Origin: a virus
Direction: 5' to 3' (one strand)
Length of the DNA stretch: 64,000 nt
Virus record (IMG/VR): IMGVR_UViG_3300028581_000020
Location: 1 to 64,000 of that record
Shown here piece by piece: positions 1 to 64,000 of the stretch. Every line of letters starts with the position of its first letter. Positions within the stretch are counted from its first letter, which is position 1. The notes beneath the pieces are model-generated. The model had not been told where the DNA came from. It worked only from the letters and a program-made list of their open reading frames with translations, and ran no database searches. A program made the translations under genes and the position numbers.

Positions 1-489
1 GGACTTGATGCACCTAAGAAGTTCAATTGGTATTTGAGTCCTAATGAAGCTGTTTTGGCGGCTATGTGGTCCAAGGTGGGGTCCGAGGTGTGGTCCGAGG
101 TGTGGTCCGAGGTGGGGTCCAAGGTGTGGTCCAAGGTGGAGGCTGAAATTTGCTGGGGACAACACGATGCTGGATTTCTTTCAGAATATGCCTTCTATCT
201 GAAAGAATTGGGATTAAAAGAATGTGAACGATTGACTCCCCGTATGGAGCTTGCTAAAGAATGTGGATGGTTTATTCCTTATAAAGACGAAGTATTTATT
301 TCTGAGAAGCCTTGTGAAATTCATTTGAACCATAAAGGACAGCTTCATAATCCCGTAGGTCCCGCTCTATTGTATAAAAATGGTTATTGTCTGTATTCGA
401 TTGATGGAAATGTTCTAGATGATAAAGAAGGATTTAAAATTACTAAGTCAAATTTAATCAATTCGGAAGTGAAGGATTTATTAAAATGA
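1..489 (+). CDS. DUF6745-like protein, 5'-truncated by the window, carrying the C-terminal tag
   Basis: Frame is open from base 1 (GLDAPKKFNWYLSP...). WSEV-type repeats are followed by WGQHDAG...CGWFIPY...LHNPVGPAL, the pattern I recall for DUF6745. Ends KSNLINSEVKDLLK*. Confidence 0.7.
   Translation, partial: GLDAPKKFNWYLSPNEAVLAAMWSKVGSEVWSEVWSEVGSKVWSKVEAEICWGQHDAGFLSEYAFYLKELGLKECERLTPRMELAKECGWFIPYKDEVFISEKPCEIHLNHKGQLHNPVGPALLYKNGYCLYSIDGNVLDDKEGFKITKSNLINSEVKDLLK
67..138 (+). repeat. 12-bp tandem repeat x6, (T/G)GGTCC(A/G)AGGTG, encoding (W/G)S(K/E)V
   Basis: Read directly from the sequence. Confidence 0.95.
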
Positions 490-665
490 ACACAGAAATT
501 AAAAAGCCCGCACAACTCTTCATCATGGAAGCTTCCGCCACACGAAAACTTTTTGGTGAGGCGTCAGACGAAAAGAAACGCGCCCACGCCAAAAGAGTAA
601 TTGACTGGCATAAACAAGTTCGTTATAACAAACTTCGTCATCTCATTGAGAAACTTCGTGGATAA
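486..665 (+). CDS. Hypothetical basic protein, 59 aa (not in ORF track)
   Basis: MNTEIKKPAQ...IEKLRG*. ATGA overlap upstream and TAATG overlap downstream. Confidence 0.7.
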   Translation: MNTEIKKPAQLFIMEASATRKLFGEASDEKKRAHAKRVIDWHKQVRYNKLRHLIEKLRG

Positions 666-886
666 TGAAACATAAATTAGCACGCCGATATATTGACCAA
701 AACGGAAACGAGCGCTTGCTTGTATTTCATCGGGACTCTCCATATGGTCCCCAATGGCTAGACGAGCAAGGCGACGTTATTACCATTGATACCGTGAAAG
801 ACGTTAACGGAGGCTTGCATAATCCTTGGGATTTTGTTACTATCATAGAAGAATTCTATGTAACCCCGGAGGTATCGGACGAGTAA
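665..886 (+). CDS. Hypothetical protein
   Basis: ORF coupled to the upstream gene. Confidence 0.65.
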   Translation: MKHKLARRYIDQNGNERLLVFHRDSPYGPQWLDEQGDVITIDTVKDVNGGLHNPWDFVTIIEEFYVTPEVSDE

Positions 887-936
887 CGAATTATACAGAC
901 AATAAGCTTATAAATATTAATTAGAAAAGGAGTAAT

Positions 937-1119
937 ATGATCCTGCTTAAACTTGTTCATAACGATACAAATAAATCTGTAGGGAACGTTTTGAGAATTC
1001 GACAAGACGGAGATAAACGTTTGTTGGTTCTTGACAATGGGTCTGAATTGGAACTTAATGTTAAAAACCGCCTTATTTATCGTCTGGAAAAAATCAATAC
1101 CCGCGCTTTTGAAAACTGA
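937..1119 (+). CDS. Hypothetical protein
   Basis: AAGGAG SD upstream. Confidence 0.7.
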   Translation: MILLKLVHNDTNKSVGNVLRIRQDGDKRLLVLDNGSELELNVKNRLIYRLEKINTRAFEN

Positions 1120-1130
1120 TAGGACTAATA

Positions 1131-1379
1131 ATGGAAACTATCGAAGAACTTAAGAACCGAATACGAGAACTAGAAAAGCTTGTCTCCGAATTGTCACGAC
1201 AAGGACGTGAAATGTATTCAGACGAACAACTAAACCATGCCTCCGATAGATATGTACAAATGAATAATAGAAAAACTGCGGACCGGGAATCTTTTGTTGC
1301 CGGATTTGGATTTGGCGTTCCCGCAGGCGAGAAATGGGCATATCGACAAGGCTTTGAAGCTGGAAAAAATTCAAAATAA
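1131..1379 (+). CDS. Hypothetical protein with N-terminal coiled coil
   Basis: AGGA SD. IEELKNRIRELEKL heptads. Confidence 0.7.
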   Translation: METIEELKNRIRELEKLVSELSRQGREMYSDEQLNHASDRYVQMNNRKTADRESFVAGFGFGVPAGEKWAYRQGFEAGKNSK

Positions 1380-1381
1380 CA

Positions 1382-1409
1382 TTGTAATTTAAATTGTATT
1401 TGTTATAAT
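1382..1409 (+). promoter_or_regulatory. Sigma70-like promoter with extended -10, upstream of MoxR/vWA
   Basis: TTGTAA-N16-TATAAT with TGn, then AGGAG SD. Confidence 0.6.
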
Positions 1410-1432
1410 AATAAAATAGGAGAAAATAAATA

Positions 1433-2578
1433 ATGAAATCTTCCGAAATTCACGCAATTCTTGACCTCGCATTTAAGGTCCGCGCCGCAGGCGAACGGTT
1501 TATCCCTTGCTTTGCTGGCGATCCGGGCTTGGGAAAAAGCTTTAATGCTCAACAATGGCAGAAAGACAAGGCTAAAGAAGTTCCCGGCTTTGGTTTTCTT
1601 GACATTCGTTTGGCTCTTCGCGAAGGCCCGGACTTGACCGGCAAACCCACGACGGAGCTTCAGAACGGAAAACTTCGCACTATTTCGGCGCTTCCGGGAT
1701 TTTGGCCCACCGATCCCAAAAGCTCGGGGCTTCTTCTTTTGGAAGAGCCCAATCGGGCAAATACTTGGGTAACGAATTGTATCATGCAACTTTTGACGGA
1801 TCGTAAAATGGATGTTGGGGAAGCGGAACCTTATGTTCTCCCTGAGGGTTGGATGATGGCCGCGTGTATCAATGAAGGGACCGCCGTTGACGTTTCGCAA
1901 ATGGACGCGGCGCTTCGCAATCGCTTCTCTATGTTTGAAATTAAATATGACCGTGTGGAGTTTGTTGACTATATGGAGTCAACGAATTGGCACACAAATG
2001 TTATTAACTTTGTGAAAGACGGAACTTTCCAATTCACTAGCGCCGATGAAATTGGTGAAGGCAAAACCTACGTCTCTCCTCGCACGCTAGAAGTTATTTC
2101 TAATCTTGAGAAGCAATATATTCAAAAGAACGCAACGTTTCATAACACGATTGTTACTAGTATTCTTGGGAAAGAAATTGGGAGCATGTATCATAAGTTT
2201 TGTTTTGACGAATCTCCCATCTCCTATGAAGACCTCACGAAGCGCAAAAAGACCGCTATTAAGCGCCTTGAACGCTTCTCGGGAGTTAACGGCGATCCCG
2301 TTCGTGCCGACATCCTTTCGCTAACGGTACAAAACATTGTCGATAACTTCCCTAATCCCTCGTCGGAAAAAGACCGGAAACTCCTTTATGAAATTTCCCG
2401 TATTATTCCCCTTGACCAATCGGTCGAAATGCTTAAGACGGTATTCAGCAAGGATACAAATAAAGATCTGAAGTTCAAGTCTTTGGAAGCTGAAGATAAG
2501 GAACTCTATGACCTTGTTCTTCGCAAGATGAAAGGTCAATCTGAATACACCAAAGGAACCGAGAAGGATAAGAAATAA
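1433..2578 (+). CDS. MoxR-like AAA+ ATPase
   Basis: Walker A GDPGLGKS, Walker B LLLLEEPNRA, DAALRNRF arginine finger, SPRT sensor. Adjacent to a vWA gene. Confidence 0.85.
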   Translation: MKSSEIHAILDLAFKVRAAGERFIPCFAGDPGLGKSFNAQQWQKDKAKEVPGFGFLDIRLALREGPDLTGKPTTELQNGKLRTISALPGFWPTDPKSSGLLLLEEPNRANTWVTNCIMQLLTDRKMDVGEAEPYVLPEGWMMAACINEGTAVDVSQMDAALRNRFSMFEIKYDRVEFVDYMESTNWHTNVINFVKDGTFQFTSADEIGEGKTYVSPRTLEVISNLEKQYIQKNATFHNTIVTSILGKEIGSMYHKFCFDESPISYEDLTKRKKTAIKRLERFSGVNGDPVRADILSLTVQNIVDNFPNPSSEKDRKLLYEISRIIPLDQSVEMLKTVFSKDTNKDLKFKSLEAEDKELYDLVLRKMKGQSEYTKGTEKDKK

Positions 2579-3984
2579 TGCCTAATACAAACGCAATGAC
2601 AGATAAGGGAGCGGGACTTGATCCCGTTCCCGTCCCTTCCGAAATTGTGCCGAAAAGGGAGCGCACCCCTCCTGACCTTAAACTCGCCAAAGAGAATATG
2701 GCGTGGGCAACTTCGACGGTTCTCAATGCGTCGGGATTTGGCTTTTATGGCTATATTCTGCAAGGTATGCCAACTCGGTTTACAACGGGACTTCCCACCG
2801 CTGGCGTTGCGTTCGATCCCCGCACTAAGCAATTTAACTTGTATGTCAATCCTTATTTCTGGAATGAATCTCTAGACAAGCTTCAGCGCGTTGCGGTTCT
2901 TATCCATGAAATGCTGCACGTAACCCACAAGCATGTTTATTATAATCTAAAGGGTCATCAAGAAAAGGACCGACTTAACATTGCCATGGATATGGTGATT
3001 AATCAGCAAATTTTGCATATGCCGAAAGAAGCCATCTTTGTCGAGAACTTCAAAGACAAAACCGGCAAACTTTTCCCCAAGAATCAAACTGTAGAAGTTT
3101 ATTACGATCTTTTGGAAAATGACGCTCAAGTCTTTCAACGCTCTCAGAATGGTCAAGGCGAAGGGGAAGGGAAAGACAAGCAAGAAACTAGCGGCCAAGG
3201 AATCCCTGGAGATGTTGAGCACAACGGACAAAGGGGAAAATGGAAACGTCTTGGCGATCTAAAAAAGGAATTGGGCTGGGATCAACATGAATGGGGTCTT
3301 GACTCTCAGGACAATCAAAGCCTTAAAGAAAAGCTCGAAGGACTTCAGGACTTGTTTAAGCGTGCGGAACATAAGGCATCGTTTGACCACTCTATAGATA
3401 AAAACGCTTTTGAAGACTTCCTTAAAGAAATTAAGTCCCGCATTCAAAAACTTGACGCACGCGGCATTTTGCTTAACGCCTTAAGAAAGTCCATGCCTTC
3501 GAAGTTCGTTAAGAAATCTTGGTGGAGAGAATCTAGCCGTTATGGCGACGATGCTCCGGGAAGTCTCAGAGCCCCAATGCCCAAAATTGCTGTACTTGTT
3601 GACACTTCAGGCTCTATGAGCATCGAAGAAATTAACGAATTCTTTGCTGTAACGAATCAATTCATGACGGTAGGCATTGACAAAGCGTTCCTTGGACTTT
3701 TCCATACCGATATGTATTATGACACGATTGTCAAGAAAAACTTCCAGCTTGCCAAAACTAACATTCGGGATAAAGTACAAGGCGGCGGGACTGAATTGAC
3801 GACAGCCTTTGAATGGGCAAAGAAAAAGAATCCGGATATGATTATTGTATTGACAGACGGATATTGGTCTATGCCGAATATCAACGTTAAGAAGCTGCCT
3901 GAATGCTGTTTTGTCATCTCGAAACAAGGAACAACGGATCATCCCATGAAGGGTAGTGGACGAACGGTGAAATATGACCCGTGA
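2578..3984 (+). CDS. HExxH metallopeptidase-like plus vWA domain protein (DUF2201-type)
   Basis: LIHEMLHV, NIAMDMVIN, MIDAS DTSGS, GGGT, VLTDG. Confidence 0.85.
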   Translation: MPNTNAMTDKGAGLDPVPVPSEIVPKRERTPPDLKLAKENMAWATSTVLNASGFGFYGYILQGMPTRFTTGLPTAGVAFDPRTKQFNLYVNPYFWNESLDKLQRVAVLIHEMLHVTHKHVYYNLKGHQEKDRLNIAMDMVINQQILHMPKEAIFVENFKDKTGKLFPKNQTVEVYYDLLENDAQVFQRSQNGQGEGEGKDKQETSGQGIPGDVEHNGQRGKWKRLGDLKKELGWDQHEWGLDSQDNQSLKEKLEGLQDLFKRAEHKASFDHSIDKNAFEDFLKEIKSRIQKLDARGILLNALRKSMPSKFVKKSWWRESSRYGDDAPGSLRAPMPKIAVLVDTSGSMSIEEINEFFAVTNQFMTVGIDKAFLGLFHTDMYYDTIVKKNFQLAKTNIRDKVQGGGTELTTAFEWAKKKNPDMIIVLTDGYWSMPNINVKKLPECCFVISKQGTTDHPMKGSGRTVKYDP

Positions 3985-4186
3985 TAGGTATTTTCGATTT
4001 ACAAAAGGCCCAAATAGAGGTTCTATTGTATATAAATTAACCGCCGAAGGTTTGTATTATAAAAAAACTGATACCTTGGTCTGGAGAGAATCTGCGGCAT
4101 CGGTAGAACAAATGGAATCCACACTAATGACCGAAGTCACAAAAGAGTATGAAGTACAAAACGAAATTAAGGAGTTGCTTAAATGA
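3974..4186 (+). CDS. Small tagged protein
   Basis: Ends KEYEVQNEIKELLK*. Confidence 0.85.
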   Translation: MTRDRYFRFTKGPNRGSIVYKLTAEGLYYKKTDTLVWRESAASVEQMESTLMTEVTKEYEVQNEIKELLK

Positions 4187-4278
4187 TTAAGATTAAAGTC
4201 CTACAATTTCTTGGAGAAATTCTTAACAATGGAATTTTCTATGCAATGATCGCCATTGCTGTGAGGGTTTTTGTATGA
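4183..4278 (+). CDS. 31-aa hydrophobic peptide (not in ORF track)
   Basis: MIKIKVLQFLGEILNNGIFYAMIAIAVRVFV*, with ATGA overlaps at both ends. Confidence 0.6.
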   Translation: MIKIKVLQFLGEILNNGIFYAMIAIAVRVFV

Positions 4279-4490
4279 AAGTGCAATTTGATTTTGAATT
4301 GATTAATGGAAATACCGTCTATGTCACGGCAAAAAAGAAAGGCGAAGAGGAATTTGACTTGCGCCTTCAGGATGACAATGGGGTCGAAATCCCTTTGACG
4401 CAAATTGATGAAGACGAACTCGATTCTATGAAAGAAAAAGCCGAAGAAGAGATCTTCTTTAAGACGCAGGAATTGGATTTTAGGGATTAG
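4275..4490 (+). CDS. Small acidic hypothetical protein
   Basis: D/E-rich ORF, coupled. Confidence 0.7.
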   Translation: MKVQFDFELINGNTVYVTAKKKGEEEFDLRLQDDNGVEIPLTQIDEDELDSMKEKAEEEIFFKTQELDFRD

Positions 4491-4492
4491 AA

Positions 4493-4717
4493 ATGGACAT
4501 TGGCATTGTTGAAGGTGAATGGTATATGAACCGCGAGACAAAAAACTGCTATAAGGTACTGCATTGGCCTGGATTTTATAGCATGTCTTTCCCTGTATCC
4601 ACCGATGGCAAAAATATAATCACATATAAAACATCTCTTATAAGGAATTGGGTCCACCTTCCTAATTACGAAAAGACCTTGACAATACAATCGGAAGTTA
4701 ATAAGCTATTGGAATGA
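4493..4717 (+). CDS. Small tagged protein (HLPNY subtype)
   Basis: Ends HLPNYEKTLTIQSEVNKLLE*. Confidence 0.85.
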   Translation: MDIGIVEGEWYMNRETKNCYKVLHWPGFYSMSFPVSTDGKNIITYKTSLIRNWVHLPNYEKTLTIQSEVNKLLE

Positions 4718-4932
4718 GAGATATTGCGGTCTTTAAAGACATTGATAGAGAAAACCCCTGGACATGGGTGTATCAAAAAGGAGAACTTGTGGAGGTATTT
4801 TCAAATACAGACCGATATCCTGCCGATACTAAAATGTGGCCATATGATAAAATGCGGGAGTATTCGGGTTTTATTAAAGATATAACAAAAGAATATCTTA
4901 TTGACAAAGAACTGAAGGACCTATTAAAATGA
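4714..4932 (+). CDS. Small tagged protein
   Basis: Ends KEYLIDKELKDLLK*. Confidence 0.85.
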   Translation: MRDIAVFKDIDRENPWTWVYQKGELVEVFSNTDRYPADTKMWPYDKMREYSGFIKDITKEYLIDKELKDLLK

Positions 4933-5144
4933 AAGTACAAGCTGGGCAAGTCTGGCTTTGGAAAAGATTTGATCTTTCGGGAGTAAAATGTCGTATTCTA
5001 GAAATTAGAAATCAAACTACAGTTATTGAAAATTGCGAATTAAAAACTAAACACATAATTTTTACAAATTATCTTGCTGATAAATGTTGGGAACTATCAA
5101 AATCGTCTGAAATTAAAGACGAAATAGAGGATCTATTGGCATGA
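4929..5144 (+). CDS. Small tagged protein
   Basis: Ends KSSEIKDEIEDLLA*. Confidence 0.85.
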   Translation: MKVQAGQVWLWKRFDLSGVKCRILEIRNQTTVIENCELKTKHIIFTNYLADKCWELSKSSEIKDEIEDLLA

Positions 5145-5380
5145 AGTTCTATAAAGGAATGATTTTACGAGGAAAAGGCCCTTATAAACACCTCACGTTT
5201 AAATTGCTTAATATAGAAAAACAAACCTGGAGAGTTTTAGAGGACAATCGAGAATGCGGATCGAGAAACGGGAAAACTGAGGTTTATAGCGTCTCAGAAA
5301 TCGAATGGGGAGACAATCAATGGGAAGTTATTACAAAATCCTTCGAGACTAGTAAAGAATTGAAGGATATTCTAAAATGA
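5141..5380 (+). CDS. Small tagged protein (paralog of 28277)
   Basis: MKFYKGMIL... and ends KSFETSKELKDILK*. Confidence 0.85.
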   Translation: MKFYKGMILRGKGPYKHLTFKLLNIEKQTWRVLEDNRECGSRNGKTEVYSVSEIEWGDNQWEVITKSFETSKELKDILK

Positions 5381-5832
5381 ATCTTCCTAAAGCAATTTGT
5401 GTTGATATTGATGGCACAATCGCGAATATTGACCATCGTCTTCACCACGTCCGAAGAAAGCCAAAGAACTGGCCGGAATTCTTTAAGGAAATGTCAAAGG
5501 ATTCTGTAAACGAATGGTGTCAAAATTTAGTTTATTTGTATTTCAATGCCGGTTATAAGATTATCTTTGTATCCGGACGCGGCGAGGAATATCGCCGCGC
5601 AACAGAAACTTGGCTTGACGAAAAAGCACAAGTATATCATACTGCCTATGAGCTTTACATGCGTCCAGAAAAAGACTATAGGCAAGACGACATAATTAAG
5701 GAAGAAATCTACTTGACGAAAATCAAAGATAAGTATAATGTTGAAGTTGTAATTGATGATCGGCCACGGGTTTGTCGCAAATGGCGGGAGTTGGGACTTC
5801 TAGTCCTTCAATGCAATGACAAAGAATTTTAA
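5377..5832 (+). CDS. HAD-family phosphatase, like the Pnkp/PseT 3'-phosphatase domain
   Basis: DIDGT, VSGR, LYMR, IDDR motifs. Confidence 0.85.
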   Translation: MNLPKAICVDIDGTIANIDHRLHHVRRKPKNWPEFFKEMSKDSVNEWCQNLVYLYFNAGYKIIFVSGRGEEYRRATETWLDEKAQVYHTAYELYMRPEKDYRQDDIIKEEIYLTKIKDKYNVEVVIDDRPRVCRKWRELGLLVLQCNDKEF

Positions 5833-6013
5833 GTACTATCGAGAATCTTATGGTCACGTTTATAAATACGACGGCGATAATTTGATCGCCGTAAAGCCAA
5901 TGGGCAAAGAATGGAGAGATCCACATCTTCCATTAAATGTAGTGGACTATGATTGGGAAGATGTCACAAAAGAATACCAAATTCAACAAGAAGTCAAGGA
6001 TTTATTGAAATGA
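5816..6013 (+). CDS. Small tagged protein
   Basis: Ends KEYQIQQEVKDLLK*. Confidence 0.85.
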   Translation: MTKNFKYYRESYGHVYKYDGDNLIAVKPMGKEWRDPHLPLNVVDYDWEDVTKEYQIQQEVKDLLK

Positions 6014-6231
6014 ATTATCGCTATTTTTTATCTCTAGATCCTAATACTATCATTAGACGCCATTCGGATTTGTCGGGAATGGAAATGCGGCTATATCATG
6101 ACAAAAACGACGAATGGAGGCCTTCACAGTTAGATATTAAATACATAGAAGCTATGATAAGGTGCGGATCAATGAAAGACGCGACAAAAGAATTGGAAGT
6201 CCTTGACGAAATCAAGGATATTTTGTCATGA
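6010..6231 (+). CDS. Small tagged protein
   Basis: Start moved to the ATGA overlap. Ends KELEVLDEIKDILS*. Confidence 0.8.
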   Translation: MNYRYFLSLDPNTIIRRHSDLSGMEMRLYHDKNDEWRPSQLDIKYIEAMIRCGSMKDATKELEVLDEIKDILS

Positions 6232-6440
6232 AGCTGAAAGTTGGCGAATATTATAGGTCAATAGGCGCTCACTACGTATTTAGGGTTGATAGTTTCGATA
6301 GAAATCAAGATTATTTTGTTCAATTCGAAACAGATGGCAGATTCGAAAAATGGAAAGATGGTTTAAATGATTACGAACATCTTCCCAATTACAAAAAATC
6401 AATAGAAATAAAGGATGAACTCGATAAGCTTTTGGCTTGA
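6228..6440 (+). CDS. Small tagged protein (HLPNY subtype)
   Basis: MKLKVGEYY... and ends KSIEIKDELDKLLA*. Confidence 0.85.
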   Translation: MKLKVGEYYRSIGAHYVFRVDSFDRNQDYFVQFETDGRFEKWKDGLNDYEHLPNYKKSIEIKDELDKLLA

Positions 6441-6464
6441 CTCATTCAATAATAATGATACACT
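6437..6464 (+). promoter_or_regulatory. Sigma70-like promoter whose -35 overlaps a tag stop codon
   Basis: TTGACT-N16-TACACT with TGn. Confidence 0.55.
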
Positions 6465-6482
6465 TACTATGTGGAGGAAACT

Positions 6483-6740
6483 ATGAATACGAGAATTCGG
6501 TACTTTGACAATGACGGTGTTTTGGAATCTAGCGGAATGGATGGCGCAAACAATAAAGTGTTGCGTGTTCGGCTTAATGACAATAAATTCTCTGTATTAG
6601 ATCAAAATGACGAGATTTTGGCGGCAGGGGAAGCGAAAACCTCTACGTCCGCAAAAATCAAGGCCAAAGAGTCGCTTAAAAACTTTGGCGTTGTCTTTTC
6701 TGACGAAAAGCGTCAAAGAAAGTCTTCCGATCCCGTATGA
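6483..6740 (+). CDS. Hypothetical protein
   Basis: GGAGG SD before the ATG at 6483. Confidence 0.75.
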   Translation: MNTRIRYFDNDGVLESSGMDGANNKVLRVRLNDNKFSVLDQNDEILAAGEAKTSTSAKIKAKESLKNFGVVFSDEKRQRKSSDPV

Positions 6741-6970
6741 AGAAAGTCCGGCTTGGGCAGATTTTTAAGGCCAAAGAGGGATCTATATATTACGGCGCAA
6801 CTTGGAAATGCATTAATGTCAGAAATGGAAAATTCCAAGAGATGTCAAATCCTAAAGATTGTATCGAAGATCCAGTTCACAGCTTTATCAGAGATTGGGA
6901 AGAAAGCGATTGGATTGACGTGACGAAAGAATATGAAGTTAATGAAGAAGTTAAGGATTTGTTGAAATGA
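6737..6970 (+). CDS. Small tagged protein
   Basis: Ends KEYEVNEEVKDLLK*. Confidence 0.85.
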   Translation: MKKVRLGQIFKAKEGSIYYGATWKCINVRNGKFQEMSNPKDCIEDPVHSFIRDWEESDWIDVTKEYEVNEEVKDLLK

Positions 6971-7002
6971 CTTCATTAACATTCAGTCGAGCTTTGCAAT
7001 GA
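6967..7002 (+). other. 11-codon relay micro-ORF MTSLTFSRALQ
   Basis: ATGA overlaps at both ends. Near-twin at 26079. Confidence 0.6.
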
Positions 7003-7259
7003 GTCTCGGTGATATTAAATGTCGCATTTCTGCTGACGCAACAACAAAACTCCTTAAGTATAAAGACAAAGACTTCCTACCCTTCCGAGTGCAGGATTAT
7101 ATACAGAAAGCCATTGAATGCGTCTTTGAAATCTCCCCTAAAGAAGCCGAAAACATGGTGACGTTCTGGACTATTGAGGGTTTAATTAACGTTTTTGAAG
7201 CTGAGACGAATAAGATTCTAGAAATCATTTTGGAAGAAGAGCAGGAGGGACAATGTTGA
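6999..7259 (+). CDS. Hypothetical protein
   Basis: ORF within the operon. Confidence 0.7.
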   Translation: MSLGDIKCRISADATTKLLKYKDKDFLPFRVQDYIQKAIECVFEISPKEAENMVTFWTIEGLINVFEAETNKILEIILEEEQEGQC

Positions 7260-7447
7260 TTGTAATGGTGTCGCTATTGTGGCTTTTGAGTGTTACCTGT
7301 GCTCTATATATTTGGGCGAAAAATTTTGATGAAATTCAATATATCGCACTATTTTGTGCGATTATTGGCGGCCCCGTAACGCTTCTAGTTTGGGGAATGA
7401 TGTTTCTAAATGGCAGGAACCACGTTGTCTGGAGACGGAAGAAATGA
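7253..7447 (+). CDS. Small 2-TM membrane protein
   Basis: Two hydrophobic segments and a basic C-terminus. Confidence 0.7.
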   Translation: MLIVMVSLLWLLSVTCALYIWAKNFDEIQYIALFCAIIGGPVTLLVWGMMFLNGRNHVVWRRKK

Positions 7448-7653
7448 TGCCTAAAGTCGGAGAAATTTGGAGATTTTGCAACTCTAAAAATTGGAGGATT
7501 CATAAAATTGACTCCAAATGGGCAACACTTGAATCTCCCGATACTGGCGAATTTGTCCAACAATACAACACTAGATATTTCGAAACTCCCGGCTTATGGA
7601 AACACACAAAACATTCTATTATTGACAAAGAAGTGAAAGATCTGCTATCCTAA
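7444..7653 (+). CDS. Small tagged protein
   Basis: Start at ATGA overlap (MMPKVGEIW). Ends KHSIIDKEVKDLLS*. Confidence 0.8.
   Translation: MMPKVGEIWRFCNSKNWRIHKIDSKWATLESPDTGEFVQQYNTRYFETPGLWKHTKHSIIDKEVKDLLS
7622..7651 (+). promoter_or_regulatory. Sigma70-like promoter inside tag-coding DNA
   Basis: TTGACA-N18-TATCCT with TGn. Next ATG at 7658 has no SD. Confidence 0.55.
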
Positions 7654-7657
7654 TCCC

Positions 7658-7933
7658 ATGACACTTATTCAATTCTTTATTGGTCTTTTTGTCTTTATAT
7701 TTGGATATTTGTATTTCCAATCTGTTCTTAAAGACCTTCGCAAAAACGTAATGCCTGGCGATGTTGTTGGTATTCGTTTTGGCGATTATGTCGTCAATAG
7801 AAAAATTCGTGCTATCTCCGGAACGACAGTTGATGTTTTAAGCCTCAAAGGCAATAATGTAATTACTGTTGACAAATCCAATATCTATGTTTGGGATAAA
7901 TTTGCCATTGAGGATGAGAAAATTGATGTCTGA
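7658..7933 (+). CDS. Single-TM protein with YajC-like architecture
   Basis: N-terminal TM, then PGDVV...IRAISGTTVDV...ITVDKSNI. Confidence 0.45.
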   Translation: MTLIQFFIGLFVFIFGYLYFQSVLKDLRKNVMPGDVVGIRFGDYVVNRKIRAISGTTVDVLSLKGNNVITVDKSNIYVWDKFAIEDEKIDV

Positions 7934-7988
7934 TTTGATTTATAAATTTGCAGAAATACAAAAAGAAGTAAAGGATTTACTATCATGA
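7926..7988 (+). CDS. 20-aa tag-only micropeptide (not in ORF track)
   Basis: MSDLIYKFAEIQKEVKDLLS*. ATGA overlap with nrdA. Confidence 0.7.
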   Translation: MSDLIYKFAEIQKEVKDLLS

Positions 7989-9712
7989 ATCTCGAAGACC
8001 TAAAGAAACGTGGCGATGCTCCGGAATGGATGTCGCCTGAGAGTTTTTCTACCCTTTGTGGTGGGTACCTCCTACAAAATGAAACCCCCAAGGACGCGTG
8101 GAAACGTGTATCAGAAGCTTCAGCAAAGAAATTGAATCGACCCGATCTTGCGCCAAAATTCTTTGACGCCATTTGGAAAAACTGGCTGGCGTTGGCGAGC
8201 CCCGTGATGTCAAATATGGGAACAAGTCGCGGGTTACCCATAAGTTGTTTTGGGCAGCTTATTGGTGATAGTTTGTCTGATATTTTCATGGGTTATCACG
8301 AATCGGCAATGTTGTCAAAACACGGCGGCGGCATTGGAAAGTATTGGGGTGACGTTCGTGGTCGCGGAACTCCCATTGGTCTTAATGGCGTCTCTGAAGG
8401 CGTCATTCCCTGGCTAAAGAATGAAGACGCTAACATCTCTTCTGTATCGCAAGGTGGTGTTCGTCGTGGCGCTTCTGCAAATTACCTCCCTGTATGGCAT
8501 CCCGACATTGAGGAATTCATTGACATCCGTCGTCAAACCGGGGAAGATTCTCGCCGCGCTCGTTCCACACAATTTCACCACGCTGTCGTTTGCGACGACG
8601 ATTTTATGAAGGCAATCAAAACCGGGGATAAATCCAAGCGAAAGCTATGGAGCAGTATTCTGCGTACAAGGACAGAAATGGGCGAGCCCTATCTCATGTT
8701 CTCAGATAATGCAAATAATCAAGCCCCAAAATGGTATAAAGATCAAGGCTTGGTTATTAAAACCTCGCAACTCTGTAACGAATTGTTTCTATTCAACGAC
8801 GAAAATCACACATTTGTATGCTGTCTTTCCAGTCTTAATGTCGCTAAATTTGACGAATGGAAGAATACAGACCTTGTAGAACTCGCCACATATTTCCTAG
8901 ATGGCGTAATGCAAGAATTCATTGACAAGGCAAAAGGCATCTCAGGCTTTGAGAAAGCTGTTAGATTCTCAGAGAAGAGCCGAGCTTTAGGTTTAGGCGT
9001 CCTAGGATGGCACACATTGCTTCAAAATAAAGGCATTCCCTTCGACTCCTTCGATGCTATGATGCTCAATAGAGACGTGTTCTCGCTCATCCAAAGGGAA
9101 TCTGTGAAGGCTTCTCAGAAGATGGCGACAGAATACGGAGAACCTGAATGGCTAAAGGGCTATGGTATGCGTAATTCGCATCTCCAAGCCGTGGCCCCAA
9201 CAATGAGTAATGCTCTCATTTCCGGAGGAGTTTCCCAAGGTATCGAGCCTATTGTAGCCAATGTTTACGCCCAAAAGACGGCCAAGGGGGTGTTTCTGCG
9301 AAAGAATCCCGCTCTTGCCGCTATTCTAGAAGCTAAAGGTAAGAACAATATTGACGTTTGGAATAAAATTAATAGTGATAAAGGCTCTGTTAAGAATCTG
9401 GATTTCCTATCCCAAGATGAAAAGGAAGTCTTTAAAACTGCTAGGGAAATCAACCAATTCGCCCTAGTTCGACAAGCTGCACAGCGGCAAAAGTTCATTG
9501 ATAATGGACAATCACTAAACCTTTTCTTCACAATTCCCGAAGATGTTGGTGATACAGAACTCAAGAAGAAGTTAGGAAAATATATTCACGAAGTTCATTA
9601 TGAAGCTTGGCAAACGGGTTTAAAAGGTCTATATTACCTTAGAGCCGAATCACCATTACGAGGAGATGCTATTTATCATGAAGAATCCGACTGCCGGAGT
9701 TGCGAAGGTTAA
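7985..9712 (+). CDS. nrdA: Ribonucleotide reductase class Ia alpha subunit
   Basis: PISCF, GGGIG, QGGVRRGA, SQLCNE, VCCLSS, APT, GLYYLR and C-terminal CxxC. Confidence 0.95.
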   Translation: MNLEDLKKRGDAPEWMSPESFSTLCGGYLLQNETPKDAWKRVSEASAKKLNRPDLAPKFFDAIWKNWLALASPVMSNMGTSRGLPISCFGQLIGDSLSDIFMGYHESAMLSKHGGGIGKYWGDVRGRGTPIGLNGVSEGVIPWLKNEDANISSVSQGGVRRGASANYLPVWHPDIEEFIDIRRQTGEDSRRARSTQFHHAVVCDDDFMKAIKTGDKSKRKLWSSILRTRTEMGEPYLMFSDNANNQAPKWYKDQGLVIKTSQLCNELFLFNDENHTFVCCLSSLNVAKFDEWKNTDLVELATYFLDGVMQEFIDKAKGISGFEKAVRFSEKSRALGLGVLGWHTLLQNKGIPFDSFDAMMLNRDVFSLIQRESVKASQKMATEYGEPEWLKGYGMRNSHLQAVAPTMSNALISGGVSQGIEPIVANVYAQKTAKGVFLRKNPALAAILEAKGKNNIDVWNKINSDKGSVKNLDFLSQDEKEVFKTAREINQFALVRQAAQRQKFIDNGQSLNLFFTIPEDVGDTELKKKLGKYIHEVHYEAWQTGLKGLYYLRAESPLRGDAIYHEESDCRSCEG

Positions 9713-9787
9713 TTTCCCTATCAATATATTACTACCAGAATCAAATCTTTAGAAATATCCCAAGAATTACAGGACATATTGAAATGA
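9713..9787 (+). pseudogene. Orphan tag remnant in frame behind the nrdA stop
   Basis: FPYQYITTRIKSLEISQELQDILK*, with no ATG/GTG/TTG ahead of the tag. Confidence 0.65.
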
Positions 9788-10032
9788 AATATAAAGTTGG
9801 AGATGTTTTTTATGCAAAATGGCCAAAATATGGTCATGTTTGGAAAATTGAAGTAATTGGTAAAAGAGGAAGATCTAACGCCACGATAGTAGATCCCGCA
9901 AAAACTGATTGGAAGCTCGGTGAAACTATTAAAAATTCCAACGCTAAACTATTTTCTATCGACGAAGGGTGGATTCATATCCCAGCTAAAGAATTTGACG
10001 TTTTAGACGAAGTGAAAGATCTTCTCGCGTGA
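9784..10032 (+). CDS. Small tagged protein
   Basis: MKYKVGDVF... and ends KEFDVLDEVKDLLA*. Confidence 0.85.
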   Translation: MKYKVGDVFYAKWPKYGHVWKIEVIGKRGRSNATIVDPAKTDWKLGETIKNSNAKLFSIDEGWIHIPAKEFDVLDEVKDLLA

Positions 10033-10280
10033 TTTTAAAACGTGGCCATGTTGAAGTTGGTCGGACGTATAAATATGTCGGCTCTCGTTATGGTTTTGAT
10101 ACGGTCGAAGTGACGAGAATACTATTAAAAGACGATATTGTCGGAAATTATAAATACGGGGAAGTAATTTGGCGAGATTTGTCGCTAAGCTTTTATGATC
10201 CCCTAGATGATTTAAAAGATCTTGTTGACATCACAAAAGAGATTGAGGTAAACTCTGAGGTGAAGGATTTATTGAAGTGA
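10029..10280 (+). CDS. Small tagged protein (paralog of 25822)
   Basis: Ends KEIEVNSEVKDLLK*. Confidence 0.85.
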   Translation: MILKRGHVEVGRTYKYVGSRYGFDTVEVTRILLKDDIVGNYKYGEVIWRDLSLSFYDPLDDLKDLVDITKEIEVNSEVKDLLK

Positions 10281-10531
10281 CTAAACCCGAAATTGGAAGA
10301 TTATATCAATGGCAACCAGACGTAAGAAATACAGCAGACATTGCCAAAGAAAATAAAGACAGAGTATTCAAATTCACTAAAGTCGGACCAAAACTATGGG
10401 CATATGAGTATTTAGATGAAAACTATTCTTTTGAATACGATATGGAAGATTATCCAGATAGATTTGATTATTTAATTGACGTGACAAAAGAAATTGAAAT
10501 ACAAGACGAAGTGAAAGAGCTACTTAAATGA
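10277..10531 (+). CDS. Small tagged protein
   Basis: Ends KEIEIQDEVKELLK*. Confidence 0.85.
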   Translation: MTKPEIGRLYQWQPDVRNTADIAKENKDRVFKFTKVGPKLWAYEYLDENYSFEYDMEDYPDRFDYLIDVTKEIEIQDEVKELLK

Positions 10532-12738
10532 GCACATTCAAAGTTCCCGTCACAACTATTCGTGAAGTATTCGTGCATCCAAATGCCGATTTGCTTGAAA
10601 TTGTCAAGGTGTACGATTGGAATGTGGTCGTTTCTAAAGGTAAATATAAAGCTGGAGATAAAGTCGTTTATGTTCCAGTTGACAGTATTCTTCCCCTAGA
10701 TTTAGAAGAAAAGATCTTTCCCGTAGGATCGAAGGTAAAGCTTAAGAACCATAGAATTCGAACAATCAAACTTCGTAAAGCTATTTCCCAAGGAATGATT
10801 CTTGCTATGGAATTTCTTCCTGAGGCAAATTATAAAGAAGAACAGGACGTATCGACAATCCTCGGCATTACAAAATACGAAGAGCAGGAACTCCCCGAGA
10901 GCATGAAATTGAAGGGCGCAAAATCCAAGAAGAAGGGAAATCCCAACTTCAAGAAATATACAGATATTGAGAATTTCAAATATTATGACCGAGTTTTCCA
11001 AGATGGGGAACTGGTTTATATTTCGGAGAAGCTGCATGGATGTCTAAGAAATAATACGAAAATCACGTTGACAAACGGAGATACTAAAACTATTCAAGAC
11101 ATCGTTGATAATAAACTGGAAGTTGAAGTTTGGGGAATTGATAACGATTCTCAAAAACTTATTCCGACTAAAGTTGTCAATTGGTTTAATAACGGAATTT
11201 CACACGACTGGCTAAATATTCGAATGACACGAAGTCGAATGGGCCGGGGAAATAGTTTTGCGGCAATTGACGTTACCCCAAATCATCAATTCTATAATCC
11301 AAATACAAAGCAATATGTCGCTGCCGGGAATCTCAAAGTCGGCGATTCTGTTTTGTATTATCGAAATGATAGACAAGTTAGCTACGTTCAAGAACAAATC
11401 CTTATTGGAAAAATGTTAGGGGACGCATCTTATAATAAAAGTACCAATATTGTCACCTTTGGCCAGAAAGAACTTCACGAAGATTATCTTGACGAGACTT
11501 TAAAAAATCTAGGAGATGTCGGTGGAAACCGAAGCAAAAATCAACAATCCGGATACGGAACGACAATGTGTCGCGGCAATACTAACTCGCTATTAAAATT
11601 CAATGACCTATTTTTGGATTGGATTTCGGGAACACAAAAGGTTGTTCCGGCGTCCATTGCCAATAAATTAGGACCAATCGCCCTAGCATATTGGTATATG
11701 GATGACGGCTCTTTGTCGTCTGTCGAAGGTCAAGAAGACAGGGCCGCGTTTGCTACTTGCGGCTTTGATGAAGCCTCTATTGATAATTTGGTTACTGGAC
11801 TTAATAATGTTGGAATTTCTCCTATCAAATATCAAGCCGATGGATATTGGAGATTACGATTAAATGCAGACGAAGCTGAAAAACTTTTTGTCTTGATTTC
11901 TCCATATGTGGTCCCTTGTATGCGCTATAAATTGCCAGAAAGATATAGAAATTGCACAGTCACAGATGTTATTCAAAAAAGTTCGCAGTATAAGCCTAAG
12001 CTTGTCGAACAAAAAATTATTGGGATTACCCCTATCCAAAACCATAAATCTAAAAATAACACTAGATACGATATAGAAACCGAATGTCACAATTTCATAG
12101 CCGATGGGGTTGTTGTTCATAACTCGTCCTTCCGCGCTGGTTGGTTTAAAAATGCTCCCGACACACTCTGGAAGAAAATCCTATTCCTATTTGGCGCTCT
12201 TCCAGAATGGGAATTCTGTTGGGGATCGCGAAATGTGCAAATTCAAAGCAAGCTGTTAAAAAAACATTCCGGGGCAAAGATCGAATCCCAAGGCGTCGAT
12301 TTTGGCGATGTTTATACAAAGATGGTCGATCAATATTCTCTTCGTGAAAACATTCCTAAAGGCTTTTCTGTATATGGTGAAATTGTCGGGCCTGGAATTC
12401 AACGTAATTATGCATATGGATGCGCAAATGGCGAACATAAGCTCTTTGTATACGACATTATGGACGAGCATGGGAAATGGCTTGACTATCCTAGATTCAA
12501 GCGCTGTGTGGCAAATTGGGGCTTAGAGAGGGTCCCTGAGTTGTATGTAGGTCCTTTCTCTAAATCTGTTGTCGAAGAACATCGGGAAGGGGATTCGACC
12601 ATTGGCGGACAAAAAGTCCGGGAAGGCGTCGTTGTTAAACCTCTGGTTGAACGACAAACGCCCTCTCTCGGTCGCCTTGTATTGAAAGCCATTTCCGAGG
12701 CTTATTATCTCAATAAAGATAATACAGAATTCCACTAA
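10528..12738 (+). CDS. ATP-dependent RNA ligase (Rnl2/DRB0094-like, N-terminal OB domain) interrupted by an intein
   Basis: HPNADLLE OB-fold start, motif I SEKLHG, GSRN, YGEIVG, REGVVVK, LKAIS. Confidence 0.85.
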   Translation: MSTFKVPVTTIREVFVHPNADLLEIVKVYDWNVVVSKGKYKAGDKVVYVPVDSILPLDLEEKIFPVGSKVKLKNHRIRTIKLRKAISQGMILAMEFLPEANYKEEQDVSTILGITKYEEQELPESMKLKGAKSKKKGNPNFKKYTDIENFKYYDRVFQDGELVYISEKLHGCLRNNTKITLTNGDTKTIQDIVDNKLEVEVWGIDNDSQKLIPTKVVNWFNNGISHDWLNIRMTRSRMGRGNSFAAIDVTPNHQFYNPNTKQYVAAGNLKVGDSVLYYRNDRQVSYVQEQILIGKMLGDASYNKSTNIVTFGQKELHEDYLDETLKNLGDVGGNRSKNQQSGYGTTMCRGNTNSLLKFNDLFLDWISGTQKVVPASIANKLGPIALAYWYMDDGSLSSVEGQEDRAAFATCGFDEASIDNLVTGLNNVGISPIKYQADGYWRLRLNADEAEKLFVLISPYVVPCMRYKLPERYRNCTVTDVIQKSSQYKPKLVEQKIIGITPIQNHKSKNNTRYDIETECHNFIADGVVVHNSSFRAGWFKNAPDTLWKKILFLFGALPEWEFCWGSRNVQIQSKLLKKHSGAKIESQGVDFGDVYTKMVDQYSLRENIPKGFSVYGEIVGPGIQRNYAYGCANGEHKLFVYDIMDEHGKWLDYPRFKRCVANWGLERVPELYVGPFSKSVVEEHREGDSTIGGQKVREGVVVKPLVERQTPSLGRLVLKAISEAYYLNKDNTEFH
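11041..12123 (+). mobile_element. Intein (361 aa) with LAGLIDADG homing endonuclease
   Basis: Starts CLRNNT, block B VTPNHQF, LIGKMLGDA and LAYWYMDDG, ends YDIETECHNFIADGVVVHN followed by Ser+1. Confidence 0.92.
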
Positions 12739-12950
12739 TGTCGCTTATTACACGGGAATATTATAAGTGTCTTTGTGGCTGTAAAGACATTTGTGAAGTT
12801 TTACAAATAGAAGACCCAAACTACTTTATTCGATAGGATCGAACTAAGATTATAGAACTTTGGTATGCTGGATCTGATTGTTTTGAACATCTCCCCAACT
12901 ACAAAAAATCAAAAGTCATTGACAAAGAGTTAAAAAAGCTGTTAGAATAG
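12738..12950 (+). pseudogene. Tagged small gene with an internal TAG at 12834-12836
   Basis: MSLITREYYKCLCGC...YFIR*DRTK...HLPNYKKSKVIDKELKKLLE*. Confidence 0.75.
12919..12948 (+). promoter_or_regulatory. Sigma70-like promoter inside tag-coding DNA
   Basis: TTGACA-N18-TAGAAT with TGn. Next ATG at 12957. Confidence 0.6.
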
Positions 12951-12956
12951 ATTCAA

Positions 12957-13196
12957 ATGATCGAAGTTGGGCAAGTTCGTGAGTGGATTTTAGGCTCTGG
13001 TATAAACGCCAATACTAACCACCATTTAGGACCATTTAAAATCACAGCAATATCCAATGATCGAGTATATTATACCTATATAAATTTTCTTATAGAAAGA
13101 ACAGATTTGTATAGGCCAGCATCAGAACTTGAAGCCGAATCTGGTATTTGTAAATCATACATTATTAATCAAGAAGTAAAGGATCTATTATTTTGA
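12957..13196 (+). CDS. Small tagged protein
   Basis: Ends KSYIINQEVKDLLF*. Confidence 0.85.
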   Translation: MIEVGQVREWILGSGINANTNHHLGPFKITAISNDRVYYTYINFLIERTDLYRPASELEAESGICKSYIINQEVKDLLF

Positions 13197-14155
13197 CTCT
13201 CCTTTCGACAAGAACCTCGTATTCTCCCATCCTTTATCCCAAAGCGCAAGAATTCAATGAAGCTCAGCGTTCTGTATTCTGGCTTCCAAATGAAATCCCT
13301 ATGGGTAAAGACATCCAAGATTGGAAGATGAATTTGACGACAAACGAACAACAAGTTGTTGGTCATATTCTAAAAGGCTTTGTTATTACAGAAACTTTCG
13401 TTTCAGATTTTTATTCGTCTAAAGTTGCTCGCTGGTTCAAGCATCCAGAAATCCAACGCATGTCCGCAACTTTCTCAGCATTTGAAGGCATTCATGCCGA
13501 AAGCTACGCCCGGCTTAATGAAAACCTGGGACTCCTAGACTTTGACGCTTTTCTCCACGAACCGACAGCAAAAGCCAAGATTGACCGATTGATGAACACA
13601 AAAGGCAATGGCAAAGCCGACATTGCTCGTCAATTGGCCATTTTCTCAGCATTCACAGAAGGCGTCAATTTGTTCTCATCTTTCGCCGTTCTTCTTTCCT
13701 TCTCAAAGCGAAACCTGCTAATGGGAGTTGGAAAGATCATTGAATTTAGTATTCGTGACGAATCCCTCCATTCCCGCGCTGGTTGTTGGCTTTTCAATGA
13801 ATTTATTAAGGAATATCCAGAGATTTGGACGGACGAATTGAAGAAGGAAATTTATGAAGCCGCGCGCCTGACAATCGAGCTGGAAGACAATTTTATTGAG
13901 AAGGCTTTCGAAGGTGGGAACATTGAAGGTCTCGATCCCAAGGACTTGAAAATGTATATCCGATACAGGGCTAATTCAAAGCTTCAAGAACTAGGACTAA
14001 AGAGCAATTGGAAAAACATTGACAAGGACGCATTAAATCGTCTACAATGGTTTGACGTTATGTCTCAAGGAGTAAATTTACAAGATTTCTTCGCAGGGAG
14101 AGTTTCGGAATACGCCCGTTCTGGAGCAGATTTCGACGATATTTATGAAGATTGA
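13193..14155 (+). CDS. nrdB: Ribonucleotide reductase beta subunit
   Basis: FWLPNEI, EGIHAESY, EGVNLFSSF, RDESLH, DFF. Confidence 0.95.
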   Translation: MTLLSTRTSYSPILYPKAQEFNEAQRSVFWLPNEIPMGKDIQDWKMNLTTNEQQVVGHILKGFVITETFVSDFYSSKVARWFKHPEIQRMSATFSAFEGIHAESYARLNENLGLLDFDAFLHEPTAKAKIDRLMNTKGNGKADIARQLAIFSAFTEGVNLFSSFAVLLSFSKRNLLMGVGKIIEFSIRDESLHSRAGCWLFNEFIKEYPEIWTDELKKEIYEAARLTIELEDNFIEKAFEGGNIEGLDPKDLKMYIRYRANSKLQELGLKSNWKNIDKDALNRLQWFDVMSQGVNLQDFFAGRVSEYARSGADFDDIYED

Positions 14156-14375
14156 AGAATTTGATATTGGTGATTATTTTGTAGCAGAAGAAGCCGCCGG
14201 TCCAGCGTTTTATCACCGCTTAGTTTGTAAAACCCCAGTTATTACCGATAGGTTTTGGATCAAAGGTGATCACGTAGAGGACACTAATTACAAATGGAGA
14301 AATTCAGATAATTGGGGATTTTATCCATATAAAGCGCCACAAATTAAACAGGAAGTGAAAGACTTGCTGTCATGA
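14145..14375 (+). CDS. Small tagged protein
   Basis: Ends KAPQIKQEVKDLLS*. Confidence 0.85.
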   Translation: MKIEEFDIGDYFVAEEAAGPAFYHRLVCKTPVITDRFWIKGDHVEDTNYKWRNSDNWGFYPYKAPQIKQEVKDLLS

Positions 14376-14653
14376 AATTCCAAGTTGGCGATATTTGCGG
14401 GTTTAACCAATTATATGACAATGCTCATCCCGAAAAATACGACTTAGTATACGAAATTTTAGAGGTTATTGACAATGGATACAAAGCTCAATTTTTAGAA
14501 GACAATATCGAAGATTCTTTTGCGGGAAATCGAGTAGAAGACTCCCCAGCATTTTATCCTCAAGAAACCAATCTCATTACTTCAGGATTTTTTCTCCCTG
14601 AATATACAAAGCGGATGAAAATCAACAAGGAAATAAAGGATCTCCTCGCTTGA
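14372..14653 (+). CDS. Small tagged protein
   Basis: MKFQVGD... and ends KRMKINKEIKDLLA*. Confidence 0.85.
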   Translation: MKFQVGDICGFNQLYDNAHPEKYDLVYEILEVIDNGYKAQFLEDNIEDSFAGNRVEDSPAFYPQETNLITSGFFLPEYTKRMKINKEIKDLLA

Positions 14654-14940
14654 GAAAAAAGAAAACATCCATGTTCTTTAAAACCTTCGCCGGTAGTTTC
14701 CTCAATATCTATACGTCTTTACAAACTGCTCAAAGTGTTGAATCCGAAGAAGGAACCGCGCATAGCGATACTCCATTGGTATTCCAAGGATATTTACTTG
14801 ACAAAGACGATGAATACTATTATCTTGGTAGCACCCCCGACGAAGTAAATTGTAGCATTCGTATTGACGAAGTTAAATTTGCTGTTGTTGCAAATGAAGA
14901 AACTAACGAAGACGTTCCTTCACGAAAGGATTTAAATTAG
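14650..14940 (+). CDS. Hypothetical protein, possible Sm/LSm-like fold
   Basis: FQGYLLDKDDEYYYLG...SIRIDEV pattern. Confidence 0.45.
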   Translation: MRKKKTSMFFKTFAGSFLNIYTSLQTAQSVESEEGTAHSDTPLVFQGYLLDKDDEYYYLGSTPDEVNCSIRIDEVKFAVVANEETNEDVPSRKDLN

Positions 14941-14941
14941 T

Positions 14942-15382
14942 GTGAATGTGAAATCTTGGAAACAATGGGTAATGGAAAATGCAGTAGAAGTCCAAGATGG
15001 ATTTATTATGGAATTTGCATTACCCAATGAACTAAAAAATTGGAATTATTGGGCATTAACTGAAGACGCTGTAATTGCTCGTAGGAAAAAAGCTCTGTTT
15101 GTTAAAACTACTGGGAATGTAATTCCTTGTAAGCAATACGCTGTTAAATTGTGGGTGATTTTCCAATCTAAAATAAACACTAGAGAATTTCATATTCCGG
15201 AAAAGAAACTAGACAAAGCTTCACGTCCTCCTGGAACTTGGCTAACAAAAGAAGCCGCCATTAAAGAATTTGTTCGCCTTAATAAAGAAAAGATTCGGAA
15301 TTGGCAAAAAAATATCAGCGATACAGAAGCCCTTATTAAACCCTACGAGGTCCAATTAGAACTGGGAGAACTTCTGTCATGA
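14942..15382 (+). CDS. Tagged protein, 146 aa, degenerate tag
   Basis: Ends KPYEVQLELGELLS*. Confidence 0.75.
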   Translation: MNVKSWKQWVMENAVEVQDGFIMEFALPNELKNWNYWALTEDAVIARRKKALFVKTTGNVIPCKQYAVKLWVIFQSKINTREFHIPEKKLDKASRPPGTWLTKEAAIKEFVRLNKEKIRNWQKNISDTEALIKPYEVQLELGELLS

Positions 15383-16488
15383 AGCTTTCACATTCCGCCG
15401 TTAGTAAATTTCAGGACTGTCCTAAAGCATTTGATTATCATTATAATCAAGGCCTTCGATCAACAAAACAATCCGCCGCTCTTTCCTTTGGAACTGCCGT
15501 TGACAAAGCAATCGGACAACTTTTAGAACCAAAAAACTCTTCTAGCTATGTTGACGTTTTTATTAAAACGTGGGAAACACAAGAAGTCAATAAAGTAGAT
15601 ACGTACCTGCCAATCTGTACGGACATTGTTTATGCTAATACAGATTTTGATGACGAGCTTTTGACTGCCGAAGATTGGCGATCTTTAATGAAGATTGTCT
15701 CCGATGCAACAAATTCTCCCCCATTGGGATCTGCCGCTTTGATGCAAGCCATTGACAAAGTGCGCAAAGAAAAGGAACGCGTCGGATTTTCAAACCTGCC
15801 GAAAAACGATCAGAAGCTATTCAATGCCGCAAACTGGCAATGTTTGTACAGAAAAGGCATTATTATGCTCGAATCTTTCAAAAAGAAGATTCTTCCTAAT
15901 ATTAAGAAAGTTTACAATACACAAGAAGAGGTTAAACTCGAAAACGAAGACGGCGATACTGTCGTTGGATTTATTGACCTAATTTGCGAATACAAAGATC
16001 ACGAAGAACCTATTGTATTTGACATTAAAACTTCAGCTAGGCAATATGAGGAATCCGCCGTATTAACTAGCCCGCAACTATCGTTGTATCTTCATTCGGT
16101 CTCGGACAAATACAAAACCAGAAAAGCTGGCTATATTGTATTCTCTAAGCAAATCCTTAAGAACAAGGAAAAGACTTGTTCGAAGTGTGGTAATGACGGT
16201 TCTGGCGCTCGCCATACGACGTGTAATGCGATAATTGAGGACCAAAGGTGTCATGGTGAATGGGAAATTAAAATTCGTCCTGAGGCGTTTATTCAAGTTC
16301 TAGTAAATGAAATTCCTTCAAGACTAGAAGACATTGTTCTTGATAATTATGACCAAATTAATAAGGCTATTAAAGCTGGAAACTTCCCTAGAAATTTTTC
16401 TTCTTGTATTAAATATAATGGGGCTGTAAAATGCCCTTTTTATGACGTTTGCTATAAAAATGATTTTTCAGATGTTGTTAAGAAATGA
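15379..16488 (+). CDS. PD-(D/E)xK exonuclease, AddB/Cas4-like
   Basis: LSHS...CP, GFIDL, DIKTS, QLSLY, C-terminal Cys cluster, inserted CSKC...C finger. Confidence 0.85.
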   Translation: MKLSHSAVSKFQDCPKAFDYHYNQGLRSTKQSAALSFGTAVDKAIGQLLEPKNSSSYVDVFIKTWETQEVNKVDTYLPICTDIVYANTDFDDELLTAEDWRSLMKIVSDATNSPPLGSAALMQAIDKVRKEKERVGFSNLPKNDQKLFNAANWQCLYRKGIIMLESFKKKILPNIKKVYNTQEEVKLENEDGDTVVGFIDLICEYKDHEEPIVFDIKTSARQYEESAVLTSPQLSLYLHSVSDKYKTRKAGYIVFSKQILKNKEKTCSKCGNDGSGARHTTCNAIIEDQRCHGEWEIKIRPEAFIQVLVNEIPSRLEDIVLDNYDQINKAIKAGNFPRNFSSCIKYNGAVKCPFYDVCYKNDFSDVVKK

Positions 16489-16712
16489 CTCGTTATAAAG
16501 TTCCGGAACGCGGTCGTCAAATATTGGGAACCACAGAGTTTTGGACTTTAGAGCGTGAATATGAGCTGTGCGACTTTGGAACAACTATCCCTAAAAAATA
16601 TTATAAATTTGTAGACGATAAAAATATTTCATATACACTAAACGAAGAGCAATATCTTCGTTGCTTTAAATCTGAAGAAATCAACAAGGAAGTGAAGGAT
16701 TTACTAGCATGA
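16485..16712 (+). CDS. Small tagged protein
   Basis: Ends KSEEINKEVKDLLA*. Confidence 0.85.
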   Translation: MTRYKVPERGRQILGTTEFWTLEREYELCDFGTTIPKKYYKFVDDKNISYTLNEEQYLRCFKSEEINKEVKDLLA

Positions 16713-17197
16713 GGATTGTTGAAAAATATTGTGTCGTTGATAAAAACGGAATGATTCAAGTAATGTCAAGCTATGGAAGCTCCTTTGGATCTTACGGATT
16801 GTCTGTTACAGATTATCGTTGGAAATATGTTCCTCAGGTTTTTAATACAGCGATGGAAGCTCAAATTGCTTCCCAATTAAAAGCATTCAATAATATCAAC
16901 TCTATGACGGCAAAAGTCAAGCTCTACGAAGTTGAATATACGAGAGTCAGAAAAGGCGTCATTGAACGTCAAACCGTCTGGCTTTCTAAGAAATCCGACG
17001 CGAAGCGAATCGACGAGCAATCAAAGAACGCCACAGAGAAGGCTCAGAAATACTGGAAACGTCGTTGTGAATATGCTAAAGCGTCCATTGAATATCATGA
17101 AAAGCTGACAACGAAAGTAAAAGAAAGTCTTGTTGTATTCGAAACTAAGGTTAAAGAATTTGATATTGACAAAGAAGTCAAAGATCTGTTAGCATAG
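16709..17197 (+). CDS. Tagged protein, 162 aa, helical C-half
   Basis: Ends KEFDIDKEVKDLLA*. Confidence 0.85.
   Translation: MRIVEKYCVVDKNGMIQVMSSYGSSFGSYGLSVTDYRWKYVPQVFNTAMEAQIASQLKAFNNINSMTAKVKLYEVEYTRVRKGVIERQTVWLSKKSDAKRIDEQSKNATEKAQKYWKRRCEYAKASIEYHEKLTTKVKESLVVFETKVKEFDIDKEVKDLLA
17166..17195 (+). promoter_or_regulatory. Sigma70-like promoter inside tag-coding DNA
   Basis: TTGACA-N18-TAGCAT with TGn. Next ATG at 17203 has no SD. Confidence 0.55.
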
Positions 17198-17202
17198 CTT
17201 TT

Positions 17203-17625
17203 ATGATTATCGTATTGTGCGGCATCCCCGGATCTGGCAAATCCACCATGTGTAAAACTAAATATTCTCAATACATCCGTATTTCTCAAGATCAATTGGG
17301 AACTCGGGAAGCTTGTATTAAGAAGGCCAACGAAGAGCTTCTTAAAAAGAACTCCGTAGTAATTGACCGCGCGAACGTTTCTAAACAACAGAGAAAATTC
17401 TGGATTGACTTGGCAAAGAAACGTGGAGTAGAATGTCATTGCGTCGTTCTTAAAACGCCAAAGGATGTTTGTATTGAGCGAGTTTTGGCTCGCAAAGATC
17501 ACGAAACTCTAGGACCTTCTGTCTCTAATGAGAAGAAAATCAAGGTTGTTGAGGATTTTAATAGGTCGTTCGAAACACCGGATTTAGACGAGGGATTTAA
17601 TGTCATTGAAATCACGTTTGGATAA
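17203..17625 (+). CDS. P-loop kinase, like the Pnkp 5'-kinase domain (AAA_33)
   Basis: GIPGSGKST, ISQD, VIDRAN, CIERVLAR. Confidence 0.8.
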   Translation: MIIVLCGIPGSGKSTMCKTKYSQYIRISQDQLGTREACIKKANEELLKKNSVVIDRANVSKQQRKFWIDLAKKRGVECHCVVLKTPKDVCIERVLARKDHETLGPSVSNEKKIKVVEDFNRSFETPDLDEGFNVIEITFG

Positions 17626-17628
17626 TAA

Positions 17629-18279
17629 ATGAGCGCAAAAATTGAAGCTTTGTACGTCGATCATTTAGGCACCGATCTTACGCCCGTAAACGCCGCAAGA
17701 ATCTCATTCGCGAATACAAAACAACTGCTAGACGAATCCGATATTAAGCTTATCAAATATCTAGCAAAACACAAACATCTAAGCCCATTTGAACATTGTC
17801 AATTGACGGCAATTATCAAATGTCCTTTGTATATCCGCTCACAGATTCATCGCCATCGGACTTTTGCGTATAACGAGGTTTCTAGGCGCTATACAGAAAA
17901 GAACATGGAATTCTATGTCCCGGATCTTAATGACATTCGGAAGCAGTCTAAATCAAATAAACAGGCCTCAGAAGGATTAATTTCTGAGGACAAGCTTGCA
18001 ACTTCTGAGTTTCTATTTAAAAAAGCAAACGAGGATTGCCTTGCCATTTATAATACACTTCTGGAAAATGGTGTATGTCGTGAACAAGCTCGCGGTGTTC
18101 TTCCTCAAAATCTCATGACAGAATTTTATATGACGGGAAATCTTAGAAACTGGGCACATTTCCAAAAGCTACGCTTAGGAAAAGACGCACAAAAAGAAGT
18201 CCGGGATGTTGCGGAACAACTCGACGCTATCCTAAAAGACAAGTTCCCAATTAGCTATACAGAATTGATGTCACAATGA
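17629..18279 (+). CDS. thyX: Flavin-dependent thymidylate synthase
   Basis: HLSPFEH, RHRTFAYNEVSRRY, EQARGVLP, AQKEVR. Confidence 0.95.
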   Translation: MSAKIEALYVDHLGTDLTPVNAARISFANTKQLLDESDIKLIKYLAKHKHLSPFEHCQLTAIIKCPLYIRSQIHRHRTFAYNEVSRRYTEKNMEFYVPDLNDIRKQSKSNKQASEGLISEDKLATSEFLFKKANEDCLAIYNTLLENGVCREQARGVLPQNLMTEFYMTGNLRNWAHFQKLRLGKDAQKEVRDVAEQLDAILKDKFPISYTELMSQ

Positions 18280-18515
18280 ATACTCGATCAGAATACATGG
18301 GAAGATACCTGAGACATAAGGATTGGGATAATACATCTAGTTATCATAATGTGCATTGGATTGTATATGACGTTGATCATAGTTTTTTGAAGGTAAGACT
18401 TAGTATTAGCGAGGACTATACAAGCATAATTCCTTATCGGTCTTTAAAAGAAAACAGATGGTATTTTTATAAAGGCGAAGAAATCAGGCAAGAAATAAAG
18501 GATTTACTTAAATGA
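18276..18515 (+). CDS. Small tagged protein (paralog of 19553)
   Basis: LRHKDW. Ends KGEEIRQEIKDLLK*. Confidence 0.85.
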   Translation: MNTRSEYMGRYLRHKDWDNTSSYHNVHWIVYDVDHSFLKVRLSISEDYTSIIPYRSLKENRWYFYKGEEIRQEIKDLLK

Positions 18516-18802
18516 GAATTTTATTAACTGTACTAGTTATTTCATTAATTAGCATTCTATTTCTTTCTTGTTCAACTTCAAAAGAATCTTTATTTTCTTA
18601 TAATCAAACTCAACTACTGGATCTTCAAGAAAGTAGTTTTGTAACTGGCTGTATTGGTGGTTTTATTAATCTATATCAATTGGGAATGTATAAACCTACA
18701 AGCCCAGACGGTCACGCAAATTATGAAAAAATCAAGCTGGGATGTCAACAACAAGGAATTCTTTATCGCCTAGAACTCAGACAATTACACGGTGGTCTAT
18801 GA
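18512..18802 (+). CDS. Putative lipoprotein
   Basis: Signal peptide with lipobox FLSC. Confidence 0.65.
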   Translation: MRILLTVLVISLISILFLSCSTSKESLFSYNQTQLLDLQESSFVTGCIGGFINLYQLGMYKPTSPDGHANYEKIKLGCQQQGILYRLELRQLHGGL

Positions 18803-19512
18803 GCCTTATTGACGAATTTGTAAATGGTTACATTGCCCCTAATGGTGGAGGGAAAGCTGAGCTTTGGGATGAAACTGATGGCTTGTATCCTGGCGCTTCG
18901 CGTCGTGCTATTAACGAAAACTCTATCCTATTCCTTGTCCAACCAGCACTAGAACTTGATCCTGAAGGGAAGGACCCACGTATTGCTAACGCCTATTGCC
19001 GCTTTACAGACGCGGCCACAATTGACACTGGGCTTTATGGACGCTGGCCCGGACATATGCCTGGGAAATACGACTACATTGGACAATCACACGATAACGT
19101 TGTATGCCATTCTATTGGCTCTTGGTTATACAACACAAAACATGCCGCACAAATTTGTGATTATGGAGAAGAGCATTGGTTCTCTTATAATGTAAAAAAG
19201 CTAGGGAAATTCGACATTAAGCAGTGGTTACAGCCGGGAGACTGGGCAATTGTCCGCCTTGCAGCAAAAAGAAATCCTGGACTTATCCCCAGTATTTGGC
19301 TGGCCGTAGGTCTTTCTATCACAAAGAATTGGAATCTGGCTGATGTTCGTGTTCAATTTCTAAATAAGGTAAAAATCCCTTGGTACTATCGCTGGATTAT
19401 TATGTTTGGCGTTCGTCGTTATGAATCTAGAAGCATCCCCAGAGCTATGTGGGTTAAGAGTTTTTATAGAGATGACGGAAACCCCTTCAAAAAGAAACTC
19501 CTCACCGATTAA
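18799..19512 (+). CDS. Hypothetical protein
   Basis: Long ORF; start placed at the ATGA overlap. Confidence 0.7.
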   Translation: MSLIDEFVNGYIAPNGGGKAELWDETDGLYPGASRRAINENSILFLVQPALELDPEGKDPRIANAYCRFTDAATIDTGLYGRWPGHMPGKYDYIGQSHDNVVCHSIGSWLYNTKHAAQICDYGEEHWFSYNVKKLGKFDIKQWLQPGDWAIVRLAAKRNPGLIPSIWLAVGLSITKNWNLADVRVQFLNKVKIPWYYRWIIMFGVRRYESRSIPRAMWVKSFYRDDGNPFKKKLLTD

Positions 19513-19517
19513 ATAAC

Positions 19518-19546
19518 TTGACACACAAACAAGCCTTTGGTATTGT
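19518..19546 (+). promoter_or_regulatory. Sigma70-like promoter, probably for a leaderless transcript
   Basis: TTGACA-N17-TATTGT with TGn. ATG at 19553 has no SD. Confidence 0.65.
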
Positions 19547-19552
19547 GTTTGT

Positions 19553-19795
19553 ATGACGTTTCAAGATCTATACGTAGGTGCCGAACTTAAACATAAAGAT
19601 TGGGTCGGTCCAGCCAAAATATATAATGATGATAGTTGGATTGTTATTAGTTTTCAAACAAATAGAGCCAACGTTCAATTATCGTCAAATCCAAAAATTA
19701 TTTCATATTTCAATAACCAAGATTTCACATACGATGGCTGGTTCATAGTCAAAGCTTATGAAATTAATGAAGAAATTAAAGACCTTCTAAAATAA
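19553..19795 (+). CDS. Small tagged protein
   Basis: LKHKDW. Ends KAYEINEEIKDLLK*. Confidence 0.85.
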   Translation: MTFQDLYVGAELKHKDWVGPAKIYNDDSWIVISFQTNRANVQLSSNPKIISYFNNQDFTYDGWFIVKAYEINEEIKDLLK

Positions 19796-19805
19796 AGGAG
19801 ATAAT

Positions 19806-20027
19806 ATGTCAAAAAATAAATCAGAACCCATAAAGCTTGTAGAAATGCCTCATATTGCAATTTCTGTAGTCAAAAACGAGGAGGGTAAATGGGTACTTGT
19901 CGAAGTTGCATTTGATCTCGTTACCGGAAAGGCCGAGGTGCGACATGTCACTAATACCGGGGAAAGTGGGAGAGACTTTGGTATTGATGCCTTTAAGAAA
20001 GCCGCATCGGAGCATAATTTTGTATGA
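19806..20027 (+). CDS. Hypothetical protein
   Basis: AAGGAG SD. Confidence 0.75.
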   Translation: MSKNKSEPIKLVEMPHIAISVVKNEEGKWVLVEVAFDLVTGKAEVRHVTNTGESGRDFGIDAFKKAASEHNFV

Positions 20028-20206
20028 ATGTGATTTTAGGAATTGTTACGTTCCTTCTTCTAGAAGTTGCATTGTATTTGACAATTGGGAGTTTATTGCT
20101 TAGTATTTCCCCAATGCACGCGTATGTAATTGGCGGACTTTTAATCCTACGCCTTGTTACTGGATTTTTTGTTAAAAAAGATTTAAAATTGGAGCAAAAG
20201 AAATGA
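20024..20206 (+). CDS. Small 2-TM membrane protein
   Basis: Two hydrophobic segments, coupled. Confidence 0.7.
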   Translation: MNVILGIVTFLLLEVALYLTIGSLLLSISPMHAYVIGGLLILRLVTGFFVKKDLKLEQKK

Positions 20207-20949
20207 AAAAGTATTTGATGCTTCTAGCCCTAACGGCCTGCGGTCCTTTTGTTGTTCCTCTTTTTAAAGGCGACAAGGGATCTGCCGGTAAAGACGGCGC
20301 TTCCGGTGTTCAGGGTGAAAAGGGTGATCGGGGCGAAGTCGGTCCTCGTGGCATGGACGGATATTCTATTGTATCCCGTAGCGAAGCTGCTAGCCTTGTA
20401 GATTGTCCTGCAGGCGGGAATACTGTAGTCCTCGCCCAAGATCGTGATTATGATGGCGTTTTTACCGATGCGGATCTTCAGTATTCTGTATCGAGTTTTG
20501 TTGCTTGTAATGGCCTTATTGGTGCTCAGGGTCCTCAAGGCCTGGCAGGGAATCCTGGTCAAGATGGAGTAAACGGACAGGACGGCGCTCAAGGGCCTCA
20601 GGGTATTCCCGGCACGTCTTCGGTACTTGTCGGGGTCGGAAACATGGCCGTATGTAGTCACTCATGGATGCTTTTCTCGGATGGCCGACTGATTCTAAAC
20701 GAAAGCTCGGCATCAGCGTCTTCTGGTAATAACCTGGGAACTTGGTATATCCCATATGACACGGCGTTTAATCTAGCTATTGGTGGAAATACAACGTGTA
20801 GCAATATGCGATATCGTCTCAATACAAACCTTGAACGAATCCTTCGTTACGATAACGGGTGTTTCTTGCTTGAAAGTTTGAATGGTGATAATAACTGGGC
20901 AAACGAGACGGCTCTTCCCCTAACCGATTCTCGGTGTAACACACTATGA
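20203..20949 (+). CDS. Collagen-repeat lipoprotein
   Basis: Lipobox LTAC. Two Gly-X-Y blocks flank CPAGG...DRDYDG...CNG. Confidence 0.8.
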   Translation: MKKYLMLLALTACGPFVVPLFKGDKGSAGKDGASGVQGEKGDRGEVGPRGMDGYSIVSRSEAASLVDCPAGGNTVVLAQDRDYDGVFTDADLQYSVSSFVACNGLIGAQGPQGLAGNPGQDGVNGQDGAQGPQGIPGTSSVLVGVGNMAVCSHSWMLFSDGRLILNESSASASSGNNLGTWYIPYDTAFNLAIGGNTTCSNMRYRLNTNLERILRYDNGCFLLESLNGDNNWANETALPLTDSRCNTL

Positions 20950-22055
20950 AAAAATTACCTGTAAGCCTATTGTTTATTAGTTGTTTATCAAATGCACAAA
21001 CACTCCTAGACGGTGGAAATTCTACAGGATATCCACTAATTATGGGAACAAATGATAATAATCCGGTAAATATTATAACCAACAGTATAAATCGAATCTC
21101 TATATTATCAGGAGGACAAGTTGGAATTGGTAATAACTCCCCCACAGATAATGGGCTATCTTTATATAAAACAATCGACGGAAATTCTACTTGGAGTAAT
21201 TTAGACGCAGTTCTTGTTGTCAACTCTTCAGGAACCGGCTCGTATCATCAAGGACAATATGTTGGCGTTCGAGCAAATCATCCTTCAGGAACTTTAGACT
21301 TATTGCGAAACTATAATACGTGTGAAATGACTGGCGACGGCGTTCTCACTGAGTGCTATGGGAATCGAGCGATTACTAGACTGTTCGATTATAATGCAGG
21401 CGGCAATGATACGACAGAAGGCACGATTGTCAATGGATTTGGCCTAGAAGCCTATGTCGGGACTAATACTATCAGCACTGGTAAAATTCGCAATGCAACA
21501 GGAATTTATATTTCCCGCGCTCACGCGACCGGCGATGATCCCGGAAGCGATCATAAAGCTGTCGGTCTTAGAATTGATAATATTGTCGCCTCCGGAGGAG
21601 ATAATAATCAAGCGCTATCTATTTGGTCAAATACAACGGCGCTGTCGGTTTTCAATGGACCAATTCAAACCCCTAATCTTCTTCCGGTATCTGCGTTTAG
21701 TGGAAGCGTTGGAACCTTCGATACACCATACGACAGCATTTACGCTGGAGGGTTTAAAGCAAAAGTAAACGGATACGAGTTCGCCATTTATCCCGGAAAT
21801 ATGAATCAGAATATGCGTTGGTTCATGCCAACAAGTCACGGGACGGCAGGACAGGCCTGGGTAGAAGACGGAACCGGAGTAATCGAGCCTGGATCAGTTA
21901 GCGACGTACAAATTAAAACCCCGAGCACGCAGCCAACCTGTACTAGCCAATTGAGAGGAAAAGTGTGGAATGTTGAAGGCGGTTCTGGAGTTGCGGATCA
22001 ACCTCAAATGTGTATTAAAAATTCCTCAGATATTTACGTTTGGTACAACTTATAA
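20946..22055 (+). CDS. Exported fibre/adhesin-like protein
   Basis: Signal peptide (SNA-Q), then a GGNS...GTNDNN...ILSGGQVGIG fibre-type segment. Confidence 0.6.
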   Translation: MKKLPVSLLFISCLSNAQTLLDGGNSTGYPLIMGTNDNNPVNIITNSINRISILSGGQVGIGNNSPTDNGLSLYKTIDGNSTWSNLDAVLVVNSSGTGSYHQGQYVGVRANHPSGTLDLLRNYNTCEMTGDGVLTECYGNRAITRLFDYNAGGNDTTEGTIVNGFGLEAYVGTNTISTGKIRNATGIYISRAHATGDDPGSDHKAVGLRIDNIVASGGDNNQALSIWSNTTALSVFNGPIQTPNLLPVSAFSGSVGTFDTPYDSIYAGGFKAKVNGYEFAIYPGNMNQNMRWFMPTSHGTAGQAWVEDGTGVIEPGSVSDVQIKTPSTQPTCTSQLRGKVWNVEGGSGVADQPQMCIKNSSDIYVWYNL

Positions 22056-22061
22056 ATTGTA

Positions 22062-22090
22062 TTGACAGTAGAAAAAAACTCGTGTACTGT
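22062..22090 (+). promoter_or_regulatory. Sigma70-like promoter
   Basis: TTGACA-N17-TACTGT in an intergenic gap. Confidence 0.55.
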
Positions 22091-22128
22091 AATAAAACAC
22101 CAACAATTAAAAAGGAAATTATAATAAA

Positions 22129-22668
22129 ATGAACAGCTCACCAAGCGTTACGAAAATTGCCGCTGCCCTTCTCAAAGCTCAGAAAGAAATGGGCGACGCA
22201 TCAAAAGGTTCGAAAAATCCCTTCTTCAAATCAAGCTATGCAGATCTAAACTCCGTACGAGAAGCTGTTACCCCGGCGCTCAATGCGAACGGAATCACGG
22301 TTCTCCAACCCATGGTGGCTCGTGAAGGAAAGCAATTTGTACAGACTCTCCTTCTCCACGAAAGTGGCGAATGGTTCTCTTCGGAAACGGAAGTTGTTTG
22401 CGCAAAACAAAATGATCCTCAAGCGGCAGGAAGCGGCATTTCATATGCTCGACGTTACGGTCTTCAGTCCTTCCTATCAGTAGGTGCCGTTGACGATGAC
22501 GGAGAAAGCGCTATGGCTCGCCCCCAAAAGACCTGGGCTAAGCCTGCCGAGAAAGAAGAACCTAAGTGGCCTGAAACTGTTCCCGCAGCAAAAGAAGAAG
22601 CTCCCAAGCCTTCAAGCTCGTTCCGTAAACCCCCGGCTAAGAAAGAATCAGAAAGTGAGTGGTCATGA
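22129..22668 (+). CDS. erf: ERF-family single-strand annealing protein
   Basis: NPFFKSSYADL, LLHESGEW, PQAAGSGISYARRYGL, DDDGE. Confidence 0.9.
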   Translation: MNSSPSVTKIAAALLKAQKEMGDASKGSKNPFFKSSYADLNSVREAVTPALNANGITVLQPMVAREGKQFVQTLLLHESGEWFSSETEVVCAKQNDPQAAGSGISYARRYGLQSFLSVGAVDDDGESAMARPQKTWAKPAEKEEPKWPETVPAAKEEAPKPSSSFRKPPAKKESESEWS

Positions 22669-23063
22669 GCGAACAAGAAGTCCTCGATCCTAAAGAAGTA
22701 GAACAACAACTTCTTAATGAACAAAGCCAGCCCCAAGTATCGGATGATCCCGAAGAGATGGCGGCAACACTATTCACTCTGTATCGTCCTCGTTACGATG
22801 CTCTGGTTAACAACTTGTCGTCAAATGCTATGCGCCGTCTTCTAAAGAAAATGGTGGTCTTTCCGCTAAACGAAAAGGAAATGAAGTCTACCTCCAAAGA
22901 AGAGAATGAGGCCTTCGCAATTTCTCAACGACTTCTTGAGGCTAAATATGTAATGATTATGTCCACATATCAAAAGGCCGCAGAAGAAGCGTACAAAAAA
23001 CAACAAGAAACCGAACAAGTTAAAACACAAGAAGAAACCCAAAAGGAGAATGAAAATGGCTAA
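22665..23063 (+). CDS. Hypothetical protein
   Basis: ATGA overlap with erf. Confidence 0.7.
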   Translation: MSEQEVLDPKEVEQQLLNEQSQPQVSDDPEEMAATLFTLYRPRYDALVNNLSSNAMRRLLKKMVVFPLNEKEMKSTSKEENEAFAISQRLLEAKYVMIMSTYQKAAEEAYKKQQETEQVKTQEETQKENENG

Positions 23064-23325
23064 GTGGAAACGTCGCACTATTGGTAGTGTTGTTAAGTCT
23101 AAGGAAGCTGGAGAACCTGATTATATTAAGATTGGTGATGATGTCGTTCTCAAAAAAGGCGACACTCTTCGTCTAGAATCAAAAGCCGCACAACTTCGTA
23201 ATCTAGAAGAAGGCGTTCAAGCTGGAAGGCTGGGCGAAGAAACTGCCTCAAAGATTCGAGAACGCCTAGATCGGTTTCCTGAATGGGTACGTTTTGAAAT
23301 TGTTCAGCTAACTAAACAGCAATAG
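23056..23325 (+). CDS. Hypothetical protein
   Basis: AAGGAG SD. Confidence 0.7.
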   Translation: MAKWKRRTIGSVVKSKEAGEPDYIKIGDDVVLKKGDTLRLESKAAQLRNLEEGVQAGRLGEETASKIRERLDRFPEWVRFEIVQLTKQQ

Positions 23326-23333
23326 TTCTATTC

Positions 23334-23374
23334 GGCCCTTTGACAGACTTTATGATCTGTTTTAGGGCCTTTTT
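23334..23374 (+). terminator. Intrinsic terminator-like hairpin
   Basis: GGCCCT..ACAGA-loop-TCTGT..AGGGCC followed by TTTTT. Confidence 0.6.
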
Positions 23375-23379
23375 GTATC

Positions 23380-23502
23380 ATGAATAAGCTGCTAGTATTT
23401 TTGTGGGTATTATGGGTCTTCCCTTGGTTATTACTTATATTATTATATTGCACTATTGAGGCTTTCTTTTTTCCAGAGTTTAAATCTTATAAGAGGTATT
23501 AA
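23380..23502 (+). CDS. 40-aa membrane peptide (not in ORF track)
   Basis: MNKLLVFLWVLWVFPWLLLILLYC...KRY*. Abuts the primase ATG. Confidence 0.55.
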   Translation: MNKLLVFLWVLWVFPWLLLILLYCTIEAFFFPEFKSYKRY

Positions 23503-25437
23503 ATGAGATATGTTCGACTCACTACAAACTTCGCCGATAAAGGGAAGCTAGTTCCGCATGACAAAGTTTGGGACTTTATTAAAAATGATAAAGAACATTA
23601 CGTAAGCACTTATTATTATAATGATAAGCACTTTGAACAATTTCAAAAGACCGGCAGTGTCAAAGGAATTCGTGACGTTGTTGCCGATAAAATTTGGTTT
23701 GACTTTGATAACAAAGAAAATCCGGCCCTTGCCCAAGCTGACTGTCTCACAGTTGTTGAACGTCTTAAACGTCAAGGAATTCCCGACTCTGACATTCAAG
23801 TTTTCTTTTCGGGACAAAAAGGCAATAACATCGTAGTCGATACAAAACAAACACTGACCCCCGAAGAAGTCGCTCGTGTGACAGAAAAACTAGCGGGAGA
23901 TCTTAAAACGTTTGACTTGTCTCTGTATGACGCTTCGCAAATTATGCGTGTTCCAGGAACAAAGCATCAGGCTTCCGGCCTATATAAAATTCCGCTTACA
24001 ATTCCCCAACTTACAAAGGATATCTCTCAAATTAGGGAAATGGCAAAGGATCTTTCGAATGTTGGAGATTTTCAATGGGGAAGAGCTAGTTTGCCTCCAG
24101 ACCTTCTAAAAGCTCCTCCAGCTAAAAAGAATACCCCAGCAGCGCAAATGCCTGTTGTTGGACCTTCGAATCCTCCGTATGGCTGGAAAGCGTATAAATG
24201 GGCATTAGTACAAGGGAACTTCGAATCCGGCGAACGGCATAACGCCTTGATGGTTGTTGCCGCTACATGTCGTGGTTTGGGATATGACAAAAATACCACT
24301 TATTATATCTGCAAAACCGCTATTAAGAACCAAGCGGCTATCTCTGGCGCAGACGAATTCCCTAAAGAAGAGCTATTTAAAAACATCATCGAGGAGTCTG
24401 TATTCTCCGATGGCTGGGAAGGTGGGTCTTATTCGCCTAAAACTAACCCATGGCTTCGTAAATATTGCGAGCGAATGGGGTTTAAATGGGAAGATGACAT
24501 TGAAGAAAATCCTTGTGTATCCCTTGATGACATGACACAAACGTTCTCAAGCTACGCACAAAACTTCGAACAAAATATTATTAAGACCGGACTTGTTGAG
24601 CTTGATAATAACCTTATCCTTTCAACATCAACTCTTAACGGACTTCTTGGGCAGCCCGGAGCAGGTAAAACCTCCGTGTGTTTAAACATCCTTCGGCACA
24701 CGGCAAAAAATAATATTCCGTCTATCTTCTTTAGTCTTGATATGGGCCTTCCCCTCATCTACTCAAAACTTGTACAAAAGGAAACCGGATACGATTTTAA
24801 GCGCGCAATGGACGTTTATAGAAACAATTCCGATCTACGGGAAAAAGTCTCTCAAAAAATTAAAGAAGATTATAAGAATGTTTCTTTTAATTTTAAATCC
24901 GGAGTGACGGTCGCTGATATTAAAAAGATTAAGCGAGCACAAGAAGAACTATCAGGCAAGAAGATTCGTCTCTGTGTCATCGATTATTTGGAATGTATTG
25001 CTAGTCCGTTCTCTGATGCCACAGCCGGAGCAGCTTTCATTGCTAATCAATTAAAAGATCTTGCCAATGAAGAAGAAATGTGTGTATTGCTCCTTCTTCA
25101 AACGCAGAAACACTCTACCGCTGATATTTCAGATCCTTTGCTTTCTATGAAGCAAATTAAGGGATCGAGTGTTATTGAACAAGCGTGCTCGACGATTTTA
25201 ACTCTATGGAGAGAAGGATATTCACCCAAGACCGTCAATGACGATAGGTATTTATCTTTTGCTGTTGTAAAAAATCGCTTTGGAAGTCTTTGGAGCGGCG
25301 ATTTTTCTTGGAATGGCGTCACAGGTGATGTATCATCTCTAACACAGGAACAAGTTATTCAACTAGACGATTTTAAGCAGCGTAAATTCGAAGCTAAAAT
25401 GAAGCTTGAGAAGGAAAGCAAGGCCCAATGGGATTGA
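23503..25437 (+). CDS. Primase-helicase (AEP-type primase plus DnaB-like helicase)
   Basis: WFDFD, FSGQKG, RVPGT, GERHNAL; Walker A GQPGAGKT, VIDYLE, VVKNRFG. Confidence 0.9.
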   Translation: MRYVRLTTNFADKGKLVPHDKVWDFIKNDKEHYVSTYYYNDKHFEQFQKTGSVKGIRDVVADKIWFDFDNKENPALAQADCLTVVERLKRQGIPDSDIQVFFSGQKGNNIVVDTKQTLTPEEVARVTEKLAGDLKTFDLSLYDASQIMRVPGTKHQASGLYKIPLTIPQLTKDISQIREMAKDLSNVGDFQWGRASLPPDLLKAPPAKKNTPAAQMPVVGPSNPPYGWKAYKWALVQGNFESGERHNALMVVAATCRGLGYDKNTTYYICKTAIKNQAAISGADEFPKEELFKNIIEESVFSDGWEGGSYSPKTNPWLRKYCERMGFKWEDDIEENPCVSLDDMTQTFSSYAQNFEQNIIKTGLVELDNNLILSTSTLNGLLGQPGAGKTSVCLNILRHTAKNNIPSIFFSLDMGLPLIYSKLVQKETGYDFKRAMDVYRNNSDLREKVSQKIKEDYKNVSFNFKSGVTVADIKKIKRAQEELSGKKIRLCVIDYLECIASPFSDATAGAAFIANQLKDLANEEEMCVLLLLQTQKHSTADISDPLLSMKQIKGSSVIEQACSTILTLWREGYSPKTVNDDRYLSFAVVKNRFGSLWSGDFSWNGVTGDVSSLTQEQVIQLDDFKQRKFEAKMKLEKESKAQWD

Positions 25438-25459
25438 GAGTGTTTAAAGTCCTTCGGGA

Positions 25460-25825
25460 GTGAAAATGATGATTATCGAATGGTTTGTTGTTTTATTGGC
25501 GTTTGTTGTTTATTTATTCATTGGATTTATTGTAAGCCGCTGGCATATTAAAAGTCTTATTATTAATCAGTTTAAAAAACTTGAAAATATAAACGAGAGG
25601 CGAGAATTTAAAAAATGGACAGCAATTAAGGTTGATACTGAGTTAGATGACGCACTAACGCCAGTTCGAATTGTAATTTGGCCATTCTATGTGGTGTGTC
25701 AATTATTTTTTTGGGTTCCTGCTGTCATTAAATTTTTCGATAATATGTTAGTTGATAATATTCAAAAGAATCTACATATTAAAGAAGATGAGGTTCAAGA
25801 AGAAGTCAAGGGGCTTTTGAAATGA
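25460..25825 (+). CDS. Tagged membrane protein (2 TM)
   Basis: Hydrophobic segments. Ends KEDEVQEEVKGLLK*. Confidence 0.8.
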   Translation: MKMMIIEWFVVLLAFVVYLFIGFIVSRWHIKSLIINQFKKLENINERREFKKWTAIKVDTELDDALTPVRIVIWPFYVVCQLFFWVPAVIKFFDNMLVDNIQKNLHIKEDEVQEEVKGLLK

Positions 25826-26082
25826 AGCAAAGAAAGCACATAGTAGTTGGTGGAAGGTATTTAAACACGGGTATCTTCGATGATGGTTATTTTTTTCATC
25901 ATGTCGAAGTTGAAGGGTTTTCTGGTAATGTCATCATTGGTAAATATTATTACGGTGATTCATTAAAGAATTCTTCATTTACAAACGTAACGCACTTAGA
26001 CTTTAATGATGAAGATCTTGATGCTCTCGTTTCCATGAAAGCTTTAGAAATTGATATTGAAGTGAAGGATCTTCTAAAATGA
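25822..26082 (+). CDS. Small tagged protein
   Basis: Ends KALEIDIEVKDLLK*. Confidence 0.85.
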   Translation: MKQRKHIVVGGRYLNTGIFDDGYFFHHVEVEGFSGNVIIGKYYYGDSLKNSSFTNVTHLDFNDEDLDALVSMKALEIDIEVKDLLK

Positions 26083-26114
26083 TTTCACTAACGTTCAATC
26101 GAGCTTCGCAATGA
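26079..26114 (+). other. 11-codon relay micro-ORF MISLTFNRASQ
   Basis: ATGA overlaps at both ends. Near-twin of 6967-7002. Confidence 0.6.
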
Positions 26115-27619
26115 CCGACAGAATTATTTACGGCAAAGCGCCAGAAGAAAAAATTGTCAGTATAGAAATCAAAGACGACGCTGCCACTCTCTTCATTCAA
26201 AAAGACGATGGTAATGTCACGATCAAGGAAGTTCCTAATCGCTATTGGATACTTTCCTCACAGCCGCTCGGAAAGGGCTGGTCAACACTTAAAGGTGATC
26301 TCCACTACAAATACGGAAAGCAATATCTCTCTCGAAATGCCTTCTCAAAAGAACGCTCCTATTTCAAGAAATCAAATTTAGATATCTTCTCGATTTGGAA
26401 TCCCAAAGAAGCCTTTATGGTGAAAGATGGCTATACGTATCTCAAAGGCTTAAAGCACAACGAAGTTACCTGCCTGTCCTTCGACATTGAAACGACAAGC
26501 ATTGACCATACAGATGACGCAAAACTCCTGCTAATCTCTAATACGGGGAGAAAGAACGGCGTTCTAACTCGCAAGCTTTTCTCGTATGACGATTATCAAT
26601 CTGAAGGCGCGATGATTGAGGATTGGTGCAAATGGGTAAGAGAATACGATCCCTCCCTACTAATCGGTCATAACATCGTATGCTTCGATTTGCCGTATAT
26701 CCAGTTTATCGCTGATCGCGAAAACGTCTCTGTCGATTTGGGAAGAAACGGCTCCTCGGTTGAATTTGACCGGACAGAATCCAAATTCAGGAAAGACGGA
26801 TCGCAACATCTCGACTATTTCAAAGCTCATGTCTATGGTCGCGAAATTATCGATACCATGTTCCTTGCTTATAAATACGATGCAGCTTCTCGTAAATATG
26901 AAAGCTATGGACTAAAGAACATTATTAAACAAGAAGGCTGGGAACAAGAAGGTCGTGTCTTTTACGACGCTTCCCAAATTCGTCATAATTATAAAGATCC
27001 CGTTGAATGGGAAAAGATTAAGCAGTATTGCGAATTTGACGCTGATGATAGTTTGAAATTGTATGACAAAATGATTGCGCCATTTTTCTATATGACGCAA
27101 AGCATTCCTAAGCCCTTCCAATTGATTATTGAATCCGCAACAGGATCTCAGATTAATGCGATGATGATTCGAAGCTATCTACAAGAAGGGCATTCGTTAC
27201 CTAAAGCCGATGAAATGGCAGCGTTTACTGGCGCACATTCCGGGGGTATTCCTGGGGTATATAAAAACTGTATTAAATGGGACGTGGCCAGCCTTTATCC
27301 TAGTATCATGATCGAATATAAAGTTTATAATCCAAAGAAAGATCCACAAGGGAACTTCTTAAAGCTGGTTGAAATATTTACAGAAGAACGACTTAAAAAC
27401 AAGAAACTATTTAAAGAAACCCAAGATCCTTACTACGACGATTTACAAGCCGCCCAGAAGACGGCTATAAATTCCATGTATGGCTTCATGGGCGCAACCG
27501 GACTACTTTTTAATAGCTTAGAACACGCGGCGTTTGTTACGACAAAAGGTCGAGAAATACTAGAAGCTGCTGTTAAATGGGCAACTGGAAAGGAATTGAA
27601 TTCATATGTCCAACCATGA
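26111..27619 (+). CDS. Family B DNA polymerase, N-terminal part (exonuclease plus motifs A and B)
   Basis: FDIET, GHNIVCFD, YCEFDA, DVASLYPS, KTAINSMYG. Confidence 0.9.
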   Translation: MTDRIIYGKAPEEKIVSIEIKDDAATLFIQKDDGNVTIKEVPNRYWILSSQPLGKGWSTLKGDLHYKYGKQYLSRNAFSKERSYFKKSNLDIFSIWNPKEAFMVKDGYTYLKGLKHNEVTCLSFDIETTSIDHTDDAKLLLISNTGRKNGVLTRKLFSYDDYQSEGAMIEDWCKWVREYDPSLLIGHNIVCFDLPYIQFIADRENVSVDLGRNGSSVEFDRTESKFRKDGSQHLDYFKAHVYGREIIDTMFLAYKYDAASRKYESYGLKNIIKQEGWEQEGRVFYDASQIRHNYKDPVEWEKIKQYCEFDADDSLKLYDKMIAPFFYMTQSIPKPFQLIIESATGSQINAMMIRSYLQEGHSLPKADEMAAFTGAHSGGIPGVYKNCIKWDVASLYPSIMIEYKVYNPKKDPQGNFLKLVEIFTEERLKNKKLFKETQDPYYDDLQAAQKTAINSMYGFMGATGLLFNSLEHAAFVTTKGREILEAAVKWATGKELNSYVQP

Positions 27620-28277
27620 TTTTAACTTGGTAAATTATGATACCGATAGTATTATGGTTTGTAAACCCGATGGATCGGCGTTTGATTCGGAAGAACAATC
27701 CCAACTTCTAATCGAGCTTAATTCTCTTTTCCCCAAAAGGATTAAATGGGAACCCGATGGGTATTTCCATACGGTAGCTATCATTAAAGCTAAAAACTAT
27801 ATCTTGTACGATGGAAAGAAGTTGAAAATCAAGGGAGCCGCATTAAAAGCAACAACAAAAGAACCTGCCCTACAAGAATATATTAAAGAAGTCATTGACT
27901 GTATTATTGAAGGTCGTTATAATCATAAAGAAGTCTATGATAAATACGCTAAAGAAATCATGTCGTTAACCGATATTAAACGCTGGGCGACGAGAAAGAC
28001 CTTGACTAATACTGTATTTGCTGGCGAGCAAACGACGGCAAAGAAAGTGCTTGACGCCATTGACGGAACTGAATATACTGAAGGAGATCGTGCTTATTTC
28101 TTCTTTAAGCCCGACGAATCGTTAGAACTAGTTGAAAACTTCACGGGAGAATATCATGTTGACAAACTTTTGGAAAAGCTGTTCAAAACTTCTTCAATTT
28201 TTCACACGGTCATTCCGAAAGACACCTTCCCAAACTACAAACTCAAACGAAATAAAATACTGTTATCCAGTTTATAA
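27606..28277 (+). CDS. Family B DNA polymerase, C-terminal part (motif C, thumb)
   Basis: NYDTDS, KAKNY, IKG. Has its own AAGGA SD. Confidence 0.85.
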   Translation: MSNHDFNLVNYDTDSIMVCKPDGSAFDSEEQSQLLIELNSLFPKRIKWEPDGYFHTVAIIKAKNYILYDGKKLKIKGAALKATTKEPALQEYIKEVIDCIIEGRYNHKEVYDKYAKEIMSLTDIKRWATRKTLTNTVFAGEQTTAKKVLDAIDGTEYTEGDRAYFFFKPDESLELVENFTGEYHVDKLLEKLFKTSSIFHTVIPKDTFPNYKLKRNKILLSSL

Positions 28278-28516
28278 TGATTTTCTATAAGGGAATGATT
28301 TTAAAAGGAATTAATAGCATGGAAGGATTAGTTTTTAAGTTATTAAATATTAGTTCTCATGAATGGGAGCTTATTCAATCAACACGTATTGGTCCATCAC
28401 ATAGACCATATATAGTTTCGTATCCTATATCCGACCGAGAGTGGCCCGAAACAGAATGGATTGATGTAACAAAAGAATATGAAGTTGCTGACGAAATTAA
28501 GGACCTCTTGAAATAG
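28277..28516 (+). CDS. Small tagged protein
   Basis: MIFYKGMIL... and ends KEYEVADEIKDLLK*. Confidence 0.85.
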   Translation: MIFYKGMILKGINSMEGLVFKLLNISSHEWELIQSTRIGPSHRPYIVSYPISDREWPETEWIDVTKEYEVADEIKDLLK

Positions 28517-28517
28517 C

Positions 28518-29471
28518 ATGTTCCGAGACAATCTCCCAAAACCCGGCAATACAACAAAGATCAACGTCTTAATAACAGACGGCGGTCTTGGAGATCTTGC
28601 TTGTTCCCTCGTTCCCGTAAAATACATGCTCGATAATATGTTCTGGTTGAATCCTCAAATCTTTGTACCTGATTATTTATTTGACTTCGCAAAGAACGTC
28701 TTACCTTCAAAGGCAAAAATCTTCCGCTATTCCGAAGCCTCTCGTTATTATAAGGAAAAACTCCCGGCTGTATCCACGCAATGGAAAACCAACCATACGG
28801 CAATGCGTACACATCCGGTCGATTATGCATTCCACATGCTCCTTGACAAAACTCCAACGCCAGAGGAACGGAATTACCTCAAGGTGTCGCCGGTTGATAT
28901 TTCCGTTTTCAATCTCCCGACAAAATACGTCTGCATTGGAGTCGGACACACAAACCGCACTAAGGAATTCAAACCCGATGTTGTTAATGGAATTGTGACT
29001 TATTGTCTCTCCATGGGATACCTTCCCGTATTCCTTGGAAAAAAGGAAGAGCCCACAGGACATGAGAAACTCGGCTTAAAGGCTGAGATTTCTAATGACA
29101 TTGATTATACGAAAGGCCTTGATTTTACTGGGAAAACGACCATTTTGGAAGCCGCGAGTATTATCAACGGAGCGAAATGTTATATTGGAATGGACGGCGG
29201 ACTTGTTCATATCGCAGGATTTACAGATGTTCCGATCATCGCTGGTTATACGTTTGTGAACCCTAACCATATTATGCCTATTCGTAATGATATTCTAGGT
29301 CACAACGTACAAAATATAGTCCCGCCCCCATCATTAGGGTGTCGATTTTGTCAAACAAATTGGTCTATGTTTTATGACCATTCGTTCTTTGATTGTTATT
29401 ACGATGATTTTGAATGTGTTAAACAATTGACTCTTGACAAATGGATAGAAAAGCTGGAGAATGTATTATGA
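28518..29471 (+). CDS. GT9 (heptosyltransferase-like) glycosyltransferase
   Basis: GGLGD, DFTGKTTI, IGMDGGLVHIA, CRFC. Confidence 0.8.
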   Translation: MFRDNLPKPGNTTKINVLITDGGLGDLACSLVPVKYMLDNMFWLNPQIFVPDYLFDFAKNVLPSKAKIFRYSEASRYYKEKLPAVSTQWKTNHTAMRTHPVDYAFHMLLDKTPTPEERNYLKVSPVDISVFNLPTKYVCIGVGHTNRTKEFKPDVVNGIVTYCLSMGYLPVFLGKKEEPTGHEKLGLKAEISNDIDYTKGLDFTGKTTILEAASIINGAKCYIGMDGGLVHIAGFTDVPIIAGYTFVNPNHIMPIRNDILGHNVQNIVPPPSLGCRFCQTNWSMFYDHSFFDCYYDDFECVKQLTLDKWIEKLENVL

Positions 29472-29827
29472 TTGATTTTTTAAAAGGTATTTTTGGTATC
29501 TCTGCAAATAGTCAACAAATCCAGTCCTTACAATCGGGTGCTATTGCACGACAACAACTGGGCTCTCAAGGAACCAAAAGTAAGTTTTCTGTATATACGA
29601 CACCAGGTTCCGAAACATTCTTTCCATATTCACAAGGAAGTATTTATTATGATCCAGAACGTCTTTTGCCGCTTCATCAAAGAAAAAGGGTGTCTCTTCT
29701 AAAGCTTCAACGCCGAGCGGCAGAAGTCTCCTCTCTTATTACTGAAAAACAGGACGATCTTATTAAATTAAACGCTCGAATTAAAGAAATTTCTATTCAA
29801 GAAGAGCTTAAAGACCTATTGAAATGA
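29468..29827 (+). CDS. Tagged coiled-coil protein
   Basis: Ends KEISIQEELKDLLK*. Confidence 0.8.
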   Translation: MIDFLKGIFGISANSQQIQSLQSGAIARQQLGSQGTKSKFSVYTTPGSETFFPYSQGSIYYDPERLLPLHQRKRVSLLKLQRRAAEVSSLITEKQDDLIKLNARIKEISIQEELKDLLK

Positions 29828-30090
29828 CCTTCACAAAAGGACACGTTTATTACTCTAATTGTAATACCTATGGTATTGCGTGGGAATGTTTAGAATCAAC
29901 GATAGTCGCCCACGTACGGTGTCAGGCCGTAGAGTTTACTGGAAATGTTCCCGATCATATTACAGTTAGACTATTTGACCCACAGACAATCGTATTTGGC
30001 CTGCATACAGACCACATGAAAAATATTACGGAATACGCATCAAAAAAAGCCTGGGAAACTAGAAACGAAGTGAAAGATCTACTTGCTTGA
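29824..30090 (+). CDS. Small tagged protein
   Basis: Ends KAWETRNEVKDLLA*. Confidence 0.85.
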   Translation: MTFTKGHVYYSNCNTYGIAWECLESTIVAHVRCQAVEFTGNVPDHITVRLFDPQTIVFGLHTDHMKNITEYASKKAWETRNEVKDLLA

Positions 30091-30293
30091 AATTTAAACT
30101 TGGTGATCTTATTAGCCCTAAAAATATGTCGGTAGTCTATAAAGTAATGTCAATTGATCCTGTCATGAACAAAATAAAATTACTGACTCCAGATCTCAGA
30201 ATACTTACGCTTTATAATGATAATACAGAAGAACACTTTGAAATTGCTAAAGAACAAGTTGTTTCTGATGAAGTGAAGGATCTTTTAAAATGA
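30087..30293 (+). CDS. Small tagged protein
   Basis: MKFKLGDL... and ends KEQVVSDEVKDLLK*. Confidence 0.85.
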   Translation: MKFKLGDLISPKNMSVVYKVMSIDPVMNKIKLLTPDLRILTLYNDNTEEHFEIAKEQVVSDEVKDLLK

Positions 30294-30493
30294 TTGTAAA
30301 TTATAAAACATACGGACAATTGGTATCAGTATTCAAAGGAACATATGAAGCTCCATGGAAAACCGAGACAGACGTTTCCCGGCTTTTTGAATATAGAAAC
30401 ATGCCGGGGATGTCAACGGAAAATACCGAGTTCATTGACAAACGAATTAAGGAATTAGAAACGTCACAAGAAGTGAAGGAACTATTGAAGTGA
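30290..30493 (+). CDS. Small tagged protein (paralog of 30490)
   Basis: Ends KRIKELETSQEVKELLK*. Confidence 0.85.
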   Translation: MIVNYKTYGQLVSVFKGTYEAPWKTETDVSRLFEYRNMPGMSTENTEFIDKRIKELETSQEVKELLK

Positions 30494-30702
30494 GCATTAC
30501 TTATATGCTTAAGGCTACATACGGTAATCTTATAAATCTAATTCCGGAAGGCGTTTATTTATTCTCCATTGAAAGAGAAACCTCATTAGAAAAACTTAAT
30601 AATATGTTAACAAATGAACGCTCTGAAGATATTTTAGATCGCGTTCGTAAAAGAATCAAACACATTGAAACCCAACAAGAAGTGAAGGATTTACTCGCTT
30701 GA
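30490..30702 (+). CDS. Small tagged protein
   Basis: Ends KRIKHIETQQEVKDLLA*. Confidence 0.85.
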   Translation: MSITYMLKATYGNLINLIPEGVYLFSIERETSLEKLNNMLTNERSEDILDRVRKRIKHIETQQEVKDLLA

Positions 30703-31346
30703 AAACCGCCATTGTCTCTACATGTTGGCTGGGGAATGACGATTATATTAAGAAAACGGCTAAATTCCTCAAATATTACTCCCAATCAGTCCATAAAGCC
30801 CTTGGAAGCCCCGATCTATGGTTGGTAGATAATGCCTCCCCTCCGGAAGGACATCGCGCATTGGACGGCCTCTGGGGCACGTCTAAAGTCAAATGGAAGC
30901 GTTATGACAAGCATTATACAAGATCGGCGCATTTAGAATATCCGTATTTGTGGCGCGCTTTGTATTTCTGCCGCGATTTGTTCCAAGAGCATGATTATGA
31001 AAAGGTAATATTCGCGGATAATGATGCTTATATTATCTCAAATAATATGGCCGATGTTATTAAGCAAACGAAGAATACGGCATGGTGGAGCCCTTTCTGT
31101 ACAAAACACGGGTTTGCTGAAACTGGCATTCAGATCATTGGAAGCAATAATACAGAATATTGGGACTTGACTAGAAAACCGTATGTAAGCTACAATGGAT
31201 TGACAATGGAAACGACTCTTCCTGTCACAAAGAACAAAACGCTTGTTGGTGATCGATTCTCAGAATACGGAATTGATAAGCAAGTTCCAGGCTGGGATTT
31301 CTCTACACAAACGACTTTAGAGATGGATATTAAATATAATGGATAA
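30699..31346 (+). CDS. Putative GT-A fold glycosyltransferase
   Basis: LVDNAS and a VIFADNDAY DxD-like motif. Confidence 0.6.
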   Translation: MKTAIVSTCWLGNDDYIKKTAKFLKYYSQSVHKALGSPDLWLVDNASPPEGHRALDGLWGTSKVKWKRYDKHYTRSAHLEYPYLWRALYFCRDLFQEHDYEKVIFADNDAYIISNNMADVIKQTKNTAWWSPFCTKHGFAETGIQIIGSNNTEYWDLTRKPYVSYNGLTMETTLPVTKNKTLVGDRFSEYGIDKQVPGWDFSTQTTLEMDIKYNG

Positions 31347-31362
31347 GGATCTTTTGAAATGA
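31339..31362 (+). other. 7-codon tag remnant MDKDLLK*
   Basis: ATG GAT AAG GAT CTT TTG AAA TGA, overlapping the next ATG. Confidence 0.55.
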
Positions 31363-32000
31363 GTAAAATCAAATGTATTCTCCCTTGTGCAGGACTTGGA
31401 ACGCGAATGGGAATGAAAAATAACGAAGCCAAAGAACTTCTATTAGATCCAACGTATCAAACTCCAATTATCGACTATTCGCTTAAGATCTGTAAAGATC
31501 AAGGATTTACGCCAGTTATCATCTCTCGCAAGGAAAAACGTGAATTTAATCGTTATGTCTCAGGAAAAGCTGAATTGCTTATTATTGAACCCCGAGGAGA
31601 ATGGATGGACTCTATACTACAATCGAAAGATTTGTGGGAAGAAAAAAACATCCTAATTCTCCCCGATACAAGATTTAGGCCTATTGACGAGGCTTCAAAG
31701 CTCGTTAAAGATCTGGATTTCTGTAATCTGTCCTTTGGTCTTCATTTTGTAAAAGATACACAAAACTGGGGCATTGTCAAGCAAATAGATATGAAAACTT
31801 ATGATGTCATTGAAAAGCCTAAAGACAACATCTTCTGTTCTACGGCTTGGGGAATCGTCGCTTTTAAGCCAGAACAAGGCGAACAACTATTCGAAGGCTT
31901 TCGGACAAAGAACCAATGGTTTAGGGTTGAAAACGCTTCTTGTGCTTATCTTCAAAGTTTTAAAGATATAACGAGAACCGGAAAGATCGAAGATGCTTAA
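31359..32000 (+). CDS. Sugar-phosphate nucleotidyltransferase-like protein
   Basis: ILPCAGLGTRM, KELL, LPD, EKP. Confidence 0.8.
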   Translation: MSKIKCILPCAGLGTRMGMKNNEAKELLLDPTYQTPIIDYSLKICKDQGFTPVIISRKEKREFNRYVSGKAELLIIEPRGEWMDSILQSKDLWEEKNILILPDTRFRPIDEASKLVKDLDFCNLSFGLHFVKDTQNWGIVKQIDMKTYDVIEKPKDNIFCSTAWGIVAFKPEQGEQLFEGFRTKNQWFRVENASCAYLQSFKDITRTGKIEDA

Positions 32001-32076
32001 AGTTGACGATACTGGGATTCCTTTTACATATATCGGAAATGAAGTTGAAAAAGAAGTCAAGGACTTGCTTAAGTAA
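31993..32076 (+). CDS. 27-aa tag micropeptide (not in ORF track)
   Basis: MLKVDDTGIPFTYIGNEVEKEVKDLLK*. TAATG overlap. Confidence 0.7.
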   Translation: MLKVDDTGIPFTYIGNEVEKEVKDLLK

Positions 32077-32432
32077 TGAAACTCAAATACTTCGATCTGG
32101 CAAGACAGCTCTCTGAGAAATCCGACCACCACACGTATAAAATTGGTTGCGTCATTGTTCGTAAAAATCGCATAATTGGAATGGGCTGTAATAAAATGAA
32201 AACCCATGTGGCTTCTCCACACAAATGGAAACATATTCACGCAGAATTTGATGCCATTCTTTCGACTCGAAATAAAGAGGACCTTGTTGGTGCGAGCGTT
32301 TATGTATTCCGCGCAAGGAAAGACGGAACGAACGCCATTTCAAAACCGTGTCCATCTTGTAAAAATATGTTGCAATCTGTAGGTGTCTCTGATATCTTCT
32401 ATACAGAGGACGGTGGATATGGGAAAATTTAA
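32076..32432 (+). CDS. Zn-dependent cytidine/dCMP deaminase family protein
   Basis: HAE and PCPSC motifs. Confidence 0.85.
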   Translation: MKLKYFDLARQLSEKSDHHTYKIGCVIVRKNRIIGMGCNKMKTHVASPHKWKHIHAEFDAILSTRNKEDLVGASVYVFRARKDGTNAISKPCPSCKNMLQSVGVSDIFYTEDGGYGKI

Positions 32433-32637
32433 AATAGGGCAATTGATTGAGAGTTCTGCGCATCCCGGTAATATTACTCTAGATAAAATAATTACGGACA
32501 TTAAAGAAGAAATTTATATTTGTAAAAATGTAGTAAATGGTGCTCAATTGTACCTTCCTTTTAGTTTTGTCGATAACCGTTACACTTTACATAAATCTTG
32601 CCAAATTGAAGAAGAAGTGAAGGATTTATTGAAATGA
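32419..32637 (+). CDS. Small tagged protein
   Basis: MGKFKIGQL... and ends KSCQIEEEVKDLLK*. Confidence 0.85.
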   Translation: MGKFKIGQLIESSAHPGNITLDKIITDIKEEIYICKNVVNGAQLYLPFSFVDNRYTLHKSCQIEEEVKDLLK

Positions 32638-32858
32638 GCTTTAGAGTGGAAATTGGGATGGTATTTCGAGTTCCGCAAGGACTCCAAAGCAGCGGTCCCT
32701 GGCACTTCGAATACCTAGGCAACGGTAACTTTAAAAATCTAGAAATTAATAAAATTATTAGCTATGATCCAGACCATTCTTTGTGGGAATCTTATTATGT
32801 TCCAAACTATAAAAAAACTAAGGAGATTAAAGATGAAATTTCTACTCTTCTGTCTTAG
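32634..32858 (+). CDS. Small tagged protein (PNY subtype)
   Basis: Ends VPNYKKTKEIKDEISTLLS*. Confidence 0.8.
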   Translation: MSFRVEIGMVFRVPQGLQSSGPWHFEYLGNGNFKNLEINKIISYDPDHSLWESYYVPNYKKTKEIKDEISTLLS

Positions 32859-33255
32859 CCTTTTACCTATTGCCGCACATGCTTGGGGAGAAGTTGATGG
32901 TTATCTAGAAGCTCGCAAATATTTTAATGCAAATTATCCTGGTCATTTTGATGCCACAGGAGATCCACAATTATACGGCGTAGATTTCCAATTTAACTTT
33001 CGGCTTGTTCCCAAATATTTTACACTAATTGCCGGAGCCAGGTCTAATGGTAATGCCCACGGCTTCTCTCAAGCAGCCGGACGGGCTGGTATTGAAACGC
33101 ATTGGAAAATGCCCTTTGGTGGTCCGCGCATTGACGTTGGAGTTATGCACGAATCGCAACATAATTTTGAATATGAACAAGGCCTGAACGTTCCCTATCG
33201 CTTCTATACGGGAGAATGGCTGTATGTCCGATACAATTTTGGAAATAAGCCGTAA
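32833..33255 (+). CDS. Putative small outer-membrane beta-barrel protein
   Basis: Signal peptide (AHA), alternating beta strands, LYVRYNF near the C-end. AGGAG SD. Confidence 0.6.
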   Translation: MKFLLFCLSLLPIAAHAWGEVDGYLEARKYFNANYPGHFDATGDPQLYGVDFQFNFRLVPKYFTLIAGARSNGNAHGFSQAAGRAGIETHWKMPFGGPRIDVGVMHESQHNFEYEQGLNVPYRFYTGEWLYVRYNFGNKP

Positions 33256-33257
33256 TT

Positions 33258-33509
33258 ATGATGCAAGTTATTACCGTATATAACGGAACGGTTCTAAAAA
33301 ATAAAAATACCGGGACGAAGTGGACCTTTGTTATTGAACCTAATGAGATGTATTGGCTTCGGAATGGGACACATAAATATCCAGTAAACAGCGATGAAGT
33401 TACAAAACGTGAAAATTCCGATCAATACGAGGCGTCAATTCCTGATTTTTTTATCGACATTACAAAAAGCAATGAAATTGAAAAAGAAGTGAAAGACTTG
33501 TTGTCTTGA
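33258..33509 (+). CDS. Small tagged protein
   Basis: Ends KSNEIEKEVKDLLS*. Confidence 0.85.
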   Translation: MMQVITVYNGTVLKNKNTGTKWTFVIEPNEMYWLRNGTHKYPVNSDEVTKRENSDQYEASIPDFFIDITKSNEIEKEVKDLLS

Positions 33510-33718
33510 AATCAGCGGATAAAATTGTAGCGGTCAACGATTCCAAAGGTATAACGTATTATGCCTTTAATTTTGACAGTCAAATGTATTGTGCTTATTT
33601 TATGGACTCTGTAAATTTCTATTCCTTTCATAGCGGCTGGCTTCCTATAAATGACGAGGCCCGGAGAATTCTTAAACAACACGAAGTTAATGCTGAGATC
33701 AAGAGTCTATTAAAATGA
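33506..33718 (+). CDS. Small tagged protein
   Basis: Ends KQHEVNAEIKSLLK*. Confidence 0.85.
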   Translation: MKSADKIVAVNDSKGITYYAFNFDSQMYCAYFMDSVNFYSFHSGWLPINDEARRILKQHEVNAEIKSLLK

Positions 33719-33963
33719 AATTTAAAGTCGGTGAATACTACGAAATAACCGAAGACATGCAGGGACACGCAGTATGCCACAAACGCGGCTCGGTTTTTAA
33801 AGTTATGGAATCAACTTCAGAAATTGATAGATTCGTAATCAGATTTATTGATGGAGAAAAAACAACCGGGCCTTGGTATGACGGAATGTCTTGCTATAAG
33901 CACCGCCCAGAACTAAAAAAGGGCGACCAAGTAAAAGAAGAACTTGACAATCTACTAGCGTGA
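33715..33963 (+). CDS. Small tagged protein (paralog of 6228)
   Basis: MKFKVGEYY... and ends KGDQVKEELDNLLA*. Confidence 0.85.
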   Translation: MKFKVGEYYEITEDMQGHAVCHKRGSVFKVMESTSEIDRFVIRFIDGEKTTGPWYDGMSCYKHRPELKKGDQVKEELDNLLA

Positions 33964-33972
33964 TGATAATAT
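33944..33972 (+). promoter_or_regulatory. Sigma70-like promoter starting inside tag-coding DNA
   Basis: TTGACA-N17-TAATAT with TGn. ATG at 33981 has no SD. Confidence 0.6.
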
Positions 33973-33980
33973 AGTTCTAT

Positions 33981-35045
33981 ATGAAATTAGCATTTGATGA
34001 CGTTCTTATTAGTCCCGGATTTTCCCATATCAACTCCCGTAAAGACGTTGACCTTTCCTCCAACCTCGGAAGCTTGGGATTGAAACTCCCAGTAATCTCG
34101 GCTCCGATGGATACTGTAACGGGACCTGCGATGGCAAACGCCCTATCCAAGGTTGGCGCTGCCGCAGCCCTTCATCGCTTTCAAAGTATTGATGATAATT
34201 TGAAGCAGTTTAAAGCTTGTGAAGGAAAAGTCATTGTTTCTGTAGGCTTGAACGATTGGGAACGAACCAGCGCTCTTTATGATGCTGGTGCTGAATATTT
34301 CCTATTAGACATTGCTCATGGAGCGCAAATGCAGGTTGTAGATTGGGTATCTGCCTTTCGGCAGAAGTATTCTGGAGTATGGCTAATGGTTGGGAATTTT
34401 GCTAATGCGAATCAAATCCACACATTTATGACACATACAAATAAAGTAGATAGTTGGAGGATAGGAGTGGGCTCAGGATCGAGTTGCGAAACAAGAGTTA
34501 AGACCGGATGTGGTTTGCCGACTCTTTCAAGCCTTCTCTCCATCAAAGATTATAATTCATCAAATTGGAAGCATCAAATCGAGAATATTGTTGCTGATGG
34601 CGGAATTAAGAATCCTGGGGACGTTGCAAAGTCCTTGGCCGCAGGAGCTTCTGCTGTAATGGTCGGAAAACTTCTTGCTGGAACTGATGAAAGTCCTGGT
34701 GAAATTACAGAAGTCGGAGGATGGTTTGCTCGACCTGATAAATACGCCGTCGAGAAAGAAACCCGAGTTGACGGCATTAAAGTGAAACAATATAGAGGCT
34801 CGGCTTCCGCCGAAAGCTATAAAGATCAAGGAAAAATCCAAGGCTATATTACGACAGAAGGAGTGTCCTTCACAATTCCGTATAAAGGCCCAGTATCTTC
34901 TGTGTTAACCGACATTGAAGGTGGCCTTCGTTCTGCCCTCACCTACGCGGGCGTTTCGAACCTGAAGGATTTTAGACAGTCTGCTGAGCTTGTACAGATT
35001 ACGAATGCCGGAGCTTTAGAAAGCAAAGCACATGGCAAAATTTGA
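33981..35045 (+). CDS. guaB: IMP dehydrogenase / GMP reductase family protein, no CBS domains
   Basis: FDDVL, SAPMDTV, DIAHG, GVGSGSSCETR, ADGGI, YRGSAS. IMPDH versus GMPR is not resolved. Confidence 0.8.
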   Translation: MKLAFDDVLISPGFSHINSRKDVDLSSNLGSLGLKLPVISAPMDTVTGPAMANALSKVGAAAALHRFQSIDDNLKQFKACEGKVIVSVGLNDWERTSALYDAGAEYFLLDIAHGAQMQVVDWVSAFRQKYSGVWLMVGNFANANQIHTFMTHTNKVDSWRIGVGSGSSCETRVKTGCGLPTLSSLLSIKDYNSSNWKHQIENIVADGGIKNPGDVAKSLAAGASAVMVGKLLAGTDESPGEITEVGGWFARPDKYAVEKETRVDGIKVKQYRGSASAESYKDQGKIQGYITTEGVSFTIPYKGPVSSVLTDIEGGLRSALTYAGVSNLKDFRQSAELVQITNAGALESKAHGKI

Positions 35046-35298
35046 GGTAGGACAGCAATATAGGTTTTCTCCAAAAGGAGTTTATAATCTCACGTTTGAA
35101 GTTTTATCTAAAACTGATGATGGTAGTTATAAATGTATTACGTTGACATTTGAAGCTACTGGAGCGACGCCTACGCCGACTGAAATAGCCGTTCCCGGAA
35201 AAACCTGGACATTTACACCGACTTCTTATATTGAAGAAATTTCAACATCACTAAAAGCCGAAGAAGTAATGGCAGAAATAAAAGAGCTTCTGTCATGA
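35032..35298 (+). CDS. Small tagged protein (last member)
   Basis: MAKFEVGQQY... and ends KAEEVMAEIKELLS*. Confidence 0.85.
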   Translation: MAKFEVGQQYRFSPKGVYNLTFEVLSKTDDGSYKCITLTFEATGATPTPTEIAVPGKTWTFTPTSYIEEISTSLKAEEVMAEIKELLS

Positions 35299-35447
35299 AG
35301 ATTCTTTGGTTTGTCATATATTATCTAGTGTTATCTGTAATGTGTGCGGGATTTGGACTTATGGGCTGGTATCCGCATTATCGACTTATACTTCTTTCTC
35401 TTTCAGCAATGATGCTTACGAGCTGGACTTTTAGGCTTTTCAAATGA
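35295..35447 (+). CDS. 50-aa 2-TM membrane protein (not in ORF track)
   Basis: MKILWFVIYYLVLSVMC...FRLFK*, with ATGA overlaps at both ends. Confidence 0.65.
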   Translation: MKILWFVIYYLVLSVMCAGFGLMGWYPHYRLILLSLSAMMLTSWTFRLFK

Positions 35448-36106
35448 AAACATTTCTATTAGCAGTTCTATTATCCTTCACAGTTTTTGCTAAAGAGACT
35501 CGTATTAAAATCGCAGTGATTGACACCGGCATTAAAGATTCTCCAGAAATTACTCCTTATCTATGTAAAAAGGGCCATAAAAACTTTACAAAAGGAACTC
35601 TTAAAGACGTTCATGGCCACGGAACAAATGTGGTCGGTCTTATTGCTAATAACATTAATAAGAATAAAGTATGCCTATTAATTATTAAATACTACCATTT
35701 AGAAACCGATGTGCTTCCTCCTGAAAAATACGGAGAGTTGTTTGATTATGTCAGAAAACAAAAAGTCAAATATATAAACTTTAGCTCTACGGGAAGAAGT
35801 CCTATCGAAGTTGAAAGACAGCAAATTTTAAGCTTGCTTTCTAAAAAAGTACATGTTATAGTTGCAGCAGGAAATGAAGGGATTAATCTGAAATATGACT
35901 GTTCTTCTTTCCCCGGTTGTTATAACATAACGTCTCAGTATTTCCATGTTGTTGGTGCTAAAGACCTGCTAGAAAGTAATTATGGAATGCTGGGACAAGA
36001 GTATGAAAATGGAAAAGATCAGTGTTCTCTAGGCGTTTGTCTTTCGGGATCTAGTCAAGCAACTGCTGTATATACAGGAAAACTTGCGGCAAAGGAGACT
36101 CGATAA
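35444..36106 (+). CDS. Exported subtilisin-like (S8) serine peptidase
   Basis: Signal peptide. VIDTG, HGHGTNV, AAGNEG, SGSSQA. Confidence 0.85.
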   Translation: MKTFLLAVLLSFTVFAKETRIKIAVIDTGIKDSPEITPYLCKKGHKNFTKGTLKDVHGHGTNVVGLIANNINKNKVCLLIIKYYHLETDVLPPEKYGELFDYVRKQKVKYINFSSTGRSPIEVERQQILSLLSKKVHVIVAAGNEGINLKYDCSSFPGCYNITSQYFHVVGAKDLLESNYGMLGQEYENGKDQCSLGVCLSGSSQATAVYTGKLAAKETR

Positions 36107-37069
36107 GTGTTTAAAGTAAAGAGTAAGAAAGTCTTAGGAACTCTAGAAATTGGTGAAGAAATTCCTGACAGCGACTTTGCTCTGCATTGTCCACAAACTA
36201 ATGAGTTTGTTCAGTTTGAATATGTTGATGGTGAAAAGGTTTACGGACAAACTGAGGTTCGTCCTGGCATCTTTGCCATTTCTAAACGTGCAACGGGTCT
36301 TGTATTAGAAAAAACTTCTTTTGTATCTGACAATATTCTAGAAGAGTTTGTTCACACCCACGACATTCAGGACAAGATTGATTGCTTTTTTAAAAACATT
36401 CACGTATATGCGGAAGAAGGATTTGAAGTTGCTAAGCGTGGGATTTTACTGTGGGGACCTGCGGGCACCGGCAAAAGCACCGCCATCTCCAAGGTATGCC
36501 GTGGTTATGTAAACGACAATAAAACTGCGGTGATTGTCTGGCATACGGACAAATTTGAACCTCAAGTAATTAAGGGATTTATTAAGCATTTTAAATACGT
36601 TGGAGTTGAAAAAATCATCTTTGTTGCTGAAGACATTGGTGGAACAGAGCAGGAAAATGCCCGTTTTCGTAGTGACGCGTCTCTTTTATCTCTTCTGGAT
36701 AACCAAGAAAAGACTTTCACTATCCCAACGCTTATCCTGGCCACTACGAACTTTCCAGAAGCATTCCTAGCAAACTTAACAAACCGGCCTAATCGTTTTG
36801 ATGATAAGATTCAAGTCGGGTATCCTGATAAAGAAAGCCGAGGGAAACTCCTTAGCTTCTTCACAAAAGGTGCAGCAACTCCTGAAGACATCTCTCTAAT
36901 CCAAGACAACAAATGTAAAGAATTTACCCCCGCCCATATTCGAGAAATCCGTATCCGGTCCCGTATCTACTCTAAAACTATTAAACAAGTGATTACGGAA
37001 ATGCTTAAAGAAATTGCGGAATATAAAGCGATGTTCCAGGATAAGAAGGCCATGGGATTCAATGACTAA
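36107..37069 (+). CDS. Classic-clade AAA ATPase
   Basis: GPAGTGKS, FVAEDI, ATTN, NRPNRFD. Confidence 0.85.
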   Translation: MFKVKSKKVLGTLEIGEEIPDSDFALHCPQTNEFVQFEYVDGEKVYGQTEVRPGIFAISKRATGLVLEKTSFVSDNILEEFVHTHDIQDKIDCFFKNIHVYAEEGFEVAKRGILLWGPAGTGKSTAISKVCRGYVNDNKTAVIVWHTDKFEPQVIKGFIKHFKYVGVEKIIFVAEDIGGTEQENARFRSDASLLSLLDNQEKTFTIPTLILATTNFPEAFLANLTNRPNRFDDKIQVGYPDKESRGKLLSFFTKGAATPEDISLIQDNKCKEFTPAHIREIRIRSRIYSKTIKQVITEMLKEIAEYKAMFQDKKAMGFND

Positions 37070-37283
37070 AAAAATGCCGCAGCAAACCCCGCTAGTTGAT
37101 TTTATTCTAAAAGATAACACTAAGATCAATATAATTGATAAGCCTAGTCCCAGAACCTATATGGTTTCAGAATACGGCAACGAATACATGATTAATGGGG
37201 AATACGAATTTGCCATCTGCCCAGAATCCGGAAGTATTAATAGAATTATATATGACGAAATGTTTAGAAAGTTTCTTAAATGA
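37062..37283 (+). CDS. Hypothetical protein
   Basis: ORF within the operon. Confidence 0.6.
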   Translation: MTKKMPQQTPLVDFILKDNTKINIIDKPSPRTYMVSEYGNEYMINGEYEFAICPESGSINRIIYDEMFRKFLK

Positions 37284-37678
37284 AAACGACAAAAAATATG
37301 CACTGGGCAAATCCTTTTATTAAGTCCGTCAAAGATATTGTAGACCTACATAAACTCACTAAAGTAAGTGGTTATATTGTTCCATTTGGAAAAGAAGCTG
37401 TCAACGACGGGACATTGCATAAAACTGGGAATTCGTACACCCTACAAGTGAGGCTTAATTATTGTCAGGGATCTTCAAAACACGCGCACTATCAGCGCAT
37501 GCCGTTTCCGAGTATTCTAGATACACTAGCTCACGAACTTGCCCATATACAAGAATGGGAACACACGGTTGAGCATATGAAGTTACAATACCGCATCATG
37601 CAAAGATTTGCCACCGTCGTAAAAAAGAAATACGATCCTAAAAATTACTATAATATCAAGTATTGGAGAGAGTTGTGA
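37280..37678 (+). CDS. HExxH metallopeptidase-like (WLM/SprT-like)
   Basis: TLAHELAHIQEWEH. Confidence 0.65.
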   Translation: MKTTKNMHWANPFIKSVKDIVDLHKLTKVSGYIVPFGKEAVNDGTLHKTGNSYTLQVRLNYCQGSSKHAHYQRMPFPSILDTLAHELAHIQEWEHTVEHMKLQYRIMQRFATVVKKKYDPKNYYNIKYWREL

Positions 37679-38157
37679 AGGTTTGTTCCGTATCTGGTTG
37701 TGGGAAAAAAATCCATTCCCGCGGGCTTTGTAATCCGCACGCCCATAAAAAACGTCGCACAGAACATCCGACCGTGGACAAAGAATACGAAAAAACTCCG
37801 GGTGGCTTTTTAATGCGCGCGTATAGAAATATGAAGTCGCGAGTAACAGGAGTACAAAAAAAGAAGTTCTACCTGTACAAAGGTCTTTCTATTCTTCCTA
37901 AAGAACAATTTTACGAGTGGTCGAAAGAAAATAAGGACTTCTGGCGTCTCTTTAAGAACTGGGCGGATCATAGTTATGACCGAAAGTTGAGTCCTTCTGT
38001 AAATCGTATTGACTCTAAGAAAGGATACGAAATTGGCAACATTGAGTGGATTACCCATTCCATCAATTCATCGCTTAGCTCTGTTACTAAGCGTAATAAA
38101 AATAAAGAACTCGAACAAATTTATAAAACACTAGGAGTAAATAATGTCAAAGCTTGA
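37675..38157 (+). CDS. HNH-like homing endonuclease
   Basis: N-terminal CSVSGC...LCNPH, and SVNRIDSKKGYEIGNIEWIT. Confidence 0.75.
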   Translation: MKVCSVSGCGKKIHSRGLCNPHAHKKRRTEHPTVDKEYEKTPGGFLMRAYRNMKSRVTGVQKKKFYLYKGLSILPKEQFYEWSKENKDFWRLFKNWADHSYDRKLSPSVNRIDSKKGYEIGNIEWITHSINSSLSSVTKRNKNKELEQIYKTLGVNNVKA

Positions 38158-38884
38158 AAAAGTTCTAATTGTACCTGATACGCACGTTCCTTATCACGAT
38201 AAGAAAGCATTCGAATTAATGTTGAAGGTTGCGAAGAAATTCAAACCGTACCATTTGATTATCGGCGGAGATTTTATCGATAACTATTCGGTATCTTCCC
38301 ATAATAAAGATCCTAATCGAGCTTTGAAATTGAACGACGAAGTGAACGAAACCATTAAGGAACTTAAAAAACTCAAGGCTCTCGACGCCAAGAACAACGT
38401 TTTTCTAGGGGGAAACCATGAGGACCGTCTAGAGCGCTATCTGATGGAAAAGGCCCCGGAACTTTACAATATTATCTCAACTCCTTCCATTCTGAAACTC
38501 AAGGAAATTGGGTTTAATTACGTTCCTTATAAACATTCGTACAAACTAGGAAAGCTTGCAATTACTCACGATTTGGGGAAGGCCGGACGTTTCGCTCATT
38601 ATAAAGCGATGGACGATTATCAAAATAATATTGTAATTAACCACACGCACCGTTTAGGATATGCCGTCGAAGGCGATGTTGAAGGTAATAAGCACGTCGC
38701 GGCAATGTTTGGCTGGCTCGGCGATGTTGAAGGTGTTGATTATAAACATCGTCAATTGGCAAAGAAAGAATGGTCACTTGGCTTTGGTATTGGTTATCTC
38801 GATCCAAAGACGAAAGTTGTATACCTCCAGCCGATCCCCATTGTGAATTATACGTGTGTCGTTGAAGGAACCCTTTTTACTTGA
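38144..38884 (+). CDS. Calcineurin-like metallophosphoesterase
   Basis: DTH, GDFID, GNHE, NHTH. Confidence 0.85.
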   Translation: MSKLEKVLIVPDTHVPYHDKKAFELMLKVAKKFKPYHLIIGGDFIDNYSVSSHNKDPNRALKLNDEVNETIKELKKLKALDAKNNVFLGGNHEDRLERYLMEKAPELYNIISTPSILKLKEIGFNYVPYKHSYKLGKLAITHDLGKAGRFAHYKAMDDYQNNIVINHTHRLGYAVEGDVEGNKHVAAMFGWLGDVEGVDYKHRQLAKKEWSLGFGIGYLDPKTKVVYLQPIPIVNYTCVVEGTLFT

Positions 38885-38928
38885 CAAAATCATTAAGCCG
38901 TGGGAAACTATTTAAATAAAGGAGATAT

Positions 38929-39087
38929 ATGAAGTACATTATTCTGGCCCTAGCAATTTCTGCCTGTTGTTCCCATCCTCCTAAACGTGTCGTGCCTAAA
39001 GGACATAAAACGTCTGCACATAAAAAGGCACCAAAAGTCCATAAAACCCCTCCAGCACGTTCAGTTAAGGTTCGAGGGGACGTATGA
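38929..39087 (+). CDS. 52-aa basic lipoprotein (not in ORF track)
   Basis: AAGGAG SD. MKYIILALAISAC lipobox, K/H/P-rich tail. Confidence 0.65.
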   Translation: MKYIILALAISACCSHPPKRVVPKGHKTSAHKKAPKVHKTPPARSVKVRGDV

Positions 39088-39242
39088 CTCGCCAAGATTT
39101 AGAAGCTATGGACGTTCCTGACGCCCCTAGCGCCTTAGAGCTTGAGATGTTTTTAAACGACGTTCTCGATTTTGAGCCCTCATATCCAGATGAAGTTCAA
39201 AAGCTTAAGACCTGGGCAAAAGATCTATTGGAGCGTTTGTAA
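39084..39242 (+). CDS. 52-aa acidic protein (not in ORF track)
   Basis: MTRQDLEAM...KDLLERL*, coupled at both ends. Confidence 0.6.
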   Translation: MTRQDLEAMDVPDAPSALELEMFLNDVLDFEPSYPDEVQKLKTWAKDLLERL

Positions 39243-39481
39243 TGAATAACATTGAGCTTACTATGAGACAATATGTTGTGCTTAATAAGAATACCGGGGA
39301 TCTTCTAATTGCCACGCCTTTGTATCCCGAGCAAGCAAATCTAGATAACGTTGATGGGTATTCTATTTCCATTTCTGTAAAGCCCGAGAATCCTTGGGCT
39401 TTTGCATTGGAAAACGATCAGCATATGGAAGTGTATGCTGAAGGTATTAAGAATTATTTCGAGATCCTTGGAGATTTGTAA
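39242..39481 (+). CDS. Hypothetical protein
   Basis: Coupled ORF. Confidence 0.7.
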   Translation: MNNIELTMRQYVVLNKNTGDLLIATPLYPEQANLDNVDGYSISISVKPENPWAFALENDQHMEVYAEGIKNYFEILGDL

Positions 39482-39756
39482 TGGAGCTTTCCGCTTGCTC
39501 TTCTTGCGGTTGGGTTCATTTTGTTGTTTCTAGGGAACATGCGGAAAAGGAAGTGGTAAGATTTAACGAGTATTTCAATAAGCTGGGAGACAAAGAAAAG
39601 TATGAATACTATGGAGGAAAGCCTTCGAGTATTGTATCATATCAGCATTGCTTTTGTTGTGGAAATTCTTATAAAGAATTTGTAGATTACGACGTAAATA
39701 AACATAATAACATTAACGGCCATACGCTATCACCAATTATGAGGAGAGAAGAATGA
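39481..39756 (+). CDS. Small Zn-finger protein
   Basis: CSSC...CFCC. Confidence 0.65.
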   Translation: MELSACSSCGWVHFVVSREHAEKEVVRFNEYFNKLGDKEKYEYYGGKPSSIVSYQHCFCCGNSYKEFVDYDVNKHNNINGHTLSPIMRREE

Positions 39757-40169
39757 CACAGAAAGAATTTTTAGAGCTGTTTGATCGAGAAGTGGCGCTT
39801 ATGCGTGAAACGCTGGTTGCCAAGGGCAATGACTATTCTGGTGGAGATTCGGATACTCTTGCGAATTTCAAGATGACAGAAAAGTTAGGATTGGCAGATG
39901 CCGACACTGGCCTTCTTATCCGTATGGTCGATAAAATCCAGCGCGTGAAGAGCTTCCTTCAACGAGGAGAGCTTTCTGTTAAGAACGAGTCGGCAAAAGA
40001 TGCCGTTCGCGACATTATCGGCTATTCTTTCCTAGAGCTTGCTCTTATGGAAGAAAAGGAAGAGCGTGTTAATGTTCCTGTTAAATTCACAATGACCGAT
40101 GGAAAAGTCACGGTATCTCCGGTTGGTAATGAAATTAACTACGGACACGAATGGGTTATCCCTGGTTGA
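39753..40169 (+). CDS. DUF1599-like (nucleotide-modification-associated, MazG-like) protein
   Basis: KGNDYSG...ANF...IRMVDKIQR...ESAKDAVRDIIGY. Confidence 0.65.
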   Translation: MTQKEFLELFDREVALMRETLVAKGNDYSGGDSDTLANFKMTEKLGLADADTGLLIRMVDKIQRVKSFLQRGELSVKNESAKDAVRDIIGYSFLELALMEEKEERVNVPVKFTMTDGKVTVSPVGNEINYGHEWVIPG

Positions 40170-40170
40170 T

Positions 40171-40596
40171 ATGAAAGTGAAAATTAAACGTCTGCATGAA
40201 AACGCTGTAATTCCCCGGCGAGCGAAAAATGGCGACGCCGGTCTAGACATTGTTGCAACGTCAAAAGACATTCAGGAACTTTATACAGAATACGGCACCG
40301 GAATACAATTAGAGCTGCCTCCGAACCATGTAGGACTTTTGTTCCCTCGAAGCTCGATCTCCAATAAAGTTCAGATGTTATCGAATTCTGTAGGCGTAAT
40401 TGACGAAAATTACCGTGGGGAAATCAAATTTCGTTTTCGCGACCGTTTCGGAGCAACAACGAAAAATACATACGATATTGGCGATAGAATCGGACAATTG
40501 ATTATTATTCCGTATCCAGAAGTGGAATTGGAAGAAGTTGACGAATTGTCTGAAACTGAACGGGGAACCGGGGCATATGGGAGCAGCGGCAAATGA
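40171..40596 (+). CDS. dut: dUTPase
   Basis: DAGLD, PRSS, GVIDENYRGE, RIGQ, RGTGAYGSSG. Confidence 0.95.
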   Translation: MKVKIKRLHENAVIPRRAKNGDAGLDIVATSKDIQELYTEYGTGIQLELPPNHVGLLFPRSSISNKVQMLSNSVGVIDENYRGEIKFRFRDRFGATTKNTYDIGDRIGQLIIIPYPEVELEEVDELSETERGTGAYGSSGK

Positions 40597-40931
40597 TTAG
40601 TATTAGCTATCTACAAGAACTCGCTAAAAAAAGGCAAACCGAAATTGCAGATAATACGGAGAAGAAAAAACACATAGTTCCTTTTATAGTAGAGGAAAAA
40701 TTAAAACGTGCTGCGTATCTTCAACAAACACACACCACCGTAAATATTGCGTTCGAAATCGAACCTGAAAATTTTAAGAAGAATTTTCGTATATCTTTAG
40801 AAGACGTTAACGTTAATGATATCGTTGAAAAATTTGATGAGGTTGTTAAATCCCTTCAACCATTGGGTTACACTGTATGTAGTAATGCAGAATTATTTAC
40901 CAAATCAAAACACTACGTCATTGAGTGGTAA
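40593..40931 (+). CDS. Hypothetical protein
   Basis: Coupled ORF. Confidence 0.65.
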   Translation: MISISYLQELAKKRQTEIADNTEKKKHIVPFIVEEKLKRAAYLQQTHTTVNIAFEIEPENFKKNFRISLEDVNVNDIVEKFDEVVKSLQPLGYTVCSNAELFTKSKHYVIEW

Positions 40932-41239
40932 TGGGTAAAAAACGAAACGAAGAATCATACGTTGAGAAACTCGAAAAAGAACTCAGAGAAGAAAAGGCCA
41001 AAAATAGACAGCTTATAAAGCGTCTCAGAAAGCTTGACAAAGCTTATAATCGGTCCATAAAAGAAGCGGAGCAAGAAGCCCGCGACGAACTAGAAAAGGA
41101 ATTTCATGGCCACGTTGAAAAAGAAGAAGTCGAAAAGTGTCCTTCCTGTGGAAAAGGAAGACTCCTTGAAATTAACCTCGGAGCCAGAATCATCAAAAAG
41201 TGTTCCCAATGCCCCTACAGGAAAACCGAAAAAGCCTAA
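40931..41239 (+). CDS. Coiled-coil plus Zn-ribbon protein
   Basis: Heptads, CPSC...CSQC. Confidence 0.7.
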   Translation: MGKKRNEESYVEKLEKELREEKAKNRQLIKRLRKLDKAYNRSIKEAEQEARDELEKEFHGHVEKEEVEKCPSCGKGRLLEINLGARIIKKCSQCPYRKTEKA

Positions 41240-41573
41240 GACCTTCAATTTTAAATCTTTTATCATTCAGTTATTACGTCGTGGAACTTATCGTTATAAA
41301 CCTAGAAATGACGCGCTAAAAGACGCTAAAATAGCTCGTAATCAGTATAAATGTGCAACATGTTCTGGTATTTTTGGAAGGAAAGACGTTCAAATTGACC
41401 ATACAGATCCCGTTGTAAGTGTTGAAACTGGATTTGTAGACTGGAATACATATATAACTCGTATGTATCCGGAAAAACAAGGCTTTCAAATTTTGTGTTC
41501 ACAATGTCATTCTAATAAATGCTTATTAGAAAAAGAAATGCGTAAGTTTTATAAGAATAAACTTGACAAATAA
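41106..41573 (+). CDS. HNH endonuclease
   Basis: CATC...QIDH...LCSQCHSNK. Start uncertain. Confidence 0.75.
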   Translation: MATLKKKKSKSVLPVEKEDSLKLTSEPESSKSVPNAPTGKPKKPKTFNFKSFIIQLLRRGTYRYKPRNDALKDAKIARNQYKCATCSGIFGRKDVQIDHTDPVVSVETGFVDWNTYITRMYPEKQGFQILCSQCHSNKCLLEKEMRKFYKNKLDK

Positions 41574-41591
41574 TGAATTCCATGTTAAATT
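41563..41591 (+). promoter_or_regulatory. Sigma70-like promoter
   Basis: TTGACA-N17-TAAATT with TGn. Confidence 0.55.
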
Positions 41592-41606
41592 GAAAGGAAA
41601 TAAAAT

Positions 41607-41903
41607 ATGATTGTTCTTGACAAACTTAAAAAACTTATGGTATATTGTAATGAACAGGGAGTAATGCTTCCGTTACTACATGATCCAATTAAAAAGGCCC
41701 CTTCTGTGTCTCTGACATTCCTTTTCATCTCAGGGAATGTCGTTCTTGCCGGGCTTCTCGGTAAAGCCGCAGGATTCTTCGGCGGCATTGATATCTCACA
41801 AGCTCTCTATTGGTTTGGTATGTGCGCAGCTTTATATTTTAGTCGTAGCTTTTCTGGCGACGGCAAACAACAAAACATCTCAAACGATGAGAAAAAGGAA
41901 TAA
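41607..41903 (+). CDS. 2-TM membrane protein, possibly a holin
   Basis: Two hydrophobic helices and a charged C-end. Confidence 0.5.
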   Translation: MIVLDKLKKLMVYCNEQGVMLPLLHDPIKKAPSVSLTFLFISGNVVLAGLLGKAAGFFGGIDISQALYWFGMCAALYFSRSFSGDGKQQNISNDEKKE

Positions 41904-41905
41904 TA

Positions 41906-42814
41906 ATGAATAAGCTACTAATACTGTCCGGCCTTCTTTCAATTACTGCCCTAGCACAGGTTCCTCTATCCAAAACTGATATTGTTCTATCAGAAAAAAA
42001 CACGTTAGTGTTTAATACAGACTTTAATAGTCGTGATGTTGCTAAATTATCTCAGAATGCTCGGGATATGGACGCGGCCTTACCGTCACAAGAGCCTATT
42101 TTTCTTGTTATGTACTCGCCAGCAGGTAGTATCGACGCCGGTCTTGAGCTTATCGAAACGCTTACAAGTCTCAATCGACCCGTCAATACCCTATCTATCT
42201 TTGCCGCTAGTATGGGGTTTCAAACCGTCCAAGGTTTGGGTGAACGTCTCCTGGTAGCCAATGGTACGCTCATGAGCCATAAGGCCACCGGAGGATTTTC
42301 CGGTGAATTTCCCGGACAGCTAGACAGCAGATATTCTTACTATCTAAAGCGAATTGCTCGATTGGATGAGAAAGTTGTTGCTAGGTCTAAGGGAAAGCTT
42401 ACGCTAGAGAAATACCGTTCCTTGGTGGAAAATGAACATTGGTGTGACGGTGAAGATTGTGTAAAAGAAGGTCTTGCCGACAGGGTTGTTAAGGCGTCGT
42501 GCGACTCTACGCTGGCCGGAACAAATGACGTTGTTCTTGCTAAGTTTATGTTTGCCGGAGCATCAATACAAGTCAATGCTGTTAGATCTAAATGTCCACT
42601 AATCACTGGAATTTTGTCTGCTAGCGTTACTATTAATGGTGAAAACATGTACAAAGAAGCTAAACCTCAAAAAGACCCTGTCGTTGTGGATTATTATACC
42701 CAACAAGCCCAGCCGGTTCTTTCAAAAGAAGAGATTGCACAGTTGGTTATTCGGGTTGACAAAATTCTTGACGATAATAGCGGCACAAATCGTCAAGTAA
42801 TTCGAGGCTACTAA
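41906..42814 (+). CDS. ClpP/crotonase-like serine protease with signal peptide
   Basis: SPAGS, AASMG, LMSH, GLADRV. N-terminal ALA-Q signal. Confidence 0.75.
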   Translation: MNKLLILSGLLSITALAQVPLSKTDIVLSEKNTLVFNTDFNSRDVAKLSQNARDMDAALPSQEPIFLVMYSPAGSIDAGLELIETLTSLNRPVNTLSIFAASMGFQTVQGLGERLLVANGTLMSHKATGGFSGEFPGQLDSRYSYYLKRIARLDEKVVARSKGKLTLEKYRSLVENEHWCDGEDCVKEGLADRVVKASCDSTLAGTNDVVLAKFMFAGASIQVNAVRSKCPLITGILSASVTINGENMYKEAKPQKDPVVVDYYTQQAQPVLSKEEIAQLVIRVDKILDDNSGTNRQVIRGY

Positions 42815-43077
42815 TGGAGTATTTGATCGGAATTATCGGCCTCCTTCTTGGGGGCTTTATTTTTCAGCGCACAAAGCGCAAATCAGCAGAATCGCTTCTA
42901 AATAATCTTCCGGTTAAAGAAGAAGCTGCAAAGCACGAAGCCTCCGTTACCAAGAATGAGGCTTTAGGTGACGCTGAGAAACAAAAACGGGCAGACATTG
43001 AATCGGAAACAAAGGCAAAACAAGATGAATCGACTAATCTACAAGATCTTGAGCGTTTCTTTAATCGCAAGCCTTAA
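42814..43077 (+). CDS. Membrane-anchored coiled-coil protein
   Basis: N-terminal TM plus charged helix. Confidence 0.6.
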   Translation: MEYLIGIIGLLLGGFIFQRTKRKSAESLLNNLPVKEEAAKHEASVTKNEALGDAEKQKRADIESETKAKQDESTNLQDLERFFNRKP

Positions 43078-43426
43078 TATCTCAGCATTAGCACAAGAAG
43101 TAGTTATCGTACAAAAGGGTCAGGAAGCTCCTTTCACGGGGCTTCTTTTCACCAAAGAACGAGCCGATGTTATCAGGGACAATGAAATTGCTCTAGATGG
43201 ACAAAAGAAACTTAATACATCTTTAAACCTTGAACTAACGTTTAAAGACTCCTCTTTAAATGCCCGTAAATCGGAAATTGACATTCTAATGGCCCAGAAC
43301 GACAAGCTGTCAAAATCGCTCATGGAAGAGCGCTCTGTGGGCTCCTGGGAGCGTCTTAGTTGGGTAGCGGTTGGTATTTTAGCTTCAGGATTAGCATTTT
43401 ATGGACTCCAAAAAGTACAAAAATAG
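43025..43426 (+). CDS. Exported coiled-coil protein with C-terminal TM, possibly spanin-like
   Basis: Signal (ALA-Q), heptads, C-terminal hydrophobic helix. Confidence 0.5.
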   Translation: MNRLIYKILSVSLIASLNISALAQEVVIVQKGQEAPFTGLLFTKERADVIRDNEIALDGQKKLNTSLNLELTFKDSSLNARKSEIDILMAQNDKLSKSLMEERSVGSWERLSWVAVGILASGLAFYGLQKVQK

Positions 43427-44096
43427 CACAGAAGATCTTTTAACGGCTCTTAATTCTTCAGATAAAGACATTGTTATTATTGAGAAAGAAGCTCCCTCTG
43501 ACATTGGTCGGGCGGGGGTTTTTTTACGTTTGTATGATCTTATGCCCGGAAGTACTAAAATCTCACAGAATACAGTTTTTAAAGCTTATAAACTTAGTGT
43601 TAAGAAATTTAAAATCAAGTTTAAAACTAAGCAATCCTTTTTTGACTATTTAGCAACGCTAGGATTTAATACTGAGAGGAATTTTGTATTTGTCGATGGA
43701 AAAGTCAAGGAGCTGGTTTATGCCGCGACTGAAAAAGAAGTAAAGATGGCTAAATACAAGAAAGAAACCACATATAAACTTCTAGAACAGTTTATTAATG
43801 AGCTTTCGATTTCCCCAGGCGATTGTCGTTGGGCTTTTGCCAATGTTCGTACAGTGATTTGGCTATGGCTTATTAATAATAAGTTAAAAAATCGTGTAGA
43901 ATCGAAGCATATCAGTCATGCGTTCTTTAAAAAACACAAATTGGCGAGTAGTAGTACATATCATCTCTACGTCTCGGATGACGCAGATAAAAACATGAAG
44001 GAGTATTTAAATGGTAATGCAAGTAAAGAAAAAACGAGTAAAGCGCAAGAGTCTAAAATACCCGGCGCTGGACCCGGCGGTCAATCTAAAGACTAG
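43401..44096 (+). CDS. Hypothetical basic protein
   Basis: ORF only. Confidence 0.65.
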   Translation: MDSKKYKNSTEDLLTALNSSDKDIVIIEKEAPSDIGRAGVFLRLYDLMPGSTKISQNTVFKAYKLSVKKFKIKFKTKQSFFDYLATLGFNTERNFVFVDGKVKELVYAATEKEVKMAKYKKETTYKLLEQFINELSISPGDCRWAFANVRTVIWLWLINNKLKNRVESKHISHAFFKKHKLASSSTYHLYVSDDADKNMKEYLNGNASKEKTSKAQESKIPGAGPGGQSKD

Positions 44097-44424
44097 ATCT
44101 GATTTGATTGACTATGATTATATTAATAAGCTCTCTGAGAAAGAGAAAGCTTTTCTAAATGACTTTACTGAAGAATATACAAACGCTTCACTAGACTCTA
44201 AAAATCTAGAAAACAATATGCATAATACTGTTGCGTTGAAACGTGACTGTTATAAGCGCAATAATGACAGAAATGCTGACATCTATACAAAATCTAAGGC
44301 TCAGGGAATTTTATTACAGCTCGATGACTTGAAAATCTTCAATGAAAATGAAGAAGATCAGATGATTGAGCGTATTATTTTAAGAAAGAGCGTTAATAAT
44401 ACCGATGACGATGGCAACAAATGA
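44011..44424 (+). CDS. Hypothetical protein
   Basis: Last + strand ORF; its 3' end overlaps the convergent gene. Confidence 0.65.
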   Translation: MVMQVKKKRVKRKSLKYPALDPAVNLKTRSDLIDYDYINKLSEKEKAFLNDFTEEYTNASLDSKNLENNMHNTVALKRDCYKRNNDRNADIYTKSKAQGILLQLDDLKIFNENEEDQMIERIILRKSVNNTDDDGNK

Positions 44425-44655
44425 TGCTATTGCTGCAACATAACCCAAAATTTCAGCCGTAAACTTAATTTTTCTAACATGAAGTTTGATAGGTTCAAGA
44501 TCTTGTCGTAATAAACCGATACTTTCTTCAGCTAGATCTGTACGTTTAATGTGATGATCTATGTTTGATTCTTGTTTAGCAAGCGTAACCTTCATCTCGC
44601 CAATATCCTCTGAGATTTTTTCTACTTTTTCGTAAAGTTTATCAGCGATAGACAT
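44380..44655 (-). CDS. Coiled-coil protein with C-terminal TM (holin/XhlA-like)
   Basis: Heptads followed by a hydrophobic C-terminus. Confidence 0.55.
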   Translation of the reverse strand: MSIADKLYEKVEKISEDIGEMKVTLAKQESNIDHHIKRTDLAEESIGLLRQDLEPIKLHVRKIKFTAEILGYVAAIASFVAIVIGIINALS

Positions 44656-44657
44656 GA

Positions 44658-46544
44658 TTACTCCTCAGTCGGCAGTTGTTCTCCAACAGCTTGTCTCGCT
44701 GCTGGGTTTTGTAATATCGTAAATAGTGCGGCATTCTTAGCCATCTGATTCTTATCAGAAAGCGCCGTGCGTAAAGCCTCTCCGACTTTTCCTAGTCCGG
44801 GGGTATTTTGTAGCTTATCTGCAATAAACATCAAGTTGTCGTCGCTGGCAGTCGTTAGCGCACGATTGAAATTTGGTAGTGCTCTGGCGGCCTTCCCTGC
44901 CAAGTTTGCGGCCTCAATTGGGATACCCCTACCAGTCGATACACGACCAAAACTAGCTACAGATATAAGATTATTAAATACGTTACCATGTGGGTCAGTT
45001 CCCAGGGCTGTATGTACGGTGGCGGCTTTGTCGGCTTCATCACGAATTTGCTTAAAGAAAGAGTTTTTATCAACTCCCATTCTATCAAAGATAGTTTCTA
45101 ATTGTTTACCTTCTTTAGATGCTTCGAATTTACGAACGGCTTCAGACGATTCTAATTGCTTAAAGTTTTGTTTTAATTTATTCAAAAGCTCTGTAGAATC
45201 TAAGGCTTTAGTTCCAGGAAGTTCCGATTTATTAATTAGATTCTTCAATTCGTCATAAACCTTGGTTTCGCCCGTCTTTAATTGTCCATAACGAACATTA
45301 GAAAGGCCTTCAGGACGAGCTTTTCCGATGATGGTTTCCGGAATCATTTCGCGGAACTCGGCAAAACGTTTAGCAGCTTTAGCGTATTCTGGAACTTGGT
45401 CATTAAGACGGCTCATAATATTTCGACTAAGATTCTGTAGATTTTCTCTTGCGGCTCGGGATTCTGGATTTAAATTTGCGGCAAGGTATTTAGATGCGTC
45501 GTCAAGCTCTGCTCGTAAAGAACGCACTTGATCTGGGGTGAATTCGAAATTAGGCTGTGAGTAAATCTTACGGAAAATCTTTGAAATAGTATTATCTGCG
45601 TCAATAGCAGGGTTATTGAGGAATGCCTTTTCTAATTCTTGTGCCGATTTATTAAGATCTGCACCAATATTAACCTTAATACCCTTTGCGGTTGCATTGG
45701 CAATGGAATCACCAACAGCCTTCCCGAGCATGTCGTCGGCGGCATTAATTTTATTCAACATAACTTCTGCGGCCTGACCTGGTTTAGACGCAAAAGCTTC
45801 TTTATTGGCAATATCAGTTCCTTCTTTACCGACATCAAATGCGTATTTCATTTGTCTGAGAAGTGCTGGGGCTTTATCTTTGTCCGGGACTTTTTTAAGC
45901 AGGGCGGCAGCGCCAGCTTTAGCCCCCATACCTAGAGCGCCTAATGTACCAAAACCCGCACCCCACTTAGCGCCACTTTCAGCGCCCTCAAGTCCGGATT
46001 CCAGGAGTTTTTTACGACTATCTTCAGTATCAAGGTTTCCTTCAGACTGCGTGAGTCCTAGGATTCCTCCCGTAACGCCTCCGACGCCAGCGCCCTTAGC
46101 GACACTTCCGGCCATGCGAGCAAGAAGAGGAAGCTTTGTTGCGCCTTGTGCGGCCTTGCCAATAGGCAAGAGAGCGCCCATGCCAATGCTACCGGCAATA
46201 TTACTAATCGTACCAGCAGTCGGACTTCTTTTCATTGCATCTTTGGCTTCTTTTTCACCAATCTTCTGATATTCGCGATATAACTCGGTCCAGTCTTTGC
46301 TAGAATCCCCGCCCATTGAATCGGGAAGAATCTTGGCAAGCGAAGCCCCAACAGCACCAGAAGCCTCATCGGCAAGACCACCAGAAAATCCTTGAGCCGC
46401 TTGAATTGCGCTGTCATACAAAGTCTCACCGACAGCGTTGGCACCTTCTTGAATACGAGATCCAATAGAGGGACCTTCGAGGCTTTGCTCTTCAAATCCA
46501 TCATCTAAACCGACATCAATAAAACCATCATCAAGTTTTGGCAT
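44658..46544 (-). CDS. Putative internal virion / DNA ejection protein
   Basis: Gly/Ala-rich glycine-zipper N-half, helical C-half, and position in the module. Confidence 0.55.
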   Translation of the reverse strand: MPKLDDGFIDVGLDDGFEEQSLEGPSIGSRIQEGANAVGETLYDSAIQAAQGFSGGLADEASGAVGASLAKILPDSMGGDSSKDWTELYREYQKIGEKEAKDAMKRSPTAGTISNIAGSIGMGALLPIGKAAQGATKLPLLARMAGSVAKGAGVGGVTGGILGLTQSEGNLDTEDSRKKLLESGLEGAESGAKWGAGFGTLGALGMGAKAGAAALLKKVPDKDKAPALLRQMKYAFDVGKEGTDIANKEAFASKPGQAAEVMLNKINAADDMLGKAVGDSIANATAKGIKVNIGADLNKSAQELEKAFLNNPAIDADNTISKIFRKIYSQPNFEFTPDQVRSLRAELDDASKYLAANLNPESRAARENLQNLSRNIMSRLNDQVPEYAKAAKRFAEFREMIPETIIGKARPEGLSNVRYGQLKTGETKVYDELKNLINKSELPGTKALDSTELLNKLKQNFKQLESSEAVRKFEASKEGKQLETIFDRMGVDKNSFFKQIRDEADKAATVHTALGTDPHGNVFNNLISVASFGRVSTGRGIPIEAANLAGKAARALPNFNRALTTASDDNLMFIADKLQNTPGLGKVGEALRTALSDKNQMAKNAALFTILQNPAARQAVGEQLPTEE

Positions 46545-48229
46545 TATAATTTTCCATCCTTGATTTCTTTAGTTCCATCAGCATAAATAAATTGCGTTTG
46601 ATTAGTTTTAGGATTGTACCCCTTTTTCACAACAGACTTTTGTTGAGATTGTGAAGGAGCTTCGGGAACTTCCGGTAAAATAAGACTAGCATCAACACCA
46701 CGTTTTTTAGCTTGCTGCAAATACGGAGCTGCGGTCGTTTTCCATTGACCATATTGTACGTTTCTGGCGTTTATTGCGAAATTTTTAACATTTTCGCGCT
46801 CTTTTGGCGTTAAAATTTCCCCTTTTAGGCCGCGAGTAATGGAACTTTTTACTGTCGTTGGAATTGAGCGTGCATTCCTAACGAACGAAATTTCACCTTC
46901 ACGAACCACTGAATCTGGATCTAGAGAACGAACGAATCCGTATAATAGCGCCAAATCGTTTTGTGGGTTGGGTTTATTAACCAACTCATCCATCTGTTTC
47001 GTCATACTATCCAAGGTCATGAGTTTTTCGTATTCTTTTCCGGTGACTTTCGGTGCCACTTGTCGGGCAAATTCTTCTCCGCGCTGGTCTTCTTTTGTTT
47101 GCCTATTTACAGCGAGGACCGCCTGGCGGAATTTACCTTCTTCTTTTCTAGCATCCAGACGATCAGCTTGCATGTCTTTTTGATTTTGACGCGCAAGCTC
47201 CATTTCCTTTTCTTTAAATACGTTAGGAAGAATCTTTTCTAGATCTTCAGCAGAAGCATCGCCCTTAACTTCAAGACCAAGCTTCTTCATATAATCACGA
47301 TAACCTTTAGATACAGGACTATTTGGGTCTTTCTTATCAAGAGCCATCGTTTCTTTTACTTGACCGGGCATTGCTTGGGCTTGTTCAATGTTCTTTTGGA
47401 ACAATTCTTGACCAACAGGTTTAACGTGAGCAATCGAAGAACCGATTAAATTTGCAGATTGGCCCAGATTACCAACTAGAGAACCTCTATTAGCTCCCTC
47501 TTGTGCTGCCATAAAAGCCGCCATACGATCTTGTCCATCACCAAAGTCAATGGACTTCTGGGGAGGAGGAAGCGGAGCTTCTAGCTGTGCTGGGGCTCTT
47601 GGGGCAATAGATGCCGGAGGCTTCATACCATCAGCAGGAGGAGGCATAATTGGAGCTTCTAGGGCTTGTGGGGCTTCAGGCATAGGGGGCTGTGACGCCA
47701 TAGGAGCCATTGGAGGCTCACCCTTGACGGAAGGAGATCCACGGAGCATGTCCATAAGACCGAGGGCACCCAAACCGCCTCCCACGACGTATGGAAGAGC
47801 CTTAGGAGTTGACATATTTACAGGGGCAGGAGGAGGAAGGGCTAGTTGCGCAGATTGAGGTGGAAGGGCTTTTGGGGCCATAGAAGGTGCGGCCTCGTCC
47901 GCCATACGAAAAACACCTTCTTCGAAATCATCGGCAGCGCCCATGGCTTTTTTAGTGAAATCGTATCCCTTAGGAACCATATCACCAACAACTTCGGCTT
48001 CTTTTGCTGCCATTGGAAGCGCCTTCATTGCGCCAGAACCGACATTTGAAATTGACCCAATCATAGACGCGCCTTGGGTTGACAAATCACGAATTTTTCT
48101 AGCTTTGTCTTCATCACCAACGAGTTTAGCCGTCATTTCGTCAATGCCTTTTTCGTAAGGAGCGGCAATATCCAACATGGGCTTTTGAAGCTCTTTGTAT
48201 TTCTTAAGAAGCTCTTCTAAGTAATTCAT
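46544..48229 (-). CDS. Putative internal virion / ejection protein
   Basis: Pro-rich linker and an LDPDSVVREGE motif. Confidence 0.55.
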   Translation of the reverse strand: MNYLEELLKKYKELQKPMLDIAAPYEKGIDEMTAKLVGDEDKARKIRDLSTQGASMIGSISNVGSGAMKALPMAAKEAEVVGDMVPKGYDFTKKAMGAADDFEEGVFRMADEAAPSMAPKALPPQSAQLALPPPAPVNMSTPKALPYVVGGGLGALGLMDMLRGSPSVKGEPPMAPMASQPPMPEAPQALEAPIMPPPADGMKPPASIAPRAPAQLEAPLPPPQKSIDFGDGQDRMAAFMAAQEGANRGSLVGNLGQSANLIGSSIAHVKPVGQELFQKNIEQAQAMPGQVKETMALDKKDPNSPVSKGYRDYMKKLGLEVKGDASAEDLEKILPNVFKEKEMELARQNQKDMQADRLDARKEEGKFRQAVLAVNRQTKEDQRGEEFARQVAPKVTGKEYEKLMTLDSMTKQMDELVNKPNPQNDLALLYGFVRSLDPDSVVREGEISFVRNARSIPTTVKSSITRGLKGEILTPKERENVKNFAINARNVQYGQWKTTAAPYLQQAKKRGVDASLILPEVPEAPSQSQQKSVVKKGYNPKTNQTQFIYADGTKEIKDGKL

Positions 48230-49305
48230 TATGCAATACTCCCGGAGTTACCGAATCCCGAGCCGGAAGAATTTCCTTTTATAAGTTTTTTTGCCGAATT
48301 CTCTAGTTCTTTGTCTTTCAATCTCTTCAAAATCTCATTGTTTTGGAGATAATTAGCACCGGCTCCTAGCCCAGAACCAACACCACTACCAATCCCAGAC
48401 CACATTTGTGCTGTAGAATTTGCATTATTTTGGTCATTTGACGCCTTACCTTGAAGAGCATTTGCTTTGCGTTCGGCCTGTGCTGCACGATTTGCATATT
48501 CTTGCGCTTCTGCGCTTCTTTGACGATTTAGTTCTTGATTGGCCTGTGCTGTATTTTGATCTGAGGCCTGTTGTGCGGCATTTAGATTGTATTTTTGTGC
48601 TTCATTTGAAGAATTAGTATTGCGCGTTTGGCGAGCAATTTGATTTTGTAAATTAAAACGTGACATTTCATCAGCAGCGGAAGCCTTGGCTTGTGCAATC
48701 GTATTATCTTGTCCGCGAATGCTACCGGACATATTACCGTATTTATCTAGGGCGCTTAAAGACGCTCGGGAAGCCTCTGCCGCTAGACGGTCAGCTTCTT
48801 CTGCTTGTTGGTTTGCACCGCTTTGTGCTGCTTGTAATTGAGCAACTAGCTCTGCGCCAGAACCACCCATACCACGTTGTTGTAGTTGTTGGAGAATTTG
48901 TCCACGTTGTCCTTGAACATCACGTTGAACTTTATTACGCATTTCATTGAATGCTGCTCTCTCTTCAGGACCAATTCCGGTTTCGGAGCGGTCTTTTAGA
49001 AGCTGCAAAGCGCTCATCTGAGCTTCACGAAGACTGGGATCTTCCTGTACTTGCGCTGCTTGCGATACAGCATCACCAAGGTCTTTTTCTAATTGAGGAG
49101 TTAAAACCCCAACAGACTTGAATTTTTCTAGAATGATTTCTCGTTGAAGATCAGGGCCAGCGCCAATAGCGTCAATTTCTGCCATAGCAGCATCGAGGGC
49201 CTGCTGCGCTTTTTCTCTGTCTCCACGAGACGAAATGTTGCCAATAACACCACCAGCAATGGGGGCTAAAGCACTACCAATAGCGAGAGCTGTTCCGACT
49301 GCCAT
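48229..49305 (-). CDS. Putative DNA pilot / ejection protein
   Basis: Hydrophobic Gly-rich N-terminus and Q/A-rich coiled coil. Confidence 0.6.
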   Translation of the reverse strand: MAVGTALAIGSALAPIAGGVIGNISSRGDREKAQQALDAAMAEIDAIGAGPDLQREIILEKFKSVGVLTPQLEKDLGDAVSQAAQVQEDPSLREAQMSALQLLKDRSETGIGPEERAAFNEMRNKVQRDVQGQRGQILQQLQQRGMGGSGAELVAQLQAAQSGANQQAEEADRLAAEASRASLSALDKYGNMSGSIRGQDNTIAQAKASAADEMSRFNLQNQIARQTRNTNSSNEAQKYNLNAAQQASDQNTAQANQELNRQRSAEAQEYANRAAQAERKANALQGKASNDQNNANSTAQMWSGIGSGVGSGLGAGANYLQNNEILKRLKDKELENSAKKLIKGNSSGSGFGNSGSIA

Positions 49306-49306
49306 T

Positions 49307-49684
49307 TTATAACCTCTTTATCATATTAGACATTTTAGTGTCTGTAATTAAAAAACCAAAGTCTTCATATCTCTGAATAAGTCCAGGATGCTCCAGAGAA
49401 GTAAACACACTTTTAAACCCAGATTCTTTTGCTTGTGACAAAAGATCGTCAATAATCAAATTCAGAGCTTGACTACGATCAGACTTATCTGACTCTGGGT
49501 TTGAAATAACAAACTCAAGCCAACAAATTTTACTATCCGTACGATACAAAAAACCAGCAGCAACGCCATCGACAATCATTCCCGTGGCTGGAAGCATGTC
49601 GTAAGAAGGAACAGACCAATCCCTAGCTCTCCACCATGAGGCGAGAGTTGGATAATCGGTTATTTCTACCTTACGCAATACCAT
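49307..49684 (-). CDS. GNAT-like acetyltransferase in the virion module
   Basis: VAAGFLY...WLEFVISNP...YEDFGF. Confidence 0.6.
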   Translation of the reverse strand: MVLRKVEITDYPTLASWWRARDWSVPSYDMLPATGMIVDGVAAGFLYRTDSKICWLEFVISNPESDKSDRSQALNLIIDDLLSQAKESGFKSVFTSLEHPGLIQRYEDFGFLITDTKMSNMIKRL

Positions 49685-51210
49685 TAAAATCCTCTACTCA
49701 TAAGATTTTTATAATAGGCAAGTTGTTGAGATTGTTGTTCATTATCTCGACGAGCGTTTTCTATATCTCGTTCTTGTTTTGCTATTTCCGATTTAAGACT
49801 TGCACTCTTTGCTTGGCTTTCGAAATCAGAAATACCACGCTTACGAAGCTGTGCTAATTCAGTGTTTAATTGTGCTAATCTAGATTGACCAGTTTGTATG
49901 TGCTGATTTCCCGTTTCATATCTAGCTTGGATTGGGGCACTTTCAGCCGCCCATTGTTGCTTCATTGGGTCTAGAAGGCGATTTCCAGCCTGACGACCGA
50001 CCTGAGCATCGAGTCCGGCCTTAATTTGCGGTAATTGTCCGGAGAATGCCTGATATGCCTGGTCTACGCCACCTAGTCGCGCTAAAGCATTTAAACGTGA
50101 AGCCTTTTGTTCATCAATGAATTGTTGTTCCTTAACAGGACCGGCTTGCTCGTATTGTAAAGAAGGGGAAAGAACGGCGGCAGGATCTAGGCCGTATTCA
50201 ACGGCCTTCTTAGCCAGTTCAACCAACTCAGATTGTTTTTGTTGTGGTGTCCCCAAATTAGACATTCCAGGACGGCTTAAATTTATTTTGTCGCTTTGCT
50301 GGTCTTCGGGAGATTGAATACCAGGGTTACGATATTGACGCTCAAGTTTTTCTATTTGCTGATAATATTCAGGACTTCCTATAGCAACTCCCGCCTGACC
50401 ACGAATAGTTGCCTGAAGTTGGTCGTAAATACCTTGGGCCGCCTGTGATTTTTTATTAAATTGGCGAGCTTGATCGGCAGCTTCGGCTGTAACGGCATTT
50501 TGAGCGCCAGACAACTGTTTTTTAGTTTCTTCTGCAAATTGCTGAGCTTGACCTAGCGCTTGTTGTCCTTGTCCCAAGGCGGCAGCTTGTGCGGCCTGTG
50601 CTTCTGGAGATATGGCAAGTGCTTGACGGCGAGCACCTTGGAGTGCAGAACGATCAACATTAGCGCCAAATAACAAGGAGTCTAGACGTTTTTGTCCACC
50701 CGTATATTGTTGATTCCCAGCAGCAAAACGCTGGAGGAGATTCATTTGTCCTGGAGTATTACTAACATCTCCGGCAAGTTTTGCTGTTCTTTGCGCGGCA
50801 GATTGAATTCCGGCAGAGTTCGAAAGGCCCTGTTGGCCCATCTGTTTTAATTCGGCAGATGGTCCTGATAGATAGTTCTTGAATTTATTGACATCTTCGT
50901 CCGTTGCTGTTTGAGCGCCAGACAGAATGCGGGCAGAATTTTCTTTATCGGCAGAAGTTCCTAATTGTTGTTGTTGAAGACCCGCACTAAACTTTTCTTT
51001 AGATTGACCAATATCTTGCTTGACTTTGCCGGTCTCATTTTTAATACCAGTAGTTACAGCTTGGCCTAGTTTATTACCCTCGTTTGCTTGCAGGTAACGG
51101 CTAAGGTTTGTAAACCCAGAGCCCTTTTTTTGGGGGCCGCCAATACCAGCGTCTTTTTTATTAATAATATCAGCCATAGGTTCCTTAATATAGTTGTTAA
51201 TTGTACGCAA
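49684..51210 (-). CDS. Q/A-rich virion protein
   Basis: Composition and context. True start may be the second Met (MADIINKK). Confidence 0.55.
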   Translation of the reverse strand: MRTINNYIKEPMADIINKKDAGIGGPQKKGSGFTNLSRYLQANEGNKLGQAVTTGIKNETGKVKQDIGQSKEKFSAGLQQQQLGTSADKENSARILSGAQTATDEDVNKFKNYLSGPSAELKQMGQQGLSNSAGIQSAAQRTAKLAGDVSNTPGQMNLLQRFAAGNQQYTGGQKRLDSLLFGANVDRSALQGARRQALAISPEAQAAQAAALGQGQQALGQAQQFAEETKKQLSGAQNAVTAEAADQARQFNKKSQAAQGIYDQLQATIRGQAGVAIGSPEYYQQIEKLERQYRNPGIQSPEDQQSDKINLSRPGMSNLGTPQQKQSELVELAKKAVEYGLDPAAVLSPSLQYEQAGPVKEQQFIDEQKASRLNALARLGGVDQAYQAFSGQLPQIKAGLDAQVGRQAGNRLLDPMKQQWAAESAPIQARYETGNQHIQTGQSRLAQLNTELAQLRKRGISDFESQAKSASLKSEIAKQERDIENARRDNEQQSQQLAYYKNLMSRGF

Positions 51211-51610
51211 ATACAGTTAATAAGAACGGCGTATTTGCCGGTAGTCCTGTGACGTGTAAAATGTCTACAGATGCCGATAGTTGTCTGTACGTTATAAATG
51301 GGGCATTATTTGGATAACCTGCGGCATTTGATTGGTTTTCCGCTCTTAATACGGATAATCCGACCACCCGCACGGCACTCTTTAAAGGCACAACGGTTTT
51401 GGCTTTTACCGTTCCATCAGCATTTACCGTAATATTAACGGTGAACAGCGTCCCCTGCATATTATCGCCTAGAGTAAGACGACCGCTTAAAGCCGCATAG
51501 GCACTATCAAATCCATCATTTATAGAGCCAGCAAGAAGGTCGATGGTTGGCTGGATTTCTTGGTCAAAATCAGACTTATTAATTCGCTTAAAATTTCCAA
51601 GCTTAGCCAT
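51197..51610 (-). CDS. Virion structural protein
   Basis: Context only. Confidence 0.5.
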   Translation of the reverse strand: MAKLGNFKRINKSDFDQEIQPTIDLLAGSINDGFDSAYAALSGRLTLGDNMQGTLFTVNITVNADGTVKAKTVVPLKSAVRVVGLSVLRAENQSNAAGYPNNAPFITYRQLSASVDILHVTGLPANTPFLLTVFAYN

Positions 51611-51612
51611 AA

Positions 51613-54600
51613 TTAGTTCCTATATGCTCTTGTAGAAATACCGACATTTCCACTAATAGTTACTCCATATACAGACCACTCTTCTCTAGCAACAGAATGT
51701 AAGAACGATAGATTAATATAACGACATCTCATGTAGTTTCTAGGAACATACGTTCTAAATGGTGATGAATTCGAAGCTCCGCCAAAATAGCCTTCACCAA
51801 AAGGTCCCGTACCCGTCCCAAATATCCCATTACCGGAAGAATTAAATTCCACGTAAGTGGTCAGAGGAATTAAATCGCTACTAAAGCCCATCTTACCTTT
51901 GGTGAATGCCCTATTAGCAAACATGATAGTTGCTTCCATTAAATGTTTCCATCCCAAGGGATCGCCCATTGTTTCTGGAGCATAAGTTACAGAACACGGA
52001 ATAGACTTAAATACCGTCATTTCACCAACAATAAATTGCGGGCTAACGTTAAGTGTAACTTTTTTAATATTACGATTTACAGCAGTTACTACCGCCTCGA
52101 AGGAAGTGTCGTATTCAATTTGTGAATAGTTTGTGAACGTAAAGTTTGTGCTGGTATTCATTGCATCTATCATAGCATTATAACATGCCATAATATCTTG
52201 AAACGATTCTACCTGCGTAGACCAAGTTCCAGTGGTTCCTGGAGTTGTGACATCAACAGGAACCGTAAAGGTATTGGCCGTAAGAACAGTAACTTCACGA
52301 GAACCGTTAATAACTGGAAAGGAATCTGTGCTAGCAATTGTAATAACACGACCAGAAACCAAGCCATGTGCAGAATCAGTGACAACTGTTGGATTAGCAA
52401 CAGAAATTCCGGTTATAGTACCAGTTTTTGATGCAATTAGGCTGCTAAATGTTGGTGATTCTGTTATCTCAGAGTCTAGTTTAGTTGCGAGTGCTTCCAT
52501 TTTAGAGCGCATATCGTCCCCAGAAACAGCAAATAGTGTCGAATAGTAATCATCAGAAGGAACTGATGGATCTATGTCAAGCTTTTCAAGAAGACTATTA
52601 AATCTAAATACACTTAATGTTTGAGATTGTTCAATAACATCACCAACTTCAATATCTGAAACCGAAGAAAACTCTAGGGTATTTGGTGCTGGATATCCAG
52701 AAGAAGACAGCAGAAGGCTATACTGCCTATCAGCATAATCCGTACGAGTGAAGTCTTTTCTTTCTTGTTCGATTTGATTAACATCCCCGGCACCAATAAC
52801 CAGGCGGTCGTCCACAGGATTCACAATGCCACAGGTGTTTTGCTTTTCGTAAGTGGTCCACGTTTGTGTTAGTGTACTGTATCTAAAACACTGTGTTGCG
52901 GTTGTGTCGTTAGTATTGGAGACTGTCCATACCAAGTAAGAATCGTCGGACTCATACCCAATTCCCCACGTCGCTGTTGCAAAGTTTGTATAGCTGCTTG
53001 ACGCTAGCTTAAGTATTTGTGTGTCAATTGCACGCGATCTTGTGTCTACCGAGGCCTCAGTGACCGTTACGATGCCCTTTTTGGTCCAAGCATAAATTGT
53101 ATTATTTGAAGAGTCCACGCTATCTGGAGCAATGAGGATACACGAAAGATCAAATGGTTCTAGTATGTACTGTCCAGTTTCTCCTGAAACGCGATATAGC
53201 CCATCTTCTGTAAAGATGAATAAACTATTTCTTAATGGAAAAATACGAAGTATCTGGTTTTCTAGTGGTCCAACGTCAAAATAGTTAACAAGAGGAACGG
53301 CTTCCGGTTGTCCTGGTTTAGAATAGAATATTCTGTTTGGTCGTGCCTCGTTCTCAGAAACCTCAGCGGAAGGTAGCGGGATCAATGCCCCCATAGTTCC
53401 ATTTGCCGTGGTTGAAACTGGAACGGTAAAGCTTGTTGAATTTATTACAGTAACAACTCTTATTCCGTCAATGCTTGGCGTTGAGTCTGTATTAGTAATT
53501 AACACTTTATCAAGATTATTCAGTCCATGTGGAGTTGAGGTTGTTACGGTTGCTTGTAGTTCTGGTGCGGCGATATTAGAAATCTGCACGCTAGGAGCTA
53601 CAATCGGATCAAAGCTTTCGGCCACCGTTGAGTTATTCGCTAAGATATAGAATTCCGGTACAGGCAGGTCGCGACCTTCTAATAACATAATACCTGGATT
53701 TGTATCAATACCAGGTAAATAATATCCGTATGTAACTTCGCCTTTGTTCTTATTCATAACACGAACAAAGCTCTTTGCTGTATTTTCTACGGCCTGTCCC
53801 ACCGAAGTGATTGTCGAAAGAAGAACTTGTAGCTCTCCTTCTTGTGAAGTGCTTACAGTAAAGCCCCCAGATGTCACGTTCTCTGTAGTAGGTGACGTTG
53901 GTCCATAATCAACACTGGTGATAGTTAGTTGATTTGTATTAACTGAGACGTTAAAATAACCAGTATCAGTCAGCGCAGTTTGGATCTTGATGGCCATCTG
54001 ATCGGCAGTCTCAGATCCAGTGGTGTCAATGCTAATCCCGCTCAAACCGAATACGTTCGGGTCTGTGGCCGATCCGCGATCAAACCATACATAATATTGT
54101 TGTTTACCAAAGGGGGTAAACACACTGAAATAGTCAGCAGTTCCCGCTGCGGCATATGCGGAGCCAGCAACGCACGTAACAACTGAGACTTCTTGTGTTA
54201 CTTTTTCACCACGACCCTGCTGCGTAACCGTGAAGGTGAAGCCTGCTGGAAGCGTAGAAACAACGTCATCAACATACCCATCTTCCAATGTCGTAATTAA
54301 AACTGTGCTGGTCGATATTGAAGATATTTCAGCATTAAAATCGTATAATAATGTATTAATACAGTTTTTTACTTTTTCGGCAACCTGGGATGATGTATCA
54401 GAAGAAAGAACGTCTATAGCAAGTCCCGTTCTACCGGAAAGGGCGGGATCTGTGCCCGCATTGTCAACTCTAAACCAGAAATAGTATAAGTTTTCGTTGT
54501 TGCCAGAATTTATATTGAAATAGCTGCTAGCCAATAATGCTGTACTTCCTGCAGCACAAACCAGGGAGGTCTCTTCTTCTCTCCCAGTAACAAATTCATA

Positions 54601-56592
54601 GGTATGAAAATCGCTGGAGGTTGCTATTGTAATTTTTGGCGGCCTTCCAGCATTATACTCGTCTATTAAATCTTGAACGCCCAAAAGTTTAAATTGTCTT
54701 CTTTGGCGAGTTTGTGTATTCGCATAAAAAACAGAGGTCTTATAAAGCGAAACATCTCCGGCCTCGGGAGGAACATCGTTTGCTTGAACAATTCCTTCAC
54801 CAGTGGTTTCGTTTGTATAAAGATTTGCTCCGAGGAAAATGTCAGGAGTGATATCCTGAACAGTTAGAGTTCCATCGGCGAGTTCTGTGTCGGTAGGAAA
54901 TCCCTCAAATACAAGCTGAAGTTCATCAGAAGGAACCAGGTCATCAAGAACATCTGTTCCGACCGCAGTTACCTGTGCTGAACGATATACTTGATAAAAG
55001 TTATTGGTTGTTGCACTTTCAGGAATAGTAATTTCGAGGTACGACGTTACTGTCGTTGTAATCGCCAAGTCATCGACAAATTCTTGTCCAAGTTCGTCAT
55101 TAAATACAATGGTTTTGCTAATAAAGGCATCTGCATCTGGAGGACCTGAACCTGAATAGGTACTAGCAAATTGTAGGGTGGTTGACGTAACGTTTGTAAT
55201 TGTTTTGTATCCGTCAATACTAGCACTAATAAACCCAGAAAGATAAATCTGTTGTCCAATTTGTACATAGTCTCTTGGGTCGCCAACAGAAAATGTTACG
55301 GTGTAAGTAGACCCATCACCAGAACATGAGGCCGAGTCGATATTGAGAAGTCCGGTGCCCCCCGCGTCATTTGCAAGTAACGACTCGCGTGTAACGTTTT
55401 GAAGGGCCGTGATAATGGACTCCAAATAAGTCTGTAGGTCTTGAAGTTGTGTGTGGGTCGTGGGAGTTGACGGAGCGGAAGGAACTGTAATATTACGGAA
55501 AGTTCCACTAGTAACTGTTGCCGAAGAGCTTGCAGTTACAGTGCCAGTGGCATCTGTGGTAAAACTTAGGGTATTTGCTGTGGGATCAATTGCTGTAATA
55601 GTTCTTAGGCCGTTGAGTGTTCCCGACGTTCCAGCCGTAAATCCGGATAGATAAATAACTTGGCCAATATCGAAATATTGTTTAACATTGCCTCCGTCAT
55701 TTCCTCCAGTAGCAAAGGATACGGTACACGTTGTTCCAGAAATAACGGCAGGAGTTGCTGCTAATTCTAAAGGAATAGCTGCTGAAATTGCTCCGTCATT
55801 ATCTGCATATAAAATATCGTTGTCAAGTTTCGCTGTAAGGCCTAATAAATTTGTATATAAATCGTTAGCATCTGAAGAATCCGTCAAGTTATAAATAGCT
55901 TGATAGTTTCCATCAGTAATCATGCTTCCGAATTGATCCAATTGATCGAGTCTAAGAAGTAGATTATTAAAGTCCCTGGCAATAAGCTGCAACATTGGAT
56001 TGTATAAAATGGTCTGTTCGGAAGGCGTTCCTAAAATTAGGTTATTGTTTAGGTCTCTTGAGGCCCAAACAACACGGTATGCAACAACCGAGTCTTGCTG
56101 AAACCAGGAGGTCTGGTCTCCTAATATAACTCCTAAACGAGCGGCAACATCCAAAGCTTTAATACCACCAGCATCGGTAATATAGCCAGCATTTGCGGTA
56201 AGATCTGTGGCTGTTTTTGCTGAGATCTTTTTAATACCAGCAGACGTTGTAAAATATAAATTCCCATTACTAGCAACAAATTTAATACGAAGACCTGGAC
56301 TAGTTTCTTCATACGAACCGGAAAAATCTGTAAAATTCCCAGATCCATCATCAAAAGCTAGAGTATTGTCATAATGTAGGATAATACGGTCACGATAAGC
56401 TCTTAGTTGATTAGCTCTTTGTTGAATAGAACCAAATGCAGAACCATACAACTTAAAGCCACGACGAGATTCAATGACATTATCACGACGGATAATGACG
56501 TTCTCAGCCTTAACAAGACTTCCTGATGGAAGGTCAATATTATTAGGCGAATAGTTCAAACCTAGGGCTTTTAAATTAACCTGACTAGGCAT
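51613..56592 (-). CDS. Large tail nozzle/stabilisation-like protein with inserted repeated beta domains
   Basis: AENVIIRRDNVIESRRGF start and PNRIFYSKPGQPEAVP propeller motif. Confidence 0.6.
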   Translation of the reverse strand: MPSQVNLKALGLNYSPNNIDLPSGSLVKAENVIIRRDNVIESRRGFKLYGSAFGSIQQRANQLRAYRDRIILHYDNTLAFDDGSGNFTDFSGSYEETSPGLRIKFVASNGNLYFTTSAGIKKISAKTATDLTANAGYITDAGGIKALDVAARLGVILGDQTSWFQQDSVVAYRVVWASRDLNNNLILGTPSEQTILYNPMLQLIARDFNNLLLRLDQLDQFGSMITDGNYQAIYNLTDSSDANDLYTNLLGLTAKLDNDILYADNDGAISAAIPLELAATPAVISGTTCTVSFATGGNDGGNVKQYFDIGQVIYLSGFTAGTSGTLNGLRTITAIDPTANTLSFTTDATGTVTASSSATVTSGTFRNITVPSAPSTPTTHTQLQDLQTYLESIITALQNVTRESLLANDAGGTGLLNIDSASCSGDGSTYTVTFSVGDPRDYVQIGQQIYLSGFISASIDGYKTITNVTSTTLQFASTYSGSGPPDADAFISKTIVFNDELGQEFVDDLAITTTVTSYLEITIPESATTNNFYQVYRSAQVTAVGTDVLDDLVPSDELQLVFEGFPTDTELADGTLTVQDITPDIFLGANLYTNETTGEGIVQANDVPPEAGDVSLYKTSVFYANTQTRQRRQFKLLGVQDLIDEYNAGRPPKITIATSSDFHTYEFVTGREEETSLVCAAGSTALLASSYFNINSGNNENLYYFWFRVDNAGTDPALSGRTGLAIDVLSSDTSSQVAEKVKNCINTLLYDFNAEISSISTSTVLITTLEDGYVDDVVSTLPAGFTFTVTQQGRGEKVTQEVSVVTCVAGSAYAAAGTADYFSVFTPFGKQQYYVWFDRGSATDPNVFGLSGISIDTTGSETADQMAIKIQTALTDTGYFNVSVNTNQLTITSVDYGPTSPTTENVTSGGFTVSTSQEGELQVLLSTITSVGQAVENTAKSFVRVMNKNKGEVTYGYYLPGIDTNPGIMLLEGRDLPVPEFYILANNSTVAESFDPIVAPSVQISNIAAPELQATVTTSTPHGLNNLDKVLITNTDSTPSIDGIRVVTVINSTSFTVPVSTTANGTMGALIPLPSAEVSENEARPNRIFYSKPGQPEAVPLVNYFDVGPLENQILRIFPLRNSLFIFTEDGLYRVSGETGQYILEPFDLSCILIAPDSVDSSNNTIYAWTKKGIVTVTEASVDTRSRAIDTQILKLASSSYTNFATATWGIGYESDDSYLVWTVSNTNDTTATQCFRYSTLTQTWTTYEKQNTCGIVNPVDDRLVIGAGDVNQIEQERKDFTRTDYADRQYSLLLSSSGYPAPNTLEFSSVSDIEVGDVIEQSQTLSVFRFNSLLEKLDIDPSVPSDDYYSTLFAVSGDDMRSKMEALATKLDSEITESPTFSSLIASKTGTITGISVANPTVVTDSAHGLVSGRVITIASTDSFPVINGSREVTVLTANTFTVPVDVTTPGTTGTWSTQVESFQDIMACYNAMIDAMNTSTNFTFTNYSQIEYDTSFEAVVTAVNRNIKKVTLNVSPQFIVGEMTVFKSIPCSVTYAPETMGDPLGWKHLMEATIMFANRAFTKGKMGFSSDLIPLTTYVEFNSSGNGIFGTGTGPFGEGYFGGASNSSPFRTYVPRNYMRCRYINLSFLHSVAREEWSVYGVTISGNVGISTRAYRN

Positions 56593-56595
56593 TAT

Positions 56596-57069
56596 TTATT
56601 CCTTTTTTAAAGCTTTTAAACGGCCTTTAGCGCCCTTTAAGATATCATCATATTCATCAGCAACGGCTCGCCCTTTTATTAGCTGTGGGCTATCTAATGC
56701 CTCTAGGGACTTTTCTACGGCCCTACGAGCCAAAGGAGCGGGCTCTGGTTTAATCTGGATATTATCTAGGGCGTTTCCGGCCTGTTCTATAAATTCCTGA
56801 CCAGAAGCCGGAACCTTAGCACCTAAACCACGAAGGTAGTCTAAAAATTCCTTTTTTTCTATTAGGGGAAGGAGCTTCTTCTGAACAGCATGTTCTAGAC
56901 TTTCTTCAATGACTGTCGGTCTGATAGGACCGATACTTCCGACAGCAGAAGCTCCGGATTCTGCTAGTTCCCGAACCCTTTCAGGATCGTTGACATAAGG
57001 ACGTGATAAGTCGTCAATTCCCTTTTGGGATTCGGCAATTTTTTGTTTGAGACGTTCTAAAAGACCCAT
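56596..57069 (-). CDS. Hypothetical virion-module protein
   Basis: N-terminus resembles that of 46544-48229. Confidence 0.6.
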   Translation of the reverse strand: MGLLERLKQKIAESQKGIDDLSRPYVNDPERVRELAESGASAVGSIGPIRPTVIEESLEHAVQKKLLPLIEKKEFLDYLRGLGAKVPASGQEFIEQAGNALDNIQIKPEPAPLARRAVEKSLEALDSPQLIKGRAVADEYDDILKGAKGRLKALKKE

Positions 57070-58325
57070 TATGAATTCCTACGCCACCCGTTCCATTTAC
57101 CGTAACGTAAAATACTGTGTGTATTATTAACTTTTTTTGCAGCGCCTTCTACTCGATTAGATATCATCTTATTTTCAGCGCTAATAATGTCTTGAATCTT
57201 AGCATTTGTAACTTGTAGTCCGGCTTGATCGCCAATTGCTGCTAATACTCTAGCGGAGCTTCTTTCTGCCAGCCCGTTATGAAGATCCGATGGGATTTGC
57301 GGGATAATACATTCTCCGGCTGTGCAAATATAATCACCAATTTCAAAATTATCGGGAACTACCCCACTAGAAAATGTAATTTGATTGCCAGAAATTGCAC
57401 TATTTGATAGTAGAATGTCAAATTTATATGTTTTATGCGCTCCGGGGGTTTGTAGAAAGTCGATTTTTGTATTATTCGCGATATTATCGGGAATACTGTC
57501 AAACTGAACCACTTGTAATGGACTGATAATAATAGCATCCTCGTTTACAGTAGAGAAATCTGTTGTCACAATCGAGTACGAGACAGTTACGGTGGCAGTT
57601 GAGGGAGTTCCATTTGATGCTGAATATTCTCCGTTGGAATTTATAGCGTTCACTAGATTGGTAGCTGTCAAAATTGAAGATGCGCCAATTAAAAACTCGT
57701 TACTTAAAGGAGATCCTGTTACGGCGGTAAACTGCTGTTCTCCGATAGTTAAAACGTCGCCATCGGCAATCGAAGCATTGTCAATTTCGATATTTTTTAG
57801 GAATGCCGTGGCCGTTGCTGCTCTATTAATTGGAACCAACTGGTTTGGACGCATGAAATAGTACATAACAAGCGAGCCCGTTGGAGACTGATTTGCTCCA
57901 GGGGTAATCACAATGTCAGACCCTTCCAAATAAAATCCCTGAATTACGTCTGGATTCGCTGCATTTTGCTGGAAGAAAGCCTTTTGACCTGCGTCAATTT
58001 GCGTCATTTCATACAAATTACCGTAGTCTTGACCGGGAATAATTTGGTTATCAGCATAAAACACGTCACGAAGTTTATCACCAATAGCACGCTTAGGAAT
58101 AGCATAGCGAGACTTATTAGATTGTAACGGGACAACAACGTACGATACAAAATATTCTTCGTGGTGCTCAAGAATAGCGGGAACTTGTCCGATCATCATC
58201 TCCTCGTTAGCAAAATCGAGCAAATCCTGTTCGGAAAAGGTCGCAGAAGCTATTGGAAACGAGATCTTACGTTTTAGGGCAGCAATAAGCTGCGTGCTAT
58301 TCATCCAAGACGTTGCATTTGCCAT
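57069..58325 (-). CDS. Head-tail adaptor-like protein with inserted domain
   Basis: FSEQDLLDFANEE, RYAIP, PQIPSDLH. Confidence 0.6.
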   Translation of the reverse strand: MANATSWMNSTQLIAALKRKISFPIASATFSEQDLLDFANEEMMIGQVPAILEHHEEYFVSYVVVPLQSNKSRYAIPKRAIGDKLRDVFYADNQIIPGQDYGNLYEMTQIDAGQKAFFQQNAANPDVIQGFYLEGSDIVITPGANQSPTGSLVMYYFMRPNQLVPINRAATATAFLKNIEIDNASIADGDVLTIGEQQFTAVTGSPLSNEFLIGASSILTATNLVNAINSNGEYSASNGTPSTATVTVSYSIVTTDFSTVNEDAIIISPLQVVQFDSIPDNIANNTKIDFLQTPGAHKTYKFDILLSNSAISGNQITFSSGVVPDNFEIGDYICTAGECIIPQIPSDLHNGLAERSSARVLAAIGDQAGLQVTNAKIQDIISAENKMISNRVEGAAKKVNNTHSILRYGKWNGWRRNS

Positions 58326-58334
58326 GGAAACTCC

Positions 58335-58715
58335 TTAGGCTTTCTTTGCTTTTAGAGCCTCTTTTTTGGCTTGAAGTGAAGCGAGAAGTTCATCAATTTG
58401 CTCTTCTGACATTTCTTCACCTTCCATGTCATTTTCCGGCTCACGATCTTCGCCGTCATCGGCAATCTCACCAAAACCACCCGCCTGACCTTCAACAATC
58501 TCTTCGGCTTTTTCTAGACCAGACTTCAGCCCCTCGGGAGAGTCGGCGGCAACCGAAACTTTCTTAAGGCCCTGAAGAGGTTCTTTCATAGCACCCATAG
58601 CTTCAGAACGAAGGCTGCTAAGAACAGACTTTTTGGCATCCTTTTCCATAGGGTCCATTTCACAGTCTTTGCCACCTTTAAGCGACTTTAGCTTTTTTAA
58701 CATTTCCATTTTCAT
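58335..58715 (-). CDS. Charged hypothetical protein
   Basis: ORF only. Confidence 0.65.
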   Translation of the reverse strand: MKMEMLKKLKSLKGGKDCEMDPMEKDAKKSVLSSLRSEAMGAMKEPLQGLKKVSVAADSPEGLKSGLEKAEEIVEGQAGGFGEIADDGEDREPENDMEGEEMSEEQIDELLASLQAKKEALKAKKA

Positions 58716-58724
58716 ATTAATTCC

Positions 58725-58961
58725 TTACTTAAGGTTTAGTGATGCAGAGCCCGAGCCTGCGCCAGAAGCCGCGATTGCTTGCGTAGTAGTGCGCGTAGCA
58801 ATTTCGATCTGAGCGGGAGCACCGGCAGTAATCTGAAGAAGAAGGTTTAGGACTTGCTGGACTACTTCATGGGGTTTGGTGCTGTCTAGTTGTAGTTGCT
58901 GCGTCACTTGTCCGCAGTCTAGGGCTTGAGTCTCGATACGAATCATTACATAACCGGCCAT
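58725..58961 (-). CDS. Hypothetical protein
   Basis: GGAG SD. Confidence 0.65.
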   Translation of the reverse strand: MAGYVMIRIETQALDCGQVTQQLQLDSTKPHEVVQQVLNLLLQITAGAPAQIEIATRTTTQAIAASGAGSGSASLNLK

Positions 58962-58970
58962 AATATCTCC

Positions 58971-59420
58971 TTATTTTAGAGCTAACAAAATCAACGTCAG
59001 AACAATTCCAACGCTGTTAATAATATATAGTAAGTTCATGTTTTTATGTTCTGTTATCGTCTTTTCAATAATAACAGGCTTCTCAATGACTTGGTATTCC
59101 GTGATATATTTAGGAATCTCTACGATCTGCACTTCTTTGACAATAACCGGAACTTCGATTTTCTCGATTTGAACTTCTTTAACGACAATAGTTTTTTCAA
59201 CTTCAAAGGGCTCTTTGACAATCTCAGGAATCTTAATTTCTTGTATTTCTTTGACAATGACAGGAACCTCGATCTTCTCAATCTTAATTTCTTGTGGGGC
59301 AGTTTTGATTTGCGACGAAATCACAGGCATTTCGCCGTTCACAATAAGAACTCTGGTTGCATTCATGTTCTCGTCATGCGTATCGCGGATAATTTGGTTT
59401 GAGTCTTTAAGAGTTAGCAT
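58971..59420 (-). CDS. VPV/EK-repeat protein with C-terminal TM
   Basis: IEKIEVPVIVKE occurs twice, plus variants. Confidence 0.7.
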   Translation of the reverse strand: MLTLKDSNQIIRDTHDENMNATRVLIVNGEMPVISSQIKTAPQEIKIEKIEVPVIVKEIQEIKIPEIVKEPFEVEKTIVVKEVQIEKIEVPVIVKEVQIVEIPKYITEYQVIEKPVIIEKTITEHKNMNLLYIINSVGIVLTLILLALK

Positions 59421-60970
59421 TATACCGCCGTCGTGATCGCTCTAAATTTCATTGTTAATGCTGAGAATCCCGAATAGTTAGCCGAGGTATACTGAATTTG
59501 TCCGGCGTCCGTAATAGTAAAAACGACAGAAGAGGCGTCGCCCACGGAAGTAATCCCCAATACCCAATCGGCCCCTCTTTGAATACCATTCAGTCTAAAT
59601 TGCTCGAATAAATCACTAGTAGCATCCACAGAAACACTCACCAAAGCTTCAAAACTACGAACAGACGCATTTGAAAACGCAAGACCAGTAACGTTTGCTG
59701 GTGAAGATTGGTTGTTTGCTCCAGAAAATGAGGTTTGGTTAATATCGCCAGTTGAGGCGGTCGGAACTGAAGCCCACGAAAGAGTTCCCGACCCATTAGT
59801 TGATAATACCTGACCAGTTGTTCCACTACTATCAGGGAAAAGAAGGGTCCTATTTGCTGTCAGTGTTTGTGGAATTGAAAAATCGTAACTAAAACCTGAT
59901 CCGTCTGCGTCTCTCATTGAGAGTGTATTGGCGGTTTGGTTCATTTTGAGTGTGGCGGAAAGTCTTGTTCCAGAAAGCCCAGAACCGGAAGCTCCACCAG
60001 TTGGGGAAACGTATAGGTTAATAGCACTTCCGTTTGATCCACGACCAGAAGAGGCCGTAATATTGATATTACCGCCGTTAAGATCTGATCCGGTTCCAGC
60101 AGCACTGGAAGAAATAGATATTGCGCGACCAGGAACTCCAGCACTGGGAGTCGTCACCGAAATTGCGGGACTTGTATTGTCAAAATTAAGGTTTGTGTTG
60201 ATAGCTACAGACGCTAAATTAGATAGCGCAGTATTTGCTCCAGAGCCAGAAGGCGTTGTCCAAGTGCCATCAGCACGTAAGAAATTAGACGTTCCACCAC
60301 CAGATGCGGGAGCAAGACCCTTTAAGGAAGTGGTAAAGTTATCTAGGAGTGCAGTTACCTGTGTTCCGGTAAGGTCTGATGGGGACGTTGAGCCGCCTGT
60401 AGCGTTACCTTTAATAGTGGTGGCCGCCATGTTTGCAAGTTTTGCGTTAGAAACTGCGTTATTTGCAATAGTTGCTGCAGCAGATCCCGGACCAGAGGCG
60501 GTTACATCGCCAGTAAGGTCGGTAATATAATTACCAGTGGACTGCTTGCCGTTTAATTGTGTTTGAATATCAGAAGTTACTCCTGATAGGTATTGAAATT
60601 CTGAGCTTGTTACAGAACCATCTGCGATTTTAGTTGCATCAATTCCAGAAGAAAGAGTTGTTGCCCCGGTATTACTAATGGTAACAGCTCCGGACATGGA
60701 AACCGCTGTGGCTAAATTTGAAGAATTACCAACAAAAATTTGGCCGTCTGTCAAAGAATATCCGCTGTCGGTGTTTACCCAAGCGCTACCATTCCATACC
60801 CAAATTCGACCAGTATCAATGGCAACGCGAGCATCACCAGTAGTATTTCCAGAGGAAGGCAAAGCCGCCTGATTAGCGACAGCAGATTGCCAGGTGATTG
60901 CGCCACCACCTCCACCACCACCTACGAGGTCGAACTGGCCTGTTAGGCAATTGTATCGGTAACCGGCCAT
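59420..60970 (-). CDS. Tail fibre-like protein
   Basis: S/T/G-rich; LTGDVTASG, FLRADGTW, GQVLSTNGSGTLSW fibre modules. Confidence 0.75.
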   Translation of the reverse strand: MAGYRYNCLTGQFDLVGGGGGGGAITWQSAVANQAALPSSGNTTGDARVAIDTGRIWVWNGSAWVNTDSGYSLTDGQIFVGNSSNLATAVSMSGAVTISNTGATTLSSGIDATKIADGSVTSSEFQYLSGVTSDIQTQLNGKQSTGNYITDLTGDVTASGPGSAAATIANNAVSNAKLANMAATTIKGNATGGSTSPSDLTGTQVTALLDNFTTSLKGLAPASGGGTSNFLRADGTWTTPSGSGANTALSNLASVAINTNLNFDNTSPAISVTTPSAGVPGRAISISSSAAGTGSDLNGGNINITASSGRGSNGSAINLYVSPTGGASGSGLSGTRLSATLKMNQTANTLSMRDADGSGFSYDFSIPQTLTANRTLLFPDSSGTTGQVLSTNGSGTLSWASVPTASTGDINQTSFSGANNQSSPANVTGLAFSNASVRSFEALVSVSVDATSDLFEQFRLNGIQRGADWVLGITSVGDASSVVFTITDAGQIQYTSANYSGFSALTMKFRAITTAV

Positions 60971-60971
60971 T

Positions 60972-61607
60972 TTATTTCTTCCTCATTGCTTTATGGGCAT
61001 AATTATCGGTCTGTTTATGACAAACATGACATAACGTTCTACAGTTCGAAGCCTCAAAACGAAGTTCTGGGTAATTGCACCACTCTTTAATGTGGTCCAT
61101 TTCTAACGATTTTCCTTTTTTGCTACATATTTGGCAAGAATAATTGTCACGTTTAAGAACTAGAATTCGTAACTCTCGGTATTCAATACTAGAACGAAGT
61201 CTTTGTGATTCAGAGGTTTTTCCGCCATCCCAACGATTTGAAAGCGGTCCTCGTTTACCTAATTTAGCGGCTCTCTGTTTTTGTCTTCCGGCTTCGGTGC
61301 TTAATGACTCAGGATTAAATAGCGCACGATATAATACTGGCTTATTCGATCTTTTACTTCCCCTTCGTGTTTCTGAAGCTTTTCTTTTAGCTTCGGGACA
61401 AGAATGGCCAATCTTAAGACCCTCTAAGTTGAAATTAATTTCCCCGGCAGCAATCTGACACTTCTTACACTTATCCTTAGTGTTTCCCTTTTCAATATTC
61501 CATTTTTGAGCATAAGAAACAATTCTTTCATGCTGACAATCTGGGCAAACGCAAATCCATTTGGTTTCACGCCGCGTAACGTCGGGATTGATTGGAACTA
61601 GCATCAT
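60972..61607 (-). CDS. HNH homing endonuclease
   Basis: RDNYSCQIC...DHIK...NCRTLCHVCH. Confidence 0.85.
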   Translation of the reverse strand: MMLVPINPDVTRRETKWICVCPDCQHERIVSYAQKWNIEKGNTKDKCKKCQIAAGEINFNLEGLKIGHSCPEAKRKASETRRGSKRSNKPVLYRALFNPESLSTEAGRQKQRAAKLGKRGPLSNRWDGGKTSESQRLRSSIEYRELRILVLKRDNYSCQICSKKGKSLEMDHIKEWCNYPELRFEASNCRTLCHVCHKQTDNYAHKAMRKK

Positions 61608-61611
61608 ATAA

Positions 61612-61881
61612 TTAACTAATCCGTTCGGCTGAAACTAAAACGTCACGATTTCCATTCGTATAAATAATTCTGAGCGAGTACAGAGCAATTCCGTTCTCAG
61701 AAAATGCATAGGTTTCTGTGTCATTAGAAACCGTTGTGGTGCTAATGGTCATCTCAACTTTATTACCAATAAGACCAACAAGAAACCCATTGGTAGAGAT
61801 TGTCTTATCTACGTCATTAAATACAGAACGAATAGCTTGTGCCATGTCTTTATCGGACATTGGCTTTGTGGTGTTTGCCAT
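61612..61881 (-). CDS. Hypothetical virion-module protein
   Basis: ORF and context. Confidence 0.6.
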   Translation of the reverse strand: MANTTKPMSDKDMAQAIRSVFNDVDKTISTNGFLVGLIGNKVEMTISTTTVSNDTETYAFSENGIALYSLRIIYTNGNRDVLVSAERIS

Positions 61882-62084
61882 TAGTCACCCTTCATGTGTT
61901 TTTTAATCTTGGACCATTTACCTTTAGACTCGGGAAGCTTTTTATAGGCTTTCTTCCCTTTATTATCGGATGTGAATTCTTTGGCCTTTTCTGGCGAAAG
62001 ACTTTTAGGAGCGTCAAACATATTCTCTTTATTATTTTGGACAGCTTTCATAAAGCGAAATTGACGTTTTGAGACGCTAGGCAT
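61881..62084 (-). CDS. Small basic protein (MPSVSKRQFRFM)
   Basis: Lys-rich, coupled. Confidence 0.65.
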   Translation of the reverse strand: MPSVSKRQFRFMKAVQNNKENMFDAPKSLSPEKAKEFTSDNKGKKAYKKLPESKGKWSKIKKHMKGD

Positions 62085-62086
62085 AA

Positions 62087-64000
62087 TTAGTTTCCGACCC
62101 TCTCGACGTTGAAATAAGTATTTGCAGTAGTTCCCGAAATTGTGAGTGTGCTTGCCGAGTTGTTTCCAAGGCCGTATAGGAAGATTTCAACGTAATCCCC
62201 AGCATTCAACTGAAGCGTCGTGCTTCCATTGAACGCGTTGATTGTCGTTGCGGCAGATGTTCTGTACCCAAACAGACGAGCGGACGCTCCGTTTTTGTAG
62301 AGGTAAAGCCCGTAATCAGATGCGAGCACGTTAGCTGAGGCGAGCAGGACTGCGGAGCTTATGCGGTACTTACCCGATACGGGTGCAGTGAATCTGCTGT
62401 TTGCTGAGCTAAATGATCCGGTCGTGTCAAACACTGCGGAAGAAAAAGCTACCTTAACGAAACTATTATTCGTCGCGATCCCTGTTTGGTTAGACCCTCC
62501 AAGTGTTGCATCCATCGCGACTGTTTCACTCGCCGCGATCTGCGACGGGCCGGAGATACGCGAGATTGAGAAGTAGTTGTCAACAACACTACCTCCGACA
62601 TTCAATGCTCCACCTGAGTTTTGGAAAACTTGAATCCCTACCGTGTCCCCTGCATTGAACAAATATTCTGTTGCACCATTCAAAAACGTACCTGCAGAAG
62701 CCGTAGGGTCGAATATGTATGCCAGTGTGCGGATATTGCTTCCGTTTACACGCAGACGAACCTCACGACCGTTCGTCGAGCTTGCGGCAAAACTTACTTG
62801 AGTCGTAATCCTATACCAGCCGGGGACTGGAATCGTGTAGAGACTTGTACCGGTATTCCAAGCCCCGTGCGTGTCGCTGATTGCGGCATCGAACGCTACG
62901 AGTGTTCCGGTGCTGTCTGGAATTGACTGAGTGGCTGCGCGGCCTGTAGTCATTGCCACGACGCGAGTGTCCGTCTCAGACGACATCTGCACTTGAGACG
63001 ACCATCCGGTGATGGGGACGAGGAAAGATCCGCCAAAAACCGTGTTGTTGGCCCAAGCCGTCCCTAACGTGCCATTGAAATAATTATCTGCCTGTTGGCT
63101 AATGATTGCGACCGTTGTTGGAGAACCTGTGGCTACGAGAATATTGCCTGACCATGGGGTTTTAGATGCGGTAAGCGCCCCCACAACAGAGTTGTTTACG
63201 GCTCTAGTTATGTCCATAGAAAGGCCGCTTGGCAGCGAAATAGAAACTGGTGATCCAGAATTTGTTCCAGAAGTAACTGTAAACATGACTTCAAGAGAAT
63301 CACCTACGCGCCGATACTTGGCGATAGATGCAGAAACAGTTCCTAGGCCAACGTATGTCGGAGTGTAGCTCTGCCAGTCCGTGACTGGCGTTCCCTGCGT
63401 GATGATCTGCGGAGAGACGCGGACGTCGGATAGCGCCATCGTGTAGGCGGATGCCGACGTGCTGCCAACGTGGATACAGAGGCGGTAGCTGGTCGAGTTA
63501 GAGGCTGCCTGGAAAGTGCCTCTCCAACTTTGTTGAACAGTGGTGCTTTCAATCGAAGAAGGGGCCGGTTGAATCAAAATCGAGTTGGTAACATCGTAGA
63601 TCCAGACCGAAAGATCGCTCGTGGCGTAAGTCCCGCTGACTACCTCGTAGGGGAACGTAATTTGCAGGACTTTACCTTTGTCGGAATTATCAATCGTGAA
63701 TGCATTCGAGACCCCGTTGCCTTGCCGGTTGTTTGCATCCTTGACGAGGTTGAAGTCAGCTCCCGGACGAAGCGGCGTTGTGGTCGAGCGCGAGATCGCA
63801 AACGTAGGGCTACCGCCCGTGCAATCGACCGGAGAGCTGGCTGCCGAATCAGCATACCCCGCCCATCCGAGAGTATCTTTTCTAGCGTAGGCGTTTTTTA
63901 TGTAGTTGCGGGAAGAGCTTGATCCGCTGTCGAGGAAATCTGCATCTAAAAACCTAGGGGTTTGCGCAAACGTAGTGCTCGCCCCAAGGGCTGCCGCTGC
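62087..64000 (-). CDS. Fibre/receptor-binding-like protein with two C1q-like C-terminal domains, 5'-truncated
   Basis: I translated the frame to the window edge with no stop. YTIPVPGWY and FTAPVSGKY...LNAGDYVE repeats. Confidence 0.75.
   Translation of the reverse strand, partial: AAAALGASTTFAQTPRFLDADFLDSGSSSSRNYIKNAYARKDTLGWAGYADSAASSPVDCTGGSPTFAISRSTTTPLRPGADFNLVKDANNRQGNGVSNAFTIDNSDKGKVLQITFPYEVVSGTYATSDLSVWIYDVTNSILIQPAPSSIESTTVQQSWRGTFQAASNSTSYRLCIHVGSTSASAYTMALSDVRVSPQIITQGTPVTDWQSYTPTYVGLGTVSASIAKYRRVGDSLEVMFTVTSGTNSGSPVSISLPSGLSMDITRAVNNSVVGALTASKTPWSGNILVATGSPTTVAIISQQADNYFNGTLGTAWANNTVFGGSFLVPITGWSSQVQMSSETDTRVVAMTTGRAATQSIPDSTGTLVAFDAAISDTHGAWNTGTSLYTIPVPGWYRITTQVSFAASSTNGREVRLRVNGSNIRTLAYIFDPTASAGTFLNGATEYLFNAGDTVGIQVFQNSGGALNVGGSVVDNYFSISRISGPSQIAASETVAMDATLGGSNQTGIATNNSFVKVAFSSAVFDTTGSFSSANSRFTAPVSGKYRISSAVLLASANVLASDYGLYLYKNGASARLFGYRTSAATTINAFNGSTTLQLNAGDYVEIFLYGLGNNSASTLTISGTTANTYFNVERVGN

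Follow-up and report, generated by a model that had tools for sequence, protein, structure and literature searches.

The closest described counterparts of the locus reported here are the vWA-MoxR peptide-processing modules of bacteria, in which a zincin metallopeptidase is paired with a small, fast-diverging protein that ends in a conserved peptide (for example FxSxx-COOH), and for which capture of a peptide by vWA domains, for remodelling by MoxR, has been proposed (Kaur et al. 2020, PMC7159879). These modules are conflict systems with one precursor gene, a third core component and, in many cases, a radical-SAM enzyme as well. A pair consisting of a MoxR AAA+ ATPase and a metallopeptidase-vWA protein has also been reported in group 2.2 jumbo phages, for which a role in virion assembly was proposed, with no mention of tagged clients (Iyer et al. 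2021, PMC7824862).

The present locus lies in a stretch of 64,000 nucleotides (the window: positions 1 to 64,000 of the 104.5-kb IMG/VR virus record IMGVR_UViG_3300028581_000020). Here a MoxR-type AAA+ ATPase (AAA_5, PHROG 1297, Walker A GDPGLGKS; 1433-2578) and a fusion of a zincin metallopeptidase with a vWA domain (DUF2201_N and DUF2201, PHROG 1314; 2578-3984), with HEMLH at residue 110 and the MIDAS motif DTSGS at residue 342, are encoded one after the other on the + strand, as members of the phage MoxR/metallopeptidase-vWA family. As in the bacterial modules, MoxR, a MIDAS-type vWA domain and a zincin HExxH motif adjoin small, fast-diverging proteins that are conserved only at their C-termini. 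Unlike in those modules, the host of the genes is a phage, there are about 40 precursor-like genes, the motif is a different one, and a single protein contains both the zincin and the vWA domain. In contrast to the uncultured phage described here, many phages with the pair lack the tag.

Several other signals are known to act at a free C-terminus, including the ssrA degron recognised by ClpX, the EEVD ending of Hsp70/90, a ligand of TPR carboxylate clamps, and the Dot/Icm signal of Legionella. Like these, each of which is read by one reader, the tag is short, C-terminal and carried by otherwise unlike proteins; unlike these, it has another motif and a variable last residue, and readers of these three kinds were not found in the phage. 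Poxvirus ankyrin-repeat proteins offer a likeness of organisation: the binding domains vary among the many paralogs of a virus, while a constant PRANC/F-box-like module at the C-terminus docks on a single hub, the Skp1/cullin ligase. They differ in belonging to a eukaryotic system with a larger module and a known partner, and the sequences are unrelated. Finally, the T4 capsid targeting sequence and the cargo peptides of encapsulins and microcompartments are short, often helical peptides, common to several proteins, that address these to one assembly. The T4 sequence is N-terminal and cleaved, and the tagged genes are found among early and replication genes, outside the virion module, which makes the capsid-loading role once suggested for the tag unlikely.

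Definition and placement of the tag

The tag was defined as K-x3-[IVT]-x2-E-[VIL]-x2-[LI]-L-x-stop, comprising 14 residues, and both strands of the 104.5-kb record were scanned with this stop-anchored expression. Forty matches were identified on the + strand, with ends running from 489 to 35298, compared to approximately 0.13 expected by chance, which agrees with the roughly 40 small proteins of the initial annotation. The per-position counts given there were also reproduced: Lys is present at -14 in 39 of the 40 copies, the exception being a mini-ORF ending at 32076, while the residues at -10, -7, -6, -3 and -2 are kept in all copies. Between 35.3 and 104.5 kb no match was found by the anchored scan, and the sole match on the - strand is interrupted by a stop codon. 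In the + strand frames the motif occurs 43 times and is directly followed by a stop codon in 40 cases; the tag is invariably placed one residue short of the stop, and internal tags are absent. An unanchored search for E[VIL]K[DE][LI]L gave zero occurrences in all + strand frames. The stop is TGA in 33 of the 40 tags and TAA or TAG in the other seven, the final residue is variable with Lys the commonest, and the tail is net acidic or neutral.

The 40 copies correspond to 36 live genes, which represent about half of the genes in the early/replication region (1 to 35298), and four decayed ones, all on the + strand. Live tagged genes are located at 3974-4186, 4714-4932, 4929-5144, 5816-6013, 6010-6231, 7444-7653, 9784-10032, 12957-13196, 14145-14375, 14372-14653, 16485-16712, 25822-26082, 29824-30090, 30290-30493, 32419-32637, 33258-33509 and 35032-35298 (the last of the series). 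Others start with GTG (10029-10280, 10277-10531, 30490-30702) or TTG (30087-30293, 33506-33718), and one belongs to an HLPNY subfamily (4493-4717). Clear paralogs are 5141-5380 and 28277-28516, 18276-18515 and 19553-19795, and 6228-6440 and 33715-33963.

Four hidden full copies had been annotated (7926, 9713, 12738 and 31993). They are present, but all are decayed rather than intact genes. The first is a membrane-anchored gene (7658-7988) broken by a +1 frameshift at the A-run 7919-7922, without which translation would not reach its tag (7944-7988). The second (9713-9787) is a remnant in frame directly 3' of the TAA of the ribonucleotide reductase (RNR) large-subunit gene, and in it an AGGA site and the ATGA with which the next gene starts are preserved. 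The third (12738-12950) is an HLPNY-type gene of 70 codons with an in-frame TAG at 12834-12836, for which no suppressor tRNA was found, and the fourth (31993-32076) is a mini-ORF of 27 codons in which an N-terminal strand is fused straight to the tag, with Ile at -14. A further tag remnant of seven residues, also reported previously, was not located in the sequence.

Selection on the peptide and coupling to the next gene

The synonymous codon variation on which peptide-level selection had been proposed was confirmed at Leu -3 and -2 and at Ile/Val -10, and is only partial elsewhere. All six Leu codons are used at the Leu positions and Phe is absent. When nucleotides were shuffled within columns, as many motif-compatible residues as observed at -6, -3 and -2 were obtained in at most 0.12% of 5000 shuffles. 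Selection on the tag therefore acts at the peptide level at these three positions. On the other hand, Val at -6 is encoded by GTG in 14 of 22 cases, against 9% in the genome (p=4e-10), and Lys at -5 by AAG in 22 of 33, against 37% (p=8e-4). Some of the tag is therefore under nucleotide-level constraint as well.

The tag DNA doubles as the Shine-Dalgarno site of the following gene, the codons for K-D (-5 and -4) providing AAGGAT at 9 nt before the ATG, and in most tags the last codon and TGA form an overlapping NTGA start; the tag and the N-terminus of the following gene make up a single conserved junction block. The service of K-5, D-4, the last codon and TGA to the next gene explains some of the conservation and, in part, why the anchoring is exact. 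The anchoring is nevertheless more than translational coupling alone. Tiling of the genes left eight of the 40 tags without a start within 6 nt, of which those ending at 32076 and 32637 are actually coupled, leaving six uncoupled tags; three of these (6228-6440, 32634-32858 and 33715-33963) drop K-D and retain the rest of the tag. Lys is kept at -5 in 11 tags where AAA destroys the AGGA core. Shine-Dalgarno spacing is the same at untagged genes, which are coupled equally well.

Protein bodies and predicted structure

An AlphaFold2 model of the product of 6737-6970 (28-member alignment, mean pLDDT 78.5) comprises a small SH3-like barrel followed by a C-terminal helix at residues 63-76, a block with pLDDT 93-95. 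Fold matches of this member are SH3/KOW/Tudor-like barrels and weak (Z 4-5). The amphipathic helix proposed for the tag is thus a confident helix in the model, although its amphipathicity is only moderate, with a mean hydrophobic moment of 0.37 compared to 0.26 in shuffled tags. That the tag, with its charged surface residues, is so much better conserved than the bodies is consistent with an interface.

The bodies are far more diverged than the tag, and similarity between them was detectable by BLAST or iterative HMM searches for only a few pairs. Their description as diverse proteins holds in part. An N-terminal strand-Gly motif was found in about 27 of the 36 tagged proteins, as opposed to five of 34 untagged small ones, and this motif together with the modelled barrel makes most tagged proteins look like one hugely expanded, fast-diverging family, in which common descent could explain much of the pattern. 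However, the tag is borne by at least four kinds of body: the barrel type, a membrane protein (25460-25825), a helical protein of 162 aa, mostly long helices in a low-confidence model (16709-17197), and a truncated DUF6745 protein (64-489), whose start is uncertain at the contig edge and which matches profile positions 9-88 of 206 before the tag. The latter is the sole Pfam match among the tagged proteins. The earlier statement that the tag is missing from every recognisable enzyme and virion gene was confirmed. Two further members are a protein of 146 aa with a different body (14942-15382) and one of 119 aa without the strand-Gly motif or a Pfam match (29468-29827).

Relatives and analogous endings in cultured phages

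No relatives were found among 1.84 billion representative proteins, in IMG/VR or in the JGI metagenomes, and no published description of such a tag was found in the literature. The nearest phage homologues of the zincin-vWA protein are those of the AR9/PBS1 and Va1/phiKT1024 clades. In phiKT1024, 72-86 mostly dissimilar small proteins, the first of them encoded directly after the zincin-vWA gene, have the ending [HY]-P-E-x-[FL]-I-stop, and the P-E-x-F-I-stop tag is found in the cultured Vibrio phages phiKT1024, Va1 and Pv27, although it goes unmentioned in the Pv27 genome paper. As in the phage studied here, many small unlike proteins encoded on one strand share a single stop-anchored peptide whose last codon is often part of an overlapping ATGA start, and a zincin-vWA gene and a MoxR homologue, the latter located elsewhere in the phiKT1024 genome, are present. 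The phiKT1024 tag differs in that its sequence is unrelated, it is spread over the whole genome of a 191-kb myovirus and, since it contains Pro, it would not form one continuous helix. All three stops are used, and 32 of 72 tags overlap a start. As about a quarter of all phiKT1024 genes are tagged, adjacency to the zincin-vWA gene means little there. In AR9, six genes 3' of the pair share the C-terminal ending K-x-Y-E-A-x-x-I-L-E-x-L and are ordinary paralogs. Both cases were found by searching outward from the pair and represent a biased sample. The pair is present in AD45-P1 and SonariX, in which a tail cluster is absent genome-wide, and in Vibrio phage 2.275.O, in which there is none within 20 kb of the pair; the pair is thus much more widespread than the tags.

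Possible roles of the tag

The initial annotation proposed a common docking or sorting signal. Its capsid-loading version apart, this proposal is partly supported: exact length, absence of internal copies, selection on the peptide, a predicted helix and a minimum of four body types speak more for a common handle than for a plain fold element. We give about even chances to the tag being such a handle, recognised by a single partner at its free C-terminal end. Arguing against it are the N-terminal motif shared by about 27 of 36 bodies, the nucleotide-level constraint on K-5, D-4 and GTG at -6, and the moderate amphipathicity of the helix. Next in probability, at roughly half that weight, is a scenario with no common partner, in which the genes are tandem duplicates of one barrel-plus-helix gene and the helix is a fold element capping the barrel; its hyper-conservation would come from the Shine-Dalgarno site, stop and next start lying in the same DNA, perhaps with short-tract recombination homogenising the junctions, and the odd bodies from new sequence replacing the body ahead of a retained 3' end. 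The strand-Gly motif, the clear paralog pairs, the barrel and helix of the model, the conserved junction block and the nucleotide-level constraint at K-5, V-6 and the NTGA overlap all agree with this, as do the DUF6745 body, which breaks off at position 88 immediately ahead of the tag, and the persistence of remnants just where they supply the start region of the next gene, as after RNR. Yet fold elements are rarely conserved far beyond the core of their own fold, and the tag is retained on membrane and helical bodies without a barrel to cap. The invariant charged K-14 and E-7 are not part of the Shine-Dalgarno site, uncoupled tags retain all positions but K-D, saturated Leu codons make recent homogenisation unlikely, and the analogous phiKT1024 tag is anchored even though just 32 of its 72 copies share bases with a start.

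A C-terminal degron or timer, by which host ClpXP/ClpAP, Lon, a Tsp-like protease or an adaptor reads the free LL-x-COOH and clears the early accessory proteins together, appears improbable. Strict C-terminal anchoring, confinement to early-region genes and a size close to that of ssrA, whose 11 residues contain separate adaptor-binding and protease-binding parts, are in its favour, but the last residue is variable and most often Lys, in contrast to LAA-COOH, the net charge of the tail is acidic or neutral, and the tag was found in no other phage or bacterial protein, which would be odd if a conserved host machine read it. Somewhat less probable still is that the unit acts only as nucleic acid, be it a coupling junction, a cassette-shuffling recombination site or the operator of a translational repressor, with a functionless peptide. 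The Shine-Dalgarno site at the usual spacing, the predominance of TGA, mostly overlapping the next start, and the codon bias to GTG, AAG and AAA would suit it, whereas the column shuffles reveal codon combinations that avoid non-motif residues, Leu codons vary at positions 1 and 3 and never at position 2, Lys -5 survives loss of the AGGA core, and untagged genes are coupled just as well. We regard as very improbable that the last 14 residues act in the ribosome exit tunnel at UGA, delaying peptide release and thereby letting the ribosome restart at the overlapping AUG. A peptide of 14 residues roughly bridges the peptidyl-transferase centre and the constriction of the tunnel, the distance to a UGA stop at which TnaC-type peptides act is fixed, and the tag combines an exact distance to the stop with a preference for TGA; however, the motif is kept in the six tags without a downstream start within 6 nt and in the seven ending in TAA or TAG, it does not resemble known arrest peptides, and the phiKT1024 tag uses all three stops, mostly without a start overlap.

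For the common handle, the leading candidate for the partner is the MoxR ATPase/zincin-vWA pair of the phage itself (1433-3984), directly upstream of the densest tag array, which gives the earlier idea of delivery to an AAA+ machine a concrete candidate. The peptide capture proposed for vWA domains and the shared endings next to the pair in AR9 and to the zincin-vWA gene in phiKT1024 speak for this partner; the presence of the pair in phages without tags, and of MoxR elsewhere in the phiKT1024 genome, speaks against it. The conserved helix face (K-14, I/V-10, E-7, V/I/L-6, L-3, L-2) and the free C-terminus would provide the grip, the vWA MIDAS site would capture the tagged tail, and the MoxR ATPase would remodel the tagged protein, which the zincin peptidase might clip. 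The tagged set is a lineage-specific, massively expanded group of small early phage proteins with a constant C-terminal helix; target binding, their working function, would lie with the variable barrels, and a single partner would handle all of them as a group.

Distribution and anchoring of the C-terminal tag

Every stop codon in the six frames of the whole 104,527-bp IMG/VR record was scanned for the stop-anchored motif K/x-x3-[IVT]-x2-E-[VIL]-x2-[LI]-L-x-stop, with positions counted back from the stop. The initial annotation, made from the sequence alone, had described about 40 proteins sharing one C-terminal tag of exact length, and the scan recovered 40 matches on the + strand, the first ending at 489 and the last at 35298, where about 0.13 anchored matches would be expected by chance. 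No genuine match was found on the - strand of the record, nor any between 35.3 and 104.5 kb. The residue counts were also reproduced, with Lys at -14 in 39 of the 40 copies and the other five motif positions as described in all 40. The stop follows directly in 40 of the 43 occurrences of the motif in + strand frames, and an internal-motif search for E[VIL]K[DE][LI]L away from the stop returned none. At the final position Lys is most frequent (20 tags), followed by Ala (9), Ser (8), Glu (2) and Phe (1). An untagged 52-aa protein (39084-39242) ends in ...KTWAKDLLERL-stop, with K-D-L-L three residues before the end, which may represent chance or a very decayed tag.

Thirty-six tags are the ends of real genes, among 77 genes tiled across the tag-bearing region; the tagged proteins range from 65 to 162 aa (median 79 aa). 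Four further full copies had been reported as hidden; these are present on the + strand, but as decayed members rather than intact genes: a membrane-anchored gene (7658-7988) whose frame is broken by a +1 shift at an A-run (7919-7922), a 24-codon remnant (9713-9787) in frame directly after the TAA of the ribonucleotide reductase (RNR) large-subunit gene, a 70-codon gene with an in-frame TAG (12738-12950), and a 27-codon mini-ORF carrying the tag (31993-32076). A 7-aa remnant, also claimed, was searched for and not located. A suppressor tRNA reading the in-frame TAG and TAA was considered; the record encodes no tRNA genes, so suppression is unlikely.

Tagged proteins and the terminal helix

Pfam and PHROGs gave no family for the tagged proteins except one truncated DUF6745 (64-489), which covers profile positions 9-88 of 206 and is followed by the tag. 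Before the DUF6745 fragment, this protein has a short peptide repeated in tandem at its N-terminus (WSKVGSEV WSEV WSEV GSKV WSKV). In the ESM Atlas only unnamed clusters of small phage proteins were found, with scores that make them leads at best.

After removal of the tails, few pairs of bodies (the tagged proteins minus the tag) are similar and iterative HMMs fail to unite them, while the tails of the 36 genes average 50% column identity. An N-terminal strand-Gly motif, M-K-x-K-V-G-[DEQ]-x-aromatic, is nevertheless present in 27 of 36 tagged against 5 of 34 untagged small proteins, with a pattern chosen post hoc. The proteins are thus less diverse than first described, since most bodies belong to one expanded family, but some clearly differ, such as a membrane protein (25460-25825) and a body predicted, at low confidence, to consist mostly of long helices (16709-17197).

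In an AlphaFold2 model of the tagged protein 6737-6970, based on a paralog alignment, there are four strands plus one helix spanning residues 63-76 (mean pLDDT 78.5). This helix is the tag, and the block has a pLDDT of 93-95. Comparison of the model with known folds gave weak matches to barrels of the SH3/KOW/Tudor/NdhS type (Z 4-5, TM about 0.5), the best being NdhS, Spt5 KOW, FeoA and Tudor domains. Plotted as a helical wheel, the tag has K-14, L-3, I-10, V-6 and L-2 on one face, flanked by E-7 and E-11. K-5 lies off this conserved face, which suggests that it is conserved for a Shine-Dalgarno site rather than for an interface. Amphipathicity is moderate, with a mean hydrophobic moment of 0.37 against 0.26 in shuffled tags. 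A homodimer prediction for 6737-6970 scored 0.01, a value that counts neither for nor against binding, and the tail profile matched PDB sequences only at chance level, in TPR helices.

Selection on peptide and nucleotide sequence

The tag is under selection at both the peptide and the nucleotide level. All six codons are used for Leu at -3 and -2, where codon positions 1 and 3 vary and Phe is absent, and in column-wise nucleotide shuffling <=0.12% of 5000 shuffles had as many allowed residues at -6, -3 and -2 as the real tags. Other positions are biased: Lys at -14 is AAA in 34 of 39 tags, Lys at -5 is AAG in 22 of 33 (37% in the genome), and Val at -6 is GTG in 14 of 22, where the share in the genome is 9% (p=4e-10), which produces GAAGTGAAGGAT. 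The synonymous codon variation put forward in the initial annotation holds for the two leucines and for Ile/Val at -10, and only in part elsewhere, as at -6 and -5. The third-base G of codon -6 sits 15 nt before the next start, beyond the Shine-Dalgarno core, and the GTG bias at this position is unexplained.

The K-D pair is encoded as AAGGAT, 9 nt upstream of a start codon (ATG, GTG or TTG) overlapping the TGA stop, so that the DNA of the tag also serves to initiate translation of the gene that follows. TGA is the stop codon in 33 of the 40 tags, and untagged genes likewise have AAGGA, equally spaced from their start. This dual use accounts for Lys at -5, Asp at -4 and the final codon, and for some of the exactness of the anchoring. 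Eleven tags that lack the AGGA core still keep Lys at -5, and in the tags ending at 6440, 32858 and 33963, to which no downstream start is coupled, K-D is gone and all else is kept. Across the tags no significant association was found between coupling and the presence of a Shine-Dalgarno site, in a tiling that wrongly scored the ends at 32076 and 32637 as uncoupled.

Exactly two copies of a 30-nt element, TTCAYTAACRTTCARTCGAGCTTYGCAATG, are present (6972-7001 and 26084-26113), each after an uncoupled tag and each ending in the ATG of a gene outside the family, an 86-aa ORF and the DNA polymerase, respectively; such a match appeared in 0 of 100 shuffles.

Genome context and relatives

The tagged genes are interspersed with untagged early and replication genes, and, as had been stated, no recognisable enzyme or virion gene carries the tag. 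The untagged genes amid the array include those for RNR alpha and beta subunits, ThyX, GMP reductase, dUTPase and dCMP deaminase, ERF recombinase, DnaB helicase, a split family-B DNA polymerase, an intein-bearing RNA ligase, and polynucleotide kinase and phosphatase. The polymerase is divided into overlapping ORFs at 26111-27619 (exonuclease and start of the polymerase domain) and 27606-28277 (remaining polymerase domain). The RNA ligase gene (10528-12738; OB-fold and ligase domains) contains an intein with a LAGLIDADG endonuclease inside, and together with the phosphatase and kinase, encoded as separate genes 11 kb apart (5377-5832 and 17203-17625), forms a T4-like tRNA repair set. The early region also encodes a protein of 248 aa (20203-20949) that has collagen triple-helix repeats and whose N-terminus is hydrophobic; it is adjoined by a 369-aa protein with an apparently hydrophobic N-terminus and no family match (20946-22055).

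The record is composite. The tag-bearing part has about 40% GC, and its structural genes gave no family matches, while 62-102 kb has 55-60% GC. This GC-rich portion of about 40 kb, with a T7-like portal 45% identical to those of Pelagibacter podophages as well as terminase, primase and helicase, lies within the 40% GC tag-bearing phage, either as a nested element or through chimeric assembly. The same tagged proteins are found on about ten near-identical contigs, the longest of 124 kb, so the tag array is not an assembly artefact. Beyond these, a megablast of 8 kb against GenBank phages gave no match, and neither the helicase nor the portal, used as queries for related loci, led to a close relative. 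Tag patterns, both exact and degenerate, returned single matches at chance level from IMG/VR and JGI metagenomes, none with a second tag, and a family profile run against 1.84 billion representative proteins recovered only the phage's own proteins. Taken together, the family profile searches gave one further match, a spurious one to tandem ACP repeats.

A candidate reader of the tag

Directly upstream of the densest tag array lies a pair of genes for a MoxR-type AAA+ ATPase (1433-2578; matches to AAA_5 and PHROG 1297; Walker A GDPGLGKS) and a zincin-vWA protein (2578-3984), the latter with DUF2201_N carrying HEMLH at residue 110 and a vWA-like DUF2201 carrying the MIDAS DTSGS at residue 342. 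This pair is the best candidate partner of the tag, although we regard the assignment as more doubtful than likely, and the pair also occurs widely in phages without tags. Among untagged proteins, Pfam and PHROG scans found no TPR, PDZ or similar reader. A ClpP-like gene (41906-42814) was considered as a tag protease and proved to be a head-maturation protease.

The closest parallel is described by Kaur et al. 2020 (PMC7159879), where vWA domains were proposed to capture a peptide that MoxR then remodels, and zincin peptidases are paired with small, fast-diverging proteins having a conserved C-terminal peptide. The phage shares with that system a MoxR with an intact nucleotide-binding site, a vWA domain with MIDAS and a zincin HExxH, as well as small, rapidly diverging proteins with a conserved C-terminal peptide (36 genes). 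It differs in the peptide itself, which is of the FxSxx, RxD, acidic-run or FtsH-associated type in the published system and K-x3-[IV]-x2-E-[VI]-K-D-L-L-x here. Scans of the window's proteins with the general Pfam and PHROG profiles listed no VMAP, iSTAND, FtsH or beta-propeller as third core component. The phage MoxR / metallopeptidase-vWA pair was noted by Iyer et al. 2021 (PMC7824862), who suggested a role in virion assembly and mentioned no tags.

Tail clusters in cultured phages

Cultured phages with homologues of the zincin-vWA protein were sampled for similar arrays; the sample is small and was chosen via the pair. As control for the tail-cluster detector, 88 unrelated loci (609 kb in total) were used, in which the largest cluster had 3 members. 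In the Vibrio phage phiKT1024 / Va1 clade, the zincin-vWA gene is directly followed by genes for 13 small proteins, mostly dissimilar, with the common ending [HY]-P-E-x-[FL]-I-stop. Across the 191-kb genome of the cultured phiKT1024 (OM249648.1), 72 forward-strand ORFs match P-E-x-h-h-stop, whereas the reverse strand has 1 match and the control none; the forward-strand ending can also be written P-E-x-[FLM]-[IV]-stop, and the bodies are mostly unlike. About a quarter of the genes of this phage, 86 in all, belong to the tail cluster. Thirty-two of the 72 tagged ORFs overlap the next start, and 27 of the 72 end in ATATGA, overlapping the next start. The MoxR homologue of phiKT1024 is encoded elsewhere in the genome. 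A tag of the P-E-x-F-I type is unmentioned in the Pv27 genome paper.

In Bacillus phage AR9 (KU878088.1; locus L100:21283-27544), g030, g031 and g033-g036, directly after the AAA / zincin-vWA pair, share K-x-Y-E-A-x-x-I-L-E-x-L-stop; these six genes are five clear paralogs plus g033, a 56-aa mini version, and constitute an ordinary paralog family. The detector found no tail cluster genome-wide in AD45-P1 and SonariX, and none within 20 kb of the pair in Vibrio phage 2.275.O. Planktothrix phage Pag-Yong1, with a 69% GC genome, gave no usable signal, equally large low-complexity clusters being present in its internal control. Arrays with a common tail occur in the closest zincin-vWA clades by score, AR9/PBS1 and Va1/phiKT1024 (77-81 bits), and not with more distant full-length homologues (59 bits), in a small sample chosen through the pair.

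Possible role of the tag

A common docking or sorting signal, as proposed in the initial annotation, is the best-supported explanation of the tag; the accompanying picture of a library of interchangeable proteins has to be narrowed, because most bodies are one family and part of the anchoring comes from dual coding. These same two points make up the main rival, in which the tag is a structural helix of one paralog family kept in place by junction constraints. The tag is, however, also kept on membrane and helical bodies, which have no barrel to cap, and the start-region role leaves K-14, I/V-10, E-7, V-6, L-3 and L-2 unaccounted for; we consider this rival rather improbable. Capsid loading, also suggested earlier, is unlikely: the T4 capsid targeting sequence is N-terminal and head-linked, whereas this tag is C-terminal and lies on genes among those for replication and nucleotide metabolism. 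It also differs from the ssrA/ClpX degron, which has a conserved non-polar LAA-COOH end, while the last residue of the tag is variable. Shared terminal address peptides are of a known kind, and a keyword search of the literature found no description of such a tag in phages.

It is possible, though doubtful, that some large phages have an undescribed client-handling system, in which dozens of hypervariable small binders all end in one address peptide that is particular to the genome (K..I..EVKDLLx in this phage; PExFI in phiKT1024). The MoxR AAA+ / zincin-vWA machine encoded by the phage itself would recognise this free C-terminal end and would then capture, remodel or clip the tagged proteins, and a library of host-takeover or counter-defence effectors would thus be deployed as one regulated group. 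As an analogous tag is found in the cultured Vibrio phages phiKT1024, Va1 and Pv27, the question can be addressed at the bench. Small early proteins are the largest pool of unexplained phage genes and a main source of host-takeover and anti-defence functions. If a third to half of them share one handle in some phages, identifying its partner would account for dozens of orphan genes in one step, would assign clients to the widespread phage MoxR / zincin-vWA pair, which lacks an assigned function, and would provide a portable tag for engineering.

Follow-up and report, generated by a model that had tools for sequence, protein, structure and literature searches.

Many small early genes of an uncultured lake-water phage (virus record of 104.5 kb) end in the same short peptide, here called the tag, and the stop codon of the tag often overlaps the next start codon. 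This raises the question of whether the tag DNA is a special device for coupling the translation of adjacent genes, or a repeated instance of an ordinary coupling signal. The window analyzed here is the stretch of 64,000 nucleotides from position 1 of the record. Its early region (about 1 to 44 kb, plus strand) consists of tightly packed polycistronic units, in which most genes start on or beside the previous stop codon. We applied a position-specific score to the 15 residues that precede each stop codon, across six frames of the complete record, and identified exactly 40 tag copies, each scoring at least 22.6 bits, with the next-best candidate at only −2.9 bits; the original prediction had counted 41. 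All 40 copies are on the plus strand, with ends spanning 489 to 35298. None of them is internal: the tag length is exact in 40 of 40, and every copy is followed by one residue and then the stop.

The shared tail is a 14-residue C-terminal helix with the consensus K-x3-[IV]-x2-E-[VIL]-K-[DE]-L-L-x-stop, in which K-14, E-7 and L-2 never vary and hydrophobic residues recur with a helical period. In the AlphaFold2 model of a tagged protein (mean pLDDT 92), the tag is a confident helix at residues 65-78 on a five-strand barrel. Most tagged genes belong to a single fast-diverging family, a small beta-barrel followed by the tag helix, and BLAST matches among the gene bodies are lost except for a few pairs. 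The N-terminal motif of the family, M-K-F-K-V-G, starts exactly at the overlapped start codons, one TTG start included.

The stops of the tags are TGA in 33 copies, TAG in four and TAA in three, and the base before TGA is A, G or T in all 33 cases. Among these 33 NTGA copies, 28 directly start a real downstream gene; three (tag ends 4186, 6970 and 26082) supply the start of a short bridging ORF (31, 11 and 11 codons, respectively) that in turn overlaps the next gene through ATGA; and two (tag ends 6440 and 33963) lead to no gene. One copy (tag end 32076) has a TAATG overlap. Co-directional overlaps of 4 nt or 1 nt are therefore found at 28 direct NTGA junctions and one TAATG junction, and at three more via bridging ORFs. 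The number of four-nucleotide overlaps previously given, 32, needs a small correction to 33, and the single TAATG stands. At least 10 unrelated downstream genes start directly within a tag, and Pfam bears out the predicted starts of nrdA, nrdB, the RNA ligase, the exonuclease and the HAD phosphatase within tags (Table 1).

NTGA occurs above chance at the ends of tagged genes (27 of 36, versus 15 of 60 untagged genes; P = 2×10−6), also among genes shorter than 130 amino acids (25 of 33 versus 8 of 28; P = 3×10−4). The excess is concentrated at tag-to-tag junctions, where NTGA is present in 18 of 19, which is consistent with a tandemly iterated paralog unit under selection. Before unrelated downstream genes, the proportion is 10 of 21, compared with 15 of 60 after untagged genes (P = 0.06).

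Table 1. Tag copies and associated features in the window
Positions	Strand	Feature	Junction and remarks	Basis
445..489	+	Tag copy TKSNLINSEVKDLLK, AAG-GAT	ATGA overlaps start at 486	
3974..6440	+	Densest array, nine tagged genes	ATGA-joined; listed ends 4186, 4717, 4932, 5144, 5380, 6013, 6231, 6440	
4183..4278	+	Bridging ORF, 31 codons	From ATGA of tag ending 4186 to ATGA on gene at 4275	
5377-5832	+	PNKP-type HAD phosphatase	Start inside tag ending 5380	Pfam
6967..7002	+	Bridging mini-ORF MTSLTFSRALQ, 11 codons	Between tag end 6970 and gene at 6999; ATGA at both ends	
7926..7988	+	Tag-only ORF, 20 codons, AAG-GAT	ATGA gives NrdA start; out of frame with 91-aa ORF 7658-7933, its ATG overlapping that stop by 8 nt; identical in an independent contig	
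7985	+	NrdA start		Pfam
9713..9787	+	Orphan tag, CAG-GAC (AGGA)	In frame right after NrdA TAA, no start codon; ATGA gives start at 9784 (MKYKVG...)	
9784..10531	+	Three tagged genes in series	Ends 10032, 10280, 10531; GTGA, GTGA, ATGA joins	
10528	+	Start of intein-bearing RNA ligase	In last overlap of the 9784..10531 series	Pfam
12738..12950	+	Tagged gene with in-frame TAG at 12834-12836; tag AAA	Uncoupled; next ATG 12957	
12919-12948	+	Promoter-like TTGACA-18-TAGAAT	Inside tag ending 12950	
12957..13196	+	Tagged gene, AAG-GAT	TTGA supplies TTG start of NrdB at 13193; NrdB Pfam domain match from residue 9	
14145..15382	+	Tagged genes ending 14375, 14653, 15382	Last has GGA-GAA = GGAG	
15379	+	Start of PD-(D/E)XK nuclease	In ATGA of tag ending 15382	Pfam
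16485..17197	+	Coupled copy ending 16712 (AAG-GAT), then uncoupled copy ending 17197 (AAA-GAT)		
17166-17195	+	Promoter-like TTGACA-18-TAGCAT	Inside uncoupled tag ending 17197; next ATG 17203	
25460..26114	+	Tags ending 25825 and 26082, then 11-codon bridging mini-ORF		
26079-26114	+	Bridging mini-ORF MISLTFNRASQ	ATGA on family B DNA polymerase at 26111	
29468..30702	+	Five tagged genes	Unbroken NTGA series; ends 29827, 30090, 30293, 30493, 30702	
31993..32076	+	Tag-only ORF, 27 codons, AAG-GAC	TAATG gives dCMP deaminase start 32076; ATG overlaps upstream stop by 8 nt	
32443..35298	+	Last tagged genes	Ends 32637, 32858, 33509, 33718, 33963, 35298; copies ending 32858 and 33963 uncoupled, without K-D	
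33944-33972	+	Promoter-like TTGACA-17-TAATAT	In copy ending 33963, before ATG 33981	

Codon choice within the tag follows the presence of a downstream start. As had been predicted, Lys at position −5 favors AAG over both genome-wide and context-matched Lys: AAG is used in 22 of 33 Lys copies, versus 33.5% across all interior Lys, and before GAN it is used in 20 of 30 tags, versus 37 of 164 in gene interiors (P = 4×10−6) and 1 of 24 elsewhere in the tagged genes. The choice tracks coupling: coupled copies have 22 AAG and 7 AAA, and uncoupled copies have no AAG and four AAA (P = 0.008). The four genes previously reported as uncoupled, starting at 7444, 12738, 16709 and 19553 and ending at 7653, 12950, 17197 and 19795, all use AAA, and uncoupled copies with K-D spell the pair AAA-GAY. 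Coupled copies lacking Lys at −5 still keep a purine run (GAG-GAT, GGA-GAA or CAG-GAC), whereas it is lost in uncoupled copies with substitutions at −5 and −4. AGGA, GGAG or GAGG is present in codons −7 to −3 of 23 of the 33 coupled copies and in none of the seven uncoupled copies.

The same pattern is evident in the predicted strength of the Shine-Dalgarno (SD) site. In synonymous resampling of codons −7 to −2, NTGA copies beat all 400 resamples in predicted pairing with an assumed 16S rRNA tail, the anti-SD (z = −3.7 and −4.9); for non-TGA copies, z is about 0. An SD energy of −4.5 kcal/mol or lower is found in 28 of 33 coupled copies versus 1 of 7 uncoupled copies (P = 7×10−4). AAGGA occupies positions −14 to −10 relative to the start, with a median duplex energy of −5.4 kcal/mol, compared with −1.8 in gene interiors. 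Of the coupled copies, seven have AAA and four or five lack a convincing SD (tag ends 4717, 29827, 33718 and 35298, and weakly 9787). Val at −6 is encoded by GTG in 14 of 22 cases versus 2 expected, an excess that would be accounted for only with a long host anti-SD tail of the ...CCUCCUUUCU type. The long-tail model also predicts GTA next to AAG to be as good as GTG.

Untagged coupled junctions have the same properties. Their median SD energy is −5.5 kcal/mol, versus −5.4 in tags, their GGAG lies at the same position (about −12 to −9), and their synonymous optimization is similar (z = −4.3 to −5.3). SD strength in tags also equals that of free-standing genes, whose SD in this phage is AAAGGAG. 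Since untagged overlaps obey the same rule, the tag is a repeated case of ordinary coupling and not a dedicated device. The original reading of the tag as a coupling unit thus holds for the SD and start in coupled tags and fails for a special device, and the proposal that each tagged gene is a plug-in cassette, insertable ahead of any gene without polarity, is an evolutionary and functional claim that is unproven.

These results establish the geometry of the junction, the codon bias and the dependence of that bias on coupling status. They are probably best explained by ordinary translational coupling carried by a repeated tail, in which the codons of coupled tags bear the SD site and start of the next gene. 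The coupling is visible about 30-fold because the tail repeats, and the constant spacing between helix and stop lets synonymous choice set the downstream ribosome-binding site into tag codons. In this mechanism, AAG at Lys −5 and the GA of Asp or Glu would together read AAGGA, whose GGA falls at −12 to −10 relative to the start; at −6, a codon with a final purine (GTG or ATA) could give longer pairing or an alternative register; and TGA preceded by a last codon that ends in A, G or T would create an ATG, GTG or TTG start. Ribosomes ending the tagged gene may restart there by termination-reinitiation, or may initiate anew at that SD.

Initiation anew is the basis of an alternative in which overlaps merely save space and each downstream gene is translated from the SD in the tag regardless of whether the tagged gene is translated. 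Base pairing at the SD and start regions does not exceed that at random interior sites (unpaired probability 0.51 versus 0.46), so de novo initiation is unblocked, and the equal SD strength of free-standing genes is also consistent with independence. In the predicted RNA structure the SD is not hidden, and either independent initiation or true coupling would fit. Rfam detects no family at threshold within the window, and no RNA run is among the sequencing runs listed as carrying this phage. Experimentally, however, 13 of 14 overlapping pairs tested were strictly coupled and one was uncoupled (PMC6728339). Furthermore, the bridging mini-ORFs at 6967-7002, 26079-26114 and 4183-4278, with ATGA at both ends, are sensible mainly if an unbroken ribosome relay matters; the genes after the two 11-codon ORFs almost lack an SD (−2.2 kcal/mol); and TTG and GTG starts, including that of NrdB, are weak for de novo initiation. 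We therefore consider independent translation unlikely, at roughly one chance in five.

Uncoupled copies raise a further possibility. Four of them contain TTGACA-17/18-TAnnnT ending 6 to 8 nt before an ATG that lacks an SD, and in three of the four AAA copies the promoter-like site is positioned for a leaderless mRNA. TTGACA would be supplied by Ile-Asp-Lys and the extended −10 by CTG-Leu-x-stop. It is conceivable, though we would not favor it, that the tail is a three-way dual-coding junction, combining the conserved helix with either an SD and restart (33 copies) or a sigma-70-type promoter giving leaderless mRNA (four copies), and that the tag-only mini-ORFs are adaptors wiring long enzyme genes into a ribosome relay. 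If so, the paralog family would double as a scaffold of the early expression programme of the phage.

It is less probable still that, as the strong form of the original reading would have it, the tag is primarily a nucleic-acid element serving as a portable expression junction (an SD with overlapping start, or a promoter), spreading as a plug-in before any gene, with the peptide secondary. The tag-only ORFs at 7926-7988 and 31993-32076 and the untranslatable orphan at 9713-9787 occupy precisely the interval between a long gene and the start that follows, and all three retain AGGA and the overlap. The purine run kept in coupled copies and lost in uncoupled ones, the promoter-like sites, the unrelated genes starting within tags and the exact tag length point the same way. 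On the other hand, the invariant residues and the helical hydrophobic period serve no SD, the peptide is kept though synonymous sites are saturated, and the modeled helix is confident. K-D is retained even in uncoupled copies, NTGA before unrelated genes is only marginally above background, and the orphan tags are equally explicable as decayed family members, given one frameshift, one nonsense codon and two deletions. Assembly error as the source of the frameshift, nonsense codon and orphan tags was rejected, since contigs from other lake samples are identical at these sites. An alternative genetic code for the in-frame TAG at 12834 was also rejected, as open frames of 100 or more codons under the standard code already account for 87% of the record.

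Inheritance of the AAG, GTG and NTGA pattern through recent common ancestry or gene conversion of tag DNA is very improbable: although tag-to-tag junctions are nearly all NTGA, many neighbors are paralogs, and stretches of about 36 nt reach 85% identity or more between some tag DNAs (contigs of the 32.6-kb locus gave cross-matches at 5977-6013), shared descent fails because other synonymous tag sites sit at background (synonymous identity between copies at −13 to −8, −3 and −2; same-codon frequency at Leu −3 and −2, Glu −11 and −13, and Ile/Val −10), few gene bodies match each other, AAG or AAA follows coupling status, and unrelated untagged junctions are equally optimized.

Ordinary coupling is a textbook mechanism, and the value of the locus lies in a natural experiment, with one peptide present 40 times per genome, 33 times with a downstream start and seven times without. 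This contrast isolates synonymous selection for the ribosome-binding site of a neighbor, free of amino-acid effects. In annotation, ORFs of 11-31 codons and the TTG and GTG starts concealed within NTGA (e.g., NrdB) are likely real parts of the expression chain. Moreover, the K-D pair of the tail should not be read purely as a protein feature when the role of the peptide is considered.

In a related phage (L018 and L020), whose DNA polymerase is about 52% identical, the tail takes the variant form ...QFNEDLKELL[KS], with AAG-GA(A/G) in three of three copies and ATGA or TTGA in two of three. DNA searches of phage collections with NrdB and the RNA ligase found nothing, and a helicase search returned only distant matches (<30% identity) and no IMG/VR relative; a degenerate tag DNA pattern gave nine single matches in IMG/VR, about chance level. 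A tag profile searched against 1.84 billion proteins retrieved only proteins of this phage and one repeat protein, and one tagged protein searched against a large protein database matched only itself. Tagged proteins had no match in Pfam or PHROGs and no usable lead in the ESM Atlas, and Foldseek against the PDB gave only weak KOW/SH3-like rows (E 0.06 or worse).

Gene pairs that overlap and have the downstream SD within the upstream gene are common, and most of them are strictly coupled (Huber et al. 2019, PMC6728339). Like known stop-start coupling at ATGA or TGATG (PMC6728339; reviewed in PMC12548453), the tags join neighbors on one strand that overlap by −4 or −1, the SD sits within the final upstream codons at about −12 to −9, and SD use at overlaps equals that of leading genes. 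Unlike the known cases, about 30 upstream genes here end in the same peptide, and seven uncoupled copies provide an internal control. Because these genes share one peptide, the SD is repeatedly set into the same two codons (Lys-Asp, AAG-GAY).

The SD of a downstream gene reportedly constrains which synonymous codons are used at the 3′ end of the gene before it (Eyre-Walker, J Mol Evol, 1996). The tags likewise show a synonymous bias at gene ends that is explained by the ribosome-binding site of the neighbor, but here it is position-specific within a repeated motif, AAG reaching 67% at one codon versus 4% to 23% in context-matched interiors. Related reading on SD sequences and short spacers is available (PMC2784483).

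Engineered synTCE parts (PMC11602170) resemble the tags in that a short ORF or ORF end bears the ribosome-binding site of the next cistron, with its stop overlapping the next start. In synTCE a hairpin of at least 6 bp encloses that site and blocks de novo initiation (PMC11602170); no such structure is predicted in the tags, and the masking of a plug-in element is not found. The leader-ORF layout fits 7926-7988 and 31993-32076 fully, and the two ORFs of 11 codons (6967-7002 and 26079-26114) share its overlaps but almost lack an SD. The leader cistron of the bicistronic design of Mutalik et al. (2013) is said to share the layout of engineered coupling parts. Unlike synTCE and the bicistronic design, the phage elements also encode a conserved protein helix.

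We translated all stop-terminated frames and found that the shared C-terminal tail (the tag), with the consensus K-x3-[IV]-x2-E-[VIL]-K-[DE]-L-L-x-stop, occurs in exactly 40 copies at a position-specific score of at least 22.6 bits, the runner-up scoring −2.9 bits. All copies are on the + strand and span 445 to 35298; the motif is absent from protein interiors, and LL is followed by one residue and then the stop in every copy. The stop is TGA in 33 copies, the base ahead of it always being A, G or T. In the gene chain obtained by dynamic programming, 28 of these NTGA sequences supply the start of a real downstream gene. At three others (tag ends 4186, 6970 and 26082) a short ORF begins (31, 11 and 11 codons, respectively) and terminates in ATGA over the next gene, and two (tag ends 6440 and 33963) have no onward gene. 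One copy, ending at 32076, has TAATG. The genes for a PNKP-type HAD phosphatase, NrdA, an intein-bearing RNA ligase, NrdB and a PD-(D/E)XK nuclease (all by Pfam) start within tags, as does dCMP deaminase. The start calls are supported by the N-terminal signature M-K-F-K-V-G of the family, since it begins precisely at the overlapped start codons, one TTG included. The two 11-codon mini-ORFs are conserved, their 28-nt spacers are similar in DNA, and the genes beyond them have almost no Shine-Dalgarno (SD) sequence; the spacer and mini-ORF may serve as a leader peptide or as an operator. The product of the 31-codon ORF may be a small membrane peptide.

Coordinates of features associated with the tags, and of related genes in contigs L018 and L020 of related metagenomic phage
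Feature	Coordinates	Remarks
MoxR-like AAA+ gene (AAA_5) and DUF2201 metallopeptidase/VWA gene	1433-3984	at head of densest tag array
Hydrophobic 31-codon ORF MIKIKVLQFLGEILNNGIFYAMIAIAVRVFV	4183-4278	fills gap from tag to next gene; ATGA at both ends
Mini-ORF MTSLTFSRALQ	6967-7002	11 codons; ATGA at both ends; from tag to 86-aa gene
Promoter-like sites	7622-7651, 12919-12948, 17166-17195, 33944-33972	within uncoupled tags
20-codon ORF	7926-7988	frame differs from 7658-7933
Remnant without start	9713-9787	in frame past NrdA TAA stop
Gene with in-frame TAG	12834-12836	
Mini-ORF MISLTFNRASQ	26079-26114	11 codons; ATGA at both ends; from tag to family B DNA polymerase
27-codon ORF (stub)	31993-32076	
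Small M-A-K-F-K-V-G-D genes, L018	157-393, 3131-3373, 5276-5506	
Small M-A-K-F-K-V-G-D genes, L020	2135-2380, 4283-4513	

According to the original prediction, the DNA of coupled tags (those whose stop overlaps or adjoins the next start) also provides the SD of the next gene, through AAG rather than AAA for the lysine at position −5, counted back from the stop. In protein interiors, AAG makes up 33.5% of lysine codons overall and 22.6% (37/164) of those before GAN; in the bodies of tagged genes it is the codon for 1 of 24 lysines before GAN. AAG is thus rarer before GAN in interiors, so SD-like strings are as a rule avoided. In the tags, 22 of 33 lysines at −5 are AAG, as are 20 of 30 of those before GAN (P = 4×10−6 versus interiors). 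With four kinds of junction taken as coupled (direct, bridged by an ORF, TAATG, and a 1-nt gap), the ratio of AAG to AAA is 22:7 in coupled and 0:4 in uncoupled copies (P = 0.008); this split was the test put forward with the prediction, and it came out as expected. Where −5 is not lysine, the purine run is preserved in coupled copies (GAG-GAT, GGA-GAA, CAG-GAC) and lost in uncoupled ones. We further resampled codons −7 to −2 with synonymous codons drawn from the phage's own usage. The observed pairing of NTGA copies with the 16S rRNA 3′ tail (anti-SD) is stronger than in 400 of 400 resamples (z = −3.7 for a short and −4.9 for a long anti-SD); the seven non-TGA copies pair as their resamples do in the same test. 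Of the 33 coupled copies, 28 have an SD of −4.5 kcal/mol or lower, against 1 of the 7 uncoupled ones (P = 7×10−4). These results support the reading that coupled tag DNA holds the SD of the next gene.

Position −6 is biased as well. Valine is encoded by GTG in 14 of 22 copies versus 2.0 expected (P about 10−17), a bias also seen against interior valine before lysine (6/49; P = 2×10−5), and isoleucine by ATA in 4 of 10 versus 0.9 expected. With a long anti-SD, GTG-AAA-GA gives GAAAG at −4.9 kcal/mol and other valine codons about −1.5, and GTG is the codon in all but one of the seven AAA copies that have valine. These values fit a compensation for AAA by GTG, conditional on a host 16S tail of the ...CCUCCUUUCU type. 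Threonine at −15 likewise favours ACA (11 of 13). Extended anti-SD pairing accounts for only part of these biases, and neither for the rarity of GTA beside AAG nor for the ACA preference. At the leucines −3 and −2, the glutamates −11 and −13 and the Ile/Val at −10, two copies share a codon as often as the background leads one to expect, and the gene bodies, a few pairs excepted, are too diverged for BLAST recognition; what departs from background at −5 and −6 is therefore specific to those positions. Judged from these sequence comparisons, the codon pattern appears to come from selection, not descent.

A scan for consensus only showed TTGACA-17/18-TAnnnT sites, with a TG ahead of the −10, in three of the four uncoupled AAA copies (ends 7653, 12950 and 17197) and in the copy ending at 33963. 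Their −35 is encoded by Ile-Asp-Lys, and CTG encodes Leu −3 in just three of all tags, each of them among these copies. Between the end of each site and the ATG that follows (7658, 12957, 17203 or 33981) lie 6 to 8 nt, and these ATGs have no SD (duplex energy about 0), an arrangement that would be the geometry of leaderless mRNA. The fourth AAA copy (end 19795) has its own AAGGAG within the 10-nt gap that follows. A similar promoter-like site lies at 19518-19546, ahead of the ATG at 19553. K-D is retained in uncoupled copies, spelled AAA-GAY, and K-14, E-7 and L-2 are invariant in tags; therefore the peptide is conserved in its own right, with the SD as an overlay. The AlphaFold2 model of the 79-aa protein encoded at 28277-28516 (alignment of 28 paralogs; mean pLDDT 92) places the tag as a helix (residues 65-78) after a five-strand barrel; its fold matches are weak and KOW/SH3-like.

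The 104.5-kb IMG/VR virus record, from the start of which the 64-kb window is taken, has an identical sequence in lake-water metagenomes. Neither a close cultured relative, in searches of phage collections, nor a close relative by an IMG/VR search with the helicase was found. A search with the polymerase identified the phage of L018 and L020, whose DNA polymerase is about 52% identical and whose small M-A-K-F-K-V-G-D proteins, of the same kind, have a variant tail ...QFNEDLKELL[KS]. These tails show AAG-GA(A/G) in 3 of 3 copies and an ATGA or TTGA overlap in two, one onto the helicase; a tail of this kind is absent from 20 other polymerase relatives. More broadly, the variants read ...QFN[EK]DLKE[LI]L, with two additional residues after LL in one copy, and the genes lie directly before the helicase and near the DNA polymerase. 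The standard genetic code fits the genome, and from 1 to ~44 kb all genes are tightly packed on the + strand. GC content is 0.51 in 62001-64000 versus about 0.40 before. ORFs are continuous from 1433 to 6440 (largest gap at most 2 nt), the MoxR-like and DUF2201 genes being connected to the tag array via TAATG and −11 overlaps. Within the RNA ligase gene (10528-12738) lies an intein that includes a LAGLIDADG endonuclease (Pfam). Other samples' contigs part from the sequence of this gene at 10660/10901 and 12087/12126, and may be either different alleles or intein homologs unrelated to this one.

The median SD energy is −5.5 kcal/mol at untagged −4/−1 overlaps, −5.4 at tagged ones, −5.6 at free-standing genes and −1.8 in interiors. 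GGAG is located at about −12 to −9 at untagged as at tagged overlaps, and synonymous optimisation at untagged junctions (z = −4.3 to −5.3) is the same as in tags. Among overlapping gene pairs tested elsewhere, 13 of 14 were strictly coupled, with a variable contribution of the SD (PMC6728339), and the SD pattern here, tagged and untagged, is that described for overlapping pairs generally (PMC6728339). The mechanism is probably the known translational coupling, common to untagged junctions. Of the original prediction, the AAG-based SD in coupled tags is retained and a mechanism of the tag's own is not; that each tagged gene is a self-wiring cassette for any gene we can still only infer. The unusual feature of the tags is the frequency of overlap, not the strength or position of the SD. 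NTGA follows 27 of 36 tagged versus 15 of 60 untagged genes (P = 2×10−6), and the difference persists among genes shorter than 130 aa. By junction, NTGA is found in 18/19 from a tag to a tagged gene, 10/21 from a tag to an unrelated gene and 15/60 from an untagged gene to any gene. Since the second rate barely exceeds the untagged one (P = 0.06), the excess is mainly that of a tandem paralog array; its bodies are saturated with change, so the junctions must have been selectively kept.

Four tags are without a normal gene body. The frameshift at 7926-7988, the remnant at 9713-9787 and the in-frame TAG at 12834 are identical in independent lake-sample contigs, compared over 4000-13900, and AGGA and the overlap are retained in 3 of 3 body-less copies that precede a start, as expected if deletions losing the ribosome-binding site of the next gene were selected against. 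The body-less tags suggest rapid birth and death within the family. Although no masking hairpin such as that of synTCE (PMC11602170) is predicted in the tag copies here, the tag-only copies resemble that design or an engineered leader cistron.

Follow-up and report, generated by a model that had tools for sequence, protein, structure and literature searches.

Small early proteins ending in one conserved tail in an uncultured lake phage

About a third of the early genes of an uncultured lake phage (IMG/VR record IMGVR_UViG_3300028581_000020; the window analysed is the 64,000-nucleotide stretch at positions 1 to 64,000 of that record) encode small, mutually unlike proteins that all end in the same short predicted helix. 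The design is shared by related phages that also carry a MoxR/vWA-peptidase gene pair. The observation of the earlier note, which described a library of small, aromatic-rich domains in front of a constant tag with dispersed paralog pairs, is confirmed, whereas its interpretation, that these are SH3/KOW-like barrels diversified as binding modules and spread by duplication and tag-homology recombination, is only partly supported.

Constant tail and orphan bodies

Thirty-nine ORFs on the + strand within positions 1-35,298 end in one 15-residue tail (K-x3-[IV]-x2-E-[VIL]-K-D-L-L-x-stop), in every case directly before a stop codon, and the rest of the 104.5-kb contig has none (Table 1). The tail is selected as a peptide: all six leucine codons are used at the two invariant leucine positions, V/I(-6) uses 11 different codons, and tag DNA is on average only 58% identical between copies. 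In this genome (G000), however, part of the tag also encodes the Shine-Dalgarno sequence of the next gene, AAG being used 22 times and AAA 11 times at K(-5), against 38 AAG and 167 AAA in the bodies, such that K-D spells AAGGA about 9 nt before the next ATG; some of the conservation at K-D is therefore at the RNA level. Charged positions (K-14, E-7, K-5, D-4) are as conserved as the hydrophobic ones.

The bodies in front of the tail are orphans. BLAST among them finds only pairs, and they are unrelated also by HMM comparison. Among 36 members there are no PHROGs hits and one real Pfam hit, a profile search of 1.84 billion representative proteins returned only genes of this genome plus one chance hit, and two members searched singly had no homologs.

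Two linker subtypes preceding the tag, as the earlier note proposed, do recur: D[VI]TKE is exact in 6 members, with 4 near variants, and HLPNYxK is exact in 3 (of which one is a pseudogene), with 3 near variants. The HLPNY type goes with a tag sub-variant (E-L-D-K-L-L-A rather than E-V-K-D-L-L-K). The member list was corrected to include one decayed member (12738-12950), two tag-only mini-ORFs, and five larger members of 119-162 aa.

Table 1. Tagged members and adjacent candidate partner genes (window coordinates)
Position	Strand	Feature
64..489	+	Tagged member, larger (141 aa from the ATG at 64; frame open to the contig start); DUF6745 domain plus tag ...SEVKDLLK
1433..2578	+	MoxR-type AAA+ ATPase (AAA_5), at the head of the densest tagged array; candidate partner
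2578..3984	+	DUF2201 protein: N-terminal HExxH metallopeptidase plus vWA domain with DxSxS (MIDAS) motif; candidate partner
3974..4186	+	Tagged member, 70 aa (EVTKEY linker)
4493..4717	+	Tagged member, 74 aa (HLPNYEK linker, tag variant EVNKLLE)
4714..4932	+	Tagged member, 72 aa (DITKEY); weak pair with 33258
4929..5144	+	Tagged member, 71 aa, N-motif MKVQAGQVW
5141..5380	+	Tagged member, 79 aa; paralog of 28277
5816..6013	+	Tagged member, 65 aa (DVTKEY)
6010..6231	+	Tagged member, 73 aa from the ATG that overlaps the previous stop
6228..6440	+	Tagged member, 70 aa, N-motif MKLKVGEYY, HLPNYKK linker; paralog of 33715; AF2 model of 5 strands plus a helix (low confidence)
6737..6970	+	Tagged member, 77 aa, N-motif; paralog of 32634
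7444..7653	+	Tagged member, 69 aa, MMPKVGEIW
7887..7988	+	Tag-only mini-ORF (33 aa); stop overlaps the RNR large-subunit start
9784..10032	+	Tagged member, 82 aa, MKYKVGDVF; own model in the ESM Atlas (pTM 0.71, pLDDT 0.78)
10029..10280	+	Tagged member, 83 aa (GTG start); weak paralog of 25822
10277..10531	+	Tagged member, 84 aa (GTG start); strain variant with paired 1-nt deletions at 10474/10485
12738..12950	+	Decayed member: 70 codons with an in-frame TAG at 12834-12836, HLPNYKK linker, tag ELKKLLE
12957..13196	+	Tagged member, 79 aa
14145..14375	+	Tagged member, 76 aa
14372..14653	+	Tagged member, 93 aa, MKFQVGDIC
14942..15382	+	Tagged member, larger (146 aa), tag variant ELGELLS
16485..16712	+	Tagged member, 75 aa
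16709..17197	+	Tagged member, larger (162 aa), no Pfam family
18276..18515	+	Tagged member, 79 aa (HKDW); paralog of 19553
19553..19795	+	Tagged member, 80 aa; paralog of 18276
25466..25825	+	Tagged member, 119 aa, two hydrophobic (membrane-span-like) segments; tag EVKGLLK
25822..26082	+	Tagged member, 86 aa; weak paralog of 10029
28277..28516	+	Tagged member, 79 aa; paralog of 5141; AF2 model of 4 strands plus a helix (low confidence)
29441..29827	+	Tagged member, larger (128 aa)
29824..30090	+	Tagged member, 88 aa
30087..30293	+	Tagged member, 68 aa (TTG start), MKFKLGDLI
30290..30493	+	Tagged member, 67 aa; weak pair with 30490
30490..30702	+	Tagged member, 70 aa (GTG start)
31993..32076	+	Tag-only mini-ORF (27 aa), between the nucleotidyltransferase and dCMP deaminase genes
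32419..32637	+	Tagged member, 72 aa, MGKFKIGQLI
32634..32858	+	Tagged member, 74 aa (YVPNYKK linker, tag EISTLLS); paralog of 6737
33258..33509	+	Tagged member, 83 aa (DITKSN)
33506..33718	+	Tagged member, 70 aa (TTG start)
33715..33963	+	Tagged member, 82 aa, MKFKVGEYY; paralog of 6228; tag ELDNLLA
35032..35298	+	Last tagged member, 88 aa, MAKFEVGQQY

A shared body type and paralog pairs

About half of the bodies share an N-terminal K-V-G-[DEQ]-x-aromatic motif. The strict form, [FLVYIKMR]-x-[VILKAF]-G-[DEQ]-x-[YFWIVLC] within the first 18 residues, occurs in 11 of 38 tagged proteins against 0 of 116 untagged ORFs of the same genome, with shuffled bodies giving a mean of 0.33 and a maximum of 3; a looser form occurs in 20/38 tagged against 2/42 small untagged ORFs. 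A second shared strand, hydrophobic-[YFW]-[KR]-[IV]-x-x-[IV], is visible in an alignment of the bodies. A leave-one-out profile test recovered members at ranks 1, 1, 1, 2, 2, 5, 6, 6, 9, 13 and so on (median about 6) of about 1,240, and the association of motif with tag is replicated independently in another genome (G004C41), in 7/28 tagged against 1/87 untagged ORFs. As to size and composition, 31 of 38 members are 65-93 aa, and the bodies are 14.4% F+W+Y, compared to 9.4% in small untagged ORFs and 8.9% in all untagged ORFs.

With the tags removed, all five paralog pairs of the earlier note scored above 500 shuffles in local alignment: 5141/28277 (z=24), 6228/33715 (z=9.0), 18276/19553 (z=8.7), 10029/25822 (z=4.8) and 30290/30490 (z=4.6), no shuffle reaching the observed score for any of them, although the last two are weak by BLAST (E=0.007 and not listed). 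Two further pairs were found, 6737/32634 (z=9.4) and 4714/33258 (z=5.2). Thus, the variable-plus-constant design, spread by duplication, and a shared body type for about half of the members are all supported.

Predicted fold and strain-level variation

An SH3/KOW fold could not be shown. AF2 models of two members (6228 and 28277) are of low confidence (pLDDT 54.5 and 56.5) and place 4-5 strands before a terminal helix of only about 9-10 residues; no fold search gave a match above noise, and the ESM Atlas gave only weak leads.

The term hypervariable, used in the earlier note, is not supported at strain level, where 20 members are letter-identical on 8-10 contigs and four other lake samples show no structural change, and no gene gain or loss, over 20 kb. 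Recombination through tag homology is likewise unsupported, the longest exact run shared between tags being 18 nt, and mostly 5-8 nt; the apparent joints at tags in the lake samples are cross-mapping of paralogous tags.

Related phages and the MoxR/vWA pair

A new finding is that at least seven related phage records carry the same design, each lineage with its own version of the tail (records and contigs are denoted by G and L numbers): N-x-[IV]-[ED]-x-[VL]-L-K in G001; F-D-K-D-[MI]-K-[DE]-L-L-x in the L047 contig (at least 25 ORFs); E-D-L-K-E-L-L-K in L028/L030; N-L-x-K-L-L-[YF]-x-G-E in the L048 contig (at least 30); and S-P-L-W-K-V-[LM]-N in L039. All nine tag-bearing records fall in one PolB clade of 25 rows (support 95/92), and none of the 8 rows in the sister clade has a tag. 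Gene counts differ between genomes in otherwise syntenic slots.

The MoxR and peptidase-vWA pair lies inside the arrays in 6 of 6 searchable tagged genomes (G000, G001, L012, L019, the L047 contig and the L048 contig) and is absent from 8 of 8 untagged records, of which two are 100% and two 88% complete, but four are under 60% complete. This co-occurrence rests on few genomes that are related to each other, only three untagged genomes having been scanned for tags over their whole length, and the L048 MoxR and vWA homologs are distant (23-25% identity). The HExxH and DxSxS motifs are invariant in four of these phages.

Possible function of the helix

The favored explanation, considered about as likely as not, is that of a clade-specific multigene family of small early phage proteins, growing and shrinking by gene birth and death, in which a small globular body precedes a conserved C-terminal amphipathic helix with a hydrophobic-x-x-L-L core. 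The analysis establishes that the helix is kept by selection on the peptide in every copy while the bodies have diverged beyond recognition; that about half of the bodies belong to one old body type, predicted at low confidence to be all-beta; that the same helix also sits on unrelated architectures (a DUF6745 domain at E=5e-15, a protein with two hydrophobic segments, larger proteins, and the differently patterned bodies of G001); that related phages share the design; and that the family expanded by duplication, filling the gaps between conserved replication and nucleotide-metabolism genes. It is only inferred, in the absence of binding data, that the helix is a common handle by which one partner grips all these unlike proteins, the leading candidate being the phage's own MoxR AAA+ ATPase and metallopeptidase-vWA pair, which might remodel the tagged proteins, deliver them or cleave them; the anti-defence or host-takeover role suggested in the earlier note is likewise conjecture. 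vWA domains have been proposed to capture a peptide of a client that MoxR then releases (PMC7159879). The coexistence of two tag sub-variants in G000 fits descent by duplication as well as it fits a common reader.

A less likely possibility is that there is no separate tag function, all members having descended from one small domain of which the C-terminal helix is simply the most constrained structural element while the rest evolves very fast. The N-terminal motif and the helix travel together in G000, the L048 contig, L039 and L028, as expected for one ancestral full-length domain, the paralog pairs show duplication, two tag sub-variants coexist, and the low-confidence models place the pre-helix linker as a strand of the body. 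On the other hand, the helix is found on the unrelated architectures above, the tag-only ORFs keep a perfect tag, and conservation of charged positions equal to that of hydrophobic ones is unusual for a purely structural helix when no other core position survives.

It is doubtful, but possible, that the handle is read by a host protein instead, as a degron for a host protease or a docking motif for a host hub, with the versions of the helix following different hosts. The genes lie in the early region, the tag is at the extreme C-terminus in G000, G001, the L047 contig and L028, and its sequence is lineage-specific; however, in the L048 contig and L039 the helix is followed by 1-9 further residues, indicating that an adjacent free C-terminus is not required, and the phyletic link to MoxR/vWA would then be coincidental. 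As for the hosts, only contigs binned into MAGs were found.

Pairing or bundling of members with themselves or with each other through the helix, like a short coiled coil giving mixed assemblies of different bodies, is unlikely on present evidence: the conserved hydrophobic positions (-10, -6, -3, -2) fall on one face of a helix by simple geometry, but the modelled helix is short for a stable coiled coil. The least likely explanation, that the tail is a by-product of a built-in Shine-Dalgarno and an NTGA stop/start overlap for translational coupling, draws on the 4-nt overlap with the next start in 29/33 tagged against 17/62 untagged small genes of G000 and on the AAG preference, but is already largely refuted by the synonymous-codon data, and survives only as an overlay specific to G000; in the L048 contig the helix is conserved without enrichment of overlaps (6/21 against 28/94) and is not at the very end.

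Comparison with other systems

SH3-like/KOW small beta-barrels are common among small phage proteins, and the N-terminal K-V-G-D-x-hydrophobic strand followed by a hydrophobic-aromatic-K-I strand resembles their usual start, and the models give 4-5 strands, but there is no Pfam match, no structural match above noise and no confident model, and the extra C-terminal helix is not part of the classical fold.

The same two-gene architecture, MoxR next to a vWA protein with an N-terminal metallopeptidase, occurs in group 2.2 jumbo phages (Iyer et al. 2021, PMC7824862), for which virion assembly and processing of structural proteins were proposed, without mention of arrays of tagged small proteins. 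The phages considered here are 38-105 kb, not jumbo, and the pair sits in the early/replication region among the tagged genes.

In peptide-processing systems coupled to vWA-MoxR systems (Kaur, Burroughs, Iyer, Aravind 2020, PMC7159879), a zincin-type (HExxH) metallopeptidase is linked to a vWA-MoxR pair, and small, rapidly diverging 'FxSxx-COOH'-type precursors have the C-terminal peptide as their conserved part. Those are bacterial conflict systems with one or a few precursors, four other motif types (FxSxx, RxD, acidic, FtsH-associated) and further components (VMAP, FtsH, AP-ATPase, radical SAM), whereas here the system is in a phage, the peptidase is fused to the vWA protein, there are 39 tagged genes, the tail is a hydrophobic-x-x-L-L helix, and cleavage is only a possibility.

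The internal proteins of T4 also join a constant short peptide, the capsid-targeting sequence, to diverse, fast-evolving small phage proteins, some of which act against host defence, but in T4 the constant part is N-terminal, is cut off by the prohead protease and sends the protein into the capsid; here it is C-terminal, sits on about 39 early-region genes, and nothing links it to the capsid.

A last comparison is with CbbQ-CbbO and NorQ-NorD (PMC4660213). In these remodellers a MoxR ring works with a vWA adaptor whose metal site grips an acidic residue of one dedicated client (Rubisco, nitric oxide reductase), with no peptidase domain and no family of tagged clients; the tag of the lake phage has an invariant Glu at -7 and Asp/Glu at -4.

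Gene content and the shared C-terminal tail

The window is the first 64 kb of a single 104,527-bp virus contig that occurs in lake-water metagenomes (no RNA run was listed among the sequencing runs). Positions 1-37 kb form a + strand chain of replication and nucleotide-metabolism genes, encoding a MoxR AAA+ ATPase, a DUF2201 metallopeptidase-vWA protein, both RNR subunits, an RNA ligase with an intein, ThyX, a PD-(D/E)XK nuclease, ERF, a DnaB-like helicase, a split family-B polymerase and a GMP reductase, with small genes packed between them. Thirty-nine ORFs, all on the + strand and all within 1-35,298, end in the same tail, K-x3-[IV]-x2-E-[VIL]-K-D-L-L-x-stop, which never occurs inside a protein, on the other strand, or in the remaining 69 kb. 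One of these (12738-12950), which has an in-frame TAG, had been missed in the earlier note, and two others are mini-ORFs of 33 and 27 aa that are little more than the tail. The reading frame of the first tagged protein is open to the first base of the contig, so its true start is unknown.

Features of the phage window and of related contigs that are discussed individually
Sequence	Position	Feature	Detail
Window	64-140	Start of the first tagged protein	Short repeat (S-E-V-W-S-E-V-W-S-E-V-G-S-K-V-W-S-K-V)
Window	1433-2578	MoxR AAA+ ATPase	AAA_5
Window	2578-3984	DUF2201 metallopeptidase-vWA protein	DUF2201_N at E=3e-10
Window	6228-6440	Tagged member	AF2 model with five strands plus a terminal helix, pLDDT 54.5
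Window	7253-7447	Small membrane-protein ORF	Contains the 42-base piece 7298-7340
Window	9784-10032	Tagged member	Own model in the ESM Atlas, pTM 0.71, pLDDT 0.78
Window	10277-10531	Tagged member	1-nt deletions at 10474 and 10485 in some strains
Window	10528-12738	RNA ligase gene	Interrupted by an intein with a LAGLIDADG endonuclease (Pfam Intein_splicing, LAGLIDADG_2)
Window	12738-12950	Tagged member	In-frame TAG
Window	22129-22668 and 23503-25437	ERF recombinase and DnaB-like helicase	Acidic tails with a Trp near the end (...ESESEWS, ...SKAQWD)
Window	26111-27619 and 27606-28277	Family-B DNA polymerase	Split into two ORFs
Window	28277-28516	Tagged member	AF2 model with four strands plus a helix, pLDDT 56.5
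Window	30087-30293	Tagged member
Window	62001-64000	GC-rich segment	GC content 0.51
L001 (relative)	9965-11491 and 11745-12419	Family-B DNA polymerase	Split into two ORFs
L019 (relative)	2334-14073	Array of tiny ORFs	About 27 back-to-back ORFs of 44-67 aa

The tag is a peptide and not a DNA element: its two invariant Leu positions use all six Leu codons, position -6 uses eleven different codons, and tag DNA averages 58% identity between copies. There is an RNA-level overlay in this genome, because the codon at K(-5) is AAG 22 times and AAA 11 times, against 38 AAG and 167 AAA in the bodies, so that K-D spells AAGGA about nine bases before the next start, and in 29 of 33 tagged genes the stop overlaps the next start by four bases, against 17 of 62 untagged small genes. 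In a relative (the L048 contig) the helix is conserved without any such enrichment (6/21 against 28/94) and is followed by extra residues. Coupling is therefore not the reason for the helix.

Bodies of the tagged proteins

What the earlier note had observed in the bodies in front of the tag was confirmed. The strict form of the N-terminal motif occurs in 11/38 tagged proteins and 0/116 untagged ORFs, whereas shuffled bodies give 0.33 on average; a looser form occurs in 20/38 against 2/42. A second strand, hydrophobic-[YFW]-[KR]-[IV]-x-x-[IV], follows in about 15 members. The bodies are aromatic-rich, as claimed (14.4% against about 9%), and all five of the claimed paralog pairs beat 500 shuffles (z = 24, 9.0, 8.7, 4.8 and 4.6), as do two further pairs, 6737/32634 and 4714/33258. 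The two proposed linker types exist, and the HLPNY type goes with a tag sub-variant, E-L-D-K-L-L-A.

Beyond these pairs the bodies are unrelated by BLAST or jackhmmer. Among 36 members there are no PHROGs hits and only one real Pfam hit, DUF6745 on the 141-aa member. A profile search of 1.84 billion representative proteins returned only this genome's own genes plus one chance hit (P0025, a 335-aa acidic repeat protein), two members searched singly in 5.8 billion proteins found only themselves, and searches of viral and metagenome contigs with member 6228-6440 found nothing. In a leave-one-out profile test on bodies alone, the held-out member ranked 1, 1, 1, 2, 2, 5, 6, 6, 9, 13, 19, 30, 64, 67 and 338 among about 1,240 sequences, a weak but real family signal for about two-thirds of the N-motif class. 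Chou-Fasman propensities and hydrophobic periodicity did not separate body classes.

The interpretation offered in the earlier note, of SH3/KOW-like barrels diversified in a variable-plus-constant design and spread by duplication and tag-homology recombination, is only partly supported. The variable-plus-constant design and spread by duplication are supported, but hypervariability and tag-homology recombination are not, and the fold is undecided. Only tiny alignments were available to AF2, so both of its models are of low confidence; in that of 28277-28516 the D-V-T-K-E-Y-E-V linker is modelled as a strand. Foldseek against PDB gave a best E of 0.55, and a wide VIA-align search gave best Z of 4.5 and 5.1, below the noise level of 7-8 for that method; the sub-threshold rows, which included PWWP, Sm-like and ribosomal KOW proteins, are not counted here. 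None of 36 members matched a Pfam family of the SH3-like/KOW clan at E<=0.01, which does not exclude the fold, and the body profile against PDB sequences gave a best E of 0.014 to strands of an intein, which is only a generic strand pattern. The ESM Atlas holds a model of member 9784-10032 itself, so at least that body is predicted to fold, but its nearest structures (TM about 0.5-0.57) are not SH3-labelled. For member 30087-30293, the nearest named feature clusters include DfrB (PF06442), which has an SH3-like barrel, but at a score of 0.83, which is only a lead. A small, probably beta-rich domain plus a terminal helix is as far as the evidence goes.

Conservation among strains

The tagged genes are not hypervariable among strains, and there is no sign of tag-mediated recombination. 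Twenty members are present letter for letter on 8-10 independent, near-identical contigs (one of them 124 kb), with at most single-residue variants. Contigs from four other lake samples cover 3974-23973 at 99% identity or more with no structural change, the only differences being one SNP and, in runs X9 and X12, a pair of 1-nt deletions 11 bases apart in member 10277-10531, just upstream of its tag, which together form a compensated frameshift that rewrites about four residues of the linker. The apparent joints at 6013/14341 and the loose ends at 5977, 6013 and 14378 in this comparison have flanks identical to the window's own sequence next to the tags at 32637 and 33509; they are paralogous tags cross-mapped at the 80% threshold, and not recombinants. 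Tags share at most 18 identical bases, usually 5-8, which is poor substrate for homologous recombination. In three runs, contigs match only the 42-base piece at 7298-7340 and continue with unrelated sequence on both sides, so a short element may be shared with other DNA in the lake samples. A scan for contigs of binned genomes gave only contigs in MAGs labelled Methanobacterium and Flavobacteriaceae, which are not taken as evidence of the host.

Tagged arrays in related phages

No phage in GenBank is close. By PolB, the nearest viral and metagenome contigs (numbered here with the prefix L, and genome records with the prefix G, G000 being the phage under study) are 44-61% identical, and several of them carry the same design with their own version of the tail. 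G001 (84.5 kb, 97% complete) has about 22 proteins ending N-x-[IV]-[ED]-x-[VL]-L-K; the L047 contig (38 kb) has at least 25 ending F-D-K-D-[MI]-K-[DE]-L-L-x; L028/L030 have E-D-L-K-E-L-L-K; the L048 contig (88 kb) has at least 30 ending N-L-x-K-L-L-[YF]-x-G-E; and L039 has about 10 ending S-P-L-W-K-V-[LM]-N. L012 (L-x-E-[VA]-F-x-[DE]-[DE]) and L019 (tiny MKL...[YIL]-L ORFs) have less clear variants; in L019, nearly all of the tiny ORFs start M-K-L and end [YIL]-L-stop, with 4-nt overlaps, a different, denser kind of mini-gene array around its MoxR/vWA pair. The core hydrophobic-x-x-[LV]-L is common to all the clear cases, and the minor sub-variant of G000 resembles the G001/L048 type.

The N-motif body travels with the tail in the L048 contig (7/28 tagged against 1/87 untagged), L039, L028 and partly the L047 contig (3/26 against 1/47), but not in G001 (0/21), whose bodies show a different sequence pattern. 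On a PolB tree, all nine tag-bearing records fall in one clade of 25 rows (support 95/92), and none of the eight rows in the sister clade has a tag. Complete untagged genomes (G007 and G010) show no excess of shared C-termini. In the untagged relative G006 (the record of L011), 13 small or mid-sized ORFs have tails rich in K, N, G and E (...KKNGE, ...KENGEQT, ...RNKNG; L057-L060), but this is probably low-complexity sequence and not a helix tag.

Core gene order is broadly conserved, but the number of tagged genes in each gap differs: between DnaB and PolB, for example, there are 2, 0, 1 and 4 in four genomes. Cross-genome BLAST of bodies gave only weak hits (E 0.003-0.05), too weak to compare orthologous bodies carrying genome-specific tags, and no strong body orthologs exist between genomes. 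So gene content is fixed among strains and almost completely replaced among relatives at 45-60% PolB identity. The family-B DNA polymerase is split into two ORFs in L001, L012, L019 and L047 as well, with a tagged small gene between the halves in L001, whereas in L003, L013, L039 and L048 it is one ORF of about 710-820 aa. The acidic, Trp-containing ends of the ERF recombinase and the DnaB-like helicase are matched by the same kind of tail ([DE]-x-W-x-stop) on their homologs in relatives (L001, L012, L013 and L019), which may be a second, separate shared C-terminal motif for a replisome partner.

Co-occurrence with a MoxR/peptidase-vWA gene pair

The adjacent MoxR plus peptidase-vWA pair lies inside the tagged arrays in G000, G001, L012, L019, the L047 contig (where a tagged gene sits between the two) and the L048 contig (a distant pair, 23-25% identity), a set that leaves out L039 and L028/L030. 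It was not found in eight untagged records (G002, 88% complete; G003, 71%; G006, 88%; G007, 100%; G008, 33%; G009, 55%; G010, 100%; and G011, 47%). These genomes are few and related to each other, half of the negatives are incomplete, and only G006, G007 and G010 were scanned for tags over their whole length. HExxH and DxSxS are invariant in four of the phages. A single complex prediction of the peptidase-vWA protein with a tagged member, scoring 0.01 without controls, counts neither for nor against binding.

Comparison with described systems

Kaur et al. 2020 (PMC7159879) propose that vWA domains capture a peptide of a client that MoxR then releases, and also describe bacterial peptide-processing systems, coupled to vWA-MoxR systems, with a zincin peptidase plus small, rapidly diverging precursors whose C-terminal peptide is the conserved part. 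The phage system shares a zincin-like metallopeptidase gene in the neighbourhood, a linked vWA-MoxR pair, and small, rapidly diverging proteins with a conserved C-terminal peptide. It differs in motif type, the tail being none of the described FxSxx, RxD, acidic-run or FtsH-associated types, in copy number (39 against one or a few), in having the peptidase fused to the vWA protein, and in being in a phage; no third component (VMAP, iSTAND or FtsH) and no AP-ATPase or radical-SAM partner was seen among the 20 larger ORFs of 1-37 kb scanned with Pfam, in which VMAP may not be represented. It is therefore considered to work like these systems rather than to be one of them.

Iyer et al. 2021 (PMC7824862) describe the same pair, MoxR next to a vWA protein with an N-terminal metallopeptidase, in group 2.2 jumbo phages, propose a role in virion assembly, and mention no tagged arrays. 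The present contig, at 104.5 kb, and the records of its relatives, at 38-96 kb (some rated 97-100% complete), are below the 200 kb of a jumbo phage. In T4-type internal proteins with a capsid-targeting sequence, the constant peptide is N-terminal and is removed by the prohead protease; here the constant part is C-terminal, and the N-termini are diverse or carry the K-V-G-D body motif. Literature searches found no description of such tagged arrays in phages.

Possible roles of the tail

The best explanation is a clade-specific family in which a peptide-selected C-terminal helix serves as a common handle, with the phage MoxR/peptidase-vWA pair as the leading candidate for its reader. The architecture is well supported, whereas the handle and its binding by a reader are inferred, and cleavage of the tagged proteins is only a possibility; the handle reading is about as likely as not, and the identity of the reader is no more than tentative. 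A more far-reaching form of this reading, less likely than not, is that the tagged small proteins are clients of the phage's own MoxR/metallopeptidase-vWA machine, the hydrophobic-x-x-L-L helix being an address label that the vWA-peptidase would capture so that dozens of unlike early proteins are remodelled, activated or removed together, with each phage lineage keeping its own matching version of the label. This would be a phage-encoded client-tagging system, and would give a function to the widespread but unexplained MoxR/vWA ("CobS/CobT-like") genes of large phages. If instead the tail is only the conserved core of one fast-evolving domain, the arrays are still a large lineage-specific gene family, but an ordinary one.

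Most small early phage genes are orphans with no handle for study, but here about 39 of them in one phage, and well over 100 across relatives, share one short peptide that selection clearly maintains, and co-occur with a MoxR/peptidase-vWA pair whose role in phages is unknown. If the tail is a common handle, one pull-down with a 15-residue peptide could identify its reader, and tail deletion or swapping would give a general way to switch a whole class of early proteins off or on. It would also link phage MoxR/vWA pairs to the bacterial peptidase systems that have small, variable precursors with conserved C-terminal peptides.

The contig itself may be composite or chimeric, since GC content jumps at 62001-64000 from the value of about 0.40 found in the rest of the window.
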